Positions 1 to 64,000 of a DNA stretch of 64,000 bases are shown piece by piece. Both the position numbers and the translations under genes were made by a program. A model generated the notes under the pieces. The model searched no databases. It was not told the origin of the DNA and saw nothing but the letters and a program-made list of their open reading frames with translations. The stretch spans positions 62,001 to 126,000 of the IMG/VR virus record IMGVR_UViG_3300042868_005134; one strand, given 5' to 3'. Positions within the stretch are counted from its first letter, which is position 1. Each line of letters starts with the position of its first letter.

Positions 1-1179
1 GCCAACATCTCCTTGTGATCCAGTATACCCTACATCTCCTTGACTTCCTGTATAGCCAGTATCACCAAATGATCCAGTATACCCTACATCTCCTTGACTT
101 CCTGTATAGCCAGTATCACCAAATGATCCAGTATACCCTACATCTCCTTGACTTCCTGTATATCCTTTTGGTCCTACAATATTACCTACATCTGACCAAA
201 AATTTCCGACCCATACGTTTAAATGTCCGTTATCCAAAGTGATATACCCGTCGCCTGTATCTCCTGTGTAAGATGCCGGGAGGTCTGTATATGTAGCAGT
301 ACTTCCTACAATTTTTACAGAAGTGCCGTCTACGCCCGCACTACCAGTATAGCCAGTATCACCAAATGATCCAGTGTACCCAACATCTCCTTGTGATCCA
401 GTATAGCCAGTATCACCTTTTGATCCAGTGTAACCGATATCTCCTTGGTCACCCTGACTACCAGAATACCCCTGACTACCTAGGAATCCTCTAGATCCTG
501 TATAACCAATTACACCCTGTGGACCTTGCTGCCCCTGACTACCAGTAAAACCTCTAAAACCTTGTTCACCTGAAATACCAGTATCACCTTTTGATCCAGT
601 GTAACCCAAACTACCTGAATAACCATTACTGCCGGTAAATCCATCTCCTCCCTTACTTCCAACGAAACCAGTACTGCCGGTAAATCCTTCACTGCCTGTA
701 TAGCCTATGTTGCCTTGGCTACCCGTAAATCCAGTGATACCTCGACTACCAGTAAATCCACTAATAGGTGTCTGAGCTGCACCAATATCAAGCCATTGAG
801 ATCCGGTCCAAATGTATAGATGTGTATCGTCTATACTGACAAGTGCATCGCCAAGATCACCAACGTAGTTTTGCGGTAAATCGGCTTCGGTATTGACACT
901 GCCTACTAGTTTAAAAGAACTACCCGATGAAGCATCAACAAATTCTAAAGAATCTTCTGTGGCATTTACTGCTAGAAATTTTCCAGCGGCGCCCAAATAC
1001 GAACTTGGTGTATCTGGAAGTTGAAGAAGAGTAAAAATGGGCAGGCCGCCCGAGGTGACACCGTTACCTAGTCTAAACTCTCCGGTTTCGACATTAAAAA
1101 CTATTTGGCCTTCTTCGGCTACATAATCTTCAAAGTCACTCTTTACTAAACCTGCTTTTATCTTTCGAAAGAATGCCAT
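1..1179 (-). CDS. Collagen-like (Gly-X-Y) tail fibre protein, runs off the left edge
   Basis: Not in ORF track (no stop in window). ATG at 1179 with SD AGGAGCGAAA (1180-1189); reads MAFFRKIKAGLVK...FRLGNGVTSGG then GYTGSQGD-type repeats. Confidence 0.85.
   Translation of the reverse strand, partial: MAFFRKIKAGLVKSDFEDYVAEEGQIVFNVETGEFRLGNGVTSGGLPIFTLLQLPDTPSSYLGAAGKFLAVNATEDSLEFVDASSGSSFKLVGSVNTEADLPQNYVGDLGDALVSIDDTHLYIWTGSQWLDIGAAQTPISGFTGSRGITGFTGSQGNIGYTGSEGFTGSTGFVGSKGGDGFTGSNGYSGSLGYTGSKGDTGISGEQGFRGFTGSQGQQGPQGVIGYTGSRGFLGSQGYSGSQGDQGDIGYTGSKGDTGYTGSQGDVGYTGSFGDTGYTGSAGVDGTSVKIVGSTATYTDLPASYTGDTGDGYITLDNGHLNVWVGNFWSDVGNIVGPKGYTGSQGDVGYTGSFGDTGYTGSQGDVGYTGSFGDTGYTGSQGDVGYTGSQGDVG
17..159. 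repeat. 54-bp tandem repeat (about 2.6 copies) within the collagen-like coding region
   Basis: gatccagtataccctacatctccttgacttcctgtatagccagtatcaccaaat at 17-70 and 71-124, partial 125-159. Confidence 0.9.
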
Positions 1180-1197
1180 TTTCGCTCCTGGCCGTTC

Positions 1198-1467
1198 TTA
1201 TCTAGTAAACGGGCTTCTTAATGGACTTAGTGGAGGTGATGGTTCTGTTTCGTTCTGTGTCAGGTCTTGGATGACCGGACTTAGTTTGCCTACCTGCGCT
1301 TTCTTTAATTCCAACTCCTGTTGTAGTGGACTAACCATTACGGGATTGTCGTCTAATTCTGCTGGATCTGTCGCCTGGTCGGTTCCGGACATGTCTATCT
1401 CAGGATCGCCGTCGCCGTTGATCTTGATAGTGATTGGTACATTAATGGTAAATTCTCTTGCTCTCAT
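1198..1467 (-). CDS. Hypothetical protein, paralogue of 4216-4560
   Basis: Shared motif PV..sPLQ.eLE.kK..G; lies upstream of a fibre gene. Confidence 0.7.
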   Translation of the reverse strand: MRAREFTINVPITIKINGDGDPEIDMSGTDQATDPAELDDNPVMVSPLQQELELKKAQVGKLSPVIQDLTQNETEPSPPLSPLRSPFTR

Positions 1468-1500
1468 ATGTTTTTCCAGTATTAGATATTTATCGTATAG

Positions 1501-1529
1501 TTGACATGCTCAGTGAAAGACTGTATAAT
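1501..1529 (+). promoter_or_regulatory. sigma70 promoter, leaderless start at 1535
   Basis: TTGACA 1501-1506, 17 bp, TATAAT 1524-1529; ATG begins 6 nt after the -10 hexamer. Confidence 0.85.
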
Positions 1530-1534
1530 AACTT

Positions 1535-1849
1535 ATGCGAATAAAACCTAACGAAAGTATTGCTGATTGGGCCAAAAGAGTCCAACAATACGAGTACGGC
1601 TACGCACTACAGCAAGTGGCCAAAGGTCAAGATGTAAATTTGGTTATGGAAGCAATGTCTGCTAGGATTGTTCAAAAAATGATACATCCCATGGTAAAAG
1701 CCTTACAAACTGGTACAGAAATTAGTCCTGAAGAGTTTGAAAAACATAAAACTCAGTATAACGAAGCTTATGCCAAACGCAGTCCCGTTGCTGACCACGT
1801 GGTTGATGACTCAGACGAGACTGATCAACTGGGTAACACCAAAGACTAA
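1535..1849 (+). CDS. Stand-alone protein resembling the glutamyl-tRNA reductase (HemA) C-terminal dimerisation domain
   Basis: ALQQVAKGQDVNLVMEAMSARIVQKMIHPMVKALQ resembles the HemA C-terminus; own consensus promoter. Confidence 0.55.
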   Translation: MRIKPNESIADWAKRVQQYEYGYALQQVAKGQDVNLVMEAMSARIVQKMIHPMVKALQTGTEISPEEFEKHKTQYNEAYAKRSPVADHVVDDSDETDQLGNTKD

Positions 1850-2041
1850 CATCTGCTTAGATTCCAAGCTATCTGCTTCTGCTTCCAAAGCGTCAGTTCT
1901 AACCAAGTCTTCCAGTATGGCTCGATATTCATCTGTGCTCACTTGTCCTGCTTGGTGTGCCGCTACTAATTGTAACGCATACTGAGCACGTTGGGCAGCA
2001 GGACTGTTGCCTGCGGCCAATTGTTGTAACGCTTGAGTCAT
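1811..2041 (-). CDS. Hypothetical protein
   Basis: Coupled (TAATG) to the upstream lipoprotein gene. Confidence 0.65.
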   Translation of the reverse strand: MTQALQQLAAGNSPAAQRAQYALQLVAAHQAGQVSTDEYRAILEDLVRTDALEAEADSLESKQMLVFGVTQLISLV

Positions 2042-2427
2042 TAGAATCTCCCTTGTACGGTTTTGGCAGCGATATCAGCCTGCTGTATCATCAGCTTCTT
2101 CTTGATGTCGCAATAGATAGCACTGACTGGTTGCGGCCTGTCTGAGAACTCTTTAACAGTGGATCGCATGGTGTCCAACAACTTGTTGACATCTTTAGTA
2201 TCTTTGCTTTCACTGTACAATTGAAACCATTGTAAGTTGGTTGTGATAGCTTTTAGCTGTGCTGTTTGATCCTGCTTACAATCAAAGTTATGTGTTTGTT
2301 GTCTAAGATCCGTTACCACTTTAGCTTGGTTAACATCCCAACGACTGGGAATCCAATCCTTAACAGATTGAACTGTTGAGCAACCTTGTAATAAAACTAT
2401 CGCTGATAAAATTACAAGATGTTTCAT
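2041..2427 (-). CDS. Putative lipoprotein
   Basis: Probable start MKHLVILSAIVLLQGC with lipobox LQGC. Confidence 0.7.
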   Translation of the reverse strand: MKHLVILSAIVLLQGCSTVQSVKDWIPSRWDVNQAKVVTDLRQQTHNFDCKQDQTAQLKAITTNLQWFQLYSESKDTKDVNKLLDTMRSTVKEFSDRPQPVSAIYCDIKKKLMIQQADIAAKTVQGRF

Positions 2428-2428
2428 G

Positions 2429-2869
2429 TCAGTTACACCAGCTTTGTTTAGCTTCGCCGTAATACTCGCGGGCAAACCCGTTAGCAATTAACTGAGCACG
2501 TAAGCTCTTACCATTTAGAATGAGGTCGCCCAGTACACGGCCACCGAACTTATCCCAACTGTATAAAATGACTTGTCGCTGTTGGCTGGCGTTAATGAGA
2601 CCTTTAGTGAAAGCGCTAGCGGCTTCGCCACGAGACTTTTCGCTGTCGCATTGACCTCTAAATCCTTTTTCCGGAGTATCGACGCCATAGACTCGTACCG
2701 CAAGTTCGGGCTTAAGGGGCAAGGGTAGAAAGGGTGCGGCGATAACAACTGTATCGCCATCCGTTACTCTGATAATTTGTGCGTCATATGTCACGCCCTG
2801 TGGTGTTTTTTGTGCTAGGGCAGGAATTGCTGCAATTGCTAATAATAGAGATAGTAATAGTTTTTTCAT
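2429..2869 (-). CDS. Thermonuclease (SNase) family nuclease with signal peptide
   Basis: VTDGDT, RVYGVDTPE, DKFGGRVLG motifs; N-terminal signal peptide. Confidence 0.9.
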   Translation of the reverse strand: MKKLLLSLLLAIAAIPALAQKTPQGVTYDAQIIRVTDGDTVVIAAPFLPLPLKPELAVRVYGVDTPEKGFRGQCDSEKSRGEAASAFTKGLINASQQRQVILYSWDKFGGRVLGDLILNGKSLRAQLIANGFAREYYGEAKQSWCN

Positions 2870-2900
2870 AATTTGTATTTAAGTCAGTGTTGATATTTCG

Positions 2901-4205
2901 TTATCTTGGAGGTTCTTCATCAGGTGGGGGAGTTGGATCTGCTGCGATGTAGGTTATGGTGCCTATCATGACATAGTCTTGATCTGGGAAAGTAAGGTTA
3001 GTTTCATTCAGTAGTGCGATATAGGCACTGGGACCTGAAGCCAAGCCATGCCAATACAGATCTACCTTGGTACTGCCACCTAATACCTTGCCAGACACAT
3101 GTGTTGGTGTAAGACCAAACTCAAAATAATCCAACACAAGATTGCCTATGTGTTCTGACACGCCTGCTCCTCCTGTGGTGTCAAAGGCTGTGAATGGTAG
3201 ATCTATCAGCTGTATTGAAGTAGGTATAGCAATGGTGTGTGCGCTGACTTGTATGGTAAAATAGCAGGTCACATGCTTGCCAGTTTTCACATAACGGCCT
3301 TCTTGTTTGGCATAGGTAAAAGAGCCAAAACCTGTGTTGGTTTTTAATGCGGGAGTCCATGTGCCCAACAGTTGGGTAATGCCAGTGATAGTAACATCGG
3401 CCACACCAGCATTATAAACTGCTGACACTGTGTCGCCAATGAAATTAATTGCTGTAACTGGCAGGCTCAAAGACAAGCCTTCGTCTTTGACTATGATGGT
3501 GTTGCTGGCCGCTGCTGCTGGAATGGTCACTGTGACGTCATTGGACATGGATACTGTGGCAGTGACTCCTGCACCCACAAAATTAATCATATTTGGATGA
3601 CTGGTCAACACAGAATTTTCATCTCTAATTTCTATGCCTCTAACTTTTACCTCTACATTACCTGGAGTAGGCACTGTGGCAATGACACCTGGGCCAACAA
3701 AGTCCAAGGTAGAAACAGCAGTGCTTAAAGTTGTGCCTTCGTCTTTGGCCGCGATGGTGTTGCTGGCTGCGGCAGCTGCTGGAATGGTCACTGTGACCAC
3801 ATTTCCCACAGCAGTGGCAGTGACTCCTGCGCCAACAAAATTCATGCTGTTGGCTGTAGCCGCAACAATGGAGCCTTCGTCACTGACTGCGACTCCAGCA
3901 ATGCCGCCTGGAATGGTCACATCCACATCACCAGTAAGTGGATTGCCCACTGTGGCTGTGACTCCTGCACCTATAAAGTTAAGGCTGCTGGCAGCAGCAG
4001 TCAAAATAAGATTTTCATCTTTGACCAATATGATACCACTGCCGCCACCGCCGCCCAGTATGATTATGCCACCAGGAGTTACTCCGTCACCTATACGCAG
4101 AGTGTGCGTGACTTTGTCATACCAAATTCTATCTTCTTGACCTATTCTGGTGGATCCGTCGCCGTAGTTGCGTCTACCTGAAAAAATATCTTGTGTAAAC
4201 GGCAT
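2901..4205 (-). CDS. Tail fibre/virion appendage protein with DEG...NF(V/I)GAGVTAT repeats
   Basis: Five ~45-aa repeats; N-terminal LRIGDGVTPGG motif; C-terminal GRYVKTGKHVT fibre-like domain. Confidence 0.75.
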   Translation of the reverse strand: MPFTQDIFSGRRNYGDGSTRIGQEDRIWYDKVTHTLRIGDGVTPGGIIILGGGGGSGIILVKDENLILTAAASSLNFIGAGVTATVGNPLTGDVDVTIPGGIAGVAVSDEGSIVAATANSMNFVGAGVTATAVGNVVTVTIPAAAAASNTIAAKDEGTTLSTAVSTLDFVGPGVIATVPTPGNVEVKVRGIEIRDENSVLTSHPNMINFVGAGVTATVSMSNDVTVTIPAAAASNTIIVKDEGLSLSLPVTAINFIGDTVSAVYNAGVADVTITGITQLLGTWTPALKTNTGFGSFTYAKQEGRYVKTGKHVTCYFTIQVSAHTIAIPTSIQLIDLPFTAFDTTGGAGVSEHIGNLVLDYFEFGLTPTHVSGKVLGGSTKVDLYWHGLASGPSAYIALLNETNLTFPDQDYVMIGTITYIAADPTPPPDEEPPR

Positions 4206-4215
4206 GGTTTATTCC

Positions 4216-4560
4216 TTAGCCAAGTGGGTCTTCGTTGTCAGTTTCGTGTTGCATCACGGCCTTGATTCCTGTGAGTTTTTTGATGTCTTGTAACTCATCT
4301 GTTTCTTCATCATAAAAACTGTCAACCCCTGCTGATTTTTTTAAAATTTCCAACTTGGCCTGTAAAGGAGGAAGTAGAACAGGACTAGGATCTAATTCAA
4401 CATCGCCGTTAGCTGAATCGGCGCCGTCATCTACATCTTGTTGAAAGTGATCGTCAGTTGGGGCAGTGTTTCTTGGACGAGTTGTGTCATCGCCGCCTTG
4501 AGCGTTACCGTCCAGCTCGTCTGCTAGATTGCGTAGTATGTCTGCCATTTTCATATACAA
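4216..4560 (-). CDS. Hypothetical protein, paralogue of 1198-1467
   Basis: SPVLLPPLQAKLEILKKSAG motif. Confidence 0.7.
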   Translation of the reverse strand: MYMKMADILRNLADELDGNAQGGDDTTRPRNTAPTDDHFQQDVDDGADSANGDVELDPSPVLLPPLQAKLEILKKSAGVDSFYDEETDELQDIKKLTGIKAVMQHETDNEDPLG

Positions 4561-4651
4561 TATCCTATTAACTAATATTTATCACTGGGTCACGGTTTCC
4601 ACTGTAGAAATTTTTTCGTATTAGTGCTATAAACTGCTAATATTTAGTCAT

Positions 4652-4674
4652 AAAAATAGGACCTTTCGATCCTA
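4652..4674 (-). terminator. Intrinsic terminator after the glycosyltransferase gene
   Basis: Minus strand TAGGATC-GAAA-GGTCCTA-TTTTT. Confidence 0.65.
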
Positions 4675-4722
4675 CTGCTGACTATTTGTCCTATTGTACG
4701 CCGTCAGCCCGGCGAGTAATAA

Positions 4723-5433
4723 TTAACTCCAATACTTAGATGAATCTAACTTGTCCCAGTATGCTTTATTATTGCGATTGACAAAGTTCTTAACTAGATA
4801 CTTGGCCATGCCCATGTAGCCCATCTTCTTGAATCTGCGGCTGTCTTGGCCAAAGTGATGACGAATGATTCTAAACTTTTTAGGACTGTATTTGCGGCTC
4901 AAGAAGAAGTCCTCGCTGGTTGAAAACTGTTCAGGAAAGCCACCAAATTCTTCAAAACGGTCTCTACGTGTCAGCATGAATGCTCCCACAGCAAATGGTG
5001 AGAAGAATTTCAATGCGTGGTTTATAGTGTTAAAAATAACAAAACCAATCTTGGCTCTTGGATCCCGATCATAGCATTTGATTTTTAACCCTATGAGATC
5101 CAAGTTCTTTGATTCCATTGTGTTAACAGCATCATGAATCACAGTATCTTTAAAGAAACGCACGTCAGCATCGATGAACAGAATGTAGGGCGTAGTGACT
5201 AGACGTGCTCCATTATTCTTAGCCAATGACACAGGGCCGCCGTCAATAACTTCAACATTCAGTTCACCTTTCATTATTTCTATAACTTCACGGGTGTTGT
5301 CAGTTGAGCAGTCAGCAATGATAATTCTAGTATCTCCTATAGACTGTTGGCGTAAGTGCATTAATAAGTGAGCAATGTAGTTTTCCTCATTCTTACAGGG
5401 CACAACAATAGTAATTTTATCATTGAGATTCAT
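4723..5433 (-). CDS. Glycosyltransferase family 2
   Basis: IVVPCKNEE, DCSTDNT, FIDAD, GGFPE..SED motifs. Confidence 0.9.
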   Translation of the reverse strand: MNLNDKITIVVPCKNEENYIAHLLMHLRQQSIGDTRIIIADCSTDNTREVIEIMKGELNVEVIDGGPVSLAKNNGARLVTTPYILFIDADVRFFKDTVIHDAVNTMESKNLDLIGLKIKCYDRDPRAKIGFVIFNTINHALKFFSPFAVGAFMLTRRDRFEEFGGFPEQFSTSEDFFLSRKYSPKKFRIIRHHFGQDSRRFKKMGYMGMAKYLVKNFVNRNNKAYWDKLDSSKYWS

Positions 5434-6184
5434 GATTGTCTTTCTCCTTGGTCCAAGTTATGATTTCCCAGCGACCACTGTGGTGTTCTACCAATGCGGT
5501 ACACGACTCAACCCAGTCGCCATCATTCATATAAGTTACACCGTTAATCTCTTTGATCTCTGCGTGATGTATGTGTCCACATATAACGCCATCAAAGCCA
5601 CGCTTCTTACAGTAGTTGGCCAAATTTTCTTCAAACTTGAACACAAAGTCTACTGCTTTTTTAACCTTGTACTTAAGATAACGGCTAAGGCTAAAGTACC
5701 CAAAACCCATACGGCGACGAATCCAATTAAACTTATTGTTGAGTGTAAGAATAAAGTCATATGCTCGATCTCCCAGGAATGCTATCCATGGTGCAAGACG
5801 AGTAATACCGTCGAACAAATCTCCGTGTACTACCAAATAGTGTTTGCCATCTGCACCTATGTGTTCTGTTTGATTTTGTATTTCAATGAGACCAAACGAA
5901 AAACCATAAGGTATCATTGGTCTTAAAAACTCGTCATGATTGCCTGCTACATAAACAACTCTAGTACCACGCTTGGCATGCCCTAGTACTCTACGAACAA
6001 CATTGGTATGGCTCTGTTTCCAACGCCATTTGTTTTGTTGTATCTTCCAGGCATCTATTATATCGCCTACTAGATATAATGTATCACAACTGTTGTGTTT
6101 GAGGAAGTTGTTGAGCTTGTCCGCTTGACAGTCTTTGGTTCCGAGATGTACATCACTAACAAAGATCGAGCGGTATGTCTTCAT
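5420..6184 (-). CDS. Metallophosphoesterase, UDP-2,3-diacylglucosamine hydrolase (LpxH)-like
   Basis: SDVHLG, GDIID, GNHD, HGD, CGHIH, NDGDW motifs. Confidence 0.9.
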   Translation of the reverse strand: MKTYRSIFVSDVHLGTKDCQADKLNNFLKHNSCDTLYLVGDIIDAWKIQQNKWRWKQSHTNVVRRVLGHAKRGTRVVYVAGNHDEFLRPMIPYGFSFGLIEIQNQTEHIGADGKHYLVVHGDLFDGITRLAPWIAFLGDRAYDFILTLNNKFNWIRRRMGFGYFSLSRYLKYKVKKAVDFVFKFEENLANYCKKRGFDGVICGHIHHAEIKEINGVTYMNDGDWVESCTALVEHHSGRWEIITWTKEKDNHESQ

Positions 6185-6227
6185 ATACCATATTTACCGC
6201 CTAATCGATTACAATAAGATTACAAAG

Positions 6228-6665
6228 TTAAAAACTGTTATTGAACCAGCCTATCTTTCGGCCGTTGGTTATGCGTTTGTCATGTTCTTCCACACTGCTG
6301 GGATAACGCCAAGCCCATACAGCAACCATGGCCATGAAGATGCCTGTGTAAACAACACCTCGCATTGGCACACTGCCAAAGTACATGATTGCGAGACTCA
6401 CACTCATACTGGCCAACATGAAAAACTTTAGTTTTAAGGGGAACACACGTTTCTGTCCCCAGTTGGTTATGAACGGGCCGAAGGTTTTGTGATTCATAAT
6501 CCATGCGTGCATACGGGGACTACTCTTGGCAAAGCAATAGGCTGAGAACACCACAAAAGGACTATAGGGGATGCCAGGTGTGACAACCCCTATGTAGGCA
6601 AAACCCAAACTGACAAAACCTAAAACTTTCCAAAGAAACTGTTTCAAGCTAGGTACTCCAACCAA
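6228..6665 (-). CDS. YbaN/DUF454-family inner-membrane protein
   Basis: IGVVTPGIPYSPF...YCFAKSSPRMHAW...FGPFI. Confidence 0.85.
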   Translation of the reverse strand: MVGVPSLKQFLWKVLGFVSLGFAYIGVVTPGIPYSPFVVFSAYCFAKSSPRMHAWIMNHKTFGPFITNWGQKRVFPLKLKFFMLASMSVSLAIMYFGSVPMRGVVYTGIFMAMVAVWAWRYPSSVEEHDKRITNGRKIGWFNNSF

Positions 6666-7156
6666 CTTTCGTGTTTGACGTTGAACGGCAACTTCTTGCG
6701 CTTGTTGACCAGTTCATAGAAGTCTGGCTTGTATGGCTTGTATCTAGGCTTCATCTTGGTACTGGCGCCTTTGTTGGCATTACAAGTTCCGCAGGCCGTG
6801 ACAGTGTTATCAAAGGTTGTTTTACCACCCTTGCTCACGGGTATAACGTGATCCAAAGTACAGTCTTTCTTCTGTAAGTGTTTTTCACAGTAGGCGCAAA
6901 CATATGAGTCGCGTAGGTACACGTTGCTTCTAGAGAATCTAACAGTGGACTTGGCTTTCATGTAATCTCTCAACATGATGATGCTAGGCACAGGAGTTTC
7001 CCAATTGGCACTGTGTACGATCCAGTTGTCATGCCATGCTAGTACATGGGCCTTGTCTAAGACCATGTATCTAATGGCTTCCTGCCAGTCCACTGTAGAA
7101 ATTGGCAGAAAGCTGACTGGTGCGCCATCGGCGTTAAGTACGAGCGTATCTGACAT
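6644..7156 (-). CDS. HNH endonuclease (McrA-like)
   Basis: LVLNAD, RDSYVCAYC, TLDHVIPVSKGG, ACGTCN. Confidence 0.9.
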   Translation of the reverse strand: MSDTLVLNADGAPVSFLPISTVDWQEAIRYMVLDKAHVLAWHDNWIVHSANWETPVPSIIMLRDYMKAKSTVRFSRSNVYLRDSYVCAYCEKHLQKKDCTLDHVIPVSKGGKTTFDNTVTACGTCNANKGASTKMKPRYKPYKPDFYELVNKRKKLPFNVKHESWLEYLA

Positions 7157-7210
7157 TTTGAATATCCATTAAGTTGTTGCGAATACTGTATTATACAGTC
7201 TTCTTTGTAT

Positions 7211-7759
7211 TTAATCAAGTATTGATTGTGCGAATTCGGATCCTGAATGCTCAATTGATTCGGTCCATTGTGTTTGGCTGTTCAAACCAAATACCAGTTC
7301 ATGATTAGCTGTGGCTATTAGCCAACTGCTGTCATGTCTATAAGGCGGATTACCCTGTAGTTCATTTTCCAATTGATCCGCTGTCCATCCGCATAGTCCC
7401 ACGAATATGCGCCAACGTTTTGGCACATTGCCCATGGCCAAATTGTTTAATATGTCAGCACTTGAACTTAGGCTGAATTGTTCATTTACTCTTAGTGTGT
7501 TGGCACAACTCCATTCACTGCTGTGAAGCATGGTGAATGCTTTGACATTGACTGGGCCGCCCACATGTACAAAACCTTTAACATCCAAGTTCACATTGTG
7601 TTGGCTAGCAAACTCTGATACAGACATTTGACTTGGCTTGTTAAGTACCAGGCCAACTGCTCCACGGCCACTATGCTCTGTTAAAAATATAGTAGATTTT
7701 TCCCAGAAGTTTCCACGTACCTTGGGAGGCGCGATTAATAAATTACCTGTTAAGTTCAT
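7211..7759 (-). CDS. YqgE/AlgH-family protein
   Basis: Start at MNLTGNLLIAPP; GAVGLVLNKP, GGPV, GLCGW..QLENE. Confidence 0.9.
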   Translation of the reverse strand: MNLTGNLLIAPPKVRGNFWEKSTIFLTEHSGRGAVGLVLNKPSQMSVSEFASQHNVNLDVKGFVHVGGPVNVKAFTMLHSSEWSCANTLRVNEQFSLSSSADILNNLAMGNVPKRWRIFVGLCGWTADQLENELQGNPPYRHDSSWLIATANHELVFGLNSQTQWTESIEHSGSEFAQSILD

Positions 7760-7766
7760 GGAATAT

Positions 7767-9200
7767 TTAAGCCGCAAATATAGAGTTACCAACCACTTCG
7801 CCGCCTTTGGCCAGTAATTTATCTTTGTAGCTAATACTAGCACGACCTTTGTATGCCGCGTCAATATTAGATGTAAAGTTAACAATTTTATTTGGTACGC
7901 TTGGTAATATTTCTTTAGCACCAACAAGAATAGCATTAAGTTTTCTTCCGCTTGGAATTGGTAACATATTCAGACGTTTTTCTTTGCCCGAGGCTCCAGT
8001 GACTGGTTCAAACTGATATGGCGCACTGACTACCGAAACTACACTGTTACCCCATGTGCCTCTATTGGTACGATTCAATATTGCTGCCATTACCCATGCC
8101 ATAGCTTTAGTATCAGCTTCTTCTGCGGCTGTAACTTTAACCAGTGCTGTCCATTCCTCATCACTCATTTCTCTACCTAGGTATTTTTCAGCAGATTTTC
8201 TAGCAGATGCTACAGCAGGGTCATCGTTATTCATGATGTCGCCCACGTCCTGTGGATCAGTTGCGCTTACAAATTTACCTTTTACATCAGCTGGTGTGCT
8301 TTTTACAAACGAAATCTTTTTAGTAGCAATCAGTCTGTTCATTGCGCCAATTGTTTCTGGTCCAGGATCTCCGTCCACTGTTAAGCCGTTATCTCGTTGA
8401 AATTGTTTTACAGCGGCGCGGGTTTCTGGGCCTCTGGCGCCGTCAACACCGTGTTTGGGTAATTTGTATCCCAATGCCAACAATACTTTTTGTATGTCAG
8501 CCACAGCTGGATTTATGTTGCCGGTAGGCACACTTAATGATTGTGTTGCTGCCGCATGAGCCATTTTGTCTTCGCCTGGCTTCATGTTGTTGGCCGGGTC
8601 TTGTTTGTCTTTGGTTGTTGGTGCACCAGGTTTTGCGCCAGCAGGTCCAAGTGTAATGCCGCCTTTGGCTTTGACTTGGTTAGCAACATCTTTATATACA
8701 GCCATTGTGGCATGAACGCCGTCTGTTAATGGTTTGCCATTAATGTCAATAATCTCAACATTGATCGCTCCTTTAATTGCACTACGCACATCTTCTTGAT
8801 AGTCACCGCCATAGTATTTGGCTAAACTTGATCCACGGCCTGGTCCATTAGGAAACAGCATAAAGATTACAGTGGCACCCTGTGCCTGTACTTTGCTAAC
8901 TACATTGGCCACGTTGGCTGCAATGGCTTTAGGATCTTTTGGGGGCTTTTTAGACTGCTCCGATGCTTTCATAGCATTGGCAGTATCGTTCGCGCCCTGT
9001 GAAACCAATACTGTAGCACCTTTTGGTACTTTAGCAATATTTGCCAACATGGCGCTATCAGTACTACTTCTGCCGCCTATGGCTAAGTTAGTCCAATCTT
9101 TACCGCCTGCAGTAGCCACAGCCACAGCATGACTATCGCCAATAGTATAAAACTTACCAGCATCTTCTTTAAGAACTATCTTGAATTCATTGAATCTCAT
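7767..9200 (-). CDS. SGNH esterase + peptidoglycan-binding + SleB-like cell-wall hydrolase fusion
   Basis: IGDSHA/GAND/DGVH (SGNH blocks); VDG..GPET.AVKQFQ..GLTVDG (PG-binding); AEE...ILNR...VVSAPYQFEP (Hydrolase_2). Confidence 0.8.
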   Translation of the reverse strand: MRFNEFKIVLKEDAGKFYTIGDSHAVAVATAGGKDWTNLAIGGRSSTDSAMLANIAKVPKGATVLVSQGANDTANAMKASEQSKKPPKDPKAIAANVANVVSKVQAQGATVIFMLFPNGPGRGSSLAKYYGGDYQEDVRSAIKGAINVEIIDINGKPLTDGVHATMAVYKDVANQVKAKGGITLGPAGAKPGAPTTKDKQDPANNMKPGEDKMAHAAATQSLSVPTGNINPAVADIQKVLLALGYKLPKHGVDGARGPETRAAVKQFQRDNGLTVDGDPGPETIGAMNRLIATKKISFVKSTPADVKGKFVSATDPQDVGDIMNNDDPAVASARKSAEKYLGREMSDEEWTALVKVTAAEEADTKAMAWVMAAILNRTNRGTWGNSVVSVVSAPYQFEPVTGASGKEKRLNMLPIPSGRKLNAILVGAKEILPSVPNKIVNFTSNIDAAYKGRASISYKDKLLAKGGEVVGNSIFAA

Positions 9201-9448
9201 TGGCCTTTCCTTGTACCGTAATCTGGTAAGGGGCCACCGTAGGCTTTTCCCTTGATTTTTTTGCCGCCCACAGTGATTCTAACACTGCTTTTGCCGTGTC
9301 CTATCAAATGGCTCTTGTTGCCTTCGCGGGATCTCCAGCCTTGGCTTTTACAGCTGGCAAGATTACTAGCACCCAGATCTGCGTTAGATCTAGCACTTTT
9401 ACATAGTTCTTCGCTGGCTTTTTCTGTTATTATATCACGGACTTTCAT
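9197..9448 (-). CDS. Hypothetical basic protein
   Basis: ORF preceded by ATAAATA; coupled to the next gene. Confidence 0.7.
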   Translation of the reverse strand: MKVRDIITEKASEELCKSARSNADLGASNLASCKSQGWRSREGNKSHLIGHGKSSVRITVGGKKIKGKAYGGPLPDYGTRKGQ

Positions 9449-9459
9449 GTATGTATTTA

Positions 9460-10281
9460 TTAGCTTTCAAGATCAAGCCATTCATATACATTTAGCCAAG
9501 GCCGTTTACCAATAGTTTCTTTTAGATGCTTGAGATCCGCACAGGTTTTGCTACGAAAACGTTGTAGTTCTTGTTGCGGAACTGCTTCATATTCGAGCTC
9601 CACACCTTCCTGTTCTGCGATGTATTCAGCAATGTCTAGAAACGAGTGCGGGAGTCCGCTACCCACATTCCAGATGCCACTACCATTAACAGTGGTCATA
9701 AAGTCCGTGTGTAGTCTACAAACATCGCCCACCCATGTCCAATCTCTGTACACATGTTCAGCATTTTCCCACACAGTGATCTTGCCTTCTTTGCGGGCTT
9801 GCTGGCGCCACTTGTAGATAGCATTGGCACGACGGCCACGCAGGTGCATCCACTTGCCGTACACATTGAAGTAACGAAACCCTTGTACCATGATAGTAGG
9901 CTCTTGTTGGAATACCCAGCGGTCAAACAAGTACTTGCTCCAAGCATATGGAGTCTGTGGATGACAGGGAGCGAACTCACTGAAGTCTTTGGTTTGTCCG
10001 TACACTGTGCTACTGCTGGCATACTGTAAGTTTACACCGTTGTACTGGCAAGCAGTGAATATCTCTTGACTGAATTCGAAGTTTTGTTTCAGTACAAGAT
10101 CAACATCTGTATTGGAAACGTCTGCTAGTGCTCCAAGATGAATAACCCAGTCGTAGGGTTTTACATCAGGAAAGTCATCATGTATCCATTCCCACCCGTC
10201 AGCATCGTGTCCTTGCTGATGTAACCAACTCATTATATTTCTGCCAATGAATCCTTCATGGCCTGTTACTAGGATTTTCAT
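9460..10281 (-). CDS. NAD-dependent epimerase, ADP-L-glycero-D-manno-heptose-6-epimerase-like
   Basis: TGHEGFIG, YASS, YAWSK, GFRYFNVYG, WNVGSG. Confidence 0.85.
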   Translation of the reverse strand: MKILVTGHEGFIGRNIMSWLHQQGHDADGWEWIHDDFPDVKPYDWVIHLGALADVSNTDVDLVLKQNFEFSQEIFTACQYNGVNLQYASSSTVYGQTKDFSEFAPCHPQTPYAWSKYLFDRWVFQQEPTIMVQGFRYFNVYGKWMHLRGRRANAIYKWRQQARKEGKITVWENAEHVYRDWTWVGDVCRLHTDFMTTVNGSGIWNVGSGLPHSFLDIAEYIAEQEGVELEYEAVPQQELQRFRSKTCADLKHLKETIGKRPWLNVYEWLDLES

Positions 10282-11192
10282 ACTGTTGCAAAGAGTGTTT
10301 TAGGTAACTGTACTTTCTTAACTCTAGGTTGCGTAACCACAGGAGCCGTAGGCACATAATTCATAATAAGGATCTCAGTGCCTTTGCTTTTGGTTTTATA
10401 GTTGGCATTGTTGCCACTTCTAGTGGCAGCACTACGATAGACACTTTGCTTGTGCCACGTGAATTTGTCTTCTGGATAGAATACTTTTAGGTCATCAAAG
10501 TCATAATAGCTGAGAGCAAACTTGCCTTTGATATTGGCCAGTGTGTCAGCAAGCTGTTGGTGCTTTTCTCTAGGAAAGTCTTTGCTGTAGTAAAATTCCA
10601 TGTTGTAGTAGGGAGGATCAACATAAAAGAATGTGTCGGGGCTGTCATACTTCTTGATCAAGTCAACGCAATCCATTTGCTCTACACCTGTAATCTCTTT
10701 AAGTCTATCTGTGATAGTGTCGTTGGCTAACTTCTTACGTAGTGTATCGTACTTGCTGGGATACTTGCCTCCGGCTTTGGTCTCAGTAAAGTAGGGAACA
10801 TTTTTAGTGCTTAGTGGTGTACCTGCGAACACCTGTGTTTGTAGATACAAATACTTTACAGCCAAGTCGATGTCACCCAGTGTAACCTTAGTCCAATCTA
10901 ATTGACCAAACAGTTCCTGCTGATACTGTCGATACAGTGCGACATCGCTCTTGGGTGTGGCAGTCATCTTGGCTAACACTGCCGAAGGGTCTGTTCTTAA
11001 ACATTCATACACATTAGCCAACAGGGGATTGAAGTCGTTATAGACTCTAGTTGTAGCCGTTGCTACCTTTGGACTTTTAACACTGACCCAGCCTGCTCCG
11101 CCAAACACTTCAACAAACGTGCCGAATTGATGTGGAAACAAGGGATCCATCCAACCCACATGATGTGCTTTACCACCGATATATGGAAACAT
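10278..11192 (-). CDS. DNA adenine methyltransferase (Dam/D12 class)
   Basis: YIGGK, EVFGGAG, YNDFN, DPPY. Confidence 0.92.
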   Translation of the reverse strand: MFPYIGGKAHHVGWMDPLFPHQFGTFVEVFGGAGWVSVKSPKVATATTRVYNDFNPLLANVYECLRTDPSAVLAKMTATPKSDVALYRQYQQELFGQLDWTKVTLGDIDLAVKYLYLQTQVFAGTPLSTKNVPYFTETKAGGKYPSKYDTLRKKLANDTITDRLKEITGVEQMDCVDLIKKYDSPDTFFYVDPPYYNMEFYYSKDFPREKHQQLADTLANIKGKFALSYYDFDDLKVFYPEDKFTWHKQSVYRSAATRSGNNANYKTKSKGTEILIMNYVPTAPVVTQPRVKKVQLPKTLFATV

Positions 11193-11201
11193 AATTTTGC
11201 C

Positions 11202-12038
11202 TTATTTAATAAATGCGTTGCCTATAAAAACATTGAAGCAGGCAGTGGCGCCTCCTTGACAGATGTTCTTCCAATGTACACTAAATCGAATTACATCTTT
11301 ACCGTTGGCATTGTAAAACTTAATGCTCTGACCCGATGCCGCAATCTTGGCGATTGTTCTATCCATGTCAGCAAAGTTATAAAACTCCACAGTTTGGTAT
11401 TCCGTTTCGAAATGTTGTACCACACAGTAAGATATATCTTGCTTGGGTGCTTCAGCACCTGTCACATTTAAAATACGTCCCACTAAACTATTTACTTCTG
11501 TAAGATGGTTGTTCAATTCTTTAGCCGCATACTGTGCGTAGGCCATTTGACCCGGCTTGGTAATGTCGGCTATTTGTGTATGTACATCGCCTTTTCTCGG
11601 AAACTTCCTAAGCTCATTACCGTAGTCTGTAGCAGTCTTAAGTTTACGTCCAATCAAAGATTCTACAAGAGCGTATCGTTGTAGCTTGTAAGACTCTTCA
11701 AACTCTAGATACGGCAGTATGTTTTTAGACACACTCTTATAAAAAGTTTTAGCACCTAGGTTCTTGGCTGTGCCACTGCCGCCTGTCTTGCTCATTTTGA
11801 GTTCGACTCGTTCTCGACGACCACTGGCTAATATCACATGAACATCGCCTGGATCTTTATAGTTGTTGCCGCCACTCCATTCAGCACGGACCAGTAGGTC
11901 GTTGGGATTGACTACAGCTATCTTATTTTGGATAGCTGTAACAATACGTTGTATGTAGTCAGTTACTGGCAGACCGTTAAGTCCATCAGTAACTAATATT
12001 TCGGCTTCTTCAGCCCAGTCTCTTTCGTGTTTGCCCAT
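11202..12038 (-). CDS. Putative PD-(D/E)XK restriction endonuclease
   Basis: PGDVHV...RVELKMS pattern; directly upstream of the MTase. Confidence 0.55.
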   Translation of the reverse strand: MGKHERDWAEEAEILVTDGLNGLPVTDYIQRIVTAIQNKIAVVNPNDLLVRAEWSGGNNYKDPGDVHVILASGRRERVELKMSKTGGSGTAKNLGAKTFYKSVSKNILPYLEFEESYKLQRYALVESLIGRKLKTATDYGNELRKFPRKGDVHTQIADITKPGQMAYAQYAAKELNNHLTEVNSLVGRILNVTGAEAPKQDISYCVVQHFETEYQTVEFYNFADMDRTIAKIAASGQSIKFYNANGKDVIRFSVHWKNICQGGATACFNVFIGNAFIK

Positions 12039-12076
12039 AGTAACTATTATACAATATATTTGTAGTTTGTCAACTA

Positions 12077-12541
12077 TTATGAAGCAGTGCCTTTACGCCA
12101 GTCTTCGTTGATAATAGTTTTATCTGAGTTACAATTCAAACACATGGATCGAATGTTTTCTTCAGAGTCGTCACCACCGTCTGCTTGCCTAACCTGATGA
12201 TCGCCTATAATACGATTACGACACAGTCTATTAAACAGCACAGGGCTGGTTGTTTCTAATGTGGGATACTTTAGTCTAACCTGTTCAGATACATCTACAC
12301 CACACTCATCGCACTGCCATTTGCGATGCAATGTGTGCAGTCTGTCTATTTTGCCAGGGCCACCGTATTCAACAAGTTTAAGACTGTGCTCTCTACACAG
12401 TAGATCACTGCCAGGACCCTCAAACATGGACAACGGATTTTTACATCCGTCCATACAACAGATTCGATTTTGACGAATCTGTTCTTTGAGGACACTCTGA
12501 CCTTTTAATTTGTCTTTGCTAGGATCACGTAGTATAGACAT
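12077..12541 (-). CDS. HNH endonuclease
   Basis: CDEC...GDHQVRQADGG...NIRSMCLNCN. Confidence 0.8.
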   Translation of the reverse strand: MSILRDPSKDKLKGQSVLKEQIRQNRICCMDGCKNPLSMFEGPGSDLLCREHSLKLVEYGGPGKIDRLHTLHRKWQCDECGVDVSEQVRLKYPTLETTSPVLFNRLCRNRIIGDHQVRQADGGDDSEENIRSMCLNCNSDKTIINEDWRKGTAS

Positions 12542-12542
12542 A

Positions 12543-13727
12543 TTACCACAAGTCCGCTTTGTTAACTACAGTAAAACCATTGTTAGGTACAAACTTAGGC
12601 ACTTTCAACTTGGTACTCTTCTTAAGTTGTGCAATAAGGAATGGAATACCTGTACGCATTTCTGTTGTAAAGCCACGTATGATTAAATTGCCATCCTTGT
12701 CCACGTCAGTACTACCTTGATTGGCAGTCATGTACCAAGACCCATAAGCCAAACGTACCTTAGCCCAAAATGTGCCAGTAGGACTAAAGTCAGCGTCAAA
12801 GTTGCTACGTGTGAAGTTGACAAACTCCAACAAGTAAGCCTTGTCTACCGTAATGTCTTGTTCGTAGCAAAGATTAAAGAACTCGTATAATTGTCTAGCT
12901 TCCTTGGCGTCTACTGGACGTTCCACTGCCAAGTAACTCCAATATTCTGCAAACATGCGAGTAACCTCTGGATGTTTACGTGTCTTAAGGCTCTTACTCA
13001 TAACAGTGTCAGCCAGCAAGGTAAATGCTCCAGGCTTGTCGTCATCACCTAGTTTACTATGTGTGGCAAACAGGCCAGCGGCGGCAAAGTAGTCGTTTTT
13101 CTTGGCAGTGTCAACCCATTCCTCGTCGGTGGCTCCATCTACTTTGGTGCCCGAAACCATTTGTCCATACTTGTCAAAGAAATCCAGTTCCTGCTTGGCA
13201 GTTCCGTTAAGCAAAATAAAGTTACGACGAATTTCTAACTTGTGCTTGACGTTGTAGACAACTACGGGAATCATAGCACTAGCAGTTTGTTCGCCAAATA
13301 CTCTAGTAAGGATAATATAAAGGCTGATGGCAGTGTGTTGCCCGTCCCATGCTATGTAATAGCCAGGTTTTTCGGGATCCTCATATACCTGTATGGCCAT
13401 GGCCATTGTGCTCTTAAAGTACTGTAGGATTTTGAGTATGTGTCGCAGATTCAAACTGCGTTGCATGGTAGTATCAATTAAGACCTTGTCCATGGAGACC
13501 ATAATGGCTTTACATAGTTCGAGATGCTTGAATGTAGTCCATTCTTTATGGCGTCGTTTGAACTCGTCTGTCATGCCATCTATCATGGCAACAAACAATG
13601 GTGCGTGTTTGAGTGCTTCGTTTAGTCGTTGCTGTAACGATATGAAGTTAGAGGCGCTGTTTAGATATCGTGAATTGACGATATCAGCGTGAGATAATGC
13701 TGTCATATAATTTCCTAATGTTGGCAT
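12543..13727 (-). CDS. ParB/Srx-like (DGQH motif) protein
   Basis: IDTTMQR and WDGQHT motifs; sigma70 promoter TTGACT(13819-13814)-17-TATAAT(13796-13791). Confidence 0.65.
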   Translation of the reverse strand: MPTLGNYMTALSHADIVNSRYLNSASNFISLQQRLNEALKHAPLFVAMIDGMTDEFKRRHKEWTTFKHLELCKAIMVSMDKVLIDTTMQRSLNLRHILKILQYFKSTMAMAIQVYEDPEKPGYYIAWDGQHTAISLYIILTRVFGEQTASAMIPVVVYNVKHKLEIRRNFILLNGTAKQELDFFDKYGQMVSGTKVDGATDEEWVDTAKKNDYFAAAGLFATHSKLGDDDKPGAFTLLADTVMSKSLKTRKHPEVTRMFAEYWSYLAVERPVDAKEARQLYEFFNLCYEQDITVDKAYLLEFVNFTRSNFDADFSPTGTFWAKVRLAYGSWYMTANQGSTDVDKDGNLIIRGFTTEMRTGIPFLIAQLKKSTKLKVPKFVPNNGFTVVNKADLW

Positions 13728-13820
13728 ACTTGCCGTTTTGTGGTCATACTCGACCTGTGTTATCTAGCGGAAATGCTACATAACAAGTTTATTATATGTT
13801 CAAACAATTCTTTAGTCAAC

Positions 13821-13846
13821 AAAAAAGGCTACCTAAGTAGCCTTTG
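13821..13846 (-). terminator. Intrinsic terminator
   Basis: AAAGGCTAC-TTAG-GTAGCCTTTTTT on the minus strand. Confidence 0.75.
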
Positions 13847-13864
13847 ATTATTAAACTTTAAAGA

Positions 13865-14137
13865 TTAAAGTGTAATGCCCATTTGCTTGGCTTTGTAACC
13901 AAGAGCAACGATTTCACGGCTTGGCTTGCCCATTTCGTACTCAGTAACCTTGACACTGTTACCAGCAACACGGCTCTTGGTATAAACTGCGTAACCATTG
14001 TGACGGATACGGCTTGCTTCTGCAGCAATGTTCTTGATACCAAAACGCTTGGTTGCTTCTGATTGGGTAACTTTCTCGCCATTGTACAATGCGTCGAAAA
14101 GTTTGAATGTCTTAGTTTCTTTAGAGATAAATTTCAT
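13865..14137 (-). CDS. Small winged-helix-like DNA-binding protein
   Basis: VTQSEATKRFGIKNIAAEASRIRHNGY; own promoter TTGACC-17-TATACT (14212-14184) and terminator. Confidence 0.65.
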   Translation of the reverse strand: MKFISKETKTFKLFDALYNGEKVTQSEATKRFGIKNIAAEASRIRHNGYAVYTKSRVAGNSVKVTEYEMGKPSREIVALGYKAKQMGITL

Positions 14138-14230
14138 TTTAAGTTTCCTTGTTAGTGTTAGCTTTACTCGCTAACGTTCTATAAGTATAAACTATGTAGA
14201 ACTAAAGGTCAATGAAAACGGCAAGATAAC

Positions 14231-14581
14231 TTATACCTTAATGTCCAAAGCGTCCACTTGTTCTTTTGATAAGTGGCCTTTGAAATTCATATCTGGAAAA
14301 CGTTTGTTAACCAAATCCAATGCTTCTTGTAAGGTAGTACCCTGAGCAAGAAATTCATTCGTTTTATCGTTAAACAAATAAATCACGTCAGCATGTCGTT
14401 CAACTCTTAATGGATTGAAATCTGTTGATTCGCCAGCTGAGTCTTCTCGTTTGTATTTTTCCAGTAACTTAATTACACCGTCTGGATTACTCAACAGTCT
14501 AGCTATCAATCTGTAATTGGCAAACCAATAGCCTATCAAGAAGCCGCCAAACATCAACAATAAAGTTTCAATAATGTCCAC
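14231..14581 (-). CDS. Hypothetical membrane-anchored protein
   Basis: N-terminal TM helix; FLAQG motif. Confidence 0.7.
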   Translation of the reverse strand: MDIIETLLLMFGGFLIGYWFANYRLIARLLSNPDGVIKLLEKYKREDSAGESTDFNPLRVERHADVIYLFNDKTNEFLAQGTTLQEALDLVNKRFPDMNFKGHLSKEQVDALDIKV

Positions 14582-14759
14582 TGTTCATATCCTTAACAAA
14601 ACGACTGACAAATGCTTCGATCAAACAGTTATAATGTTTATCCGTACCATAACGACTATAATGAATCCAAGTACCTTGTTGATCATGTACTATATCATTA
14701 ACTACAAAATGACTACCTTCTCTAATTGTCCATTTTGATCCAATTGTAACTTGTTCCAT
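14568..14759 (-). CDS. Hypothetical protein
   Basis: ORF in operon with SD AAGGA. Confidence 0.6.
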   Translation of the reverse strand: MEQVTIGSKWTIREGSHFVVNDIVHDQQGTWIHYSRYGTDKHYNCLIEAFVSRFVKDMNSGHY

Positions 14760-14804
14760 ACTTGTCCTTTTCAGTATTTATTTTACTGTCAATTTTGTAC
14801 TGTG

Positions 14805-15182
14805 TCAATGACCGTTTCCCCATTTGAGCACCCAGAAGGTGTAATCCTTCGCAGTTAATTTTGCCACTACTATGTATTCCAAATGGTAACCAACATGGTC
14901 AGTGTATCTACGCCACTCTGGCTGATCCACAGCATGATTCATGACCCATTGTCCCATTTCACTTTGTTGCCATTCCCAAAGTGGTTGGGCGGCATAGAGA
15001 TCTGGGTCTTCTACATCGCCCATCTTAAAACGGTGTACTACCACAGTCTTAACTTCCACAACTCGATCATGGACTAGATTGAACTGATTGGGATAAGTTT
15101 TCTGTAGAGTCAACCAATCTCTTGAAGGTTTTGAAGTTGTCTCTAGCTTTGCCAAGTCCTGGGTATTTTTCGCATAGCTCAT
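14805..15182 (-). CDS. Hypothetical protein, C-terminal FxL(K/R)W family (true start probably downstream of 15182)
   Basis: Ends YTFWVLKWGNGH. Confidence 0.65.
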   Translation of the reverse strand: MSYAKNTQDLAKLETTSKPSRDWLTLQKTYPNQFNLVHDRVVEVKTVVVHRFKMGDVEDPDLYAAQPLWEWQQSEMGQWVMNHAVDQPEWRRYTDHVGYHLEYIVVAKLTAKDYTFWVLKWGNGH

Positions 15183-15462
15183 CTAGTTGTTGTTCCTCTT
15201 GCATTTTCTTTTTGGCCCAATTCAAGATAGCCTGGGCCTCCACAGTTAGTTCAACTGTGGCATAGCTTGACTCTAGTTGTTTCCACATGTTGCCATCATT
15301 AACTTCTATACAGTTCATGTTGCCATTGTATCGCATCATGCCTGAACCTACTGCACCTGGGCTGATGTAGGGATTACTTGGACTGCCGCCACTTACTGTA
15401 ATGTACTGACTGGGTGTTATTCCTTTAATCATTCTTCTCCACTCCAACGTAGAATAAACCAA
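15067..15462 (-). CDS. Hypothetical protein
   Basis: GMMRYN...IEVNDG..W motif, coiled C-terminus. Confidence 0.7.
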   Translation of the reverse strand: MVYSTLEWRRMIKGITPSQYITVSGGSPSNPYISPGAVGSGMMRYNGNMNCIEVNDGNMWKQLESSYATVELTVEAQAILNWAKKKMQEEQQLDELCEKYPGLGKARDNFKTFKRLVDSTENLSQSVQSSP

Positions 15463-15665
15463 TCTCGTTGACTGGGTTTTCGAAAGCTAAACAGTCGCTC
15501 GGACATACGCATGCCTTTGCCAAATTCACTGTTACACCAATCTTCCATTTCTTTTAATCGTTCTTCAGAGATAGACTCATCTTCATCTGCCTCGATAACT
15601 ATGCCGGGCAGTCTAAACATTCCCACTTCACATGTTTTCATTTTCATAATGTTTCCTCCAACCAA
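15429..15665 (-). CDS. Hypothetical protein, FxL(K/R)W family
   Basis: Ends RDWFILRWSGEE. Confidence 0.7.
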   Translation of the reverse strand: MVGGNIMKMKTCEVGMFRLPGIVIEADEDESISEERLKEMEDWCNSEFGKGMRMSERLFSFRKPSQRDWFILRWSGEE

Positions 15666-16132
15666 AGTTTACAGGCTTCCCATGTGCGGTAGATATGTGC
15701 TTGGCCGCCTGCTTGAATCCATTCTGTACAGTTGCTTGTGCGGTCATCAATCAAGATATCACCCGGCTTACAATGACGCCACTTGTCGTGACTAAATGGT
15801 CCAAGGAACACTGTGATGTCTGGAAAGTGTTCGTGCGCCCACCAAACTTTATCGCTGGAAGCATAAGGCATACTATAGTCGTGTGGCAATGCTGTTAGAA
15901 AGAATAGTCCGTCTGCCTTACCAGATACTACCGCATCGCGACAATATTCAACAAGTTCTACTGCACCGTGCTTCAATGGTAGTGTGCGATAAAAGTGGCT
16001 GTCTTGTTTAACACGATCCCAATCCTCTTTAGGAATACGTTCGTTGTCTTTGTTCCAACGCATCTTGAGAAAGTCCTGAGCGGCGGTGTGCCAATCGGCA
16101 ACAACATCATCCATGTCTAGATATATAATCAT
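15644..16132 (-). CDS. 5'(3')-deoxyribonucleotidase (HAD, NT5C-like)
   Basis: YLDMDDVVAD, FLTA, ILIDDR...W...GG. Confidence 0.85.
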   Translation of the reverse strand: MIIYLDMDDVVADWHTAAQDFLKMRWNKDNERIPKEDWDRVKQDSHFYRTLPLKHGAVELVEYCRDAVVSGKADGLFFLTALPHDYSMPYASSDKVWWAHEHFPDITVFLGPFSHDKWRHCKPGDILIDDRTSNCTEWIQAGGQAHIYRTWEACKLWLEETL

Positions 16133-16533
16133 TTTCTTGCTAACTCCAATAACATAACATACTTTTGATAGGCTTTTTCCACTGCGGGGTTAGAATCTCG
16201 CACCTGTCTATCTTCACGTTGCTGTGCCCATAATCGTTTACCTTGCCGGGCATCGGTGCTGAGTCGTTGCATGTGTTCCTGCTCTGCAACTAATCTTGCT
16301 AGGTTGTCTGAAGTCAAATGAATAGCCTTCATGGGAGTGATCTTGGTTTCCATTCGGAAATCGTCACTAGAGCAAACATCACGGTAGTAAGGTGCGGGTC
16401 TCACATACTGATTGTACACACGACTGTCTTCAACACGGCACTCAAACTTGCCAATAAAATACTCCAAGTCTCCAGCATTGTCTCTATGTTTGACATAGTT
16501 GTGTCTCATGAGCTCCACCTTAATACAAACCAC
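16129..16533 (-). CDS. Hypothetical protein
   Basis: C-terminal NPAVEKAYQKY motif; operonic. Confidence 0.65.
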   Translation of the reverse strand: MVCIKVELMRHNYVKHRDNAGDLEYFIGKFECRVEDSRVYNQYVRPAPYYRDVCSSDDFRMETKITPMKAIHLTSDNLARLVAEQEHMQRLSTDARQGKRLWAQQREDRQVRDSNPAVEKAYQKYVMLLELARK

Positions 16534-16709
16534 ATGGCATCTTTTTCGTTGCCAAAAAAATAATCAATTCTTTTGGCATCGTATGAATTGCCATATTTGT
16601 GTATGTCGTTAGTGATGTAACTTGGGCAATATCGTTTGGCCCATTCTAAAGGGGCCCATAACGGATCGTAGGGTAAAGTAACTGTCATGACCACCTCAAC
16701 ACAAACCAA
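16506..16709 (-). CDS. Hypothetical protein, FxL(K/R)W family
   Basis: Ends DAMWFVLRWSS. Confidence 0.7.
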   Translation of the reverse strand: MVCVEVVMTVTLPYDPLWAPLEWAKRYCPSYITNDIHKYGNSYDAKRIDYFFGNEKDAMWFVLRWSS

Positions 16710-16912
16710 GTATAATCTTTTTCGTTCTTAAAAGAAAAGGTAGTATTACCAAACATACTATCAATAGTCCACAGGTTGGTGCCCATGCCTTCCCATGTAC
16801 GGGCTTTACCAAATGTCCAACATCCTGGTCCTACATTCTCTTTACACCATTTTTCCATTTCGCTTTGTAGATGATATCTAGTGTTATCAAATGTTATATC
16901 GAGTTCTTTCAT
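16685..16912 (-). CDS. Hypothetical protein, FxL(K/R)W family
   Basis: Ends DYTWFVLRWS. Confidence 0.7.
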   Translation of the reverse strand: MKELDITFDNTRYHLQSEMEKWCKENVGPGCWTFGKARTWEGMGTNLWTIDSMFGNTTFSFKNEKDYTWFVLRWS

Positions 16913-16913
16913 G

Positions 16914-17285
16914 TTAATTCCATCTTAATAAAAACCAATCACGATCTTTTTGTTCTTTAAACCAAAACTTACGATTGTTCATATACCAACGCTGTAATGG
17001 CTGTGGGGTTAGATTTTTAGTCTCATTCCATAAACTGCCAGTCTCTCCAAACGTATCCAGACACCAAGTTTCCATGTCTAACCAACTGCCACCTTCGGGC
17101 TGCACTGTATAGTATTGATGGCCGTATACTTTGCCTTCTGCGCAAATTAATGCTTCAACAGGACGTTGTCGTATATCGTCAATTAGTCTGCTGTATGCAG
17201 TACGGCCTTTGTTTGCGTATTGATTTACCATAGCTTCGAATCCTGCTTGTTCGTGATTGTTTATAGCCATTTTAATTTGAACCAA
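16914..17285 (-). CDS. Hypothetical protein, FxL(K/R)W family
   Basis: Ends DRDWFLLRWN. Confidence 0.7.
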   Translation of the reverse strand: MVQIKMAINNHEQAGFEAMVNQYANKGRTAYSRLIDDIRQRPVEALICAEGKVYGHQYYTVQPEGGSWLDMETWCLDTFGETGSLWNETKNLTPQPLQRWYMNNRKFWFKEQKDRDWFLLRWN

Positions 17286-17662
17286 TTGACTTCCTTGTCA
17301 GTTGTCATGTAGATTTTAGTTTCACCAAACTCAGTGTGCCATGTCCAATGTGTGTTTAGACTAGACGCATCTGTTTTGGCTATTTCCAAATAACTTGAAC
17401 GTTCACAACTCATGCCCCAAGTCTGTATACACCAAGCTCTTACTTCGTTAAAGTCAGTTAGTCGTTTGGACAGTCTAACTTGTAGTCCCCCAATGACTGG
17501 TATGTTGTATCGCTCTGCTGTGATATCGGCTACATAATGGAACAGTTTACTGCCCGTGAATCGTGCGTCTGTTTTACGTATCTTTATTTTCATAGTGGAT
17601 ATTGTTTTATTAACTAGAACAATCGTTTGACCTAGTACCGTGATTGAACCTTTCATGACCAT
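17261..17662 (-). CDS. Hypothetical protein, FxL(K/R)W family
   Basis: Ends EVNWFKLKWL. Confidence 0.7.
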   Translation of the reverse strand: MVMKGSITVLGQTIVLVNKTISTMKIKIRKTDARFTGSKLFHYVADITAERYNIPVIGGLQVRLSKRLTDFNEVRAWCIQTWGMSCERSSYLEIAKTDASSLNTHWTWHTEFGETKIYMTTDKEVNWFKLKWL

Positions 17663-17934
17663 TTTAACGCAAACAATGTTGCGTATTTTTCTGTATAAAA
17701 AGTAAACACAGTATGCCTATCGGTAATTGAATGTCCGTTGATAGGATCAAACGTGGCCTTACGATAGGCAAAGTCAAAGTCAACACCTTGTACCAAACCT
17801 TGGCTTCTCAATGAGCGCACTATGTTCATGACTTCGTCTACTTTTTTGTGTAAAATGGCCACTTCAACTGCCAACTGTATGATCCTTTGTGAGCTGACAA
17901 ACCATTTGAAAACGTTCGAATGCTTTGCGTACAC
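17653..17934 (-). CDS. Hypothetical protein, FxL(K/R)W family
   Basis: Ends YATLFALKWS. Confidence 0.65.
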   Translation of the reverse strand: MYAKHSNVFKWFVSSQRIIQLAVEVAILHKKVDEVMNIVRSLRSQGLVQGVDFDFAYRKATFDPINGHSITDRHTVFTFYTEKYATLFALKWS

Positions 17935-18328
17935 TTGGATTTTGTAGTAGCTGTTCGGCTTCTAACATCATGGCCTTGACACCTGCTTCGGCACAGTCGT
18001 GTACACTAAGTCCATGGAGCGTGGCCAGTTCGTCACCAAATGCTTTAGCCAATTGTTCCCATGCTTGTTTTTGTGTAGGAGTTATTGGAGTTTGTTTCGG
18101 CCGTAGTTCGCTGGCCTTGCTAATGGCTCGACAGATAGCATCTTCGGCTACACGACCAGCTGCAATCATGGCAGCATAGTTTGGATCGATGTTGAATCTA
18201 CGGCTGGTGCCGCCTGGGTAACTCATAACCAAATGGTTACCTTTAGGAAAACTGTCTAGAAACTCGTTGTCGTACTCAGCAACTGGAACGTATTTGCGGC
18301 CTTGTTTTTCGTAATAGATTTTTTTCAT
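17864..18328 (-). CDS. Hypothetical protein
   Basis: YEKQGRKYVPV N-terminus; NPSVRKAFERF C-terminus. Confidence 0.75.
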   Translation of the reverse strand: MKKIYYEKQGRKYVPVAEYDNEFLDSFPKGNHLVMSYPGGTSRRFNIDPNYAAMIAAGRVAEDAICRAISKASELRPKQTPITPTQKQAWEQLAKAFGDELATLHGLSVHDCAEAGVKAMMLEAEQLLQNPSVRKAFERFQMVCQLTKDHTVGS

Positions 18329-18336
18329 ATGTCATA

Positions 18337-19104
18337 TCAATTGAGTTTACCCATGATATGATTATACATTATATCTTTGACTTTGTCAAGCCTAGCCTGT
18401 TTGGTTTGATAACCTAAAACCACAATGTAGTGTGTTTGACCCGCTTGTTCTACAACCATGCTGACACACCATCCAGCTGGAGTTGTCAATCCAGTCTTGC
18501 TGATCTGAACGTTTTTGAATTCGGTGAGCACAGGCTTGTTGGTATTGTCAAATTTTAACTCTGACAGTTTCTTTTTGTTTTCCCATGTGACACTGCTATT
18601 AATTCTAGTAGTAATATCTTTAATAATGGCAATCTTGTGTACTTGCTCAAGCAAGTTGAGCAAGTCTCTTGCGGTGCTCACATTGAGCTTGCTGAGTCCT
18701 GACGCATCATCAAAATGAGTATGTGTCATACCCAACTGAGTTGCCTTGGCATTCATGGCACCAATAAAGGCAGTTCTGCCGCCAGGATAATCCTGTGCCA
18801 AACTTTCAGCGGCACTGTTGTCACTGCGTACCAACATGGCTGTTAGTAGTTCCAGTCTGGTATAACTGCGTTTGGGCAACACAGTACTCCAACGATTGAT
18901 TAACTGTGCTCTGCTTTCCAAACTTAACCCTGACTCTAGTGCTACCACGGCAGTCATCAGCTTGGTAATGCTGGCAATGGGTCTAACTTGATCAGTGTTT
19001 TGATTGATTACAGCAGTGTGTTTGCTGTGATTAAAAACAAACACACTGGGCTCTGCGTGAACAGGCCCAGTGATGAGAGCTAGAAACAGTAACAAATAAC
19101 GCAT
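18337..19104 (-). CDS. D-alanyl-D-alanine endo/carboxypeptidase (peptidase S11, PBP7-like), secreted
   Basis: SxxK (ASITK), SxN (SDN), KTG; signal peptide. Confidence 0.92.
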   Translation of the reverse strand: MRYLLLFLALITGPVHAEPSVFVFNHSKHTAVINQNTDQVRPIASITKLMTAVVALESGLSLESRAQLINRWSTVLPKRSYTRLELLTAMLVRSDNSAAESLAQDYPGGRTAFIGAMNAKATQLGMTHTHFDDASGLSKLNVSTARDLLNLLEQVHKIAIIKDITTRINSSVTWENKKKLSELKFDNTNKPVLTEFKNVQISKTGLTTPAGWCVSMVVEQAGQTHYIVVLGYQTKQARLDKVKDIMYNHIMGKLN

Positions 19105-19114
19105 GGTGCGTTAT

Positions 19115-19660
19115 TTACCCTAAATCTTGCGGGTAGTCCTCTATGAATTTGCCTAATTTATGATCTTCAAGAGCTTTGACAAGGGCATGTTCAACAAACT
19201 CGTTGAATGTGATATCCATGTCATGTGCCATTTTCATGTATTGAAGTAACTCTGTGTCTGAAAAGTCAACTGGCACTTGAACACGAGTATCATAGTCTTC
19301 GCCTTCTTGAATAGCCAATGCTTTTTGGAAGAAGTCATCATCTACATCCAAATCTACATATTCAACATCATCCCATGCTTGGCTCATCCAACTGTCACGT
19401 TGTGTGGCTTCGGCAGTATATGCTTCGAGATAGTCAGGATTGATTCTGCGATAGGCACGTTCATTTTTATAATCGTGTGCCTGTACTTCGTACACAGCCT
19501 GTGTCTTGTTGTCAAAGATGATGCTAAAGCTGGCACCATCTTGCTCACCGTCCCAACTGTCCAAACTGTAGGCATTTGCGCCATAGCATTGCCATCCATA
19601 TGTACTACCTTCTGTAATGCGGTAATCAACCAATTCCATCCATTCTTTTAACGAGATCAT
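19115..19660 (-). CDS. Hypothetical protein
   Basis: Long acidic ORF in operon. Confidence 0.75.
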   Translation of the reverse strand: MISLKEWMELVDYRITEGSTYGWQCYGANAYSLDSWDGEQDGASFSIIFDNKTQAVYEVQAHDYKNERAYRRINPDYLEAYTAEATQRDSWMSQAWDDVEYVDLDVDDDFFQKALAIQEGEDYDTRVQVPVDFSDTELLQYMKMAHDMDITFNEFVEHALVKALEDHKLGKFIEDYPQDLG

Positions 19661-19971
19661 TTTATTAATTCCTCTTCTCTATGTGTTTTAAAAACATTCT
19701 GTCCACAGCGCCTAATTGCGTCTGCTAACTCTTGCGGTTGCTCTTCAGCATACTCATTCAACTCATCCAAACTAATCTCACTTTCAAATGCCCAAATCTC
19801 TGGAAATCTCTGTGGGTTAGCTCTTGCCCTTAGTATAGCATGTCTGGGTATAGGGAAGTCAACCTTGTCGTCACCTTTTAACACAGCCCAAAACTTTTTC
19901 TTTTCATAGTCGGTAACATCGAATATCCATTCAAATCCCAACGTGTCAAAATATGCCATGTATGCGTTCAT
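19657..19971 (-). CDS. Hypothetical protein
   Basis: Start at MNAYM (ATGA overlap); RARANPQR..EIW. Confidence 0.7.
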   Translation of the reverse strand: MNAYMAYFDTLGFEWIFDVTDYEKKKFWAVLKGDDKVDFPIPRHAILRARANPQRFPEIWAFESEISLDELNEYAEEQPQELADAIRRCGQNVFKTHREEELIK

Positions 19972-20162
19972 TCTTGTGTCCTCTGTGGGTAATAGTAATA
20001 ACAATACGGCCTGTTGGTGTTCCAATCTCCAGCCATGCCATCCAAATCTTGTAGACTTGATACAGCACGAGCCGTCATGTTGGCATGCACAATCCATGGA
20101 GTGTCACGCCTTGCCCGCAGGTATTGCCTAAGATAGATCCGGCTTTGTTCCAGTTGGTTCAT
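19968..20162 (-). CDS. Hypothetical protein
   Basis: Start MNQLEQ, ATGA overlap with the upstream peptide. Confidence 0.5.
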   Translation of the reverse strand: MNQLEQSRIYLRQYLRARRDTPWIVHANMTARAVSSLQDLDGMAGDWNTNRPYCYYYYPQRTQE

Positions 20163-20260
20163 TCTGTAGTTGTCCTGGAATCTATATTTGAACGGTATGC
20201 CATGTATAGCACACCCACTATGTATCCTGCCAAGAATCCCCAAAATAAATCCCAAGTCAT
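20159..20260 (-). CDS. 33-aa membrane peptide (not in ORF track)
   Basis: MTWDLFWGFLAGYIVGVLYMAYRSNIDSRTTTE; ATGA overlaps on both sides, GGAG SD. Confidence 0.55.
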   Translation of the reverse strand: MTWDLFWGFLAGYIVGVLYMAYRSNIDSRTTTE

Positions 20261-20517
20261 TCTTCAACTCCGAAATGTTCTTTAATCGCTACATAACTAT
20301 CAACCCCGCACTGGACATAACCATCCCGATGCGTGTCCTTCATCATAAGTTCATCTTCTAGCACGGGCAGATATTGTTCTCTTACTTGATTCATGCATTC
20401 CTTGACAATCAACTTGGCGAACATTCTATAATCAAAATCCCGCAACCCTTCACGATCACTTCCGTAAGGCGCAATTAGGCCAGCCTCTCTAGCAAGTTGG
20501 TTAATTCGTTCGTTCAT
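20257..20517 (-). CDS. Hypothetical protein, MNERI...EHFGVE family
   Basis: Family motifs FAKLIVKEC, IKEHFGVEE. Confidence 0.75.
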   Translation of the reverse strand: MNERINQLAREAGLIAPYGSDREGLRDFDYRMFAKLIVKECMNQVREQYLPVLEDELMMKDTHRDGYVQCGVDSYVAIKEHFGVEE

Positions 20518-20705
20518 TCTTCAACTCCGAAATGTTCTCTAATCTCTTCGTAAATGTCCAATGCATCATGGTTGGCAGCAACATTAGCACATTCCCTCAC
20601 AATCAACTCGGCGAACTTTTTGCAAAATTCATCAGGAATGTTCCAAGGACCAGAGGGCATGTCTTCAACAGCCTTATCAGCAAGTTCTAGAATTCGTTTG
20701 TTCAT
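20514..20705 (-). CDS. Hypothetical protein, MNERI...EHFGVE family
   Basis: MNKRILELA...FAELIVREC...IREHFGVEE. Confidence 0.75.
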   Translation of the reverse strand: MNKRILELADKAVEDMPSGPWNIPDEFCKKFAELIVRECANVAANHDALDIYEEIREHFGVEE

Positions 20706-20938
20706 AGTTTCTCTCCACAATGTGGACACAGTTTGGTATTGACTTTACGCATTTCTTTCAGTGTCTTGTTGAGTTTACGAGCATCGGTCAAGTGACTTTT
20801 GATTATCTTACGGTCTCGTTCGTGTTTGGCCTTGCCCAGTTCAACTTTAAGGTGCATCTTCATTTTGGCTAGTCGACCCTCAAAGATTTCAATAAAGCCC
20901 GTTATGCCCGGACCTTTGTCTGCTGGCGTACCACTCAT
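20702..20938 (-). CDS. Hypothetical coiled-coil protein with C-terminal CPHCG
   Basis: ORF with ATGA coupling. Confidence 0.7.
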   Translation of the reverse strand: MSGTPADKGPGITGFIEIFEGRLAKMKMHLKVELGKAKHERDRKIIKSHLTDARKLNKTLKEMRKVNTKLCPHCGEKL

Positions 20939-21315
20939 AGTTCAACCCCTTCAACCGGTTCTTCTACAGGTTGATCAGGTATGTTGTTGGAGTCACCATC
21001 GGTGGCAATGACAAATCCCAAGTCCAGCATAATTTTTTGTTCGTCCCAGACACAGTGAGGGCGGAATACAAACAGTCGACGAGTAAGATTGTCTTTGGAA
21101 TAGTATATTCTGTAGCTGACACGCACCGCTTTCAACCGTTGTTCAAGTTCGGCTATTGTAACACCTTGCGACCATTCGTCGGCAACCGATTCTCTAGTCT
21201 GCTCAAAGTAGAAATCCGTCATACGCTGTATGGCAGTACCCCTGGGCCAAAACATATTTTGTTGGCACCATGCCATTGTGCGGTCCAGCATTTCTGTTGT
21301 GATTTCATTAGTCAT
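20935..21315 (-). CDS. Hypothetical protein
   Basis: Coupled ORF ending VEGVEL. Confidence 0.7.
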   Translation of the reverse strand: MTNEITTEMLDRTMAWCQQNMFWPRGTAIQRMTDFYFEQTRESVADEWSQGVTIAELEQRLKAVRVSYRIYYSKDNLTRRLFVFRPHCVWDEQKIMLDLGFVIATDGDSNNIPDQPVEEPVEGVEL

Positions 21316-21572
21316 AGTTCAACTCCGAAATGTTCTTTAATCATCTTTGCTGCCGTTGACCTACCTGCTGCCATCCATCCAGCAACTTCTGCAGTTGAGA
21401 TTGTGCCGCTATCTTTGAACACAGCAACTTTTATACATTCAAACACAATCAACTGGGCGAACTTTTCTTTATCAAACTTATAGTGTTGAACGGTCTTGTG
21501 ATTATATTCATCAAAAGTTTCGTAATCAAGTTCATTAGCCTGCTCAATAAGCACTTTAATTCGTTCGTTCAC
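21312..21572 (-). CDS. Hypothetical protein, MNERI...EHFGVE family
   Basis: FAQLIVFEC...IKEHFGVEL. Confidence 0.75.
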   Translation of the reverse strand: MNERIKVLIEQANELDYETFDEYNHKTVQHYKFDKEKFAQLIVFECIKVAVFKDSGTISTAEVAGWMAAGRSTAAKMIKEHFGVEL

Positions 21573-21766
21573 GGTGTGTCCTTGAACTGCCCATCAGCTA
21601 TAATGGTTTCAAAGGTGCTCCACAGCAGTTTGAATTTGAATTCATACACGCAGGCCAAGCTAGTCATGTCTGCGGTATTGGCACCTTGAGACTCCATCAT
21701 GGCAATATCATCAGTGATCTTCCAGCAGTCCATGATTTGTTGTTCTAAATCAAATCTATCAGTCAT
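21569..21766 (-). CDS. Hypothetical protein
   Basis: DRFDLEQQIMDCW motif. Confidence 0.7.
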   Translation of the reverse strand: MTDRFDLEQQIMDCWKITDDIAMMESQGANTADMTSLACVYEFKFKLLWSTFETIIADGQFKDTP

Positions 21767-21959
21767 AAGTTACTCCAAAGTGTTGTTTAATTTTTACAGC
21801 AAGTTTATCATACAAAATCCAGCGGCCATAAAGATCCACTATACTTGCACATTCTGCCACAATCAACCGGGCGAATTCCAGTTCCACAGGGCTCAACGCA
21901 GTTTCCGATGGAAACTTTAGGCCAGACTTTTTAGCAAGTTCTAAGATGCGTTCATTCAT
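21759..21959 (-). CDS. Hypothetical protein, MNERI...EHFGVE family
   Basis: FARLIVAEC...IKQHFGV. Confidence 0.75.
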   Translation of the reverse strand: MNERILELAKKSGLKFPSETALSPVELEFARLIVAECASIVDLYGRWILYDKLAVKIKQHFGVTYD

Positions 21960-22312
21960 TCTTCAACTCCTTCTACCCGTTGGCCTTCTTTAAGGGTACG
22001 CAAGAGTTGACGGTTACGTTCTTTTTGTTCGGCTTTGAAACGCTTTTCGTCATCACTGACACGCAACATCCTGTCGTAGTCACGGGCCCATTGTACGCCA
22101 GCCAGCCAATCTTCAAGCCGTTCTAGGCTACCCACAAACAGTTCCGCATCACGTGTGTACATGGGTAAAGCATCTGCATCCCGGGGCACAAGGCCAAGGG
22201 CTCCGTGATTGTCCGTCCACTCCGTGTGCTTGCTCTTGGCAAACTTGAAGCCCAAGTGGCTTACTTGTTCTTCAATGCGCTTGATTTGTTGGATTGTGTT
22301 CCAGCCCGTCAT
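21956..22312 (-). CDS. Hypothetical protein
   Basis: Start MTGWNT; ends VEGVEE. Confidence 0.7.
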   Translation of the reverse strand: MTGWNTIQQIKRIEEQVSHLGFKFAKSKHTEWTDNHGALGLVPRDADALPMYTRDAELFVGSLERLEDWLAGVQWARDYDRMLRVSDDEKRFKAEQKERNRQLLRTLKEGQRVEGVEE

Positions 22313-22530
22313 GTAATTCTCCCCAGTCCCAACCAAATCAGTTGATCCAGCTCAGTTTGATAATCTTGACCCAATCTGCGCCGTTCGTAGATGGCCTGTA
22401 AGATTTCCTTGCCATCACCATATTCGCCTGTACCAGCGCCACGGCTAGCCAATTCTTCAATGAGGTCATCAGTGTCAAATTCACTGAGCTCCACATCCAC
22501 TTCAACTTCTGTGTATATTGTCTTGTACAT
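22309..22530 (-). CDS. Hypothetical protein
   Basis: SD AAGGAG; DVELSEFDTDDLIEEL. Confidence 0.7.
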   Translation of the reverse strand: MYKTIYTEVEVDVELSEFDTDDLIEELASRGAGTGEYGDGKEILQAIYERRRLGQDYQTELDQLIWLGLGRIT

Positions 22531-22531
22531 G

Positions 22532-22771
22532 TTAACTCCTTATGCCTCGAATATCATCGTAACCGACCCTGATATAACTCACCCATTCAGAGCCAATCCT
22601 CATAGGTAGGTCCAAGTGTATGCTGACCCTGGCGCCTTCCAGTTCGTTCACCATGTTGTCTCCATAGGCTGTACCCACGTAGGGTATGCCTTGATACCGA
22701 CCCTCTACCCTCGCCCCAAAAGCATACCGAGGTTTGGGCCTATTGGCCTCAAAGTATTCTGCCAAGTTCAT
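22532..22771 (-). CDS. Hypothetical protein
   Basis: Coupled ORF. Confidence 0.7.
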   Translation of the reverse strand: MNLAEYFEANRPKPRYAFGARVEGRYQGIPYVGTAYGDNMVNELEGARVSIHLDLPMRIGSEWVSYIRVGYDDIRGIRS

Positions 22772-23103
22772 GCCAGCTCCCTAACATGCTTACACACGCC
22801 CCTGAATGTGTAGCCCTGGCAGGTACAGGTCTTCGTGCGTGTGTTCACTGTGTACACACTGCCATTGCTACCCGCTACCTCTTGAACATCAGGGTCCGCT
22901 TGAACACTGCCAACATCAAATGGGTCGGCCTCCAAGCGAACAAACTTGCGTCCCGAACGGCTGATGGTGATGGGTTTCTTAAACCAAAAGGGTGTCGTGG
23001 TGCCCTGACGCACATAGGCCCACATAGTGTTACCCTCAAAGAGGTACACATGATTGGCAGCGACGCTGTCTTTCCATGCCGTGACTTCTTGTACAGCTTC
23101 CAT
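22768..23103 (-). CDS. SWIM zinc-finger protein
   Basis: GSNG..YTV...CTCQGYTFRGVCKH. Confidence 0.8.
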   Translation of the reverse strand: MEAVQEVTAWKDSVAANHVYLFEGNTMWAYVRQGTTTPFWFKKPITISRSGRKFVRLEADPFDVGSVQADPDVQEVAGSNGSVYTVNTRTKTCTCQGYTFRGVCKHVRELA

Positions 23104-23112
23104 GTGACTCTT

Positions 23113-23328
23113 TCAATAACAGTTGTTTCTGATGTCAATGCCCTGTCGGCATAATGAATTTCTACGCTGTGCTTCATGCTCAAAATTGGGCAGTTGTTGC
23201 CAAGTTTCGCCGCAACGAATGCAGGGGTCATAGGGCTTGTAGCCCATGGAGGCCTTCTTTAAGCTGTAGTAGTCCACACTAGAACACCCAGCCAAAAGCA
23301 CCGCAACAGTAGTGATTAAGTATCTCAT
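23113..23328 (-). CDS. Small lipoprotein, leaderless first gene of the leftward operon
   Basis: Lipobox LAGC; promoter TTGACA(23363-23358)-17-TATAAT(23340-23335). Confidence 0.7.
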   Translation of the reverse strand: MRYLITTVAVLLAGCSSVDYYSLKKASMGYKPYDPCIRCGETWQQLPNFEHEAQRRNSLCRQGIDIRNNCY

Positions 23329-23378
23329 GTGCTAATTATACATGCTTATAGACAAGTTGTCAACAGTTAAATATGATT

Positions 23379-23552
23379 ATGAGCAACCAAACCAAAGAAC
23401 AAGAAGTCCAGGGTTTTCTAATGAAGATTCTCAATCACACGGGCAAACTGTACACTTTGGGCCTCATGATGGGCATTTTGACTAGACTGAGTAAGTCAGA
23501 CTACAACCTATATCAAGAGCTCAAACAGCGTAGTCAAGACATCAATAAATGA
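23379..23552 (+). CDS. 57-aa hypothetical protein (not in ORF track)
   Basis: MSNQTKEQEVQGFLMKILNHTGKLYTLG...; TAAATA just upstream. Confidence 0.5.
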   Translation: MSNQTKEQEVQGFLMKILNHTGKLYTLGLMMGILTRLSKSDYNLYQELKQRSQDINK

Positions 23553-23745
23553 CTAGATGAGCCCCGTAGCGTAACAATAGCCAAGTCAACTGCCGACAGG
23601 GCTCACACTCAATACGCCAAGTCCAATAACTATCTCCCACATAGACATAGGCGCCGGGACACATAACAATTGAATTGATTTGACAATAATGATAGATTTC
23701 ATCAATAACAGGATTGTTACTGGCAACGGTTACACATATACGCAT
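23542..23745 (-). CDS. Hypothetical protein, FxL(K/R)W-like C-terminus
   Basis: Ends LTWLLLRYG; TAAATA upstream. Confidence 0.55.
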   Translation of the reverse strand: MRICVTVASNNPVIDEIYHYCQINSIVMCPGAYVYVGDSYWTWRIECEPCRQLTWLLLRYGAHLVIY

Positions 23746-23764
23746 AGTAGCTGTATTTACAAAG

Positions 23765-24081
23765 AGACCCCGCTGCGCACCGGTTTGAACGCATGTAGTA
23801 GCAATCTATATAGTGAAGATTCGTATAGTGTCTAGAACTCATATAGCAGTAGTCTATATAGTGTAGAGATACACGGGCACTACGCTGACACATGCCAAGG
23901 CTGCGAAGCAGCCAGCGCCTGGCAGCGTTTTTGAGCACCTTATACACACAGTCAAACAGAGTACACACACAGCGCACAAAAGACCCCGCTGTGAGGTTCT
24001 GCTCGAACTAACACTACACGCACAGAGACCCCGCTGCGCGACCCGGGGTCCTCACACTATACAGCATGATAGACCCCGCTG
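23765..24081. repeat. Four direct repeats of AGACCCCGCTG (iteron-like)
   Basis: Copies at 23765, 23981, 24026, 24071. Confidence 0.85.
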
Positions 24082-24547
24082 TAGCTATCTAGGATTGAGC
24101 ACTGTGGCGGCATGATTAGAGTATTTGAACTATGCCTCTCTGCCCCACCGTGTTGAAAAATTTTTAACTCTAAGCCGCGGTATTCTGATTCGCGAAAGTG
24201 ACATGTATTCTAGAATCAGTCACACAAAATCACACTTTCTCACACTTTTAGACACTTTTTGGTCCCACCAACCGCACTCGTTGACTCTATACGCAAGGTG
24301 GTGGTAGTCTAGTTGCACTAGATCGCACTATAGAAGAATATAATTCACTATAGACAACTATAATTCAGTATAAAGCACTCTAATTCATATGCCAGTAGGG
24401 TGTCCACTGACTCAAACTGTCTTATACAGTGTTCAACCCAACACTACAGTAGAGTACTGTATACGCTGTAGTCACTATATAGACCTTTCACACTATATAG
24501 AATACTCTCGCACTGTGTGATATATACACTATACAAGGACTTACTAT

Positions 24548-24754
24548 ATGCGCTTTGAACCACTTGCTCACTTGACTTACTCAACTCATCAGGTATTCTT
24601 ATCAAGAGAACTGGAGAGGGGCCATATACACTGTTTCAAGTATGATGACAATCGCTGTGATTATCAAGTATTTGAGCCCCGGGATTGGGACGCGGGAAGT
24701 CATTATGTTCTCGAGGCGCTTCCCAAATGGGGATGGGGTTTTGTAGAGGATTAA
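24548..24754 (+). CDS. Hypothetical protein
   Basis: SD AAGGA upstream of ATG. Confidence 0.55.
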   Translation: MRFEPLAHLTYSTHQVFLSRELERGHIHCFKYDDNRCDYQVFEPRDWDAGSHYVLEALPKWGWGFVED

Positions 24755-24759
24755 TATTA

Positions 24760-24889
24760 TGTGGATAACCGTGTGGACAACCTTTATCCACAAGTTATTC
24801 AACTGTTATCCACATGTGAGCAAGCTGTGGATAACTTGAGTTTTAAATTTCTGCCCCAAATCCAAATAGTTATCCACAGCTTATCCACA
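24760..24889. promoter_or_regulatory. DnaA-box cluster (putative origin or DnaA sink)
   Basis: Perfect TTATCCACA/TGTGGATAA at 24760, 24784, 24806, 24826, 24870, 24881; one-mismatch box at 24772. Confidence 0.85.
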
Positions 24890-24944
24890 TAGCTACGCTC
24901 GCCCGCAGTCGCCGTCCACCCCCACTATGTTCGAACATGTCATT

Positions 24945-24973
24945 ATTATAACACGTTTTGAGCATTCAGTCAA
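24945..24973 (-). promoter_or_regulatory. Leftward sigma70 promoter firing into the DnaA-box cluster
   Basis: TTGACT(24973-24968)-17-TATAAT(24950-24945). Confidence 0.75.
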
Positions 24974-25066
24974 CTCGATCGCAAAGACCCTGATCGCAGT
25001 GTGGGTATCTTTTTGAGTTGACTGTTTGGCTCTTTTGCAGTATAATTAGTTTTTAAGGGAGCTAAA

Positions 25067-25207
25067 ATGCAAACATACAAACAGCAACTCGACATCGCCA
25101 TGCTACAATTACAAGCATTAATTGACGAAGAATTTGAGTACAACGAAAGTATACAAGACGCTTTTAATGCGCTCGCTTGTGCGCTAGACGAAGTTGTTGC
25201 GGAATAA
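25067..25207 (+). CDS. 46-aa acidic early protein (not in ORF track)
   Basis: MQTYKQQLDIAMLQLQALIDEEFEYNESIQDAFNALACALDEVVAE; promoter plus SD GGGAGC. Confidence 0.7.
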   Translation: MQTYKQQLDIAMLQLQALIDEEFEYNESIQDAFNALACALDEVVAE

Positions 25208-25265
25208 CAACATGCGAATGCGGGGCCCGGTTGACATTTTGGCTAGACCTTGCTATAATACACAC

Positions 25266-25595
25266 ATGACAAAGACAAAACGAACAGCAAGAAGCGACAG
25301 CAACTACGTGATCTACGCTATGACTAGCGAGCGTGGGGACTCATACGTGGGCTTGACACGCAAGGGCTCAGTCACAGTGAACAAGGCAGTACTAGAGCGC
25401 TGGCGCAAGCACAAGAGCCGAGCACGTAACGAGAACCGCATGTGGGCTCTCTATGTGTATCTCAAGACTGGCGGGCTTGACATGACTTGGACGCACACTG
25501 TCATAGACGTCATACGTGGCCGCAAAGAGGCTTATGCCTACGAGCGCGAGCTGGTCAAAATGATAGAGCCCGAGCTCAACGACCAGTACTTGTAA
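25266..25595 (+). CDS. GIY-YIG-like nuclease, leaderless
   Basis: VIYAM...YVGLT...ERWRKH...E..L...P.LN; ATG begins 7 nt after TATAAT. Confidence 0.75.
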   Translation: MTKTKRTARSDSNYVIYAMTSERGDSYVGLTRKGSVTVNKAVLERWRKHKSRARNENRMWALYVYLKTGGLDMTWTHTVIDVIRGRKEAYAYERELVKMIEPELNDQYL

Positions 25596-25669
25596 AAGCC
25601 TTATGGTTGACAGGGTCTCGGAATCCTGTTATAATTAAGGCTACAGTAAACAACTAAGGAGCGAAACTT

Positions 25670-25879
25670 ATGCGTGAAATGACTAGCAAACTGATTGCAA
25701 TGATGGACGAAGGCCTCATCAGTGCAGAAGCTGTGGCAGAGATGGCCCTGGCTTACATGAGCGAAGATGACGTGGCAGAGATGATGCGAGCTAACGACAT
25801 CCTCCTGGACGAAGAAGACGAGGATGACGGACAGCCCGACGAAGCCCAGGAGTGGGAATCTTTTGACGCAGACTGCTAA
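25670..25879 (+). CDS. Acidic early hypothetical protein
   Basis: Promoter plus SD GGAGCGAA; ends DGQPDEAQEWESFDADC. Confidence 0.85.
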   Translation: MREMTSKLIAMMDEGLISAEAVAEMALAYMSEDDVAEMMRANDILLDEEDEDDGQPDEAQEWESFDADC

Positions 25880-25889
25880 GGAGATGGCT

Positions 25890-26033
25890 ATGCAAGCATG
25901 GGACGTCTTACGCAATGGCAAGATCATTGACACTGTATTCTACGACAAGGACTGTACACTGTGGTATGTGCGCCAGGGGCTCATTGAGCACGATGGCTAC
26001 CCGGTTGACATTGTAGTCCAAAAGGCAGTATAA
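25890..26033 (+). CDS. Early hypothetical protein
   Basis: MQAWDVLRNGKIIDTVFY; SD AAGGAG. Confidence 0.7.
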   Translation: MQAWDVLRNGKIIDTVFYDKDCTLWYVRQGLIEHDGYPVDIVVQKAV

Positions 26034-26061
26034 TATACACTTACACACACTAGGAGCGCAT

Positions 26062-26346
26062 ATGAAAGTCAATCACACACTGTACATCTACAAGGCAGAC
26101 AAGCGGTGCAAAAGCGGTGAACGTCTGTTGTCAACCACTGTATGGCAGAACAGAGATGCCGCTGAGATGGCTCGTGAGGTGCGTGAGTTAGAGTACCAAA
26201 CGTGGCCCAAGCGGCAGGGCTACCGCATGGAGTTTGTGCCCACAATGAAGACTGTGAAGAACTTGATGACGGGTGTGGAGATAGAGATAGCACATGACAC
26301 TCCTCGCAGTTGCGACCCATCAAGCGAACTCTACTGGAGCATGTGA
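26062..26346 (+). CDS. Early hypothetical protein
   Basis: Promoter plus GGAGCG; ends TPRSCDPSSELYWSM. Confidence 0.85.
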   Translation: MKVNHTLYIYKADKRCKSGERLLSTTVWQNRDAAEMAREVRELEYQTWPKRQGYRMEFVPTMKTVKNLMTGVEIEIAHDTPRSCDPSSELYWSM

Positions 26347-26546
26347 TGGTCAAATGGGAATGTCAGATGTTCTACAAGGACAAGCTCTATTCAGGACACT
26401 ATTGGACTGATGAGCTTAGTCTGGCCCGTGCCCGCAGAAAGGTTGCGGAATTACAACGATATCATCCTGCCATGCGATTCACATTGACTGATTGGCAAAA
26501 AGGCAGTATAATTGACTTACGCAAACAAACAAAGGAGCTGGCATGA
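26346..26546 (+). CDS. Early hypothetical protein
   Basis: TGATG coupling to the upstream gene. Confidence 0.6.
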   Translation: MVKWECQMFYKDKLYSGHYWTDELSLARARRKVAELQRYHPAMRFTLTDWQKGSIIDLRKQTKELA

Positions 26547-26923
26547 CACGCTATTACGACACACTGGCAGAATTTGAAAGAGACGGCTATGACATCATCG
26601 TGGACAAAAGCTATGAAGACCTCAACCCTCGCGACTGCTTCGACGACTCAGTCTGTGACATTGACGAGATCATCAAGGACATCGATCGCGGCCACCTCGA
26701 ATGGTTCATGCTCAGGGTCCGGGTACTGGTCGAGGGACTTGAGTTGGGCTCAGCTTACCTCGGCGGATGCTTATACGAGGACCCCCGAGAGATCCTTACT
26801 GACGGGACTGCCGAGGACTTCATTGCTGAGGCGATGGTAGAGGCCAAGAGCCAAGTGTACAGACTGAGCCGCAAGTTCACTGAGTTGAGCTATGCTGTGG
26901 ATCGTGAAGGTGTCACGGTATAA
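26543..26923 (+). CDS. Early hypothetical protein
   Basis: Promoter plus GGAGC; GSAYLGGCLY. Confidence 0.85.
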   Translation: MTRYYDTLAEFERDGYDIIVDKSYEDLNPRDCFDDSVCDIDEIIKDIDRGHLEWFMLRVRVLVEGLELGSAYLGGCLYEDPREILTDGTAEDFIAEAMVEAKSQVYRLSRKFTELSYAVDREGVTV

Positions 26924-27013
26924 CCCTGACAGCAGTAGGGTCTTTGCTTTTTGAGTTGACACTCTGCCCAAAAGGCAGTATAATAAACACTTAAACAGCA
27001 AAAAGGAAACGCA

Positions 27014-27274
27014 ATGTCTACAGTGTATAACGCAAACACAGCAAAAGCTAAAGTAATTTATTACAAAGACAAAGAGACATACAAGATTATCTTTGCTTTT
27101 AATGTACACAAAAAAGTAAAAGATAACGGGGACATTGTACACATGTTCCCTACACAAGCAAAATGCGCTTATGTAAGCGGAGATATTAACTACGAGACAC
27201 TACAAGCAGACAAAGAGCGCATTATAGAGCAAGCTAAAAAAACAATGCGCACAAACAGCGTGGAGTTTGTATAA
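27014..27274 (+). CDS. Early hypothetical protein
   Basis: Promoter plus SD AAGGAA. Confidence 0.8.
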   Translation: MSTVYNANTAKAKVIYYKDKETYKIIFAFNVHKKVKDNGDIVHMFPTQAKCAYVSGDINYETLQADKERIIEQAKKTMRTNSVEFV

Positions 27275-27365
27275 CCCTTCAGCCCGTAAGGGCTTTTTAT
27301 AGCACACTTGACATTTTGACTAGAGTGCGCTATAATAAGTTTTTAACAAGCACTAGGAGCGAACT

Positions 27366-27767
27366 ATGCAAATCTTTACTACACTACACACCGACGGCAT
27401 GGGCTATTGGAGTCGCACTGCTACAGCAGTAGACATTACCAAATTGGACTTGCAGTACATTAACAACGAGAGAGACTTCGGCGAGCTGTGTGTATACTTT
27501 ACAACAGACGAGCTGGGATGCAATTGCTGGGAAACTGAAGTTGACGGTCTCATTTACACAGACAAACTGTTTATGACTGAGCTACGTGCTTATTTGCAAA
27601 CAATTGGTTTCTCTGAAGCAGAAGCCGACGACGTTAGCTACAGCGAGCAGGGCATGCAGGGAGACGAGTACGTTAGCTGTGACGTGGGAGCTGTGTTTAT
27701 AGCGGGCTTGGAGCGTTTGGACCCTGCGCATGTTGCAGCAGTATACAAGGAGTGCGAGGATGTTTAA
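27366..27767 (+). CDS. Early hypothetical protein
   Basis: Promoter plus GGAGCGAA; GLIYTD and YSEQGMQG motifs. Confidence 0.85.
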   Translation: MQIFTTLHTDGMGYWSRTATAVDITKLDLQYINNERDFGELCVYFTTDELGCNCWETEVDGLIYTDKLFMTELRAYLQTIGFSEAEADDVSYSEQGMQGDEYVSCDVGAVFIAGLERLDPAHVAAVYKECEDV

Positions 27768-27945
27768 CGACAAGCAAAACAAACTGATGCTGGCGGCTGT
27801 CGAAGCATTACACAAAGCAGACGCATTAATGCAAGAGGCACTAGGTGCCAGCGACGAGTGCTACGACTTACACTGCGGCATCGAAAGCATGGCCGACGAC
27901 CTGCTTGAGCTTATACAAGAGAACAACCCTGCGGAGATGGAATGA
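27760..27945 (+). CDS. Early hypothetical protein
   Basis: Start MFNDKQ with SD. Confidence 0.7.
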   Translation: MFNDKQNKLMLAAVEALHKADALMQEALGASDECYDLHCGIESMADDLLELIQENNPAEME

Positions 27946-28178
27946 CACGTACACAAATAGACGAGGCACTACAGTGGGCGGGCGCTGCAGCAATCATTGC
28001 GGGCCATGTGCTTAACGCTGTAGGGCCCAGCATGTACCCCTACAATATTGCTGTGTTCGCTGTGGGCACAGTACTATTTTTGACGTGGGCCGCGCGAGTG
28101 CGCAATGTACCGCAGGCCGTTGTCAACGTTGTAGCATTGACCATTGGGCTAGTAGGGTTATACAACGCATACAGTTGA
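27942..28178 (+). CDS. Small three-TM membrane protein
   Basis: Hydrophobic; YPYNI motif. Confidence 0.75.
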   Translation: MTRTQIDEALQWAGAAAIIAGHVLNAVGPSMYPYNIAVFAVGTVLFLTWAARVRNVPQAVVNVVALTIGLVGLYNAYS

Positions 28179-28230
28179 CATTTTGGGCAGGGCCTGTTAT
28201 AATACATACATAGCAACAAAGGAGCACACG

Positions 28231-28386
28231 ATGAGAGACGTAATACTAGCAAAGCTGGCAGAGGTAGAAGACTTGCTACAGGCTGCAACGCTGGACGGCG
28301 AGAGCTTGACAGAGATGGCGTGCTTTAGCGAACTAGAAGGTGCGCTTAACACACTAGTACAAGCGGTTGACTACTACGTAGATTGA
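28231..28386 (+). CDS. Early hypothetical protein
   Basis: Start MRDVIL after promoter plus GGAGC. Confidence 0.75.
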   Translation: MRDVILAKLAEVEDLLQAATLDGESLTEMACFSELEGALNTLVQAVDYYVD

Positions 28387-28421
28387 TGCTATAATTAAGA
28401 CTTATTAACAAGGAGCGAACC

Positions 28422-28688
28422 ATGTTAGACATTAGTAAAATTGCCAAAGTGTACAGCGGCAAGCTGGGCACCTGTATGTGCGGATGCGCCGGCAAGTACA
28501 GCTACACGGCAGAAGGTGCTGTGTCAGACAACCCGGGCTATGACGTAAGCGACAGCGTGAACGAGCGCAGTGTACGCATTATCGCTGGCAAGGTCATTGG
28601 CAATGCCAATGCAGTCAACGACGGCAACTTTGTTTATGTAGAGGATGGCAATCGCATCCGTGTTGTTTATTTTAAGGAGCAAGCATGA
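28422..28688 (+). CDS. Early hypothetical protein with CMCGCAG motif
   Basis: Promoter plus GGAGCGAA. Confidence 0.85.
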   Translation: MLDISKIAKVYSGKLGTCMCGCAGKYSYTAEGAVSDNPGYDVSDSVNERSVRIIAGKVIGNANAVNDGNFVYVEDGNRIRVVYFKEQA

Positions 28689-28939
28689 AAGTATCCCAAC
28701 TCATAGAGCAGTTGCAGGACATGAATCCCGAAGCAGACGTACACTTTGCCTATAACTATGGCGACCACTGGCGTACAGAGGTAGCCCCTAGTGTAGGCCG
28801 TGTTGACGAGGGTGCAGTAGTCTACAGCGAGTACCACCGCATGGACAAGATACTTGACGCTGACGGCGACTGCGAGTTTGACGATGACGGCAATGAAGTT
28901 GTCGATGAGTCCACACGCCGCGTAGTGGTATTGAGTTGA
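28685..28939 (+). CDS. Early hypothetical protein
   Basis: MKVSQLIEQLQ..NPEADV; GGAGC. Confidence 0.8.
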   Translation: MKVSQLIEQLQDMNPEADVHFAYNYGDHWRTEVAPSVGRVDEGAVVYSEYHRMDKILDADGDCEFDDDGNEVVDESTRRVVVLS

Positions 28940-28992
28940 CATAGTGAGCAAGTGAACGTATACTATAGACTAAGTTAACAAAAGGAGCAGAG

Positions 28993-29247
28993 ATGATTAC
29001 AGCAGACACACTTGAAGCATTGACTACATACAGCCCACAGTTCCTAACTCGTGCGGCACAGAACGCAGGATACAAGGGCCCGGAGTTCAGCTCTTGTAAG
29101 TTCATTGGCATTACCAATGGTGGTCAGTTCTGCTACACTGCTGTCTTTCATGTGAAAGGCGGCACTGACAGCACAAAGATCTTCTTGTCCTATGACCATG
29201 CTGAGGACAAGGTTATTGCTGACTACCATTTGACAGAGTTGGCATAA
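28993..29247 (+). CDS. Early hypothetical protein
   Basis: Promoter plus GGAGC. Confidence 0.8.
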   Translation: MITADTLEALTTYSPQFLTRAAQNAGYKGPEFSSCKFIGITNGGQFCYTAVFHVKGGTDSTKIFLSYDHAEDKVIADYHLTELA

Positions 29248-29264
29248 GGCGTTATAATTGAAGC

Positions 29265-29440
29265 ATATTAAGTAAAAAGGTTACCTACACCGTTAGGGAC
29301 TGTAAGAGAGGAGCACAGAGGGCACTCTACGCAATCTTACAGTCCATGAAATAGGGCAATAATGCCTGGAGACGCGGCGGAGTATGTAGGAAGTAATGAC
29401 CGTCAAGGCCCGTGAGAGATGCGCTTACAGGTAGACATAG
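29265..29440 (+). ncRNA. Candidate structured ncRNA occupying a promoter cassette
   Basis: Promoter 29230-29258 with no ORF; 11-bp stem 29297-29307/29335-29345; outer stem CCTACA/TGTAGG. Confidence 0.55.
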
Positions 29441-29501
29441 ATTGACAATGGTTCCTTTTTATGTTATAATACATACATCAACAACGCAATAGGAGCGAAC
29501 T

Positions 29502-29711
29502 ATGTCAGCATTGGTAGAAGGCAAAGTGGTTAATGTTGGAGACTACGTGGGCTTTAAATCAGACATCGAGCAGTACGGCAAAATTGTAGAGATCAAACAG
29601 AGCTACATGGGTGCCAGCCTAGTACTAGAGAACGCAAGTGGCTTCTCTGGGGGCTACATAGGCGGGCAAACAATAACCACAGAGCTAGCCAGGGATTGTT
29701 GGATTGATTGA
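29502..29711 (+). CDS. Early hypothetical protein (SH3-like pattern)
   Basis: VGDYVGFKSDIEQYGKI; GGAGCGAA. Confidence 0.85.
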   Translation: MSALVEGKVVNVGDYVGFKSDIEQYGKIVEIKQSYMGASLVLENASGFSGGYIGGQTITTELARDCWID

Positions 29712-29764
29712 CACAACGCCTAATTCATTGTATAATATACACTTACACACACTAGGAGCACACA

Positions 29765-30202
29765 ATGGGAACACGAAGCACAATCGCATTGGAATTCGCA
29801 GACGGCACAGTAGAGCAAGTCTACTGCCACTGGGACGGCTATCTTGAGCACAACGGCAAAATCCTTGCTGAACACTATAGCGACCCGTTTGTTCTGCAGA
29901 AGCTGATTGACTTGGGTGATATGTCCAGCTTGGGCGAGCGCATTGGCACACAGCACGCCTTTGAAAAAGCTCCCGAAGGCGAGTGTACTTTCTACAAGCG
30001 AGATCGCAACGAAGACGGGTGCGGCAAGAAGTCGTTCGTTGACTTCCAGGACTATTTGGCTCATCACCAGTATGAGGAATACGACTACATCCTGCGCAAC
30101 ATTAACGGCAAGGCCACTTGGTTCGTATCGGATCATGACGGAGCCTATGTTGAATTGACGCAGGCTATTATGGACAAACAAGACAACGAGGCCACAGCAT
30201 GA
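29765..30202 (+). CDS. Conserved phage hypothetical protein
   Basis: MGTRS...YCHWDGY...EEYDY. Confidence 0.85.
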   Translation: MGTRSTIALEFADGTVEQVYCHWDGYLEHNGKILAEHYSDPFVLQKLIDLGDMSSLGERIGTQHAFEKAPEGECTFYKRDRNEDGCGKKSFVDFQDYLAHHQYEEYDYILRNINGKATWFVSDHDGAYVELTQAIMDKQDNEATA

Positions 30203-30255
30203 CAGGTTTCAACAGCAAACGGGCCATGGCCCAGGACAAACTTAAGGAGCAGGAT

Positions 30256-30432
30256 ATGAGCAAAATGGCAGAACTGGCATACGACATTGAGCAACTGTAC
30301 ATTGACGGCTTCAACAGTCGAGCAATCGCAGAGGAACTTGGTTGCCCACTTGAGATTGTATTGGGTGCGCTGGCTGAGATGAATGTGGAGGATGCTGAGC
30401 CCTTTGATCCTTACGCAACTGTAAACAGTTAA
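30256..30432 (+). CDS. Small HTH-like early protein
   Basis: Start MSKMAEL after AAGGAGC; SRAIAEELGCPLEIV. Confidence 0.75.
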   Translation: MSKMAELAYDIEQLYIDGFNSRAIAEELGCPLEIVLGALAEMNVEDAEPFDPYATVNS

Positions 30433-30433
30433 T

Positions 30434-30500
30434 GCCACCGTCCGGGCCACTAGGCCTTGCAACTCGCCCTGGCACTTCGCCCGGACTGTGTGGCTTTTTT
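30434..30500 (+). terminator. Long hairpin terminator with large internal insert
   Basis: GCCAC-CGTCCGGGC...GCCCGGAC-TGTGTGGC followed by TTTTTT. Confidence 0.65.
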
Positions 30501-30569
30501 ACAACACTGTGATTTGACACTTTGAGCTTTTGGTTGTATAATTAACACATAGACAGCAAGGAGCACACA

Positions 30570-30713
30570 GTGAAGATTGTAATCAAAGTACCAAAGAAGC
30601 ACAGAGAGCATTTTGTTCTCTTTGCCCAAAATACACCCTTCAAGCAAAAGGTTGTGGAGAGCAAGATCAAATACAAACGTCAACCCAAACACCGAGGCAA
30701 ACACAATGATTGA
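30570..30713 (+). CDS. 47-aa basic peptide, ArfA-like (not in ORF track)
   Basis: GTG start after promoter plus GGAGC; MKIVIKVPKKHREHFVLFAQNTPFKQKVVESKIKYKRQPKHRGKHND. Confidence 0.65.
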   Translation: MKIVIKVPKKHREHFVLFAQNTPFKQKVVESKIKYKRQPKHRGKHND

Positions 30714-30924
30714 GATCCAAGGATTTAGCCCTAAGCAAAAGGCACTGGCAGACATCATGTGGGCCATCAGCACCAAGGAAGGCGTTGATGCGTTCATCGC
30801 AACCCTGCCAAAGGCAGAGCGCCGTGAGTGCGAATTGGTTAAAGAGATGTTGGTCTTGGCCTTCCTGGACGATATTGTTAATACCCAGGAAGCTGACATG
30901 GTTATTGACAAGTTTCGTCTTTGA
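30706..30924 (+). CDS. Early hypothetical protein
   Basis: Start MIEIQGFS. Confidence 0.75.
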   Translation: MIEIQGFSPKQKALADIMWAISTKEGVDAFIATLPKAERRECELVKEMLVLAFLDDIVNTQEADMVIDKFRL

Positions 30925-30965
30925 TGTTATAATACATACTTACACACAGCAACTAGGAGCAACAC

Positions 30966-31235
30966 ATGAAAGCACTACAAGAGTTCATTGCCCAGAAGAA
31001 TCACTGGAATTCATTCTTCAAAGGCGAGCAGTATGAGATTGCCACTGCCAAAGGTCGTCAGCGTGTGGCAGACATGATTGATTCAGCTTTGAGCCCAGAG
31101 AACTTGACCTGCGATGGCGAACTGAGCCGCACAGAAGTCAATCGACGCTACAAGGAACTGATGACTGCGGCCAAGCAGTTGAAGAAGTTGGATCCTAAGG
31201 TTTCTTTCTACGAATACGATGCGGAGGTGGCATGA
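30966..31235 (+). CDS. Early hypothetical protein
   Basis: LSPENLTCDGE motif; promoter plus GGAGC. Confidence 0.85.
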   Translation: MKALQEFIAQKNHWNSFFKGEQYEIATAKGRQRVADMIDSALSPENLTCDGELSRTEVNRRYKELMTAAKQLKKLDPKVSFYEYDAEVA

Positions 31236-31408
31236 TGCCAGTGGCGTTGGAAAGCAACATCCCAATCGAAGAGCTCGAGTTGGTTCGAGCTGAGTATCGC
31301 AACAAAGGCATCAGGATCCGAGTGCGGTATCGTGGTCCTAGACATGATTGGATGCGATTGTATTGTTTGAAGCGGAACGCCCGTGCGTTCAGTGTTTATC
31401 TTAAATAA
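31232..31408 (+). CDS. 58-aa basic protein (not in ORF track)
   Basis: MMPVALESNIPIEEL...RVRYRGPR...AFSVYLK; SD GGAGG. Confidence 0.7.
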   Translation: MMPVALESNIPIEELELVRAEYRNKGIRIRVRYRGPRHDWMRLYCLKRNARAFSVYLK

Positions 31409-31417
31409 GGAGCAACT

Positions 31418-32044
31418 ATGCCTAATTGGTGCAACAACTCAGTGGTTCTAAAACACAACGACCCAGCCATGATTGAACGGGCCCGCAAGGCTTTCAATGG
31501 CGAAGGCCTGCTACAAGAGTTCATTCCAGTGCCGCAGGCTCTGCGTGACACGGTGTCAGGCAGTATGGGCGAGGACAAGCGAGAAGCACACGAAGCACAA
31601 CAAAAAGCCAATGTGGAACAGTATGGCTACGCTAACTGGTATGACTTCTGTGTCAACGAGTGGGGTACCAAGTGGGAGATTGGTGCTGATGGTAATCCAG
31701 CACAGGACATCCCGGGTGGATTGATGTTGGGCTTTGATTCAGCATGGAGTCCTCCTATTGCGGCTTACGAGAAGCTCTTGGAGATGGGCTTCGAGATCGA
31801 AGCCATGTATTACGAACCAGGCATGGCTTATGCCGGCGTCTGGGACAATGGCCACGATGACTACTACGAGTATGGTGGACTGGACAGCGCAGGCATTGCT
31901 GAAACTTTGCCCGCAGAACTAGACGAGGCCTTTGGCATTAGCGAAAGTGTCGCAGAGTGGGAAGCAGAGCAAGAAGAAGAAAACATCGACATCGATCTTG
32001 ATGGCGGGTTGAGTGCTATTAACGAACAGGAACAACAAAAATGA
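31418..32044 (+). CDS. DUF1281/YubB-like ferredoxin-fold protein
   Basis: MPNWCNN, WYDFC..WGTKW, FDSAWSPP, YYEPG. Confidence 0.8.
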   Translation: MPNWCNNSVVLKHNDPAMIERARKAFNGEGLLQEFIPVPQALRDTVSGSMGEDKREAHEAQQKANVEQYGYANWYDFCVNEWGTKWEIGADGNPAQDIPGGLMLGFDSAWSPPIAAYEKLLEMGFEIEAMYYEPGMAYAGVWDNGHDDYYEYGGLDSAGIAETLPAELDEAFGISESVAEWEAEQEEENIDIDLDGGLSAINEQEQQK

Positions 32045-32172
32045 AGACTAATCGACAACTTAACAAAGACCATGCGGGTCGCGAACTGCTTAAGGTTCGT
32101 CCCAAACAACCAGCTTGGGATTTCAAATCATTAGAGGCCGTGATTCGTCAGTGGATCACGCAGGCTAAATGA
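32041..32172 (+). CDS. 43-aa hypothetical peptide (not in ORF track)
   Basis: ATGA overlaps at both ends. Confidence 0.55.
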   Translation: MKTNRQLNKDHAGRELLKVRPKQPAWDFKSLEAVIRQWITQAK

Positions 32173-32426
32173 GCAGGCTAGCACTCTACGGTAGACCATA
32201 TGTGGTGTTCGATGCTACCAATCGAGAGCACAGACAATGGTTCGCCAACTTCAACAAGTCGGGTGCGTGGGGCAACTGTCCGGTTCGTTTTGTAGTTGAT
32301 GACGACCATGGCGATTTGATTACCATGATTCAAAGGCATTTGATCCAGTTCTATGTGGACAAAGAGTTCGCCAAGGATCGGGTGCGCCCAAAAAGTGTTG
32401 TGAAAACACAACGGAAAAAGACTTAG
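32169..32426 (+). CDS. Hypothetical protein
   Basis: RPYVVFDATNREHR...WGNCPVRF. Confidence 0.75.
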   Translation: MSRLALYGRPYVVFDATNREHRQWFANFNKSGAWGNCPVRFVVDDDHGDLITMIQRHLIQFYVDKEFAKDRVRPKSVVKTQRKKT

Positions 32427-32492
32427 GATTGAGTTGACAGGTTAGGGTTTTGGCAGTATAATTACTACTTCAACAACGCAATAGGAACTAAG

Positions 32493-32822
32493 ATGCTCGC
32501 ACTAGACAACATTGAAAGCGTACACAACATGGCTACCCAAGCGGCTGCAAAAGCCACTGAGGACTTCCTTGCCAAACACGGTGACCGAGACGCTTGTGGT
32601 TTTGCTTGGGTCACAGTCTACGAGAAGGGCTCAACCAAGTTGGGTCGCGCATTGAAGGCAGTGGGCTTCAAGCCTGCATACGGCGGCGGACTTCAGCTGT
32701 GGAATCCAAGCGGTAGCTGGACCCAGTGTATCACTGCCAAGGAAGAAGGCGCAGAGGCCTACGCAAAGGTGCTTCAGTCTTTTGGTATTGAGAAGGCTTA
32801 CGCAGGGTCCAGAATGGACTAA
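32493..32822 (+). CDS. Early hypothetical protein
   Basis: ACGFAWV...KEEGAEAYA...SRMD. Confidence 0.85.
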   Translation: MLALDNIESVHNMATQAAAKATEDFLAKHGDRDACGFAWVTVYEKGSTKLGRALKAVGFKPAYGGGLQLWNPSGSWTQCITAKEEGAEAYAKVLQSFGIEKAYAGSRMD

Positions 32823-32940
32823 ACGAATATGGTTTGGTTAGCCAAAAGACATTGACAATTGGCTAACCAGACTGTATAATAAGAACATGCTGAGAAGATA
32901 GGCTTTGAGGCATTAATTTTACACACAGAGGAAATTTAAA

Positions 32941-33297
32941 ATGGCTACAGATAAATTGTTTACGGTTGCTGGTACTTCAGCTCTCAATGGCGTGACCAAG
33001 GTGCGCTTTGCTAACGATCAGATGCGAGTCAAAGTACTTGCCAAGTCTGGTCATACAGATATCAACCTCGTCGAGCTTCCTGAAGCTATGACCAAGTTGG
33101 ACGCAGTCAAGTTCATTAAGAACCTTGATGAGTTCACCAATGTGGTTGAGCAAGTGGCAATTGCCGACTATCTGGATCGCAAGGATGAAGCTCCTGCCAA
33201 GGTTGTTGCCAAAGTCAAGACAGCTCCTGTCAAGACTAAAGCTGCTCCTAAGGCCAAGGCAGTGTCAACTGAAGGCATGGAAGACGCTCCGTTCTAA
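32941..33297 (+). CDS. Hypothetical protein with Lys/Ala-rich tail (possible nucleoid-binding protein)
   Basis: FTVAGTS..KVRFAND; PAKVVAKVKTAPVKTKAAPKAKA. Confidence 0.8.
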   Translation: MATDKLFTVAGTSALNGVTKVRFANDQMRVKVLAKSGHTDINLVELPEAMTKLDAVKFIKNLDEFTNVVEQVAIADYLDRKDEAPAKVVAKVKTAPVKTKAAPKAKAVSTEGMEDAPF

Positions 33298-33335
33298 ACT
33301 GCCGCACCGTATCGCACACTGAGATAATTACTAGT

Positions 33336-33518
33336 ATGCGATACGGTGTTTCATTTTCGGACGATTACATGGGCGGGTGCGTGGTCATCCGTGATTTCAA
33401 AAGCGAACCAGTTGGGCGGGTGCTCTGCTGTATAGTTCGTGACAATAGGTACGAAGCTGAACAAACAGCACAATACCTGTGCGATTTACTCAACAAAGAT
33501 TTAAACAATCAATCATGA
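33336..33518 (+). CDS. Hypothetical protein
   Basis: ORF coupled to the next gene. Confidence 0.55.
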   Translation: MRYGVSFSDDYMGGCVVIRDFKSEPVGRVLCCIVRDNRYEAEQTAQYLCDLLNKDLNNQS

Positions 33519-33706
33519 GCAACTGGGTTCAATACGAAGTATGGTCCGAGGATGGTAGCGGGCAATCGGAACTGATAGACACTACCGCAAGCAGAAAAGA
33601 TGCTTTAAGCATCGCAGAGCGAACACACCGAGAAACAAATGCCATTGTCACTGTCTATGAAGAGACTGTGGACGGTGATTATGAATTGATCAAAGAGTTT
33701 AGTTAA
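33515..33706 (+). CDS. Hypothetical protein
   Basis: Start MSNWVQY (ATGA overlap). Confidence 0.65.
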   Translation: MSNWVQYEVWSEDGSGQSELIDTTASRKDALSIAERTHRETNAIVTVYEETVDGDYELIKEFS

Positions 33707-33712
33707 GATATC

Positions 33713-33797
33713 GCGACTGTGGTGAAATAGGTAGACACAAGAGACTTAAAATCTCTCGCCGAAGGGTGTACCGGTTCGATTCCGGTCAGTCGCACCA
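33713..33797 (+). tRNA. tRNA-Leu(TAA)
   Basis: Cloverleaf, AGAGA-CTTAAAA-TCTCT anticodon arm, long variable arm, GGTTCGA, encoded CCA. Confidence 0.95.
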
Positions 33798-33801
33798 TTT
33801 A

Positions 33802-33879
33802 GGGCCGTTAGCTCATGTTGGTTAGAGCAGTGGACTCATAATCCATTGGTGCTGTGTTCGACTCACAGACGGCCCACCA
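33802..33879 (+). tRNA. tRNA with CAT anticodon, most likely Ile2 (lysidine)
   Basis: GGTTAGAGCAG..GACTCATAATC..TTGGT resembles the bacterial Ile2 pattern; encoded CCA. Confidence 0.88.
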
Positions 33880-33882
33880 TAT

Positions 33883-33959
<77 letters not shown>

Positions 33960-34026
33960 ATACCCATTCGGTTGACAGGGTCTTTGTTTGGTGCTATAAT
34001 ACATACATCGCAACAAGGAGCAGGAC

Positions 34027-34242
34027 ATGGGATACAAGGTAATCGCTGGCAAGGACGAAATGGACATGATGCGAGTCAAATACGGTGCTCGTCCTGGACT
34101 AGAAGGTCCTTTCAACTTCTCGGGCAGAGTGTTGTATTACTGCAACAAGGAAGGCGCCTACTACGATCCTACCACAGACTTTTTTGTAGAGGACAGCGAA
34201 ATGACCCTGATCCGTGATGGGTTTTTGAAACAGTTCGCTTGA
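34027..34242 (+). CDS. Early hypothetical protein
   Basis: GLEGPF...LYY..KEG.YYDPTTDF. Confidence 0.85.
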   Translation: MGYKVIAGKDEMDMMRVKYGARPGLEGPFNFSGRVLYYCNKEGAYYDPTTDFFVEDSEMTLIRDGFLKQFA

Positions 34243-34299
34243 CAGGTTGCCCAAATGGCAGTATAATAAACACATACACAGCAACAAGGAGCGAACCAA

Positions 34300-34617
34300 A
34301 TGGCTAAACTATTAATCACTACACAGGTTTACGAGAACTACGGTGCCCATGACTGGGACGGAGAGGGCGAGTGCCCACAGTACTGGAAAGCCAAAGGCGG
34401 CAATGACTATGTGGTCAAGAAGTTCAAAGGCAGCTCTGCTGATGCTACCTTGGCAGTCATGTGCCTGCGAGCACAGATTGAAAGCGACAACGACCACTTC
34501 CGCGAAACGGTAATCGACTTCCGCATTGTCAAGGACGACTACCTTACAGAGTTCGAGCAAAGCCAGATGGACTACGAAGGCTCCATTCGCTACCCAGCCA
34601 AGGAGCTGGCATGGTAA
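34300..34617 (+). CDS. Early hypothetical protein
   Basis: TQVYENYGAHDWDG...YWKAKGG; GGAGCGAA. Confidence 0.85.
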   Translation: MAKLLITTQVYENYGAHDWDGEGECPQYWKAKGGNDYVVKKFKGSSADATLAVMCLRAQIESDNDHFRETVIDFRIVKDDYLTEFEQSQMDYEGSIRYPAKELAW

Positions 34618-34700
34618 ATCCGGCAATCATCAACTTGGCCATTGTGCTCATGCCCGTATGGATCATGCTCGTAGCAATCATCATAGAGGAGATCATGTAA
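34611..34700 (+). CDS. 29-aa hydrophobic peptide (not in ORF track)
   Basis: MVNPAIINLAIVLMPVWIMLVAIIIEEIM; SD AAGGAGC. Confidence 0.5.
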   Translation: MVNPAIINLAIVLMPVWIMLVAIIIEEIM

Positions 34701-34885
34701 TGGATCAAACAATGCGAGTTATTCCCACAGTGGGCGAAGTGGGCTTGGACACAGAAGCCAGCCCGGGCAACGGTTCCTTCTATGTGCGTCTCTACGATGG
34801 ATCCTACGATATGTGTGGCTTTGACACCATTGAAGAAGCCTACGAAGATTTGGTTGACATCGCCAGCAATCGACAGTATAATTAA
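34700..34885 (+). CDS. Early hypothetical protein
   Basis: Start MDQTMRV, SD GAGGAG. Confidence 0.65.
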   Translation: MDQTMRVIPTVGEVGLDTEASPGNGSFYVRLYDGSYDMCGFDTIEEAYEDLVDIASNRQYN

Positions 34886-34910
34886 CACATAAACAAACAA
34901 GGAGCGAACG

Positions 34911-35150
34911 ATGTTTGATAAAGTAACATTTTATACCGTACACGGCAAAAGCTATGCGCAGAAGCATGGCAACCCATTTGACCGTGGCAGTGCCGACAGC
35001 TACTACGGTCGCCCACGTCAGCCACATCAGGGCGGTGTTGGTGGCGGCAGTGGCCCTCGCGTCACAGAGCTCACAGTGGATGAGCAGGAAGCATACCATG
35101 CGGGCTACGACTACAATGAAGCCACTGGCGACAAGAAGAATTGGTATTAA
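34911..35150 (+). CDS. Early hypothetical protein
   Basis: HGNPFDRGSADSYYGR..PH; GGAGCGAA. Confidence 0.85.
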   Translation: MFDKVTFYTVHGKSYAQKHGNPFDRGSADSYYGRPRQPHQGGVGGGSGPRVTELTVDEQEAYHAGYDYNEATGDKKNWY

Positions 35151-35193
35151 CCTTTCGGTTGACTGGGTCTTTATTTGATGCTATAATTAACAC

Positions 35194-35305
35194 AAGAAGA
35201 AGATAAAAGGTGATCCTCGTATGTAAGAACCCAGCTGAAAGGCAAAAAGGGTTGTAACCAAGGGATCCTAAGAGAGTTTGGAGACTCTGCCCATTATGTA
35301 GTTAG
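35194..35305 (+). ncRNA. Second candidate structured ncRNA in a promoter cassette
   Basis: Promoter 35159-35187 with no ORF; nested stems GATCC/GGATC, AACCC/GGGTT, GCT-GAAA-GGC, AGAGTTT/AGACTCT. Confidence 0.5.
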
Positions 35306-35366
35306 GTTGACAACTAGCCAAATTAGTTGTATAATTAACACTTACACACACTAGGGAGCGACCCAA

Positions 35367-35750
35367 ATGACTAAAGTAAATTATGACAGTTTTGCCTCGT
35401 TTGACATTAACGAGTGCTGTGACCACTTTGACAGTGAGAAGCAGAGCAACTGGAAGAAGATAAACAAGTTCATCGTGGCAGATGGACAAGAGTACGCCCA
35501 CATTATGGAGTCAGAGTTTGACTTTGAAGACACAGGTGATGGCGAGTACGAGGCCTTCCAAGCAGGCGTCAAGTATGCGCTTACCAAGATGAACATTGCC
35601 TTTGAAGCGGCCGCCATAGACCTCCAGGTATGCGAGGTGGACTTGGTAGAGAGCATGGGCTTTGTGCTGGTACGTGCTGACGACGAGCCTGAGGACTTTG
35701 TCAAACGAGTGCTCAAAAAGCCCGTCATGATGGTTGACAGCTGGGTCTAA
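35367..35750 (+). CDS. Acidic early hypothetical protein
   Basis: Promoter plus GGGAGCGA. Confidence 0.85.
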   Translation: MTKVNYDSFASFDINECCDHFDSEKQSNWKKINKFIVADGQEYAHIMESEFDFEDTGDGEYEAFQAGVKYALTKMNIAFEAAAIDLQVCEVDLVESMGFVLVRADDEPEDFVKRVLKKPVMMVDSWV

Positions 35751-35792
35751 ACGTGTTATAATAAACACTTAAACAACACACAGGAGCGACCT

Positions 35793-36086
35793 ATGCGTAC
35801 TATACAAGAGATTAACACAGCTATCATCCAAGGTGGTCTTACCAATGATGAGCTGGTCAGCGTGATTGATGCTGTTAAGTTTGCCCGTAGCCGACTGACA
35901 CAGCTGGCCAAGTACACCTTGCGGGTTGGTGACAGCGTCAAGTTTACCAGCTCAAAGACTGGCATGACCCTACAGGGCCGTGTGGAGAAGATTGCCATTA
36001 AATATGTAACTGTGCGTACAGCACAGGGCGCATGGAGAGTGCCCGCCAACATGTTGTCCAAAATGGATGACTTAGTAGCGGCTTGA
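35793..36086 (+). CDS. Early hypothetical protein with SH3/KOW-like C-terminus
   Basis: LRVGDSVKF...GRVEKIAIKYVTV...WRVPANML. Confidence 0.85.
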   Translation: MRTIQEINTAIIQGGLTNDELVSVIDAVKFARSRLTQLAKYTLRVGDSVKFTSSKTGMTLQGRVEKIAIKYVTVRTAQGAWRVPANMLSKMDDLVAA

Positions 36087-36124
36087 TAGTATAATTACTG
36101 TTTTAAACACGATTGGAGCGAACA

Positions 36125-37024
36125 ATGACAGGTAAAGCATATAAAGTTTTGAATCTAGAAACCATGAAGACCACACGTAAAGCCGCCACTGCCACAGTGA
36201 GCACACTGGAAATGGATAAAATCAACAAGGACCTCAGCAACGTCACCGACGAAGACATCATGGGCCGACTACGCGAACGGTTCAGCATCTTGGATGACAT
36301 GACCCGTGCTGTGAAAAAGGGTGATGTACGTGCCATGATTGTAACAGGCCCTCCGGGTGTGGGCAAGAGCTTTGGCGTGGAGAAAGTACTAGCCAAACAC
36401 GATGTGTTCGCCACAGTGGCACAGAACGAGAAGCTGAAGAAGTATGAAGTGGTCAAGGGCGCAATGAGTGCCATTGGCTTGTACAAGAAGCTCTACGAGT
36501 TTAGCGATAAGAAGTGTATCCTTGTATTCGATGACTGTGACAGCGTATTGTTAGACGACTTGAGTCTCAACATTCTCAAGGCCGCATTGGATTCAAGCAA
36601 GAAGCGTATGATCCATTGGAACACTGACAGTCGTTTGTTGCGTAGTGAAGGTGTGCCCAATCAGTTTGAGTTCAAGGGTGGTGCTATCTTTATTACCAAC
36701 ATCAAGTTTGAGCACGTTCGTAGCAAGAAGCTACAGGATCACTTGGCAGCACTAGAGAGCCGTTGCCATTACTTGGACCTTACCATTGATACGGATCGTG
36801 AGAAGCTGTTGCGTATCCGGCAGGTAGTCAGCGAGTGCGGCATGCTGGACGACTATGAGTTTAGCGACTTAGAGAAGGAAGTGCTCATTGACTTCATTGA
36901 TGAGAAGCAGGGCCGCTTGCGTGAGCTCAGCTTGCGCATGGTACTCAAGCTGGCAGACTTGAAGAAGAGTATGCCCGGCAACTGGCGTAGTGTAGCGGAT
37001 GTAACATGTATGCGTAGGGTCTAA
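36125..37024 (+). CDS. AAA-family P-loop ATPase, last gene of the early array
   Basis: Walker A GPPGVGKS, Walker B ILVFDDCD, IFITN, ALESR; SD GGAGCGAA. Confidence 0.9.
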   Translation: MTGKAYKVLNLETMKTTRKAATATVSTLEMDKINKDLSNVTDEDIMGRLRERFSILDDMTRAVKKGDVRAMIVTGPPGVGKSFGVEKVLAKHDVFATVAQNEKLKKYEVVKGAMSAIGLYKKLYEFSDKKCILVFDDCDSVLLDDLSLNILKAALDSSKKRMIHWNTDSRLLRSEGVPNQFEFKGGAIFITNIKFEHVRSKKLQDHLAALESRCHYLDLTIDTDREKLLRIRQVVSECGMLDDYEFSDLEKEVLIDFIDEKQGRLRELSLRMVLKLADLKKSMPGNWRSVADVTCMRRV

Positions 37025-37031
37025 CCCTACA

Positions 37032-37190
37032 TGTACAGTACAGCTAGCAGCCACTAAGAGCTGTATGCTGTACACTAACTGGCCAACGATTCGCTCCCGG
37101 TAACCAGTTCCTGGCCAGTGAGGCGCACTGGCAGACTAGTCCTGACATCATAATTCCGATTCGCTCCCGGTTGTGTCAGGACTTTTTTTT
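37032..37190 (+). ncRNA. Candidate anti-Shine-Dalgarno sRNA (multi-hairpin 3' UTR RNA ending in an intrinsic terminator)
   Basis: 15-nt repeat CGATTCGCTCCCGGT at 37087 and 37157, each in a hairpin loop; terminator stem 37138-37147/37174-37183 plus T8. Confidence 0.7.
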
Positions 37191-37443
37191 GAGTCGAGTG
37201 ATGACTCGGTCGGGAATATAAAAATAAAAACTATTCTCGAGGGGGTCGGGGCTTATAATATTATATGTAATACTGTAGTTATAAGCCCTTAGTGGTTGTA
37301 AATCACCACCCAGAAAGCATAAGTACTTCTTTTAAAATTTTCGTGACAGAGATTTTTTACCCTACAGGACCCATTTGGACTGTGCGAATTCATCGTGTGT
37401 GTTTCAAACCTCTACTGCGAAGCAGTGCGCTAGAGCGTAGCTA

Positions 37444-37713
37444 CTAGCGTTGACAGTGCGTCAAACAAGCTGTTGTCTTGTTGAATTCAATCAAGGTCCA
37501 CGCTCCTGTAGTCAAGTTAACAGTCAACATCACAGTGGTGTTGTTCTGGGCATTATAGCCATGCCATTGTGGAGTTTCCTTGAATTCTTCTGTCATGGCC
37601 TCGAGCACGGTTGCGGTATCCTCACACATGACCCGTTTGCTCAATGTTCGTGGTTCAGCCCACGACACAGTCATACTCACAGTCAACACTACAACAGTCA
37701 ACAAGTTACGCAT
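37444..37713 (-). CDS. Secreted hypothetical protein
   Basis: Signal peptide; ATAAATA directly upstream. Confidence 0.7.
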   Translation of the reverse strand: MRNLLTVVVLTVSMTVSWAEPRTLSKRVMCEDTATVLEAMTEEFKETPQWHGYNAQNNTTVMLTVNLTTGAWTLIEFNKTTACLTHCQR

Positions 37714-37849
37714 ACAGTATTTATACGGTGGTTAGAACTATTTGAAATGTGTGTACTTAATCTTGGGAAATTTTGCTTCAAAATTTTTTGCGCTCCGCTG
37801 GGCGAGTCAGGCTTAACGCAATCCATCAATTGACCAACTAAATAAAATC

Positions 37850-38485
37850 ATGTATAATACACCAGCAAAATATATCTTCTTAGCAGGTGCTCCCGGCAGT
37901 AAATGGAGCAGTGTGGCCAAATATCTTTACAATAGTCCGGATATAGACACCACGGATCAAAATAGTTCCAGGGTATTTTATCATTCAGCTTGGGGCGCAC
38001 CTGAAGCTATGCACATGGGCGCCTACTTTGATCCGGGCATGGAATCCAATTTGCCCCAAGATTTGGATCAATACAGCCGACAAGAGCTGGAAGCAATATT
38101 TGATCGAGAATTCACGGGCACGGGTCTTCGCATTATTAAAAGCCATATCTTTAGCAATCACATTGATTTTATCAAGAGCACTTGGCCTGAATGTGCCATA
38201 GTGTTAGTCTATCGCAACGACTTCGACTGTCTATCATGGTGGATAGGTTGTGGACATTTCAATATTACCTATCCCTTGTACCATGAATATTATAAAGACT
38301 TGCCCACCATGACTGTTAAAATAGCAGAGCAAAATGTGGGTATTTTAGCAGCCATTGAAAAATATCAGCCTGGCAATCTCAAGGACAATTTGGAACTGTG
38401 CGGTATATTAAACATAGCAGTGCCCGTACTCAAAGACACCTACCAAGATTATGCCGAGTCAGATGTACATGTTAGGGTAATCTAA
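37850..38485 (+). CDS. P-loop/sulfotransferase-like protein
   Basis: FLAGAPGSKWS, IIKSH, VLVYR. Confidence 0.65.
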   Translation: MYNTPAKYIFLAGAPGSKWSSVAKYLYNSPDIDTTDQNSSRVFYHSAWGAPEAMHMGAYFDPGMESNLPQDLDQYSRQELEAIFDREFTGTGLRIIKSHIFSNHIDFIKSTWPECAIVLVYRNDFDCLSWWIGCGHFNITYPLYHEYYKDLPTMTVKIAEQNVGILAAIEKYQPGNLKDNLELCGILNIAVPVLKDTYQDYAESDVHVRVI

Positions 38486-38686
38486 TTGGAAAGTAAATTA
38501 AGATCTGTGGCTAAAACTGTCAGTTGGCGCATTACAGGCAGTTTTAGCACGTTTGTGATATCCTATTTGATCCTGGGAGACTTTTCCATAGCAGGATCCA
38601 TTGCCCTAATTCAAATAACAGCCAACACTTTGCTGTACTATCTACATGAAAGATTGTGGGACAATATCAAGTGGCAACGTCACTGA
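38486..38686 (+). CDS. DUF2061-family membrane protein
   Basis: RSVAKTVSWR...YYLHERLW..IKW. Confidence 0.85.
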   Translation: MESKLRSVAKTVSWRITGSFSTFVISYLILGDFSIAGSIALIQITANTLLYYLHERLWDNIKWQRH

Positions 38687-39354
38687 ATAGCCAAACAATG
38701 AGTGGTTAGAGTCTGTACACTCTCCACAGTGATTTCCACATTGAACACTATAAACCAACTGGCAAAGCCCGTGGTAAACAGAGTGTGTTCCAAACAGGTA
38801 TCCATAAAGTAAACTCTGCCCGGTTCAAATGTTATCAATTTGCCATCAAGTATAAAATACATATTGGGAGGGTTACAGTTTTTCAAGGGCACAAACAATC
38901 TAAAACTGCGAATATTCATGCCGCGGTTATCTCTGTGTACTGGAAAGAAGGCACCTTGCTCCATGCGTATAACATGACTGCGCACTATCCAAGGAGTCAT
39001 GGGACCCATCCACGGTTGGGCAAATTCAAATACAGGTGTGGGTGTTTTGATGTCTAGCTCGTTTACCCTGATGCCAGTTTCCCTAGTATATTCCATGAGA
39101 CTGTCCAAGTCAGGCCTGCCACTGAACCCGCCATCCAAACTGGTTATGCTCAGTCCGTATCTAGCAATGGGTTTGCGTGGATTATACTGTTTCCAATCGT
39201 TTCTAAAAGGTTCAATTTCCCTAAGAAAGTCTTCGGGACTTTTAGCCATATTCAGTTGATATAATTTGCCAAATCTAGTTAGGCTGCTGTACAGCAATGT
39301 GGCAGGGTTGTATGAGTCAGGTAATTGTTGCATTTTATATTTAACAATGGACAC
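38680..39354 (-). CDS. 2OG-Fe(II) oxygenase (Asp/Asn beta-hydroxylase-like)
   Basis: FFPVHRD...FEPGRVYFMDT..EHT. Confidence 0.75.
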   Translation of the reverse strand: MSIVKYKMQQLPDSYNPATLLYSSLTRFGKLYQLNMAKSPEDFLREIEPFRNDWKQYNPRKPIARYGLSITSLDGGFSGRPDLDSLMEYTRETGIRVNELDIKTPTPVFEFAQPWMGPMTPWIVRSHVIRMEQGAFFPVHRDNRGMNIRSFRLFVPLKNCNPPNMYFILDGKLITFEPGRVYFMDTCLEHTLFTTGFASWFIVFNVEITVESVQTLTTHCLAIQ

Positions 39355-40215
39355 AAGCTGATAAATATTTCACAACGTTTAAAAAGGTGCAGTGCCGTGG
39401 ATAGACAACTAATCAAACAAACAATGGCCAATGTCATACATCTCACGCCAGCAAGGCAAGCAGAAATATGCTACCGAGTGGTCATATCAGATAGGGACAA
39501 CGAACATATTTCAGTGGTACTAACGCCCAGCTTGGACAACTTTACGTGGACCAGGATTGGAGAGAAAAATCGAGATAGTCTCTACGAAAGCATGGTATTT
39601 CATACTGGATTAGCCTTGGGCAATCTAACAGAGTGGCTGGATCAGTCTGCTGTCAGTTACACAGTGAGTCGCAGTTTTCCGCCAAAACCAGTTGCTGGTC
39701 AGCATAATGCTCGACAAATATTAAGAAACAACATGGATTATATTGCCTATGAAACAGGCACGTGGATAGAACTACAACGTATCAAGCAACAAGGCGTATT
39801 TAAAAATTATCAGTATGACAGTGCTAAATGTCATAGAGATTTGACATTTGTACTTGCAGCAATTTGTCAAGATCTTGAATTTATGAGCAATGAGCATGTT
39901 CGTGCTGTGCTCATGGAATACTTTGATAGAACTGGACATGTTCTAGTTAGACAAAGTGTTGAACTTGCTGCCTATCAATTTGTTAGAAATCTAGTCAGTG
40001 AGATCATGGATCAAACACTGACTAGTCAACGCTATCAAGCACACACTGACTGCCAGCTAAGTGGTCCAGCTGCAGAGCCCGGTACAGTCGAATGGGTTGA
40101 CATTTTACTTGACACTGTGATCACTGTGCTGGGTCAAGGTCTTGATCATATGCCACCCTTGGTAAACAGTGTGCCCAGACAACAAGATCGTATAGAGGTA
40201 ATTGTAAATGCTTAA
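39325..40215 (+). CDS. Hypothetical protein with KCHRDL...AI..DL..SN helical motif (start probably near 39397)
   Basis: Long ORF; YDSAKCHRDL motif. Confidence 0.65.
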   Translation: MLHFIFNNGHKLINISQRLKRCSAVDRQLIKQTMANVIHLTPARQAEICYRVVISDRDNEHISVVLTPSLDNFTWTRIGEKNRDSLYESMVFHTGLALGNLTEWLDQSAVSYTVSRSFPPKPVAGQHNARQILRNNMDYIAYETGTWIELQRIKQQGVFKNYQYDSAKCHRDLTFVLAAICQDLEFMSNEHVRAVLMEYFDRTGHVLVRQSVELAAYQFVRNLVSEIMDQTLTSQRYQAHTDCQLSGPAAEPGTVEWVDILLDTVITVLGQGLDHMPPLVNSVPRQQDRIEVIVNA

Positions 40216-40783
40216 TTTAGAAAAATGGCAAACTTTTAGCCACACTCATCGCACGTTCAATTTTGAAGAAAGATTAGACAGCCATTTGGTACAAGAGCTA
40301 AAAAACTTAACCGTGCCCGTGGCCAATCAGTTTCACGAAATTGTATTCATCGAGGACAAACAGACCATACAAGCTATCTATGATTTAAGCAGTCTTCCTG
40401 CCAATGATCAATTCAAGTTTAAAAACTTTGAAAGTAGAAAGAACAGTCAGCTATTGGCACCGTTGTTAATCATGGCTATACCCCAAGACTACAATCATAC
40501 CAGCATGTCGCTTGTGGGAGAACTTTATAGTCGCTTGGCCCATAGAGCTATCAAGCAAGGTTGTCAAACAGGGTTCTGTATCTGTTACGAAAAGAATCCA
40601 GCAGAAGTACTATTACATCAAGAAAAGTATACCGCGGCCCGTAGACAATTGGAGCAGATTCCTTTTCTTGCTATAGGACATCATGATAGTAGTGTACCAT
40701 TCAACTTTCAACGCAGAGATGTTAACAAGCTGATTGGCAGCTACGAAAAACTATCAGCAGACAGATATATCACTGTAACGTAA
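40208..40783 (+). CDS. Nitroreductase-like protein
   Basis: HRTFNF, NSQLLAP, GCQTGFCIC, LAIGH. Confidence 0.65.
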   Translation: MLNLEKWQTFSHTHRTFNFEERLDSHLVQELKNLTVPVANQFHEIVFIEDKQTIQAIYDLSSLPANDQFKFKNFESRKNSQLLAPLLIMAIPQDYNHTSMSLVGELYSRLAHRAIKQGCQTGFCICYEKNPAEVLLHQEKYTAARRQLEQIPFLAIGHHDSSVPFNFQRRDVNKLIGSYEKLSADRYITVT

Positions 40784-40840
40784 ATGTAACATGTTTTTTC
40801 CCTAGTAGAGATAAGTACGTGTATAACTTCAGGAAATCCC

Positions 40841-41296
40841 ATGCTGCACGTAATTACTACTCTCAACGACCCTTTACTAGAACTCATCAAGGACGACCCG
40901 GTTCGTCCTGAGATCCCCATTGCTGCTAGAGTCTGTGAGGATGCGGCTGAAGTGTTTGTGTTAATTCGAGATGGTGTGCCAGCTGCCGTTACCTGTGTGA
41001 GATACACTCATGATGTTCCAGGCAGTGTGTCGGAATTGGATAACAGTCAATTGGCCCAAGTGGCAGTTTTCTATACTATTTGGAGTTATCGACCGGGTGC
41101 TGGCCGCGAGCTTATTACTCAAGCACAGGCGCATATACAAACAGCCAAATCAGAAATCACTCGTTTTGTCACATTGAGTCCAAAGACTGATATGGCCCGC
41201 ATATTTCATCATAAAAACGGTGCTAGAACTCTTAGGGAAAATCTCGACACTGTTAACTACGAATATCCAGCTGGCGCAACCCTTCGAGCTGTTTAG
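40841..41296 (+). CDS. GNAT-like hypothetical protein
   Basis: DDPVRP, FYTIWSY..GAGR, TLSPKT.MA..FH.KNGA. Confidence 0.7.
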   Translation: MLHVITTLNDPLLELIKDDPVRPEIPIAARVCEDAAEVFVLIRDGVPAAVTCVRYTHDVPGSVSELDNSQLAQVAVFYTIWSYRPGAGRELITQAQAHIQTAKSEITRFVTLSPKTDMARIFHHKNGARTLRENLDTVNYEYPAGATLRAV

Positions 41297-42774
41297 ACAT
41301 CTTGGGGCAAGTTGTTCAACAGCTGACGCAGTTTGGTGCTTTCCACCTTGGCGGCACTGGGTTTGACAATCATGCCTTCTGTAGGGTCACTGCGGCCCGC
41401 GTTGGGACTAGGGTTAAAAGGATCAAATCCTTCTTTAGGCTGACCTTTTTGGAATTCACTCACGGTGCTGTTACGTTTGATATCAGTGAGAATCTGACTG
41501 CTACGTGTGGTAGACTGCGCCGAGTCTTCACTTTGTTCTTCACTGTTAGTAATGCGCAATGTGTCCACATCAAAGTTTAAATCAATTTTCTGTCCCACAC
41601 CACTGCTACTACGTGTCTTCATTAACTGGATTTGATATTTGCCGCGATCACGCATAGCTCTCGATGTAAAGATACCGAACACGTTATCCGCAGTCTGAAT
41701 CTTGCTTAAGCCACCACTAATGTGACTGTGGTCAAATTCAATTTCTTCTACCGCACCACGATTCAACTGTGCCGCAGTGACAAACACACAGTTCTTTTCC
41801 ACTGCTAGGTTACGTAGTTCTTCACTGACATACTTGTCTTTAACAAACAAGTTTTCAGCACTAATCTTCTTGCTCAAGGGCATTAACAAGTCCATATAGT
41901 CCACCAATAGTACATCGCATTTATGTCCCATTTTGACTTCATACTCTTTCAAATAGGCACGTACATCATTGGCTGTTTTGCCGCTCGGCATATATTTGAC
42001 CTGTAGGTGTCCACTCTTTTTGCCAATAACTCTAACCTTCATTTCAACGTCGTCTATTTGACGAAAGATTTCTCTAGTGGGGATTCCTGTTATCATACTG
42101 TCCACACGCATACTCACAAGCTCTTCACTGAGTTCCAGTGTGAGATAAATTACATTAAGCCCGGCGAGTGCGTAATTTACACCAAGGTTGGCCAAAAACA
42201 AACTCTTACCTGCTCCGCTACCGCCAGCAAAGATGTTGAGTTCTCCGCGATTAAACCCACCAAAGAGTTTCTGATCTACTGCTTCCCAGCCTGTACTAAT
42301 CTGTCCATTCTTGTCCTTGATACGCATCAATCTAGCACGGGGATCTAGAAAGTAATCTGTACCCATGTCCTTCTGTAGGCCAATTTGTACTGCTCGTTTG
42401 ATAAGTTCTTCAACTGGGCCGTATTCGCCTTTCTCCAGCAAGTCGGCACTTTCAAGAATGGCTTTCTCCAGACCTTTATGTTTGATAAAGGTTTCAAAAT
42501 CGGCAAGTAGCCAATCAAAGTGTGCTTCTTGAAGACCGTCAGGTATCTTGAACTCCTGTTGTGTGGCGGCGTTAACAATGTCCACTGTGGGAATAATGTT
42601 ATGGTCATCCACGTAGTCTTTTAGGAATTTTGCCACGCCTTGTAGTTTTCTATCAAACAGAGTGCTATCCCAAATGCCTTGGCAGCGAACAAATGTTTCA
42701 GCATCTGCCAGCATCATTTCTAAATATAATTTCTGGATGTCGTATCCGTAATCTGCGTTTTGTCTTGTTGTCAT
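41293..42774 (-). CDS. Replicative DNA helicase (DnaB/T4 gp41-like)
   Basis: GGSGAGKS, TLELSE, VDYMDL, TAAQLNR, KTR. Confidence 0.95.
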   Translation of the reverse strand: MTTRQNADYGYDIQKLYLEMMLADAETFVRCQGIWDSTLFDRKLQGVAKFLKDYVDDHNIIPTVDIVNAATQQEFKIPDGLQEAHFDWLLADFETFIKHKGLEKAILESADLLEKGEYGPVEELIKRAVQIGLQKDMGTDYFLDPRARLMRIKDKNGQISTGWEAVDQKLFGGFNRGELNIFAGGSGAGKSLFLANLGVNYALAGLNVIYLTLELSEELVSMRVDSMITGIPTREIFRQIDDVEMKVRVIGKKSGHLQVKYMPSGKTANDVRAYLKEYEVKMGHKCDVLLVDYMDLLMPLSKKISAENLFVKDKYVSEELRNLAVEKNCVFVTAAQLNRGAVEEIEFDHSHISGGLSKIQTADNVFGIFTSRAMRDRGKYQIQLMKTRSSSGVGQKIDLNFDVDTLRITNSEEQSEDSAQSTTRSSQILTDIKRNSTVSEFQKGQPKEGFDPFNPSPNAGRSDPTEGMIVKPSAAKVESTKLRQLLNNLPQDV

Positions 42775-42792
42775 TTATATATTATACACTCT

Positions 42793-43743
42793 TTAAATTT
42801 TAATAGCAATATGTTTGACTGGTGCCCAGTCTTTTGTTATTCGTTGTTGAGTATGATACAGTACAGCACCCATACTACTACTTGGATCTCCAGGATTAGG
42901 CAAACTCCAAATATATTTAAATTCGGGTTCTACAAAGCGTTTGTTAGCATCACTGTTCATGGCACACCCGCCCATATAAACGAGGCAATCGGCATTGGTT
43001 AATGTTTTAGCCCTATACATAACTTTGTAAATTTCCAGTTCAAATCGTTCCTGTACCGCGGCCGCAATATCGCATTGTTCTTGAATACGTATAGGTTCCG
43101 GACTCCAATTCAATACTCCTCGGTGAAAATTATAGTCTAACACCACCGGTCCTGATTTAAAATATAAACTCAGATCATTTCGAAATCTTTTAGGATCACC
43201 TTGTTTTGCCATCTGCTGTAATAGGTATTCGTCACGTATAGGTTCAAGACCCAGCATTTTTGTAAAGGCACTATAGAACAGACCCAAACTATGTGGATAT
43301 CTCGCACTCCATACTTTTTTCATTTTGCCGTGACGTGCTTCCCAGATTGTAGCACATTCGAATTCTCCTATAGCATCTAGTACCACAACAGCACAGTGAT
43401 TAAAGGGACTAGTATAATATCCAGCGGCAGCATGACTAGCATGATGCGGAGTATACGTAACTGGTATATTTCCCAAACCCCATTTTTTAAGATGACGACT
43501 GGGCAGATTGTCTAATCTAAATGCTGTACTATATTGTTTAGCATATATTTGTCTAGCTTTCTTGACCCAGGGATTTTCATACCAGAAAATACGATCTGGT
43601 TCCCAACCGGTGAACATAGCGTCACTTATTAGTTTGTGTGGATTATCACGAGTCTTATCAACGCTATTATCTATCAGTTGATCGTTGTGAAACACAGCAA
43701 GACTACTGCCGTGATTAAGAGCGTTTATGCCCCACTGTATCAT
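42793..43743 (-). CDS. Carbamoyltransferase N-terminal domain (NodU/CmcH)
   Basis: HHASHAAAGYYTSPF, DAIGE, SLGLFYS, GGCAMN, GD. Confidence 0.88.
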   Translation of the reverse strand: MIQWGINALNHGSSLAVFHNDQLIDNSVDKTRDNPHKLISDAMFTGWEPDRIFWYENPWVKKARQIYAKQYSTAFRLDNLPSRHLKKWGLGNIPVTYTPHHASHAAAGYYTSPFNHCAVVVLDAIGEFECATIWEARHGKMKKVWSARYPHSLGLFYSAFTKMLGLEPIRDEYLLQQMAKQGDPKRFRNDLSLYFKSGPVVLDYNFHRGVLNWSPEPIRIQEQCDIAAAVQERFELEIYKVMYRAKTLTNADCLVYMGGCAMNSDANKRFVEPEFKYIWSLPNPGDPSSSMGAVLYHTQQRITKDWAPVKHIAIKI

Positions 43744-43841
43744 TTGTAAATATACGGATCTTTTTTCCGTAGTTCCTTGCGGCGTTTACGTAATTCAAAA
43801 TAATCTTTTATATTATAGTATATATTTTTTAGCCAAGCCAT
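43740..43841 (-). CDS. 33-aa basic peptide ending KKDPYIYK (not in ORF track)
   Basis: MAWLKNIYYNIKDYFELRKRRKELRKKDPYIYK; overlaps primase end and carbamoyltransferase start. Confidence 0.65.
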   Translation of the reverse strand: MAWLKNIYYNIKDYFELRKRRKELRKKDPYIYK

Positions 43842-44806
43842 TTTTTCATCCTTAGTTGTATTTTTAAAGGCATAGATTCTTTACTACTTGCTATGCTCCA
43901 CAGAGTATATAGCTTTCCGTAAAGTCTCACAGAATCATTCACATCTTTAACACCTTCGGGCCAATCAGGCATGCTAACACTCCATCCCAATTCAATCGCC
44001 TGTTCTGCCATTTTTAATCCTGCCTGATCTCTGTCCGGTACAACTACTATTTCTCGCTGTAGTTGATTTAATAGTGCTATTTGTTGCGGGCCCACTTCGT
44101 TACTCATTACAGCACAACCATCCACACAGATAGCATCTAGCGGTCCTTCTGTTACTATAGTAAATTTACGAGCATAGTCTTGTCGGTCTAAATTAAACAC
44201 ATAACCAGGTTGCTGTTCACTAATGTATTTGACTTTACTATCTCGTATCGATCTGGAGGTATAACCCACAAGTCTACCTTGGTAATAAAATGGCACAATT
44301 AATCTGTTTTGAAACCCATCTTCATCAGTCCAGTGCCACGGGTAATCGTCTACAGTAAAACCTCGTGAATACATATATTCTAAAACGGGTCGTAGTTCTT
44401 CTGGATCACTATCTAACCAAGACAGTATGGGCTTTGAGCCCAAGGGCATTGCTTTATCTATAAAAGTAGGAATGACGTTAACTGTTCCCTTATAAGCAGG
44501 ATCTTCGTTTAGTCTTAGTGCTTCTAAACTACATTTTGTAATTAAATCATCTGCCACATTGAGCCACTGTAACAGTCTTTTAAATTTAATTGAAATCTTT
44601 CTACCAGGTTGCCAACTTGCTTTGAAACCGCAATTAAAACAATGATAGCTTACGCCTTCAGTTATCATTATGCCGCCTCGACCCCTAGTATCGAAGCTAG
44701 ATCCATTGTGATGACAGCAGATAGCATTAAAGCTAATCCACCCGCTGGGGGTTGCTTTTCTCTTGGGAGGTAGGTAAGATGTTACTGTGTCTATGATAAG
44801 GCTCAT
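43829..44806 (-). CDS. DNA primase (T4 gp61-like, Zn finger + TOPRIM)
   Basis: YHCFNCG, TEGPLDA, VPDRDQAG, KDVND. Confidence 0.92.
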   Translation of the reverse strand: MSLIIDTVTSYLPPKRKATPSGWISFNAICCHHNGSSFDTRGRGGIMITEGVSYHCFNCGFKASWQPGRKISIKFKRLLQWLNVADDLITKCSLEALRLNEDPAYKGTVNVIPTFIDKAMPLGSKPILSWLDSDPEELRPVLEYMYSRGFTVDDYPWHWTDEDGFQNRLIVPFYYQGRLVGYTSRSIRDSKVKYISEQQPGYVFNLDRQDYARKFTIVTEGPLDAICVDGCAVMSNEVGPQQIALLNQLQREIVVVPDRDQAGLKMAEQAIELGWSVSMPDWPEGVKDVNDSVRLYGKLYTLWSIASSKESMPLKIQLRMKKWLG

Positions 44807-44815
44807 AGACTAATT

Positions 44816-45643
44816 TTACAATCTAATTGTTATCTTGTCAATGTTTCCGACATTATTAGTTGTTCGAACATATTTGACACGTAACCAATTGGCATCTCTA
44901 TTATATTCCGGATTATCGTATGTTTTTGTAATAGCTGTTGTAGCAGTGGTCACTGCGAATGTTTCTAACGTAGTCCACAAAGTATTTGAACTTACTACGG
45001 CGTCCTCAGTATACTCTACTGTGATTGAACCAGCCAACCCGTCGAATATAAAATCAAGTTCTACGCTGTCGTTGACTGCTGCATCTAGGTAGTTTGGCTG
45101 ACGAATTTCCACAGCATCACTATAATAAGTAATTATTTTTGGTTGTGGATCTGTAACTGTGATAGGAGCAAATCTAGTAATGTAACGTGGCTCAGTATCA
45201 GTGCCCATAGCACTTCCAACTAATTCCATATTGCCTTTAACGCCAAATTGTGTATCCGCATAAAACACAGTTTTAGACGTATCTGAGTTGATTTTATAAA
45301 TTGTAAAATTTAAAAATTGCGGATCTAAATTGACTAGATCAGTTTCTTGAATATTAACTGTTGCCAGGCCTTTGGTAGCACTAGGGGTGACAGTGGCTAC
45401 TAGAAATTCTTTTCCCATGACATCTTGAATACTCATTCTAATAGATTCACCTACACCTAATAGCTCGTCGAGATCTATCCGTTTTTGATCCGAATTTTTT
45501 ACATCCAAGGTAAGTACGTTGTCAACGCCTTGATAAAGTTTTATACGATTTTGATACACAATGTTCCACCTTACAGGAAATAGAGTCACATCCGCGACGA
45601 TGTTTATTCGGTTTGGATATAAATAACTTGAAATTTTTTGCAT
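44816..45643 (-). CDS. Hypothetical (probably virion) protein
   Basis: YQGVDN...KNSDQK; beta-rich. Confidence 0.7.
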   Translation of the reverse strand: MQKISSYLYPNRINIVADVTLFPVRWNIVYQNRIKLYQGVDNVLTLDVKNSDQKRIDLDELLGVGESIRMSIQDVMGKEFLVATVTPSATKGLATVNIQETDLVNLDPQFLNFTIYKINSDTSKTVFYADTQFGVKGNMELVGSAMGTDTEPRYITRFAPITVTDPQPKIITYYSDAVEIRQPNYLDAAVNDSVELDFIFDGLAGSITVEYTEDAVVSSNTLWTTLETFAVTTATTAITKTYDNPEYNRDANWLRVKYVRTTNNVGNIDKITIRL

Positions 45644-45671
45644 TTGGCTAAAAGTCCTTACTACTATTTAT

Positions 45672-46052
45672 ATGGTTAAACTTAGAGATAACATAGAGAA
45701 TCAATTACCCTTTATCAGCGTATTAAATTACGGTGAGCTGGAATATGTGGGAATCATCATCAATCAAGATCAGTTTGTTACGAGTTTTTACGACCTAGAG
45801 TCTATTAAAACTCCTGATGAAAAGACTCTATTATTGGAACTTGGAGAAGTTTGGTGGTGGGAATCAAATCGTCAAATTCCTATAACTATATTTCTTCGTA
45901 AAGAAATTGAACCTTTTAAATATAGCATAAAAACATTCAACAGCAAGGATGTGAGAGTAGTACTCGGGCCAGTGGTCAATCTAATGAATTTAACACTCAA
46001 ACGAATAAAACGAAGGAGTGTTCAATTAGTTAGAAAACCACCAAGTCGTTAA
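45672..46052 (+). CDS. Conserved phage hypothetical protein
   Basis: EYVGIIINQD, LGEVWWWESNRQIPI. Confidence 0.8.
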   Translation: MVKLRDNIENQLPFISVLNYGELEYVGIIINQDQFVTSFYDLESIKTPDEKTLLLELGEVWWWESNRQIPITIFLRKEIEPFKYSIKTFNSKDVRVVLGPVVNLMNLTLKRIKRRSVQLVRKPPSR

Positions 46053-46627
46053 CTATATCCATAACTAATCTGTTCACATATTAAATTCATCTGTACCGCT
46101 ATTGCCATTGCATACGCAATGGCATGCGCCTTCTTAAAATAGTACTCACCATCCTCGGGCTTTGTCCAAATAGTCATCATCACTGTCGTCCAATCTGTCC
46201 CAATCAAGTGTCTCTTGGCGGGTCTTATCATAGCCAAAACTGCCGCTAGTTGGAGTATGCTCGTCGGCTTCATCTGTCGTAGTATTGCCCCGTGGCCGTT
46301 GACGTGAAAAAGTAAACTGCTGAAATCGTCCTGCTCTAAAAGGTCCCATAGTGGTTCAGTCTCCATAAGTTGGGTGAGATGTGCCTCATCTCTGATACCC
46401 TTATAAATGTTAACATTCAAAAAGTCTATTTTAAAGTAGCCTCGTTCTTCTGCCTCTTTGTAATCTATGCCTGATAAGTTATTTACAGGATCGCAAGGAA
46501 TTGTCTGTAAGTAGATGCCAGTATTATGTGTTACTAGTTTAGATTCGTCTCGTCGACTTGCTTTGATGTGTTTTATAACATCAAGGGCCTGGCTGCGGTC
46601 TAAAAAATCAATGTCTATATCTGGCAT
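46049..46627 (-). CDS. Miniature DNA polymerase III alpha (DnaE)-like protein
   Basis: PDIDIDF, GYFKIDFL, LAMIRP, YYFKKAHAIAYA. Confidence 0.88.
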   Translation of the reverse strand: MPDIDIDFLDRSQALDVIKHIKASRRDESKLVTHNTGIYLQTIPCDPVNNLSGIDYKEAEERGYFKIDFLNVNIYKGIRDEAHLTQLMETEPLWDLLEQDDFSSLLFHVNGHGAILRQMKPTSILQLAAVLAMIRPAKRHLIGTDWTTVMMTIWTKPEDGEYYFKKAHAIAYAMAIAVQMNLICEQISYGYS

Positions 46628-46645
46628 TAGTGTTTTGTCTCTGAT

Positions 46646-47344
46646 TCATAAGTTAGACTCTTTAACTACTTCTTTAACAAGTTCAAGATCTGCTCGTTGT
46701 TTTTTAAATTTCTTAACCCATACAGTAGGATCTATAACATTACTTATCGAAGCCAACTGCTCGTCACTAAGTGATGTTAGTAAGTGTTTTCCAGTAGTAC
46801 AATTCAATATTAACCACGGGCTAACTTTACCATCTCGTATATCATATGTTGCTCTATTTACGCTAACATATTTAAAATAGTGACTCCATATACTGTTGTT
46901 GTCGTTGGCCCACGACTGCATATGAGTTACACTTCTGTTTAATGCTGTTTCTACTTGTTCTGTATGAATTAACTCTAATACATATTTTTCGTATAATGCG
47001 TCTCTACACCAATGATCTAGTTTGACACCACTACGTACTACCCAATCAATATAATGGTCGGGGTACAAGGGATTTACGTTACTGACATAACTGCCAAATT
47101 TTACAAATGCATTGTAATATGGGCTTCGAGAAAATTCGTTGTATGTTTTTATAGTTTTGGCGTTTTGTGTTAACTGATAAAATCTAACATACGTTTGATA
47201 GCCTATAACAACATGTTTTTCATCTTTGGACAAATGCCTGCGTTTCTGCTCGCACATGTGTACAGCCAGTGTTTTTTCCTGAGTGTATCCATGCCCACAA
47301 AATTGACAGGTATAAGGTTTATTGTTCACGCCGAAACTTAACAT
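46646..47344 (-). CDS. Conserved hypothetical protein with N-terminal Zn finger
   Basis: CQFC...HMC. Confidence 0.75.
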   Translation of the reverse strand: MLSFGVNNKPYTCQFCGHGYTQEKTLAVHMCEQKRRHLSKDEKHVVIGYQTYVRFYQLTQNAKTIKTYNEFSRSPYYNAFVKFGSYVSNVNPLYPDHYIDWVVRSGVKLDHWCRDALYEKYVLELIHTEQVETALNRSVTHMQSWANDNNSIWSHYFKYVSVNRATYDIRDGKVSPWLILNCTTGKHLLTSLSDEQLASISNVIDPTVWVKKFKKQRADLELVKEVVKESNL

Positions 47345-47820
47345 TAAAATAATTTAGCAATTTCTTCTTTGCTATAACCGAGATCCTCTGCCATAGCTTT
47401 TAACTCTGATAACTCCGATAGTTTTGCCAATAATTCGATTTCGTCATCTTTCATATCAGGATATACTAAATTTAAAAACTTAATACGCTTGTTATCTTTT
47501 TTCTTTTTGAATCCAATCCATTCGTGATAGAATATCTTTTTGCTTTCATGGGCGCACATGCTAAGTAACTGCCACATTAACTTAGGATGATTTTGTAAAT
47601 CATACCAGTATTTGTTAAAGTATTCATTAACAGTAAGAACAAAATGTTCTTGTGTATCTCTAGGTTGACCTTTAACATTACTAATGTATCGATTGAGAAT
47701 AAAGAACTCTTGTTTAAGACTTTTTCTTTGAAGGTCGTCCATTTCGTCCCACATTGTGCGGGCACCCATGTCGGCAGCGGCCATTTTTTCTTTTAGTTCA
47801 ATTTTCTCACTCATCAGCAT
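47344..47820 (-). CDS. Putative clamp-loader small subunit (gp62-like)
   Basis: FILNRYIS...HPKLMWQLL...WI; replication-cluster context. Confidence 0.45.
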   Translation of the reverse strand: MLMSEKIELKEKMAAADMGARTMWDEMDDLQRKSLKQEFFILNRYISNVKGQPRDTQEHFVLTVNEYFNKYWYDLQNHPKLMWQLLSMCAHESKKIFYHEWIGFKKKKDNKRIKFLNLVYPDMKDDEIELLAKLSELSELKAMAEDLGYSKEEIAKLF

Positions 47821-48112
47821 CTTTCGTTAAAGTTCCATTACTGTGTCGCATACGAATAGTTTCCAGTTCTTGGAATTCTCGCTTTTCTTGGATAGTTAAT
47901 TCGTTCCACGTCTTTCTGGGATTAGCACACATAAAACAATCAGGGTTTCCACAATTCATTACATGATGTTTATGGTATCTATGTGGTTGTGCTAGTTTAG
48001 GATTAAACTCAATGACCTTATGTTCTTTAGCTATCTTCATTTGTTTCTTGATAGCGTTATCGTCTTTGAGCAGGCGTTTACTATGTTTGAATTTGTCTTC
48101 TTCTTTACTCAT
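47807..48112 (-). CDS. Hypothetical protein with CGNPDCFMCANPR motif
   Basis: Coupled ORF. Confidence 0.75.
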   Translation of the reverse strand: MSKEEDKFKHSKRLLKDDNAIKKQMKIAKEHKVIEFNPKLAQPHRYHKHHVMNCGNPDCFMCANPRKTWNELTIQEKREFQELETIRMRHSNGTLTKDADE

Positions 48113-48387
48113 AATGGTTTGTCCTTGCTTAATCTATATATCATTATAGCACGATCCAAGGCCTTTTGTAAAGCTGGATTGGATGGAGCCATTCGGCGAA
48201 TTTCACCCCACATTTTACTTTCCATCATATGTTCATGTAACGATCTGCCGTCACCGGTACGAGGGTCTGGCGTATGATCCCAGCCAATTTCTTGTCGGGT
48301 ACTTGAGTCAGCACCGTGTTCTCTAGCATACACAGTGTCCCCGTTGCGTTCGTATATGTATGTGGCGCCAGGCTTAAGAGATCCCAT
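48109..48387 (-). CDS. Hypothetical protein
   Basis: YIYER..TVYARE; NPALQKAL. Confidence 0.75.
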   Translation of the reverse strand: MGSLKPGATYIYERNGDTVYAREHGADSSTRQEIGWDHTPDPRTGDGRSLHEHMMESKMWGEIRRMAPSNPALQKALDRAIMIYRLSKDKPL

Positions 48388-48388
48388 A

Positions 48389-48895
48389 TTATAATATTTT
48401 GCTTAAATCAATTAGTTCCATCTGTCTCGAAATTTCTTTAACAAAATAAGAACATAAGGGTTTAGGTTCTTGTCCAAGCGGTACTGCTAGTAATTGTCCA
48501 TTTTTCATTTTAGGAAAGTACCATTTAACATCATTATAAAAATTTACAATTTCAATTTTTTTAAACTCTACTCTAAAACTACTGAGTGGATTAAAACATA
48601 ATGCTTCGAAGCCGCGGTCGTTTAAACTAGTAAGCGGCAGTATTTCTATATCACAACTGCTTTGCGGATCGCCCACTGCTATGCTCCAATCTAAAGGCAT
48701 AGTAACTTCCTCGTCGCCTATTTTAAGTACCATTGCTGGGCTATTAAAACTTTCTAAGAAAATTAACGGCATGAAGAAAAAATCTGGTTCTTTAGGATCA
48801 CTGTTGTCTAAAACCGCGAACCTCATACTTTCATCTACTTCTTCGGGTAGGTTATTAAGGTCGTATGATAAATTGTCTAATGTAAGTATTTGCAT
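48389..48895 (-). CDS. Conserved hypothetical protein
   Basis: Start MQILTL; DFFFMPLIFLESF, KWYFPK. Confidence 0.75.
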   Translation of the reverse strand: MQILTLDNLSYDLNNLPEEVDESMRFAVLDNSDPKEPDFFFMPLIFLESFNSPAMVLKIGDEEVTMPLDWSIAVGDPQSSCDIEILPLTSLNDRGFEALCFNPLSSFRVEFKKIEIVNFYNDVKWYFPKMKNGQLLAVPLGQEPKPLCSYFVKEISRQMELIDLSKIL

Positions 48896-48933
48896 GTTGT
48901 TATAATACAACATTTAGGTAATGTTGTCAACCT

Positions 48934-50400
48934 TTAATTCCAATCTATTTTGTCTAGAGTAAATGGATACTTGGCTTCTTTGTAGAATTTCTTCCGTGCC
49001 GTAAGATGCCGCTTTGCGTATTTAGACGTCGAGGTAATGTCCCAGATTTGGACAAAGTCCTTGTCGTCTGCTTTTCTAATGCCTCGCCCAATACTTTGTA
49101 TAACGCGGACAAAGCTCTTTCCGGGCTCCAGAAGAACCAAATTAAAAATACGGGGGATATTAATACCCACAGCGGCCACACCGTAAGTCGCCACAATAAT
49201 CTTATTAGTACTAGTTTTAACGTCATCGTATTCTTCTTTTCTATCTTTAGTCTTAACCTCACCAGAAATAAAAACACTGTCAGCTAGCTCGTTAACTATG
49301 AATTTTCCAGTATCGATTCTATTAACAAGCACCAACGTGTTGCCGTTGTCGGCTATACCTTTGATCATTTTACTGATATAAGCCATTCTATCATCATCGG
49401 TAACCAAGTATTTTAATTCTTCTGCGTAGGTTTTAAATTCAGGTAAATCTATCAACTGAGCAATGTTAACGTGACAATTGCTCAGTACACCTTTTTCCTG
49501 TAATTCGTGTGCTTTAATGCCGCCGATTACAGGACCAATACTGGCAAAAATACTTTCGTATTCAAATGCTTCCTTGGGCACTGTACCCGTTAGACCCCAA
49601 CGTACTGGTGCGTTAGCAAGATTTTGTGTAAGCAAATTCTTTAATACTTCAGCTTTTGCCATGTGTACTTCATCAACGATTACGCAAGACACGCCTTCTA
49701 AAAATTCAGCAAGTGACACAATGTCATGTTCTAAGTTTTTACTTTTCTTATCTAGTATGTTAAGACTTTGCCATGTACAAATAGTGTGTGTTTTATTTAG
49801 ATCTTTACGATCACCGTAGTAAACACCCACGTCAAGATCTACGTTAATAAAATCTTCTTCTGTTTGTTCAACAAGACTCTTATTAGGTACAATAGTAATC
49901 GTTCGTCCTAACGGTTCGCATAACTGTGCTAACGTGGCTGTGGTAATTGTTTTACCAGCGCCTGTGGCCACTTCTTGTAAACTTTGCGGATTCTCAAGAA
50001 AGTTATTAATAGTATCTACTTGATAGTCGCGCAACATAATAGGTTGACCTTGTTGCTGATGACCTTTAGGCCAAGTTTTTCCTTGGTCGGCCCAGTAGGA
50101 TTCTGTTACTTTAGAGAACGATAGATTTGTGGGTTGTCTTAAATCTTCTATAGAAGAAACGTCGACTCCTGAGCTATCTAATAGACTTAATATCTTTGGT
50201 AACTGATTGATGTAACCGGTGCCACCGATGCCAAACAATGTTACTTGACCATCCCATCTGCCTAGCTTGTAAGCAGGATGATACTTGGCATAAGGAATAT
50301 CGTACTTGAATGCGTTAGATAGTTTTCTACGCATTTCCACACTGAGACCTTCTATCTTTATGTTAACTTCATCTTTAATTATCAGCTTACACGATGACAT
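48934..50400 (-). CDS. uvsW: SF2 helicase UvsW-like
   Basis: LRDYQ, ATGAGKT, DEVH, GLTGT, QSIGRGIR. Confidence 0.9.
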   Translation of the reverse strand: MSSCKLIIKDEVNIKIEGLSVEMRRKLSNAFKYDIPYAKYHPAYKLGRWDGQVTLFGIGGTGYINQLPKILSLLDSSGVDVSSIEDLRQPTNLSFSKVTESYWADQGKTWPKGHQQQGQPIMLRDYQVDTINNFLENPQSLQEVATGAGKTITTATLAQLCEPLGRTITIVPNKSLVEQTEEDFINVDLDVGVYYGDRKDLNKTHTICTWQSLNILDKKSKNLEHDIVSLAEFLEGVSCVIVDEVHMAKAEVLKNLLTQNLANAPVRWGLTGTVPKEAFEYESIFASIGPVIGGIKAHELQEKGVLSNCHVNIAQLIDLPEFKTYAEELKYLVTDDDRMAYISKMIKGIADNGNTLVLVNRIDTGKFIVNELADSVFISGEVKTKDRKEEYDDVKTSTNKIIVATYGVAAVGINIPRIFNLVLLEPGKSFVRVIQSIGRGIRKADDKDFVQIWDITSTSKYAKRHLTARKKFYKEAKYPFTLDKIDWN

Positions 50401-51562
50401 CAACATTTCCTTGAATGGGCTTCTTATCCCCATAATATATAATTAGATCAACGTCGTTACAGTAAACATAACTTTTACTATTTCTAAAACTTGTTGTAAA
50501 CGATATCACACTTTTAGGCTTCCATTTGTCTTTAATGAAGAATTTAGGTAACTTTCCTGCGGCAATACCAGCCACCTGTGATTGGTTTGAAAGATTTTTA
50601 TTGTACCCCAATTCGGAAATGATTTTGTTAAACCCAGCTGGATCATTGCCTTGATTAAATCTGAAATAAATTCCAATGTGGTCATCGACACCGTTGGTTT
50701 TTAATGCGTCCGAGAGCAAATTTAGTGTTTTTTTGTTCACAGCAGAGTCGTGTCCGTCAAAAATTACTAGCAACGGCAGTCTATTAAGACTTTTTAAACT
50801 GTCAACCACATCTACTAGAGTATGCGATAAACTGTTGATAAAAATATTAGTAGCTGGTCGTTGGGCGATAGCAGTGGTCAATGAAATATTCGGTGTTTTT
50901 TCATAGATTTCGTACTGATATCGGATTTTACGGTCATTAAGTAATAGCACGTTATTGTCAACAAGTGGTCCAATATCACTCTCTAGTAGTTTTTTTAAAT
51001 TTTCATTAGTTGTGTTGCCTATGGCAAAATTGATTTTGGAGGTTGTTAATATGCTATCGATGTCTTCATAAAATTTCATAATTTTCCCGTCAATTTCGAA
51101 ATTTTCTCGAAGAAATTCACCTACTAGTAAATGAATGTTTTTTTCGGTAAGTGCCACTGAAAAATGTCTAGTCCCGTGAGTGGATAATGGTCCTTGTAGT
51201 CGGTTGTTAAGACCGGTGAGTTTGTTACGAAGTCTCTTGTCATAGGTAAACTCGATGATGAGGGCTTCTGAATCTTCGGAATCTATGTAAATTTTACGAA
51301 TTTTTTGAATTACTCTAAAAGGTTCAGACCATAAATTGTTATCAAGCACATTGTGGATGTTGCCAACGATGCCTTCTAGGTGTGTCGTATTTTCTTTGAA
51401 GATTTTAGTCAATAATTTCGATTGACTCTCGGTCAAAAAGGTACTTTGTGTCAGTTGTTGAGATAAACTCAGTAATATTCTCTTGTCTTTTGAAGGAAAT
51501 ACTTTTTCAGTCAAAAAAGCATTGTTAAAAAGGTGTACTAGTAAAGCATCGACAGTCATCAT
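50387..51562 (-). CDS. Hypothetical protein
   Basis: 391-aa ORF with leaderless sigma70 promoter (51596-51568). Confidence 0.8.
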   Translation of the reverse strand: MMTVDALLVHLFNNAFLTEKVFPSKDKRILLSLSQQLTQSTFLTESQSKLLTKIFKENTTHLEGIVGNIHNVLDNNLWSEPFRVIQKIRKIYIDSEDSEALIIEFTYDKRLRNKLTGLNNRLQGPLSTHGTRHFSVALTEKNIHLLVGEFLRENFEIDGKIMKFYEDIDSILTTSKINFAIGNTTNENLKKLLESDIGPLVDNNVLLLNDRKIRYQYEIYEKTPNISLTTAIAQRPATNIFINSLSHTLVDVVDSLKSLNRLPLLVIFDGHDSAVNKKTLNLLSDALKTNGVDDHIGIYFRFNQGNDPAGFNKIISELGYNKNLSNQSQVAGIAAGKLPKFFIKDKWKPKSVISFTTSFRNSKSYVYCNDVDLIIYYGDKKPIQGNVDVIV

Positions 51563-51596
51563 AGTAAATTATAACATACGTTTGTAATAATGTCAA

Positions 51597-52052
51597 TTAT
51601 AGTGTGGCATCTTCCATGCCAGCCACTCGTAATTTTATAATATTGCTAAGTTGCCACTGTTTGATGTCAAGCGCCTTGGTAATGCCCAGCCATTTGTTGC
51701 GTAGCAAGGCAAACTCGTTGATAATTTTTTCATAATCAACAACGTCTGCCTCACCTTCCACAAATTTTTCACAATCCCTTGATGATAAAGCTCGTTGGTA
51801 CGTCTCTAAATACTTTCTGAACATTTGACTTTTCAGTCTACGTAGTTCTATATTCAAATATTCTAATATTGCTTCGATTTCTTGTAGTTGACTAAATCGT
51901 TGTTCCACAATACCCGGCATACTTGCTGAAGCTTTTTCTATGTTGCCCGAAATACGAGCGTCGCCTCTAGCTGCCTGTAATTCGGTTTCATAATATGCCA
52001 CAGCATCTGGAATATTTGAAATATCCTTAGAAACTTTTGAATACCAACTCAT
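51597..52052 (-). CDS. uvsY: Recombination mediator UvsY-like
   Basis: KYLETYQRALSSRD.EKFVEGE...KQWQLSNI.KLR.AG; next to uvsX and uvsW. Confidence 0.8.
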   Translation of the reverse strand: MSWYSKVSKDISNIPDAVAYYETELQAARGDARISGNIEKASASMPGIVEQRFSQLQEIEAILEYLNIELRRLKSQMFRKYLETYQRALSSRDCEKFVEGEADVVDYEKIINEFALLRNKWLGITKALDIKQWQLSNIIKLRVAGMEDATL

Positions 52053-52301
52053 TTAATCCTCGTCTTCATCAAAATCCCAATTATCTTCCTCGTCTACACT
52101 TTCTTCACTATCTTGATCAAGATAATATTCGATTGCTTCGTCAAGATCTGAATCGTGGCCCAGCGAATCTTTTAAAACCTTGTCGCTGATGCCATGATCA
52201 GCAAGCAAATCCACATAGCGTTCAGCTAACGACTCCACTGCTTTTTTGTCAGCATATTCTTTAAATAGAAGCCATATATCGGCAATTTGATTTTCGTTCA
52301 T
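52053..52301 (-). CDS. Acidic hypothetical protein
   Basis: Coupled between uvsX and uvsY. Confidence 0.75.
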   Translation of the reverse strand: MNENQIADIWLLFKEYADKKAVESLAERYVDLLADHGISDKVLKDSLGHDSDLDEAIEYYLDQDSEESVDEEDNWDFDEDED

Positions 52302-53371
52302 TATTCGGTCTCCTGATCTCCGTCACTAGTAGTTATCTCGGAAGGAATAATTTCACCGTGATTAGTAACATCTTTCATGATGACATCTAATCCAGATTTT
52401 TCATTTCGCTCCCATGGCTTACGGAATTGTTTGATAATTTCACCATCTTTGGTAATATAAACAAGACTATTACCTTCTTTCTTTAACATGGTCTTGCCTT
52501 CAAACAAATCAACTAATCCGCTATAAGGACTCATGCCAGTAGTGTATGGAATTTCTACTTGTACAGTTTCAAACGGCTTTGAATACCGTGTTTTCATAAT
52601 TTTACATGCGGCGCGAATACCATTAACTGATGTAGTCTTATTGCCATCAGCATCAGTCTTCAATTTTAATTTACGCATGGCAACAACAATAGAGCTGGCA
52701 TAGATAAAGCCCTGGCCGCCGCTAATCTTGTCATCTGGATCGAACATATCCTGACTTGCGTATGTGTGATTGGTACAAACTAATCCAACATTGTATTGAC
52801 CAATCATATTCACTGTATTACGTACAAGACTGGTAAGTGCTTTAGGTTTACGGCCCATGTCACCTTTCATATCACCTGCTTCGAACTGATTAACATCTGT
52901 AGGAGTCAACAACATGCCCAACGAATCAATAACAAACAGGACCTTAGGTCGGTCTTCCATAGCCTTATACTCTTTCATAAATTCACTAATAGTTTTAGCT
53001 ACGTCGTCAATCATGGCCATGTTAAGTTTCAACAATTTTTTATCGCTAGTATCAACACCTAATGCGTGTAACCACGATTCGTCCAATGCGTTTTCACTGT
53101 CAACTAGAATGACATAGATACCCTGTTCTTGTGCGTTCCTGATAATGTTACCGGAACAAATATAACTTTTGCCGGCACCACTTTCACCGGCAAACACCGT
53201 AACCTTACCCAAAGGAATACCCTTGTTAAAATCACCACTAATTAGATAGTTAAGGGCAAAGTTGCCAGTGCTAATCCAATCTGTTGGGTCGTTAAATCCC
53301 ACGCCCAATCCTTCAATACTCTTTGTTAGAGTTTTTCTAAATTTACTTAAATCAAATGCTTTTGTAGCCAT
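52301..53371 (-). CDS. uvsX: RecA-like recombinase UvsX
   Basis: GESGAGKS, VDSENA, VIDSLG, SGGQG. Confidence 0.93.
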   Translation of the reverse strand: MATKAFDLSKFRKTLTKSIEGLGVGFNDPTDWISTGNFALNYLISGDFNKGIPLGKVTVFAGESGAGKSYICSGNIIRNAQEQGIYVILVDSENALDESWLHALGVDTSDKKLLKLNMAMIDDVAKTISEFMKEYKAMEDRPKVLFVIDSLGMLLTPTDVNQFEAGDMKGDMGRKPKALTSLVRNTVNMIGQYNVGLVCTNHTYASQDMFDPDDKISGGQGFIYASSIVVAMRKLKLKTDADGNKTTSVNGIRAACKIMKTRYSKPFETVQVEIPYTTGMSPYSGLVDLFEGKTMLKKEGNSLVYITKDGEIIKQFRKPWERNEKSGLDVIMKDVTNHGEIIPSEITTSDGDQETE

Positions 53372-53431
53372 TATTCTTCCTTTTATAATTCGGTAGCTTG
53401 TTTTAACCACTACGATCTACTCGTAGGTGGC

Positions 53432-53458
53432 AATGAGGGCACGAGGGCCCTCATTTTT
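53432..53458. terminator. Hairpin/terminator between gp32 and uvsX
   Basis: AATGAGGGC-ACGAGG-GCCCTCATT. Confidence 0.55.
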
Positions 53459-53466
53459 AAAAGCTA

Positions 53467-54438
53467 TTATTGCTTTTGACGATTGCGAATCATCGCAAGA
53501 ATGTCTTCTGCTCTGCCGCCGTTAGCGGAAGGTGCAGCTTCTTGTTTGGGTGCTACTGGAGCTACCTTAGCAACAGTAGTGTCATCTTCCCATGGAGCAT
53601 CTTCAGATTCAGCCACTTTGGTCTTGGCTACTGGATCGCCTGTTGCTTGGCTCATGCCAGCAGGCTTGTAGTATTGGCTCCAGCGATCCATATCAAATGG
53701 TTCGCCTTCAACACTTGCTTCGAACATTTCTTTGATAACCTTAAGTTCGACATCGCCTGGCTTTTTAGGCAGGAAGTCTTTGAGATTATACAGGCCGTGC
53801 TCTTTTAAAGCAGACTGTTCAACATCGCTTAATGGACGTTCACGACGGCTCCACTTGCTAGTAGAGTAGTCAGCATAACCACCTTTGCTAGTCTTGATAA
53901 GTTTGAAGTCAACGCCATGAAGTAGGTCTGTTGGCAGGTTGTCCATTTCTGGATCAAGCAATGCGCCACGAATCAATTGAAAGATTTGTGGGCCGATAAT
54001 GAATCGACGAATTGGGTTCGAAGCTGGATTTTCTTCTTTAAGGCCGTCTTCAACAACAAAACCTTGGAAGATATAGCTACGCTTTTTCCAATACTTATTG
54101 GCCATTTGTTTCAGCGATTCGTCTTTGTACCATGGACGCACTTCTGCTAGAATAGGGCATGTGCCGCCATACATTTCCATACAAGGTACTTGGACTTGGA
54201 CTGGACGACTATCTGTGCTGCCACTAACTCCGGCGAATGGCAATTTAATCATTGCTCGTTCTGCCCAGAAAAATGTGTTGTCAGAGTCACCGTCTGGTAA
54301 GAATCTTACTGTTGCTTCAGATCCTTCTTTGAGATTCCAGAATGGATAAATTGAATTATCACCACCGGAACGTTGATTGTCGGAACCACGTGATTCCTGT
54401 TCTTTGAGCTTTGCTCGGATTTCTGCTAAAGATGCCAT
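53467..54438 (-). CDS. Single-stranded DNA-binding protein (gp32-like)
   Basis: VRFLPD, CPI, YWKKRSY, YADYSTSKW; acidic tail. Confidence 0.88.
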   Translation of the reverse strand: MASLAEIRAKLKEQESRGSDNQRSGGDNSIYPFWNLKEGSEATVRFLPDGDSDNTFFWAERAMIKLPFAGVSGSTDSRPVQVQVPCMEMYGGTCPILAEVRPWYKDESLKQMANKYWKKRSYIFQGFVVEDGLKEENPASNPIRRFIIGPQIFQLIRGALLDPEMDNLPTDLLHGVDFKLIKTSKGGYADYSTSKWSRRERPLSDVEQSALKEHGLYNLKDFLPKKPGDVELKVIKEMFEASVEGEPFDMDRWSQYYKPAGMSQATGDPVAKTKVAESEDAPWEDDTTVAKVAPVAPKQEAAPSANGGRAEDILAMIRNRQKQ

Positions 54439-54574
54439 AATAATCTCCTATTGTTAGCCTTTAATATTTTATGTGCCTATATTGTTTTAGAACCCTCTAA
54501 AACAAAAAACGCATACATGTTATTGTATACGTTTTTATTTATCTTAGCAAGAGAAATCTTGCTTAAAAATGGTT

Positions 54575-56665
54575 TTATCTTGCCAATCCTGCCAGTTGCT
54601 TCATACGATTCATTTCGCCGAGACTGCTCAATTTAGCAATTACTTTTTCAGCAATAGGTCCGGCATTATCACCAAATTTCTTTTCGCAAGCAATTTTTAC
54701 ACCTTCTGCTCCTTTTGGAAAATTTCCTTCAACAGTATTGTACATACTCTTAACAAATTCGATTAACTCATCTGCTTTGTTTCCAAACACGTCTTCGACT
54801 TTCATTCCTGCTTTAGTGATTGCTTCGCCCAATGTCATTTCTTTACCGGCAATTCGAATAATCGTTTCTGCAGTTGCGCCTGCCTTTTTGGCTTTTTTAA
54901 TTGCGTCAGCCATACCTTTTTTAGCAAGATGTTTGGCCATATTTTTAGTCTTAACAGTGTTACCAAATTGATCTTTGTTGTCACTTGACTTTTTATAAGG
55001 TCCATCGAATGGTGGATCTTCTTCTTTCTCTTCTGCCATTGGAGGTGCTACCGGCGCTGGTTCAGCAGGTACAGGTTCAGCTGTCGGTGCTTCCGGTGCG
55101 GCCGCTTCCGGTTCGGGTGATGCCGGTGCCGCGTCCATGCCGCCATCGTCAGCAGGAAATTGGATCTGTGTCAAAATATCTGTGCCGTTTTCTTGGTCTT
55201 TAATTTTGATGTAATCTTTGAGGATATCTCTTACATCATGTTCGGGATCGATATCAGCAAGCTCTTTGAAAACATCTGTTAGTTCGTCATCGTCGATAAT
55301 ATCAGAAAGACTTTCAACAGCATTACTTCCGTCAGTGCCCACAGGCATCGGTTGTGCCACTAGTTGATTTAATTTTTCTACAGCTTCTCGTTTGCTGTTC
55401 TCATCATCACTAAAAATATCAACACGCTCGCCTATAATATGATTGAGTTGTCTTTCGTAGTCGGCAAATTCTTTTATTTGTCCGCCAATTTCTCGCTGAG
55501 CGGAATTGATTGCTCCCCACAAACCGCCCATACTACCTGCCATACCGTTGTTTGGACCTTGAACTCCTAGTTCTTTAGCAACTTGCTCAACAGTCATGCC
55601 TTTGGCTAATAATTCTTTTGCTTTGCGATTTACTTCAAGCCACTCCGGTGAAACACGTTCTGCCAATAAATCATCTGCTGATAATTCCTTAACAGGAATG
55701 TCACCCTCATCTATCAATTTAAAGATATAAGGGAATACATTTTTAAGTTCTTCATTGAATGTACGAATAGTCAATCTATCTATCCAATCATTCATCACAT
55801 CTTCTGGAATCTCTTTAGCATCGATAGCATGAAAATTTTCAGCAAATTCAACGTAACGAGTAGCACTTTGTAAACCATGAATTTCTTTTTTAACAGCGTC
55901 AATCCGTTCCATCACTTTGGTATGTATGCTACCCATTGCTTCGCTGACCATGGGATTTCTAGAAACATAATGTTTAAACATTCGCAGATTGCTTAATTCT
56001 TCGCTAAGACCAATCACATGTCCGCCAATGGAATCGTATGGAGTTCCGCCGTGCGCTACGTGTGTAGCCAATGCTCTAGCACCATTTAAATGTTTGAAAG
56101 GATACTTAAATCTTTCGCCTTGAGCATTTTCAATATAGATGCTTTCAATACGTTGAGCGCGACCTGCCGGGTTCTCAAAATTGACTGGGGCACTATGTTT
56201 AACAATTAACTTAGCATCGCCTAATTGCTGATAGCTAGTTTTGCTAGTGCCATATAATTTACTTTCAGACATAGTGTCTTCTCCGTTGTTCTTTTTAGAC
56301 ATGAATTCGTAGTCTCTTTTATCTAGATTGCTTTTAGAAATATCCCTAGTATCAAAATTCATCAGGCGTTGTTTGGCAAATTCTCGTAATTCTTGAAGGA
56401 AATTGTAAAATTTATTTTTTACAAATTCATCTTTTTCTTCCACAATATCGTTGGAGTAAATTATTACGAGACCGTCTTTTTCTGAAATACTTATATCGAT
56501 AGCTCCTAATGGAACTCGATTATGATGGTAATCAAAATTAAAAAATCTTGCTAATTCAGGTTCATCCGTTGTGTTACGATCTTCGTCGCGAAGTTTTACT
56601 TTGGGAAATTGTGTTCTAATTTTTCCAAATAGTTCTTCAGCAATGTTGCTTAGATTCTTGTTCAT
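54575..56665 (-). CDS. Large hypothetical protein (possible head/scaffold component)
   Basis: 696-aa ORF downstream of terminase; ATAAATA start. Confidence 0.75.
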   Translation of the reverse strand: MNKNLSNIAEELFGKIRTQFPKVKLRDEDRNTTDEPELARFFNFDYHHNRVPLGAIDISISEKDGLVIIYSNDIVEEKDEFVKNKFYNFLQELREFAKQRLMNFDTRDISKSNLDKRDYEFMSKKNNGEDTMSESKLYGTSKTSYQQLGDAKLIVKHSAPVNFENPAGRAQRIESIYIENAQGERFKYPFKHLNGARALATHVAHGGTPYDSIGGHVIGLSEELSNLRMFKHYVSRNPMVSEAMGSIHTKVMERIDAVKKEIHGLQSATRYVEFAENFHAIDAKEIPEDVMNDWIDRLTIRTFNEELKNVFPYIFKLIDEGDIPVKELSADDLLAERVSPEWLEVNRKAKELLAKGMTVEQVAKELGVQGPNNGMAGSMGGLWGAINSAQREIGGQIKEFADYERQLNHIIGERVDIFSDDENSKREAVEKLNQLVAQPMPVGTDGSNAVESLSDIIDDDELTDVFKELADIDPEHDVRDILKDYIKIKDQENGTDILTQIQFPADDGGMDAAPASPEPEAAAPEAPTAEPVPAEPAPVAPPMAEEKEEDPPFDGPYKKSSDNKDQFGNTVKTKNMAKHLAKKGMADAIKKAKKAGATAETIIRIAGKEMTLGEAITKAGMKVEDVFGNKADELIEFVKSMYNTVEGNFPKGAEGVKIACEKKFGDNAGPIAEKVIAKLSSLGEMNRMKQLAGLAR

Positions 56666-56673
56666 ACTGATAT

Positions 56674-58269
56674 TTATCCTAAATTAGACGAAATAAAGAT
56701 AGGCATCGGCATTTCCCAGTCATCGTCTGCGTGTCCTGAATGGCTGCTAATACTGTCAAACACCCGTTCATCCCAGTCCGCTAACACCTGGCTCATGCGT
56801 ACCATTAGCAGTGTGGCACTGACTAAATCGTCTTGTTCTCCCGATTTCGCTTTGAATGTTACACCGGCTGCTATATATGCTTTTAGTTCAGATATCAAGG
56901 GCTTGCTGTTAATTTTCATTTTACCGCTTTCGATTAAGAACTTTAGGCGGGCACTTGCTGAAATCTTACTGCCATGCGTGGTATTAAATCCTTTACGAAA
57001 TTTACGTACATGACCTTTTCGTACTGGTTCGCTCACAAACAAGCCTGCAAAATTTTCTTCGCCTATGTCCTTGATACAAACCAATCCTGCTTCGCCCACT
57101 GTGTTGTTTTCTATAGTCCAATAGAGATTGTTGACAGTTTCACCTGTTTCGTCTTGTATATATTTTAATATTTCCCTAAGAACCTTGATTTGTCCTTGGA
57201 TGGGTGTTAAATTGTGTTGCCACTCGGCCACTTGCGTAAAACTGGGTAATTCAAATACTTCAATTGCAGCACTATTGCCGCCTGTACCTAAACTAGGGTC
57301 TAATGTAACTGCGTACATGCTGTCTCGATTTAATTGTTTATACCAGCGAGTTTGACCCATTCTTTGCGTGGGTTCCTTGCCTTCTAGTCCCGCAAGACAG
57401 ATACTGTTAATAAGTGTTTCGTCGTAGACTAAGAATTCACAATTATATTCTCGGCGAAAACGCTCTTCACCAATACGGCCACGCTCTGTACGTTCCCATA
57501 TTTCATCTCTATCGGGGTGCTCATGCCACTTACAAGTGAATGGAAAAAACCCGTTTATGCCAGTTTCTTGTTCATTACCAAATTCGTCAAACTTCTTGTT
57601 AGCTTCTTTCCAAATAGTGGCAAATGTATCTTCGTCACTGTTAGGAGTTGAGGTAATGATAGCCTTACCACCAGTTGCCAGTGTGGGAGATATTGATGTC
57701 CAAAATTCTTCTGCGATGTTGGGTGGCACAAATGCAAACTCGTCACAGTATAGTAATGATATACTCATACCACGACCAGTGTTGCCCGTAGTTGTTGTAC
57801 TAACAATACGAGACCCGTTGTCAAATTCAATAGAACCTTTATTGTAGTTTGTCACTCCCGATCGAATAAAATCAGGACACAACTCATAGGCATATCGTAT
57901 ACGTTGCATAATTTCTTGCGAACCCGTATACTTGTGAGCTGAGATTAAGATAGTCTGGTCAGGATGGAACATGGCATACCATAGCAAATAGCCAGCAGCA
58001 CATGTTGTCTTGCCCATCTGCCTGGGTAACATGTTAATATTAAATCTATGTCCGTGATATGCATCTAGCAGTCTTGTTTGAAACTCAAATGGGTCAAACA
58101 ACATTTTGCCTTTGACTGGATGCTGTATATAAAAATAATGGCTACAAAAATAATGATATCCGTTATCAGGATCTGAGCAGGCAGCAAGATGCCGAATGTG
58201 TTCTTCGGTGAATGTTTCTCTTGCGTGTGCTTTTTTAGTTAGTACGCCGTCTAGACTTTTATTTGCCAT
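56674..58269 (-). CDS. Terminase large subunit (gp17-like)
   Basis: PRQMGKTT, YCDEFAF, TSTPN, DPSLG, DDLVSA. Confidence 0.95.
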   Translation of the reverse strand: MANKSLDGVLTKKAHARETFTEEHIRHLAACSDPDNGYHYFCSHYFYIQHPVKGKMLFDPFEFQTRLLDAYHGHRFNINMLPRQMGKTTCAAGYLLWYAMFHPDQTILISAHKYTGSQEIMQRIRYAYELCPDFIRSGVTNYNKGSIEFDNGSRIVSTTTTGNTGRGMSISLLYCDEFAFVPPNIAEEFWTSISPTLATGGKAIITSTPNSDEDTFATIWKEANKKFDEFGNEQETGINGFFPFTCKWHEHPDRDEIWERTERGRIGEERFRREYNCEFLVYDETLINSICLAGLEGKEPTQRMGQTRWYKQLNRDSMYAVTLDPSLGTGGNSAAIEVFELPSFTQVAEWQHNLTPIQGQIKVLREILKYIQDETGETVNNLYWTIENNTVGEAGLVCIKDIGEENFAGLFVSEPVRKGHVRKFRKGFNTTHGSKISASARLKFLIESGKMKINSKPLISELKAYIAAGVTFKAKSGEQDDLVSATLLMVRMSQVLADWDERVFDSISSHSGHADDDWEMPMPIFISSNLG

Positions 58270-58283
58270 ATTGTTATTTACTG

Positions 58284-58310
58284 AAAAAAATAGCCTCCGA
58301 AGAGGCTATT
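58284..58310 (-). terminator. Intrinsic terminator with UUCG loop
   Basis: AATAGCCTC-TTCG-GAGGCTATTTTTTT. Confidence 0.85.
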
Positions 58311-58345
58311 TGGCACTATAAACAGAGTGCTAACTGCGACGAATC

Positions 58346-59332
58346 TTATCGTTCCATACGATCGTTATAATCGTTACGCATACGTTCTTTTTTATCTTTC
58401 AATGCTTGTAAACGCTTCTTAGCTGACTCGTCTCCGTCTGCTGCTTTTTTCTTTAAGCTATCTTCTTGTGATTTTTCAAGGCCGCGACGATGTTCAGCAT
58501 CTACTGAGTTAGGATTGTATGCTTCTTTCATTTTTGATAAAAGTTTTTTACCCGGTTCTGCTTTTTTATCAGCGGCCATTTTATCTTTTGCTGCTTGAAC
58601 TTTAGCTTTGGATTCTGAACTGTTCCTGTCAACATACTTGCTGTGTGCTTTTTCCTTAGGGCCTGAACCTTCTCTTAATTTGATATCGCTATACAGACCT
58701 TTGAGCTGTTCAGCAATTCGCTCTGCCATGGGTTGCATTGGGTTGTCGCCGCCTGCCACTTTTGGAAATGTTTGCTTTGGTTTATTTAAATCGCCGCCAC
58801 CTTGTGGCTGAGTAACTGCGTCGATGCCGTAATACATTTCGTCTCCCAATGGCATCCTTTCTTCTTCGTCGTGTCCTGTATCGCCCTGGTCTCCGCCTAA
58901 CGCTTTCATAACAATTGGCATTTCAGAATCCATTCCATCATGTCCGTGATCCATGCCTGGCATTTCTAAATCCATTTGGCCGCCTTCATCGCCGTCTAGA
59001 TTGCGTAGTATATCCATTAGATCACGAATGCCGTTTGCGCCGGCACCGTTCATGCTTAGATTCATTGACACAGAATCTTGCTGCGGAGGTGTTCTCATAC
59101 CCATCATGCTACCAGGCATGTCCATGCCGCATTCTTCAATGAATGATTCATCAACTTCCTTTTCTTTTTCTTTGTCTTTAGGAAAAGCAGCTTTCATTCG
59201 ACTGCCGTAGTACTCGTCTTTACCGCTTTCGATTTCGCCGTCACCGTCGTAATCTTTCTTGGCTTTGTCGCTTTCTTGTACCGATTGTTGATCCAGGGTA
59301 TTTAAGCGTGATAATAATTCTTGAAAATTCAT
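58346..59332 (-). CDS. Acidic low-complexity hypothetical protein (possible internal head protein)
   Basis: DYDGDGEIES..DEY, GGDLNKPK, GGDNPM motifs. Confidence 0.75.
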   Translation of the reverse strand: MNFQELLSRLNTLDQQSVQESDKAKKDYDGDGEIESGKDEYYGSRMKAAFPKDKEKEKEVDESFIEECGMDMPGSMMGMRTPPQQDSVSMNLSMNGAGANGIRDLMDILRNLDGDEGGQMDLEMPGMDHGHDGMDSEMPIVMKALGGDQGDTGHDEEERMPLGDEMYYGIDAVTQPQGGGDLNKPKQTFPKVAGGDNPMQPMAERIAEQLKGLYSDIKLREGSGPKEKAHSKYVDRNSSESKAKVQAAKDKMAADKKAEPGKKLLSKMKEAYNPNSVDAEHRRGLEKSQEDSLKKKAADGDESAKKRLQALKDKKERMRNDYNDRMER

Positions 59333-59343
59333 GATTGTTCCTT

Positions 59344-59946
59344 TTATTTCTTAGTAGAAAATAAACTCTTAGCAGGACCTACCTTAGGCATTGCTTCTGC
59401 TTTTTCTTTGTGCGTACTCTTTGCTAATAGCTTTTCGTTAACACCTTTTATTTGTGTTAACTGTTTATCCTTGGATGCTTTAGCAACGTCTTTCAAGAAA
59501 CTACTAATCATCTTGTCTCCAAACAATCCTTGATTGTTGGACTTTTCATAACCTTGCGACAATAATGCTTGACCTTTGTCATCTAACGTCATGTTTTCTG
59601 CTTCAATGGCAGCGTTTGCTTCTTCGAGCGGTGTACGTACACGAATTGATTCTCTACCAATACCAGTACAGTTTGCTAACAACTCAGATAGCACAGAACT
59701 TGTAGCTGGATAATCTAATTCTACTTCAAACACTGTCATTGAACTGTTCTTAAGTGTGGGAAAGTCTAATAGGTGAGATTGAATAGGAGTATTTTTACCT
59801 TTGGTAAATCTGCTTACTTTGTATTGTTGTAGTGCAGTTTCCATAACATCTTCGCAGTTATCCGGAAGGTCGCCCGCTACTTTAATTTTAAAAGTATATT
59901 TTTTCTCTTCTACACTTTCTTGTAGGTATGCGCTGAATAGTTTCAT
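59344..59946 (-). CDS. Conserved hypothetical protein
   Basis: YLQES..KYTFKIKVAG, TPIQ..DFP. Confidence 0.75.
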   Translation of the reverse strand: MKLFSAYLQESVEEKKYTFKIKVAGDLPDNCEDVMETALQQYKVSRFTKGKNTPIQSHLLDFPTLKNSSMTVFEVELDYPATSSVLSELLANCTGIGRESIRVRTPLEEANAAIEAENMTLDDKGQALLSQGYEKSNNQGLFGDKMISSFLKDVAKASKDKQLTQIKGVNEKLLAKSTHKEKAEAMPKVGPAKSLFSTKK

Positions 59947-59963
59947 ATTATAATCCTGATACC

Positions 59964-60440
59964 TTATTTATTCATATTTTTAAGTTTCTCAATCAAACTA
60001 TTACGGTCTGAAATGATAACTCCACTGCCTGGAATGTCAATGCCTTCTTCTGGGCCAGCTTTTTGATCAAGTTGTTGTTTTTTAAGCTGAAGTTCAATCA
60101 TCTTAAGTTTTTTGTCAATTTTAGCACTTTTTGCATCTATAGCATTTTTAAGCATGCCGCCCGCCACTTCAAAAATACGTCCGCTGTATCTAGCTTCTAC
60201 ATTCATACCCAAATCCATTAGATCATCATAGGCATCTGTAGCTCTTTGTGCTAGTGCGTCAAATTCTGCGTCGGCTGCATCGCCCAGTCCCTTGACAGCG
60301 GGTAAACTAGCGGCAATTTTGTCAAATTCTGATAAATCTCTAAGAAAAGGTGGCGGCATAACTTTTGCCGATTCCTTCTCTGATTCTTTAATCAGTTTCT
60401 TATTTTCAGGTAAGTTGAGCAGTTCTTCTAATTTTTTCAT
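59964..60440 (-). CDS. Putative terminase small subunit (gp16-like)
   Basis: RIFEVAGGMLKNAIDAK helical motif; near the large terminase. Confidence 0.55.
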   Translation of the reverse strand: MKKLEELLNLPENKKLIKESEKESAKVMPPPFLRDLSEFDKIAASLPAVKGLGDAADAEFDALAQRATDAYDDLMDLGMNVEARYSGRIFEVAGGMLKNAIDAKSAKIDKKLKMIELQLKKQQLDQKAGPEEGIDIPGSGVIISDRNSLIEKLKNMNK

Positions 60441-60448
60441 AATAATAC

Positions 60449-60886
60449 TTATCTATTTCTACCGTTAATGAATAAGTCTTGTTCGTTGATTACACGGAAC
60501 TTTATTCCTTGTGCTTTACACCATGCCATGGCAGCTCGCCATTTGGCCACGTTTCTAACATATTGAATTTGATTATTTTTATTCTTGCCTACTTTTTCTC
60601 GTAGTGTTTGATTTTGCGGTTTAACTTCAATTAGCTCCACAAACATTTTGCCATTTTTATCGGCATACTGAATAAAAAAATCCGGAATATAGATAGTTTG
60701 CTTGCCAGTAATAGGACATCTGTAAGGAATACTGATAGCCTCACTAGCCCATTTTTGTATACTAGGATGTGTGTCGCAAAATCTCATGAACGCAAACTCC
60801 CAAGAGCTGCGATATGTTGGAGTTTTCTTTCCTACATATTTCTCTGGGTTTGTTATTGCGAATTTACCTTGAGCAAATCGACTCAT
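60449..60886 (-). CDS. Head completion nuclease (gp4-like)
   Basis: NPEKYVG..YRSSWE, WASE, YIPDF, EVKP. Confidence 0.9.
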   Translation of the reverse strand: MSRFAQGKFAITNPEKYVGKKTPTYRSSWEFAFMRFCDTHPSIQKWASEAISIPYRCPITGKQTIYIPDFFIQYADKNGKMFVELIEVKPQNQTLREKVGKNKNNQIQYVRNVAKWRAAMAWCKAQGIKFRVINEQDLFINGRNR

Positions 60887-61251
60887 ACTCTAATGTTTCT
60901 GCTCTCTGTAGTTTCTTCAATTGTTAATAATTTAAAACCAAGAGTACTAGTTTTTTCTCTATAAGCGTTCAGTACTTGTGTAACCACATTACTAAGTTGA
61001 GCATCATTGAGAGTTTTGATAGTGTCGAGAAGTTCCATAACTTCAACGTTATCTATCTTGGACTGAGTTAGTAATACTATTGCGGTACTACGTGCAGCTT
61101 CTAGATCCCACCCTCTTTTTAAAAAGAATCCTAATACAATATCTATTTGATTAGATGGAAATGTTATTTGCTGTCTAAAATATTTGTCGAAGAAACTTTT
61201 AACTTCTCCGCTGCTATCATCATTAATTTTTGATGGTAAATTATAAGCCAT
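60883..61251 (-). CDS. Hypothetical virion-cluster protein
   Basis: Coupled ORF. Confidence 0.75.
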   Translation of the reverse strand: MAYNLPSKINDDSSGEVKSFFDKYFRQQITFPSNQIDIVLGFFLKRGWDLEAARSTAIVLLTQSKIDNVEVMELLDTIKTLNDAQLSNVVTQVLNAYREKTSTLGFKLLTIEETTESRNIRV

Positions 61252-62321
61252 TATGGTCCGCCGCCTCCACCAAATTGTATAGGTTTAGCAGATGTTGTTG
61301 CTGATGGATTATTCACAGGAAAACTTATTGTGTTTTGTCCACTTAATCCTATTACAGCCGCACTTTGAAGACCGCGGACGGCTGCGCCTGTTAATTCACT
61401 TCTTACACCTGTTGATGTTAACGATTTGGCATTTTGATATGTATTTACTGCAGCGATAGCGGTGCTTATAAAATTTGCCGGACTGTCAAATGCCTTGCCA
61501 GATCCTAATGCGCCAAACACTGCTTCGGCTCCAGCAAGGAAACCACCTTGACCAAACAGTGTTCTTGTGCCGCCACCGTATATACTTAACGGACTTGGCA
61601 TAGTGTCATAATGTTCGACACCAAATCCTGGAGGATTACCTTGGCTCACGTAACCTGTGTTATAGGTAACTGCTTCGTAATCTAGTTGCATGGATTGTTC
61701 AGCACTTTGTCCTGAACTCATGTCCATAGCGTCATGATTCCAACTCTTGATAATAGGATTTACTAATTTGTAACTATACCAAGCCTTTTTTGCCATCTGA
61801 TAAATTGTAATATCATTAAAAAACGGCATACTGCTGTTGTTATCTAGACCGTACCTAGAATTCATAAAAGCAGGAGCTTTCATGGCGTTTCTGTTATAGG
61901 CTGTACCATTTTTGGCAGCTTGACTGTCTCCATAGTAGTAACCAAAATAATTTTGCCATAGCTGACCAACTACACCTAAATTGTCATCATGAAAGGCAAT
62001 ATTAATAGGTTGGTATTCTATTTTATTTTGTACAACTTTTTTCCTGTTATACTGATTTAGTGTTTCAGTTTGTATAGTAAACTTAGGAAGATCACATTTC
62101 TTTACCAGCATATTGATTTCGTTTCTATGCTGATAGGTAAAGTTTAAACTTTTTAATGCGTTGGTATTGATGTTAAACACCACATGAAATAAAAACTTTT
62201 GCTTAGGAGCAAGTCTTAAATCACTGTCTACATGGAGCCGTGAAGCATGTTGAAAATCTCCCACATTTCCGCGGGGATTAGTTGCACCACTTACAAATTG
62301 ATTCCAGGCTTTGCTTGTCAT
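61251..62321 (-). CDS. Tail-tube-fold baseplate/tube initiator protein (gp48/gp54-like)
   Basis: LPKFTI..LNQYNRK, FHDD, LVNPII; adjacent to the tube gene. Confidence 0.65.
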   Translation of the reverse strand: MTSKAWNQFVSGATNPRGNVGDFQHASRLHVDSDLRLAPKQKFLFHVVFNINTNALKSLNFTYQHRNEINMLVKKCDLPKFTIQTETLNQYNRKKVVQNKIEYQPINIAFHDDNLGVVGQLWQNYFGYYYGDSQAAKNGTAYNRNAMKAPAFMNSRYGLDNNSSMPFFNDITIYQMAKKAWYSYKLVNPIIKSWNHDAMDMSSGQSAEQSMQLDYEAVTYNTGYVSQGNPPGFGVEHYDTMPSPLSIYGGGTRTLFGQGGFLAGAEAVFGALGSGKAFDSPANFISTAIAAVNTYQNAKSLTSTGVRSELTGAAVRGLQSAAVIGLSGQNTISFPVNNPSATTSAKPIQFGGGGGP

Positions 62322-62369
62322 GTAATTATTTATCGACTACAGAAAACTACGTAGTTAATGAAAAGTCGT

Positions 62370-62396
62370 AAAAAAAGGCTGCTGCCAGCCTTTTTA
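62370..62396 (-). terminator. Intrinsic terminator after the tail tube gene
   Basis: AAAAAGGCTG-GCAG-CAGCCTTTTTT. Confidence 0.8.
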
Positions 62397-62402
62397 TTTT
62401 GA

Positions 62403-63041
62403 TTAAGTTCGGCCTGGGCCGGTAATCATTGACGATGCTGCTACACTTCGGCCAAGGCCTGTAGTGATACCAACACCTGCGCCGCCACCTACCTGACTTG
62501 CGTTATCATACTTGATGGTCATGGTGATAGTAACTGCTTCGTTAGCACTGTAAGCTAAGTTGTTATAGTTAACGTTTTCTAGATAGCAACCGTATAGTTC
62601 CCATGTTTCTAACACTGTCGGAGCATTGTTGCCGTTGCCGCCGTCTAAGATTTCGTATTTGGTTGTAAACTTATAGTCGATACCAGCTGCTGCAGAACTC
62701 ATTTCTAAGAAGTCGAATTGTTTCTGTAGTTGCTCGCCTACTAGTTTGCTTACGCTACCGTCTACAGAATCGCGAACGTTTAAAGCCACTGCTGTCCAGC
62801 TGTGTCTGCCTGCTAGATAGACTCTGCTGTTGTAAGTAGGGACTTCAATTGCTTCGAATGCCACTGTTGGTCTTGCGATATCGATAACTTGTTTAGTTAG
62901 TTCAGTTGCTTGTCCTCCTGTAACGCCAAAACCAATCAAAGTAACTCTAAAGCGATACTTTAACTTTGGCATCAACAAGCCCTGTGAACCAGCTCCACTT
63001 TCTAGTGGAACTGTAAAGTTGTTTAATGATGAAATTGCCAT
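62403..63041 (-). CDS. Tail tube protein (gp19-like)
   Basis: PKLKYRFRV, YLAGRHSW, ETWELYGC, I.YDNA; follows the sheath gene. Confidence 0.85.
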   Translation of the reverse strand: MAISSLNNFTVPLESGAGSQGLLMPKLKYRFRVTLIGFGVTGGQATELTKQVIDIARPTVAFEAIEVPTYNSRVYLAGRHSWTAVALNVRDSVDGSVSKLVGEQLQKQFDFLEMSSAAAGIDYKFTTKYEILDGGNGNNAPTVLETWELYGCYLENVNYNNLAYSANEAVTITMTIKYDNASQVGGGAGVGITTGLGRSVAASSMITGPGRT

Positions 63042-63069
63042 TTTGTATGTTTCCTTTTATAATTTAGGA

Positions 63070-64000
63070 TTAACCTAACGCAGCGATTTCACCAGTATTC
63101 TTCAAGCGTAGTGGAATAAAGATAAATTCCACAGCCTTGACTGGTTCAATAGCAATGTCTAAGTATAATTCATTTCTATCAATTCTTGCTGGCGTATTGT
63201 TACTTTCGTCGCATACAACAATGTAGTCATACAACGCACGTTGTCCTACAAGTTCTAGCATTAAACTTTCTGCTGCAGATTTGATCTGATCTCTAGTGAT
63301 TTTATCATTAGGTTCAAAGATATATGGTTTAGCCAAAGCACTTAGTTGTCTACGTAAGTAAATTACCAAGCGAGCTACGTTGATACGATCCAATGCACTT
63401 GCTGCCTTGGCGCGGGTCTTTTGTCCGTAGTTAACCAAGCCGGTTCCTGTTAGGAATGTGATTGGATTAATCTTAGCTTCGTACAATGTATCACGTTGTC
63501 CGTTGTTTAGAGCAACACTGTCAAATTCACCTTCGCTAGTAACATAACCAACTGCAGTTGCGTTAGTAATACCACCACGTCGCACACCTGCTGGAGCAAA
63601 CCAAGGATAAGCCACTTGGTCATTCAACGCAATAGTACGTAAAATCATGTGACTTGGAGGAACAACAACATTGTTACCAAAGTTATCGCTTGTGAAGCCC
63701 CATGGATAGAACATACCCATGTATTCGTCGTAGCTGACGCCGCCTAGGTCGTTGTCTTCTAGTGCCAAACGTTGATTTGTACCCCATGCTAGCAAACTGG
63801 TTGCGTCAGGTGTTAAACGAGCCGGAGTATCACCTACCACAAATGCTGTCAAGCCTCTGTCGTAGTTTAATGTGACCAATTCGCCAATTAGTTCTGGATA
63901 ACCAGGGCAAGCTAACAAGTTAAACACACGACTTTCTTCATCGCGAATTTCTTGATTGCTGTTCACTGTTGCTTGAATAGCACGTACAACAACTTTACGC
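63070..64000 (-). CDS. Tail sheath protein (gp18-like), C-terminal part
   Basis: WFAPAG.RRG, INPI, DRINVARL, FEPND, CDESNNT, AVEFI. Confidence 0.95.
   Translation of the reverse strand, partial: RKVVVRAIQATVNSNQEIRDEESRVFNLLACPGYPELIGELVTLNYDRGLTAFVVGDTPARLTPDATSLLAWGTNQRLALEDNDLGGVSYDEYMGMFYPWGFTSDNFGNNVVVPPSHMILRTIALNDQVAYPWFAPAGVRRGGITNATAVGYVTSEGEFDSVALNNGQRDTLYEAKINPITFLTGTGLVNYGQKTRAKAASALDRINVARLVIYLRRQLSALAKPYIFEPNDKITRDQIKSAAESLMLELVGQRALYDYIVVCDESNNTPARIDRNELYLDIAIEPVKAVEFIFIPLRLKNTGEIAALG

What the first reader, a model, noticed from the sequence alone, without database searches (positions are those of the whole stretch)
42774..62332. Replication and late genes appear leaderless, so would escape an anti-SD RNA
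Seen: sigma70-type promoters place the ATG 6-8 nt after the -10 hexamer for helicase (42774), primase (44806), 51562, and outside this span 12038, 23328, 1535 and 25266. A TAAATA/TAAGTA element lies about 4-7 nt before the ATG, with no SD, for genes starting at 56665, 58269, 60440 and 62321, and outside this span 2869, 6184, 7759, 9448, 19104, 37713 and 37850. Established: TATAAATA is the T4 gp55 late promoter, with the start site a few nt downstream. Inference: the phage partitions translation initiation by temporal class, with SD-led early mRNAs and leaderless middle/late mRNAs. This would complement the anti-SD RNA and allow SD-dependent translation to be suppressed selectively.
Basis: partly seen in the sequence, partly recalled or inferred. 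Interest (0 to 1): 0.75.

Follow-up and report, generated by a model that had tools for sequence, protein, structure and literature searches.

The report
Promoters fused to start codons
About one gene in ten of this 383-kb lake-water jumbo phage, including its helicase, primase and terminase, has a promoter placed so close to the ATG that the mRNA should begin at the start codon with no ribosome-binding leader.

Summary
All 18 listed sites exist.

- **Host-type promoters:** the -10 hexamer lies 5-7 nt before the ATG: 8 full matches in the window against 0.04 expected.
- **Late-type promoters:** TAAATA or TAAGTA lies 4-7 nt before the ATG.
- **Spacing:** genome-wide, both classes show two spacing peaks, one leaderless and one with an SD-bearing leader.
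- **Controls:** T4 and PA5oct, both more AT-rich, lack the leaderless peak. A complete relative with about 70% nucleotide identity over its alignable part has it.
- **Conservation:** across metagenomic relatives each gene keeps its own mode: primase 49/54 and TerL 64/70 leaderless, SSB 32/32 SD-led.

No transcription start was mapped; the metatranscriptome contigs were uninformative.

- Late and replication genes are mixed. SSB, UvsX, a tail-tube gene and most downstream cistrons use SD sequences.
- The "anti-SD RNA" (window 37066-37195) is conserved. Its loops match the special early ribosome-binding site GGAGCGAA, not SD sequences in general.
- Most SD-led later genes would therefore escape it too.

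The closest precedent is Thermus phage phiYS40. This is a new variant of a known kind.

The parts
42775..42809 (-). Helicase promoter: -35 TTGCTA at 42804-42809, a 17-nt spacer, -10 TATAAT at 42781-42786, then 6 nt to ATG 42774 (DnaB-like helicase, 41293-42774).
   Evidence: In relatives, 45 of 58 distinct upstream sequences keep a TATAAT-like hexamer 5-7 nt before the ATG.
44807..44841 (-). Primase promoter: TTGACA at 44836-44841, N17, TAAAAT at 44813-44818, then 6 nt to ATG 44806 (DnaG-type primase, 43829-44806).
   Evidence: In relatives down to 47% amino-acid identity, 49 of 54 keep the layout while the hexamer itself varies among TAAAAT, TATAAT and TATACT.
48896..48930 (-).
   Evidence: The PHROG alignment runs from residue 1 of this start.
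51563..51596 (-). Consensus TTGACA-N17-TATAAT, then 5 nt to ATG 51562 (391 aa, no family match).
56666..56676 (-). TAAATA at 56671-56676, then 5 nt to ATG 56665 (696-aa virion protein). The TAA of the motif is the TerL stop codon.
   Evidence: 68 of 70 relatives keep it.
58270..58311 (-). Terminator hairpin plus T-run at 58284-58311, TAAATA at 58275-58280, then 5 nt to ATG 58269 (large terminase, 56674-58269).
   Evidence: 64 of 70 relatives keep TAAATA or TAAGTA 4-7 nt before the ATG, behind a hairpin whose stem sequence differs between contigs.
60441..60451 (-). TAAGTA at 60446-60451, then 5 nt to ATG 60440 (158 aa, TerS-like).
   Evidence: 45 of 57 relatives keep it: TAAGTA in 42 and TAAATA in 3. 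Ten have a leadered TAAATA instead.
62322..62332 (-). TAAATA at 62327-62332, then 5 nt to ATG 62321 (356 aa, tail-tube-like).
52052..54460 (-).
   Evidence: SSB is SD-led in 32 of 32 relatives.
58346..59975 (-). Late genes with leaders: 59946 has TAAATA about 18 nt upstream plus AGGA; 59332 has AAGGAA.
   Evidence: g59946 is leadered in 54 of 59 relatives and leaderless in 5. g59332 is SD-led in 28 of 29.
1501..1537 (+). Outside the span: TTGACA-N17-TATAAT, 5 nt, ATG 1535 (104 aa).
12036..12073 (-). Outside the span: TTGACA-N16-TATAAT, 7 nt, ATG 12038 (278 aa).
23326..23363 (-). Outside the span: TTGACA-N17-TATAAT, 6 nt, ATG 23328 (71 aa).
25231..25268 (+). Outside the span: TTGACA-N17-TATAAT, 6 nt, ATG 25266 (109 aa). 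It lies at the head of the early cluster.
2867..39343 (.). Other TAAATA-N4-7-ATG starts outside the span: 2869(-), 6184(-), 7759(-), 9448(-), 19104(-), 37713(-), 37850(+) and 39333(-).
   Evidence: Functions: endonuclease (2869), phosphoesterase (6184), peptidase (19104); the rest have no family match.
25018..36125 (+). Early cluster: about 19 consensus sigma70 promoters, each with a 20-34-nt leader (mostly 26-32 nt), most carrying the RBS AGGAGC(G)AAC before small genes.
37066..37195 (+). Probable "anti-SD RNA": two hairpins whose loops both carry GATTCGCTCCCGG (37088-37100 and 37158-37170). The second hairpin is a terminator followed by T8.
   Evidence: MFE -53.4 kcal/mol, z = -3.1. 13 more homologues keep an invariant 11-nt loop motif with varying stems.

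Best explanation
At about 40-50 heads of transcription units, roughly 10% of its genes, the phage places the -10-like promoter element so that RNA polymerase should start at the A of the ATG. There are 13-20 such promoters of the host sigma70 type and about 28 of the (G/A)ATAAATA type, which is presumably read with the phage's gp55-like sigma factor. The first cistron would then be a leaderless mRNA, translated through its 5'-terminal AUG without SD/anti-SD pairing. Downstream cistrons use SD sequences or stop-start coupling.

The layout is a per-gene trait conserved across a clade of freshwater jumbo phages. It is absent from T4 and PA5oct. It is not a rule for a temporal class.

Shown here:
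- the motifs, their geometry and their enrichment;
- conservation gene by gene;
- absence from the outgroups;
- the gp55-like gene.

Inferred:
- the actual start sites, and that these mRNAs are translated as leaderless;
- the purpose. My best guess is SD-independent expression of the first cistron, often of catalytic proteins (helicase, primase, exonuclease, polymerase parts, TerL, TerS), that also happens to be immune to anything acting on RBS sequences.
For: Geometry:
- The modal spacers of 6 nt (TATAAT) and 5 nt (TAAATA) put the A of the ATG at the textbook +1.
- The base before the ATG is a pyrimidine in 30/34 leaderless starts against 93/179 SD-led starts.

Two discrete states in both promoter classes:
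- A trough lies between the peaks. For sigma70 there are 0 genes at 9-16 nt.
- The pattern is reproduced in the complete relative G001.

Same element in both states:
- Gene-proximal TAAATA, whether leaderless or leadered, has A at -1 in 57-69% of cases against 14% for other copies in this genome. In G001 the leaderless class shows it less strongly, at 41%.

No room for any other arrangement:
- Two divergent radical-SAM gene pairs have only 32 and 37 bp between their ATGs, each ATG with its own TAAATA 5-8 nt upstream.
- A terminator sits directly upstream of the TerL TAAATA in nearly all relatives.

Conservation per gene.

Controls: T4 and PA5oct lack the short-spacer peak. The PA5oct and Phosso TerL genes are SD-led or coupled.

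Start codons are supported by PHROG alignments that begin at residues 1-3 and by N-termini conserved from the first Met while the upstream DNA diverges.

gp55-like sigma: phrog_12791, E = 7e-77.
Against: - No transcription start has been mapped. The only RNA data, Logan contigs of lake metatranscriptomes, are fragmentary, come from related strains and give no 5' ends.
- One contig (X26, 58177-58334) crosses the TerL ATG by 65 nt. Read-through RNA, or carried-over DNA, therefore exists there.
- For 56665 and 7759 the TAAATA overlaps the stop codon of the upstream gene, so coupling on a polycistronic RNA is an alternative route.
- About 3 sigma70 promoters with an ATG at +1 head only mini-ORFs of 2-14 codons. 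That is roughly what chance predicts, so an ATG at +1 is not always meaningful.
- The host is unknown, so its capacity for leaderless translation is untested.
- My gene calls are crude: 156 of 369 starts fell in no class.
Confidence: 0.7

Rival explanations
1. The phage divides initiation by time: SD-led early mRNAs against leaderless middle and late mRNAs. An anti-SD RNA can then shut down SD-dependent translation while later genes escape.
For: - Early genes are uniformly SD-led.
- A conserved RNA with RBS-complementary loops lies at the end of the early cluster.
- Leaderless starts pair worst with it.
- phiYS40 provides a precedent for this kind of temporal split (PMC3594737).
Against: - About 39 leadered and about 28 leaderless TAAATA promoters coexist.
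- SSB, UvsX, tail tube 63041, 59332, 61251 and most downstream cistrons are SD-led and conserved as such.
- The RNA matches GGAGCGAA. GGAGC is found in 14/18 early-region SDs but in only 9/163 other SDs.
- Its two best targets are SD-led genes behind leadered TAAATA promoters.
- A general block of SD pairing would hit at least half of the phage's own later genes.
Confidence: 0.12
2. The motifs are genuine promoters or junction signals, but most protein comes from longer read-through transcripts, through stop-start coupling or 70S re-initiation. Truly leaderless transcripts would be a minor species.
For: - TAAATA overlaps the upstream stop codon at 56665 and 7759.
- The primase-to-43743 junction is an ATGA overlap with no SD.
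- A metatranscriptome contig bridges the TerL ATG.
Against: - The divergent pairs with 32-37 bp between ATGs cannot be coupled.
- Helicase, primase, 51562, 12038, 1535 and 25266 have complete -35/-10 promoters.
- A terminator precedes the TerL motif in nearly all relatives.
- The two-peak spacing is hard to explain if the start site were irrelevant.
Confidence: 0.15
3. Chance: AT-rich hexamers happen to lie near ATGs in an AT-rich genome.
For: The raw count of TAAATA-N4-7-ATG in the window is only about 2.7 times the shuffle mean. TAAGTA is not enriched within this genome.
Against: - 8 matches against 0.04 expected for the sigma70 pattern.
- The hexamer-permutation control.
- The more AT-rich T4 and PA5oct show no short-spacer peak.
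- Per-gene conservation across dozens of diverged relatives.
Confidence: 0.01

Closest known systems
Thermus phage phiYS40 (Sevostyanova et al. 2007, J Mol Biol 366:420). Cited here through the review PMC3594737 and the reference list of PMC12340547.
   Same: A large lytic phage that relies on host RNA polymerase. Its early genes have leaders, and many later genes have a -10-like element right before the start codon, giving leaderless mRNAs. It is thought to bias the host translation apparatus, raising IF2 and lowering IF3.
   Different: - In phiYS40 most middle and late transcripts are leaderless, and its host phylum uses leaderless mRNAs widely (PMC12340547).
- Here only about 40% of late-type promoters are leaderless.
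- Two promoter types are involved here, one of them T4-like.
- The host is probably a proteobacterium.
- I could not read the original paper, which is not held.
T4-type late promoters (TATAAATA with gp55), and the ATAAATA motif reported before structural genes of the jumbo phages CBB and GAP32 (PMC5259590).
   Same: - The same core motif.
- A gp55-like sigma factor is encoded.
- The motif precedes structural and packaging genes.
- A leadered class has T4-like spacing of 17-32 nt to the ATG.
   Different: T4 and PA5oct have essentially no gene with the motif 3-8 nt before the ATG, 1 and 2 genes against 28 here. The CBB paper does not contain the word "leader". No gp45 match was found, but that search's control was silent. 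gp33 was not searched.
Lambda cI mRNA from PRM, the textbook leaderless phage mRNA (PMC10491246, listed).
   Same: A sigma70 promoter whose +1 is the A of the AUG, with no SD.
   Different: That is a single regulatory gene in a temperate phage. Here there are dozens of genes in a lytic jumbo phage, conserved across a clade.
T4 RegB endoribonuclease, which inactivates early mRNAs by cutting GGAG in their SD sequences (PMC3014915).
   Same: It selectively shuts off early translation through a sequence signature in early ribosome-binding sites. This is the role the anti-RBS RNA may play here.
   Different: RegB is a protein nuclease. Here the candidate is a small RNA with two complementary loops. 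No RegB match was found, though that search's control was silent.
Phage-encoded ribosomal protein bS21 (PMC6375957, PMC7162821, PMC9723584).
   Same: This phage and its complete relative G001 both encode bS21.
   Different: No link between phage bS21 and leaderless mRNAs has been shown, here or in those papers.

Membership tests
Leaderless mRNA | The transcription start lies at, or within a few nt of, the start codon. | tested here: inconclusive
   Only the geometry supports it: modal spacers of 6 and 5 nt. The metatranscriptome contigs gave no 5' ends.
Leaderless mRNA | No SD sequence upstream of the start codon. | tested here: met
   32 of 34 called leaderless starts have no AGGA, GGAG or GAGG at 3-12 nt. 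The two exceptions overlap the promoter motif itself.
Leaderless mRNA | A -10 element 5-8 nt upstream of an AUG start codon. | tested here: met
   48 of 55 motif-associated candidate starts are ATG.
T4-type (gp55) late promoter | A TATAAATA-like -10 motif with no -35 element. | tested here: met
   The consensus is (G/A)ATAAATA, shared by the leaderless and leadered classes. There is no conserved -35.
T4-type (gp55) late promoter | The phage encodes a gp55-family sigma factor. | tested here: met
   G000:C1:179845-180669(-). T4 gp55 matches it at E = 5.7e-7. phrog_12791 matches at E = 7e-77 and phrog_234 at E = 3e-24.
T4-type (gp55) late promoter | The co-activators gp33 and the sliding clamp gp45. 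| tested here: inconclusive
   phrog_223 (gp45) found no match, but its control was also silent. gp33 was not searched. The CBB authors found neither protein.
T4-type (gp55) late promoter | The motif drives late genes (structural and packaging). | tested here: met
   TerL, TerS-like, tail tube and virion proteins. It also precedes an endonuclease, a peptidase and radical-SAM genes. Timing was not measured.
phiYS40-type temporal split of initiation modes | Early genes are leadered, and most middle and late genes are leaderless. | tested here: not met
   The early part holds. Later genes are mixed: about 39 leadered against about 28 leaderless TAAATA promoters, and SSB, UvsX and others are SD-led.
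phiYS40-type temporal split of initiation modes | The host initiation machinery is shifted (IF2 up, IF3 down). | not testable with these tools
   The phage encodes no IF3_C or S1 domain. It does encode bS21.
General anti-SD RNA (16S 3'-end mimic) | Complementarity to the SD core shared by all SD-led genes. | tested here: not met
   The loops match GGAGCGAA(U). The median duplex energy is -13.2 kcal/mol for early genes against -6.6 for other SD-led genes.

The most novel reading that the evidence does not exclude
The clade may run a three-part programme on translation initiation:
1. A small RNA with two invariant loops masks GGAGCGAA-type ribosome-binding sites. These belong to the early genes and to two late genes that match it over 12-13 nt.
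2. A phage bS21 alters how ribosomes use the anti-SD tail.
3. About 10% of genes, including the replication and packaging enzymes, are leaderless and so indifferent to both.

All three parts co-occur in the two complete genomes examined.
Probability: 0.2. Interest if true: 0.85.

Novelty: new variant of a known kind. Interest (0 to 1): 0.62.

Why it matters
Leaderless phage mRNAs are known from single genes such as lambda cI, and from Thermus phages whose hosts use them routinely. Here there are dozens, fused to two promoter types. One is the T4-like late promoter, for which I found no report of such fusions. They are conserved gene by gene across a large uncultured clade of lake jumbo phages.

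- **Annotation:** gene callers that expect an SD will misplace these starts.
- **Testability:** it gives a sequence-only way to predict transcription starts in uncultured phages.
- **Translational control:** together with the conserved anti-RBS RNA and the phage bS21, it offers a concrete system for asking how a phage sorts its own messages at the ribosome.

Tried and rejected
- Megablast of the TerL region against GenBank phages found nothing.
- Relatives cannot be drawn for a virus record.
- Read laying on 56500-62450 with four lake metatranscriptomes returned fragmentary contigs from related strains and no 5'-end information.
- The PA5oct promoter supplement is not held, and neither is the phiYS40 paper.
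- RegB (PF10715) and gp45 (phrog_223) searches of the genome found nothing, but their controls were silent, so they say nothing.
- IF3_C and S1 are absent, with working controls.
- A trans anti-SD RNA was first sought with GTTCGCTCCTT. That found only the antisense of the early SD sequences. The real candidate turned up through GCTCC words in non-coding stretches.
- The start-codon test does not discriminate: ATG in 87% of leaderless against 70% of strong-SD candidate starts.
- Host inference is weak. The phage bS21 sits in viral clusters, and its nearest cellular relatives are Burkholderiales MAGs at 49-53% identity. TATAAT-N5-7-ATG counts in those MAGs are too small to read.
- The idea that leaderless marks low-copy enzymes was considered and left open. 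It fits helicase, primase, exonuclease, polymerase parts, TerL and TerS against SSB and UvsX. It does not fit the tail-tube-like and virion proteins.

Full report
**What the window is.** The window is bases 62001-126000 of a single 383,411-bp contig with GC 0.41. The contig is found in lake-water metagenomes. The window holds three tRNA genes and no other Rfam match. By large terminase, the nearest isolates are the Pseudomonas jumbo phage PA5oct group (55.6% amino-acid identity), Sinorhizobium phage Phosso (50%) and the GAP32/Rak2-like phages (43%). In addition, 58269 is the large terminase, 60440 is TerS-like, 62321 is tail-tube-like and 56665 is a virion protein.

Every one of the 18 listed sites is present. 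For the sigma70 class the layout is TTGACA (TTGCTA for helicase), 16-17 nt, TATAAT or TAAAAT, 5-7 nt, ATG. For the other class it is TAAATA, or TAAGTA at 60440, then 4-7 nt, ATG, with no SD. I found two more sites, 48895(-) and 39333(-). In the window, a full sigma70 promoter followed by an ATG at 5-7 nt occurs 8 times against 0.04 expected from shuffles. TAAATA-N4-7-ATG occurs 12 times against 4.5, and 11 of the 12 are the first ATG of an ORF.

**Genome-wide pattern.**
- The distance from the -10 hexamer to the next ATG that opens an ORF has two peaks, at 5-7 nt and at 25-32 nt.
- The same holds for TAAATA.
- With one script applied to all first ATGs of ORFs of at least 60 aa, TAAATA gives 28 genes at 3-8 nt, 10 at 9-16 nt and 39 at 17-32 nt. 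sigma70 gives 13, 0 and 33 in the corresponding bins.
- TAAATA is the rarest of the 15 hexamers of its composition, yet by far the most frequent just before gene starts.
- Applied to T4 (GC 0.35) and PA5oct (GC 0.33), the script finds only the long-spacer peak. The short bins hold 1 and 0 genes for T4 and 2 and 2 for PA5oct.
- The TerL regions of PA5oct and Phosso use leadered TAAATA promoters with SD sequences, or coupling.
- Chance from AT-richness is therefore excluded. The trait is specific to a clade, not a general property of T4-like late promoters.

**Evidence that the ATG is the start site.**
- In relatives the modal spacers are 6 nt after TATAAT and 5 nt after TAAATA. From established knowledge of sigma70 promoters, and of T4 late promoters as I recall them (motif at about -13 to -6), this puts the A of the ATG at +1.
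- The base before the ATG is a pyrimidine in 30 of 34 leaderless starts against 93 of 179 SD-led starts (Fisher p = 5e-5). This fits the usual preference for a pyrimidine at -1 and a purine at +1.
- Gene-proximal TAAATA copies, leaderless or leadered, share an extended (G/A)A before the motif that other copies lack. Both states therefore look like the same element. It resembles the ATAAATA motif reported before structural genes of CBB and GAP32 (PMC5259590).
- The genome encodes a gp55-like late sigma factor.
- The trough between the two peaks makes biological sense, because very short leaders serve neither initiation route.
- Two divergent pairs of radical-SAM genes have only 32 and 37 bp between their ATGs, each with its own TAAATA. 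That leaves no room for a leader or for coupling.

**Comparative evidence.** IMG/VR holds hundreds of relatives. Counting distinct upstream sequences:

| Gene | Mode kept in relatives |
|---|---|
| Helicase | 45 of 58 leaderless |
| Primase | 49 of 54 leaderless |
| TerL | 64 of 70 leaderless |
| Virion protein 56665 | 68 of 70 leaderless |
| TerS-like | 45 of 57 leaderless |
| g59946 | 54 of 59 leadered late promoter |
| g45643 | 21 of 22 leadered late promoter |
| g59332 | 28 of 29 SD-led |
| SSB | 32 of 32 SD-led |

- Primase orthologues down to 47% identity keep the layout while the hexamers drift.
- TerL orthologues keep a terminator hairpin of varying sequence, then TAAATA, then 4-6 nt.
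- A few lineages have switched state. Examples are TerL with AAGGAAG and g59946 with a leaderless TAAATA, so the two modes interconvert.
- The one other complete genome, G001 (364,554 bp, about 70% nucleotide identity over its alignable part), reproduces both two-peak histograms.

**What could not be shown.** No start site was mapped. The four metatranscriptome runs gave short contigs from related strains and no 5' ends. One contig crosses the TerL ATG by 65 nt, which may be read-through RNA or DNA carry-over. Three of the eight sigma70 matches head mini-ORFs of 2, 5 and 14 codons, which is about what chance predicts among roughly 55 promoters. My gene calls are crude: 156 of 369 starts were unclassified.

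**The interpretation.** The early part is right. About 19 consensus promoters in window 25000-36200 each carry a 20-34-nt leader (mostly 26-32 nt) with a strong SD. The later part is not a partition.
- The gene at 43743 overlaps the primase stop as ATGA.
- Only the first cistron of a unit can be leaderless.
- The sigma70 leaderless genes are an exonuclease, two DNA-polymerase parts, a 1122-aa transferase, the helicase and the primase. Their timing is unknown.

**The "anti-SD RNA".** It is almost certainly window 37066-37195(+), just after the last early gene.
- It has two hairpins with identical loops carrying GATTCGCTCCCGG. The second hairpin is a terminator.
- Thirteen further homologues keep the 11-nt loop motif unchanged while the stems vary.
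- The loops are complementary to GGAGCGAA(U). GGAGCGA occurs 23 times in the genome, 19 of them within 12 nt of an ATG. GGAGC marks 14 of 18 early-region SD sequences but only 9 of 163 others.
- Predicted pairing is strong for early genes (median -13.2 kcal/mol), weak for other SD-led genes (-6.6) and weakest for leaderless starts (-3.5).
- Leaderless genes would therefore escape, but so would most SD-led later genes.
- The two best matches, 12-13 nt, are SD-led genes behind leadered TAAATA promoters.
- The nearest functional analogue is T4 RegB, which inactivates early mRNAs at GGAG in their SD sequences (PMC3014915).

**Comparison with what is known.**
- Leaderless phage mRNAs are established: lambda cI (PMC10491246), and above all Thermus phage phiYS40. 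There most middle and late transcripts are leaderless and IF2/IF3 levels shift (PMC3594737). Its host phylum uses the -10-next-to-ORF layout widely (PMC12340547).
- phiKZ has no leaderless transcripts (PMC8244752).
- The PA5oct and CBB papers do not mention any.
- Three things differ here: a T4-like late motif is fused to the ATG, two promoter classes are involved, and the use is partial and gene-specific.
- The phage and G001 also encode bS21. Others have proposed that phage bS21 favours phage mRNAs (PMC7162821; PMC9723584). Any link to the leaderless genes is speculation.
- The nearest cellular bS21 sequences are from Burkholderiales MAGs, a weak hint about the host.

**Verdict.** This is a new variant of a known kind. 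My confidence that these genes are really expressed as leaderless mRNAs is about 0.7, pending 5'-end mapping.

Noticed in passing
window 37066-37195 (+): A conserved small RNA candidate with two hairpin loops carrying GATTCGCTCCCGG; the second hairpin is a terminator. The loops are complementary to the early-class RBS GGAGCGAA. IMG/VR holds 13 more homologues with an invariant loop motif and varying stems.
   Followed up: partly
G000:C1:375988-376263 (+) and G000:C1:3036-3515 (-), outside the window: The RBSs of a 91-aa hydrophobic protein (phrog_18771) and a 159-aa protein with a signal-like N-terminus (phrog_35372) match the RNA loop over 12-13 nt (-28.5 and -26.5 kcal/mol). Both lie behind leadered TAAATA promoters, so the RNA may also control late genes.
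   Followed up: partly
window 24760-24889: Seven DnaA-box-like 9-mers (TTATCCACA or TGTGGATAA, one of them TGTGGACAA) lie within 130 bp at the point where the coding strand switches. This is a likely replication origin using host DnaA. A consensus sigma70 promoter at 24945-24973 (-) transcribes through it.
   Followed up: no
window 23700-24560: A roughly 850-bp stretch without a convincing ORF. It holds four copies of AGACCCCGCTG (about 23765-24080) and many CACTATA(TA)G-like repeats (24320-24520).
   Followed up: no
G000:C1:10787-10945 (-), outside the window: The phage encodes ribosomal protein bS21 (PF01165, E = 8.8e-16; about 80 aa). It is SD-led and is the second gene behind a TAAGTA-N6-ATG start. 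The complete relative G001 has it too. The nearest cellular homologues are from Burkholderiales MAGs (49-53% identity).
   Followed up: partly
G000:C1:222369/222402 and 227916/227955, outside the window: Four radical-SAM genes sit in two back-to-back divergent pairs with only 32 and 37 bp between the ATGs. Each ATG has its own TAAATA 5-8 nt upstream.
   Followed up: partly
window 18352-18389 (-), 24936-24973 (-), 32852-32889 (+): Consensus sigma70 promoters whose +1 ATG opens only a mini-ORF of 5, 14 and 2 codons. The first ends 8 nt before gene 18328, which has no SD, so re-initiation is conceivable.
   Followed up: no
window 54439-54490 (-): The leader of the SSB gene carries repeated AGGC words in an A-rich context. 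These are conserved in relatives. It could be an autoregulatory operator like that of T4 gene 32.
   Followed up: no
window 5-447: Tandem 27/54-nt repeats lie inside the 613-aa ORF on the minus strand (start at 1179). They put repeated CTCCTT on the plus strand. They are coding repeats, not an RNA gene.
   Followed up: no
window 25018-36125 (+): Early promoters share more than the two hexamers. The initial transcribed region (A/T)ACA(C/T)(T/A)TA and the RBS AGGAGC(G)AAC recur, suggesting a duplicated promoter-leader cassette or a shared regulator.
   Followed up: partly
G000:C1:264734-265279 (-) and 288283-288783 (-), outside the window: Two short ORFs (181 and 166 aa) match different parts of DNA polymerase profiles, and each has its own leaderless sigma70 promoter. 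The polymerase may be split.
   Followed up: no
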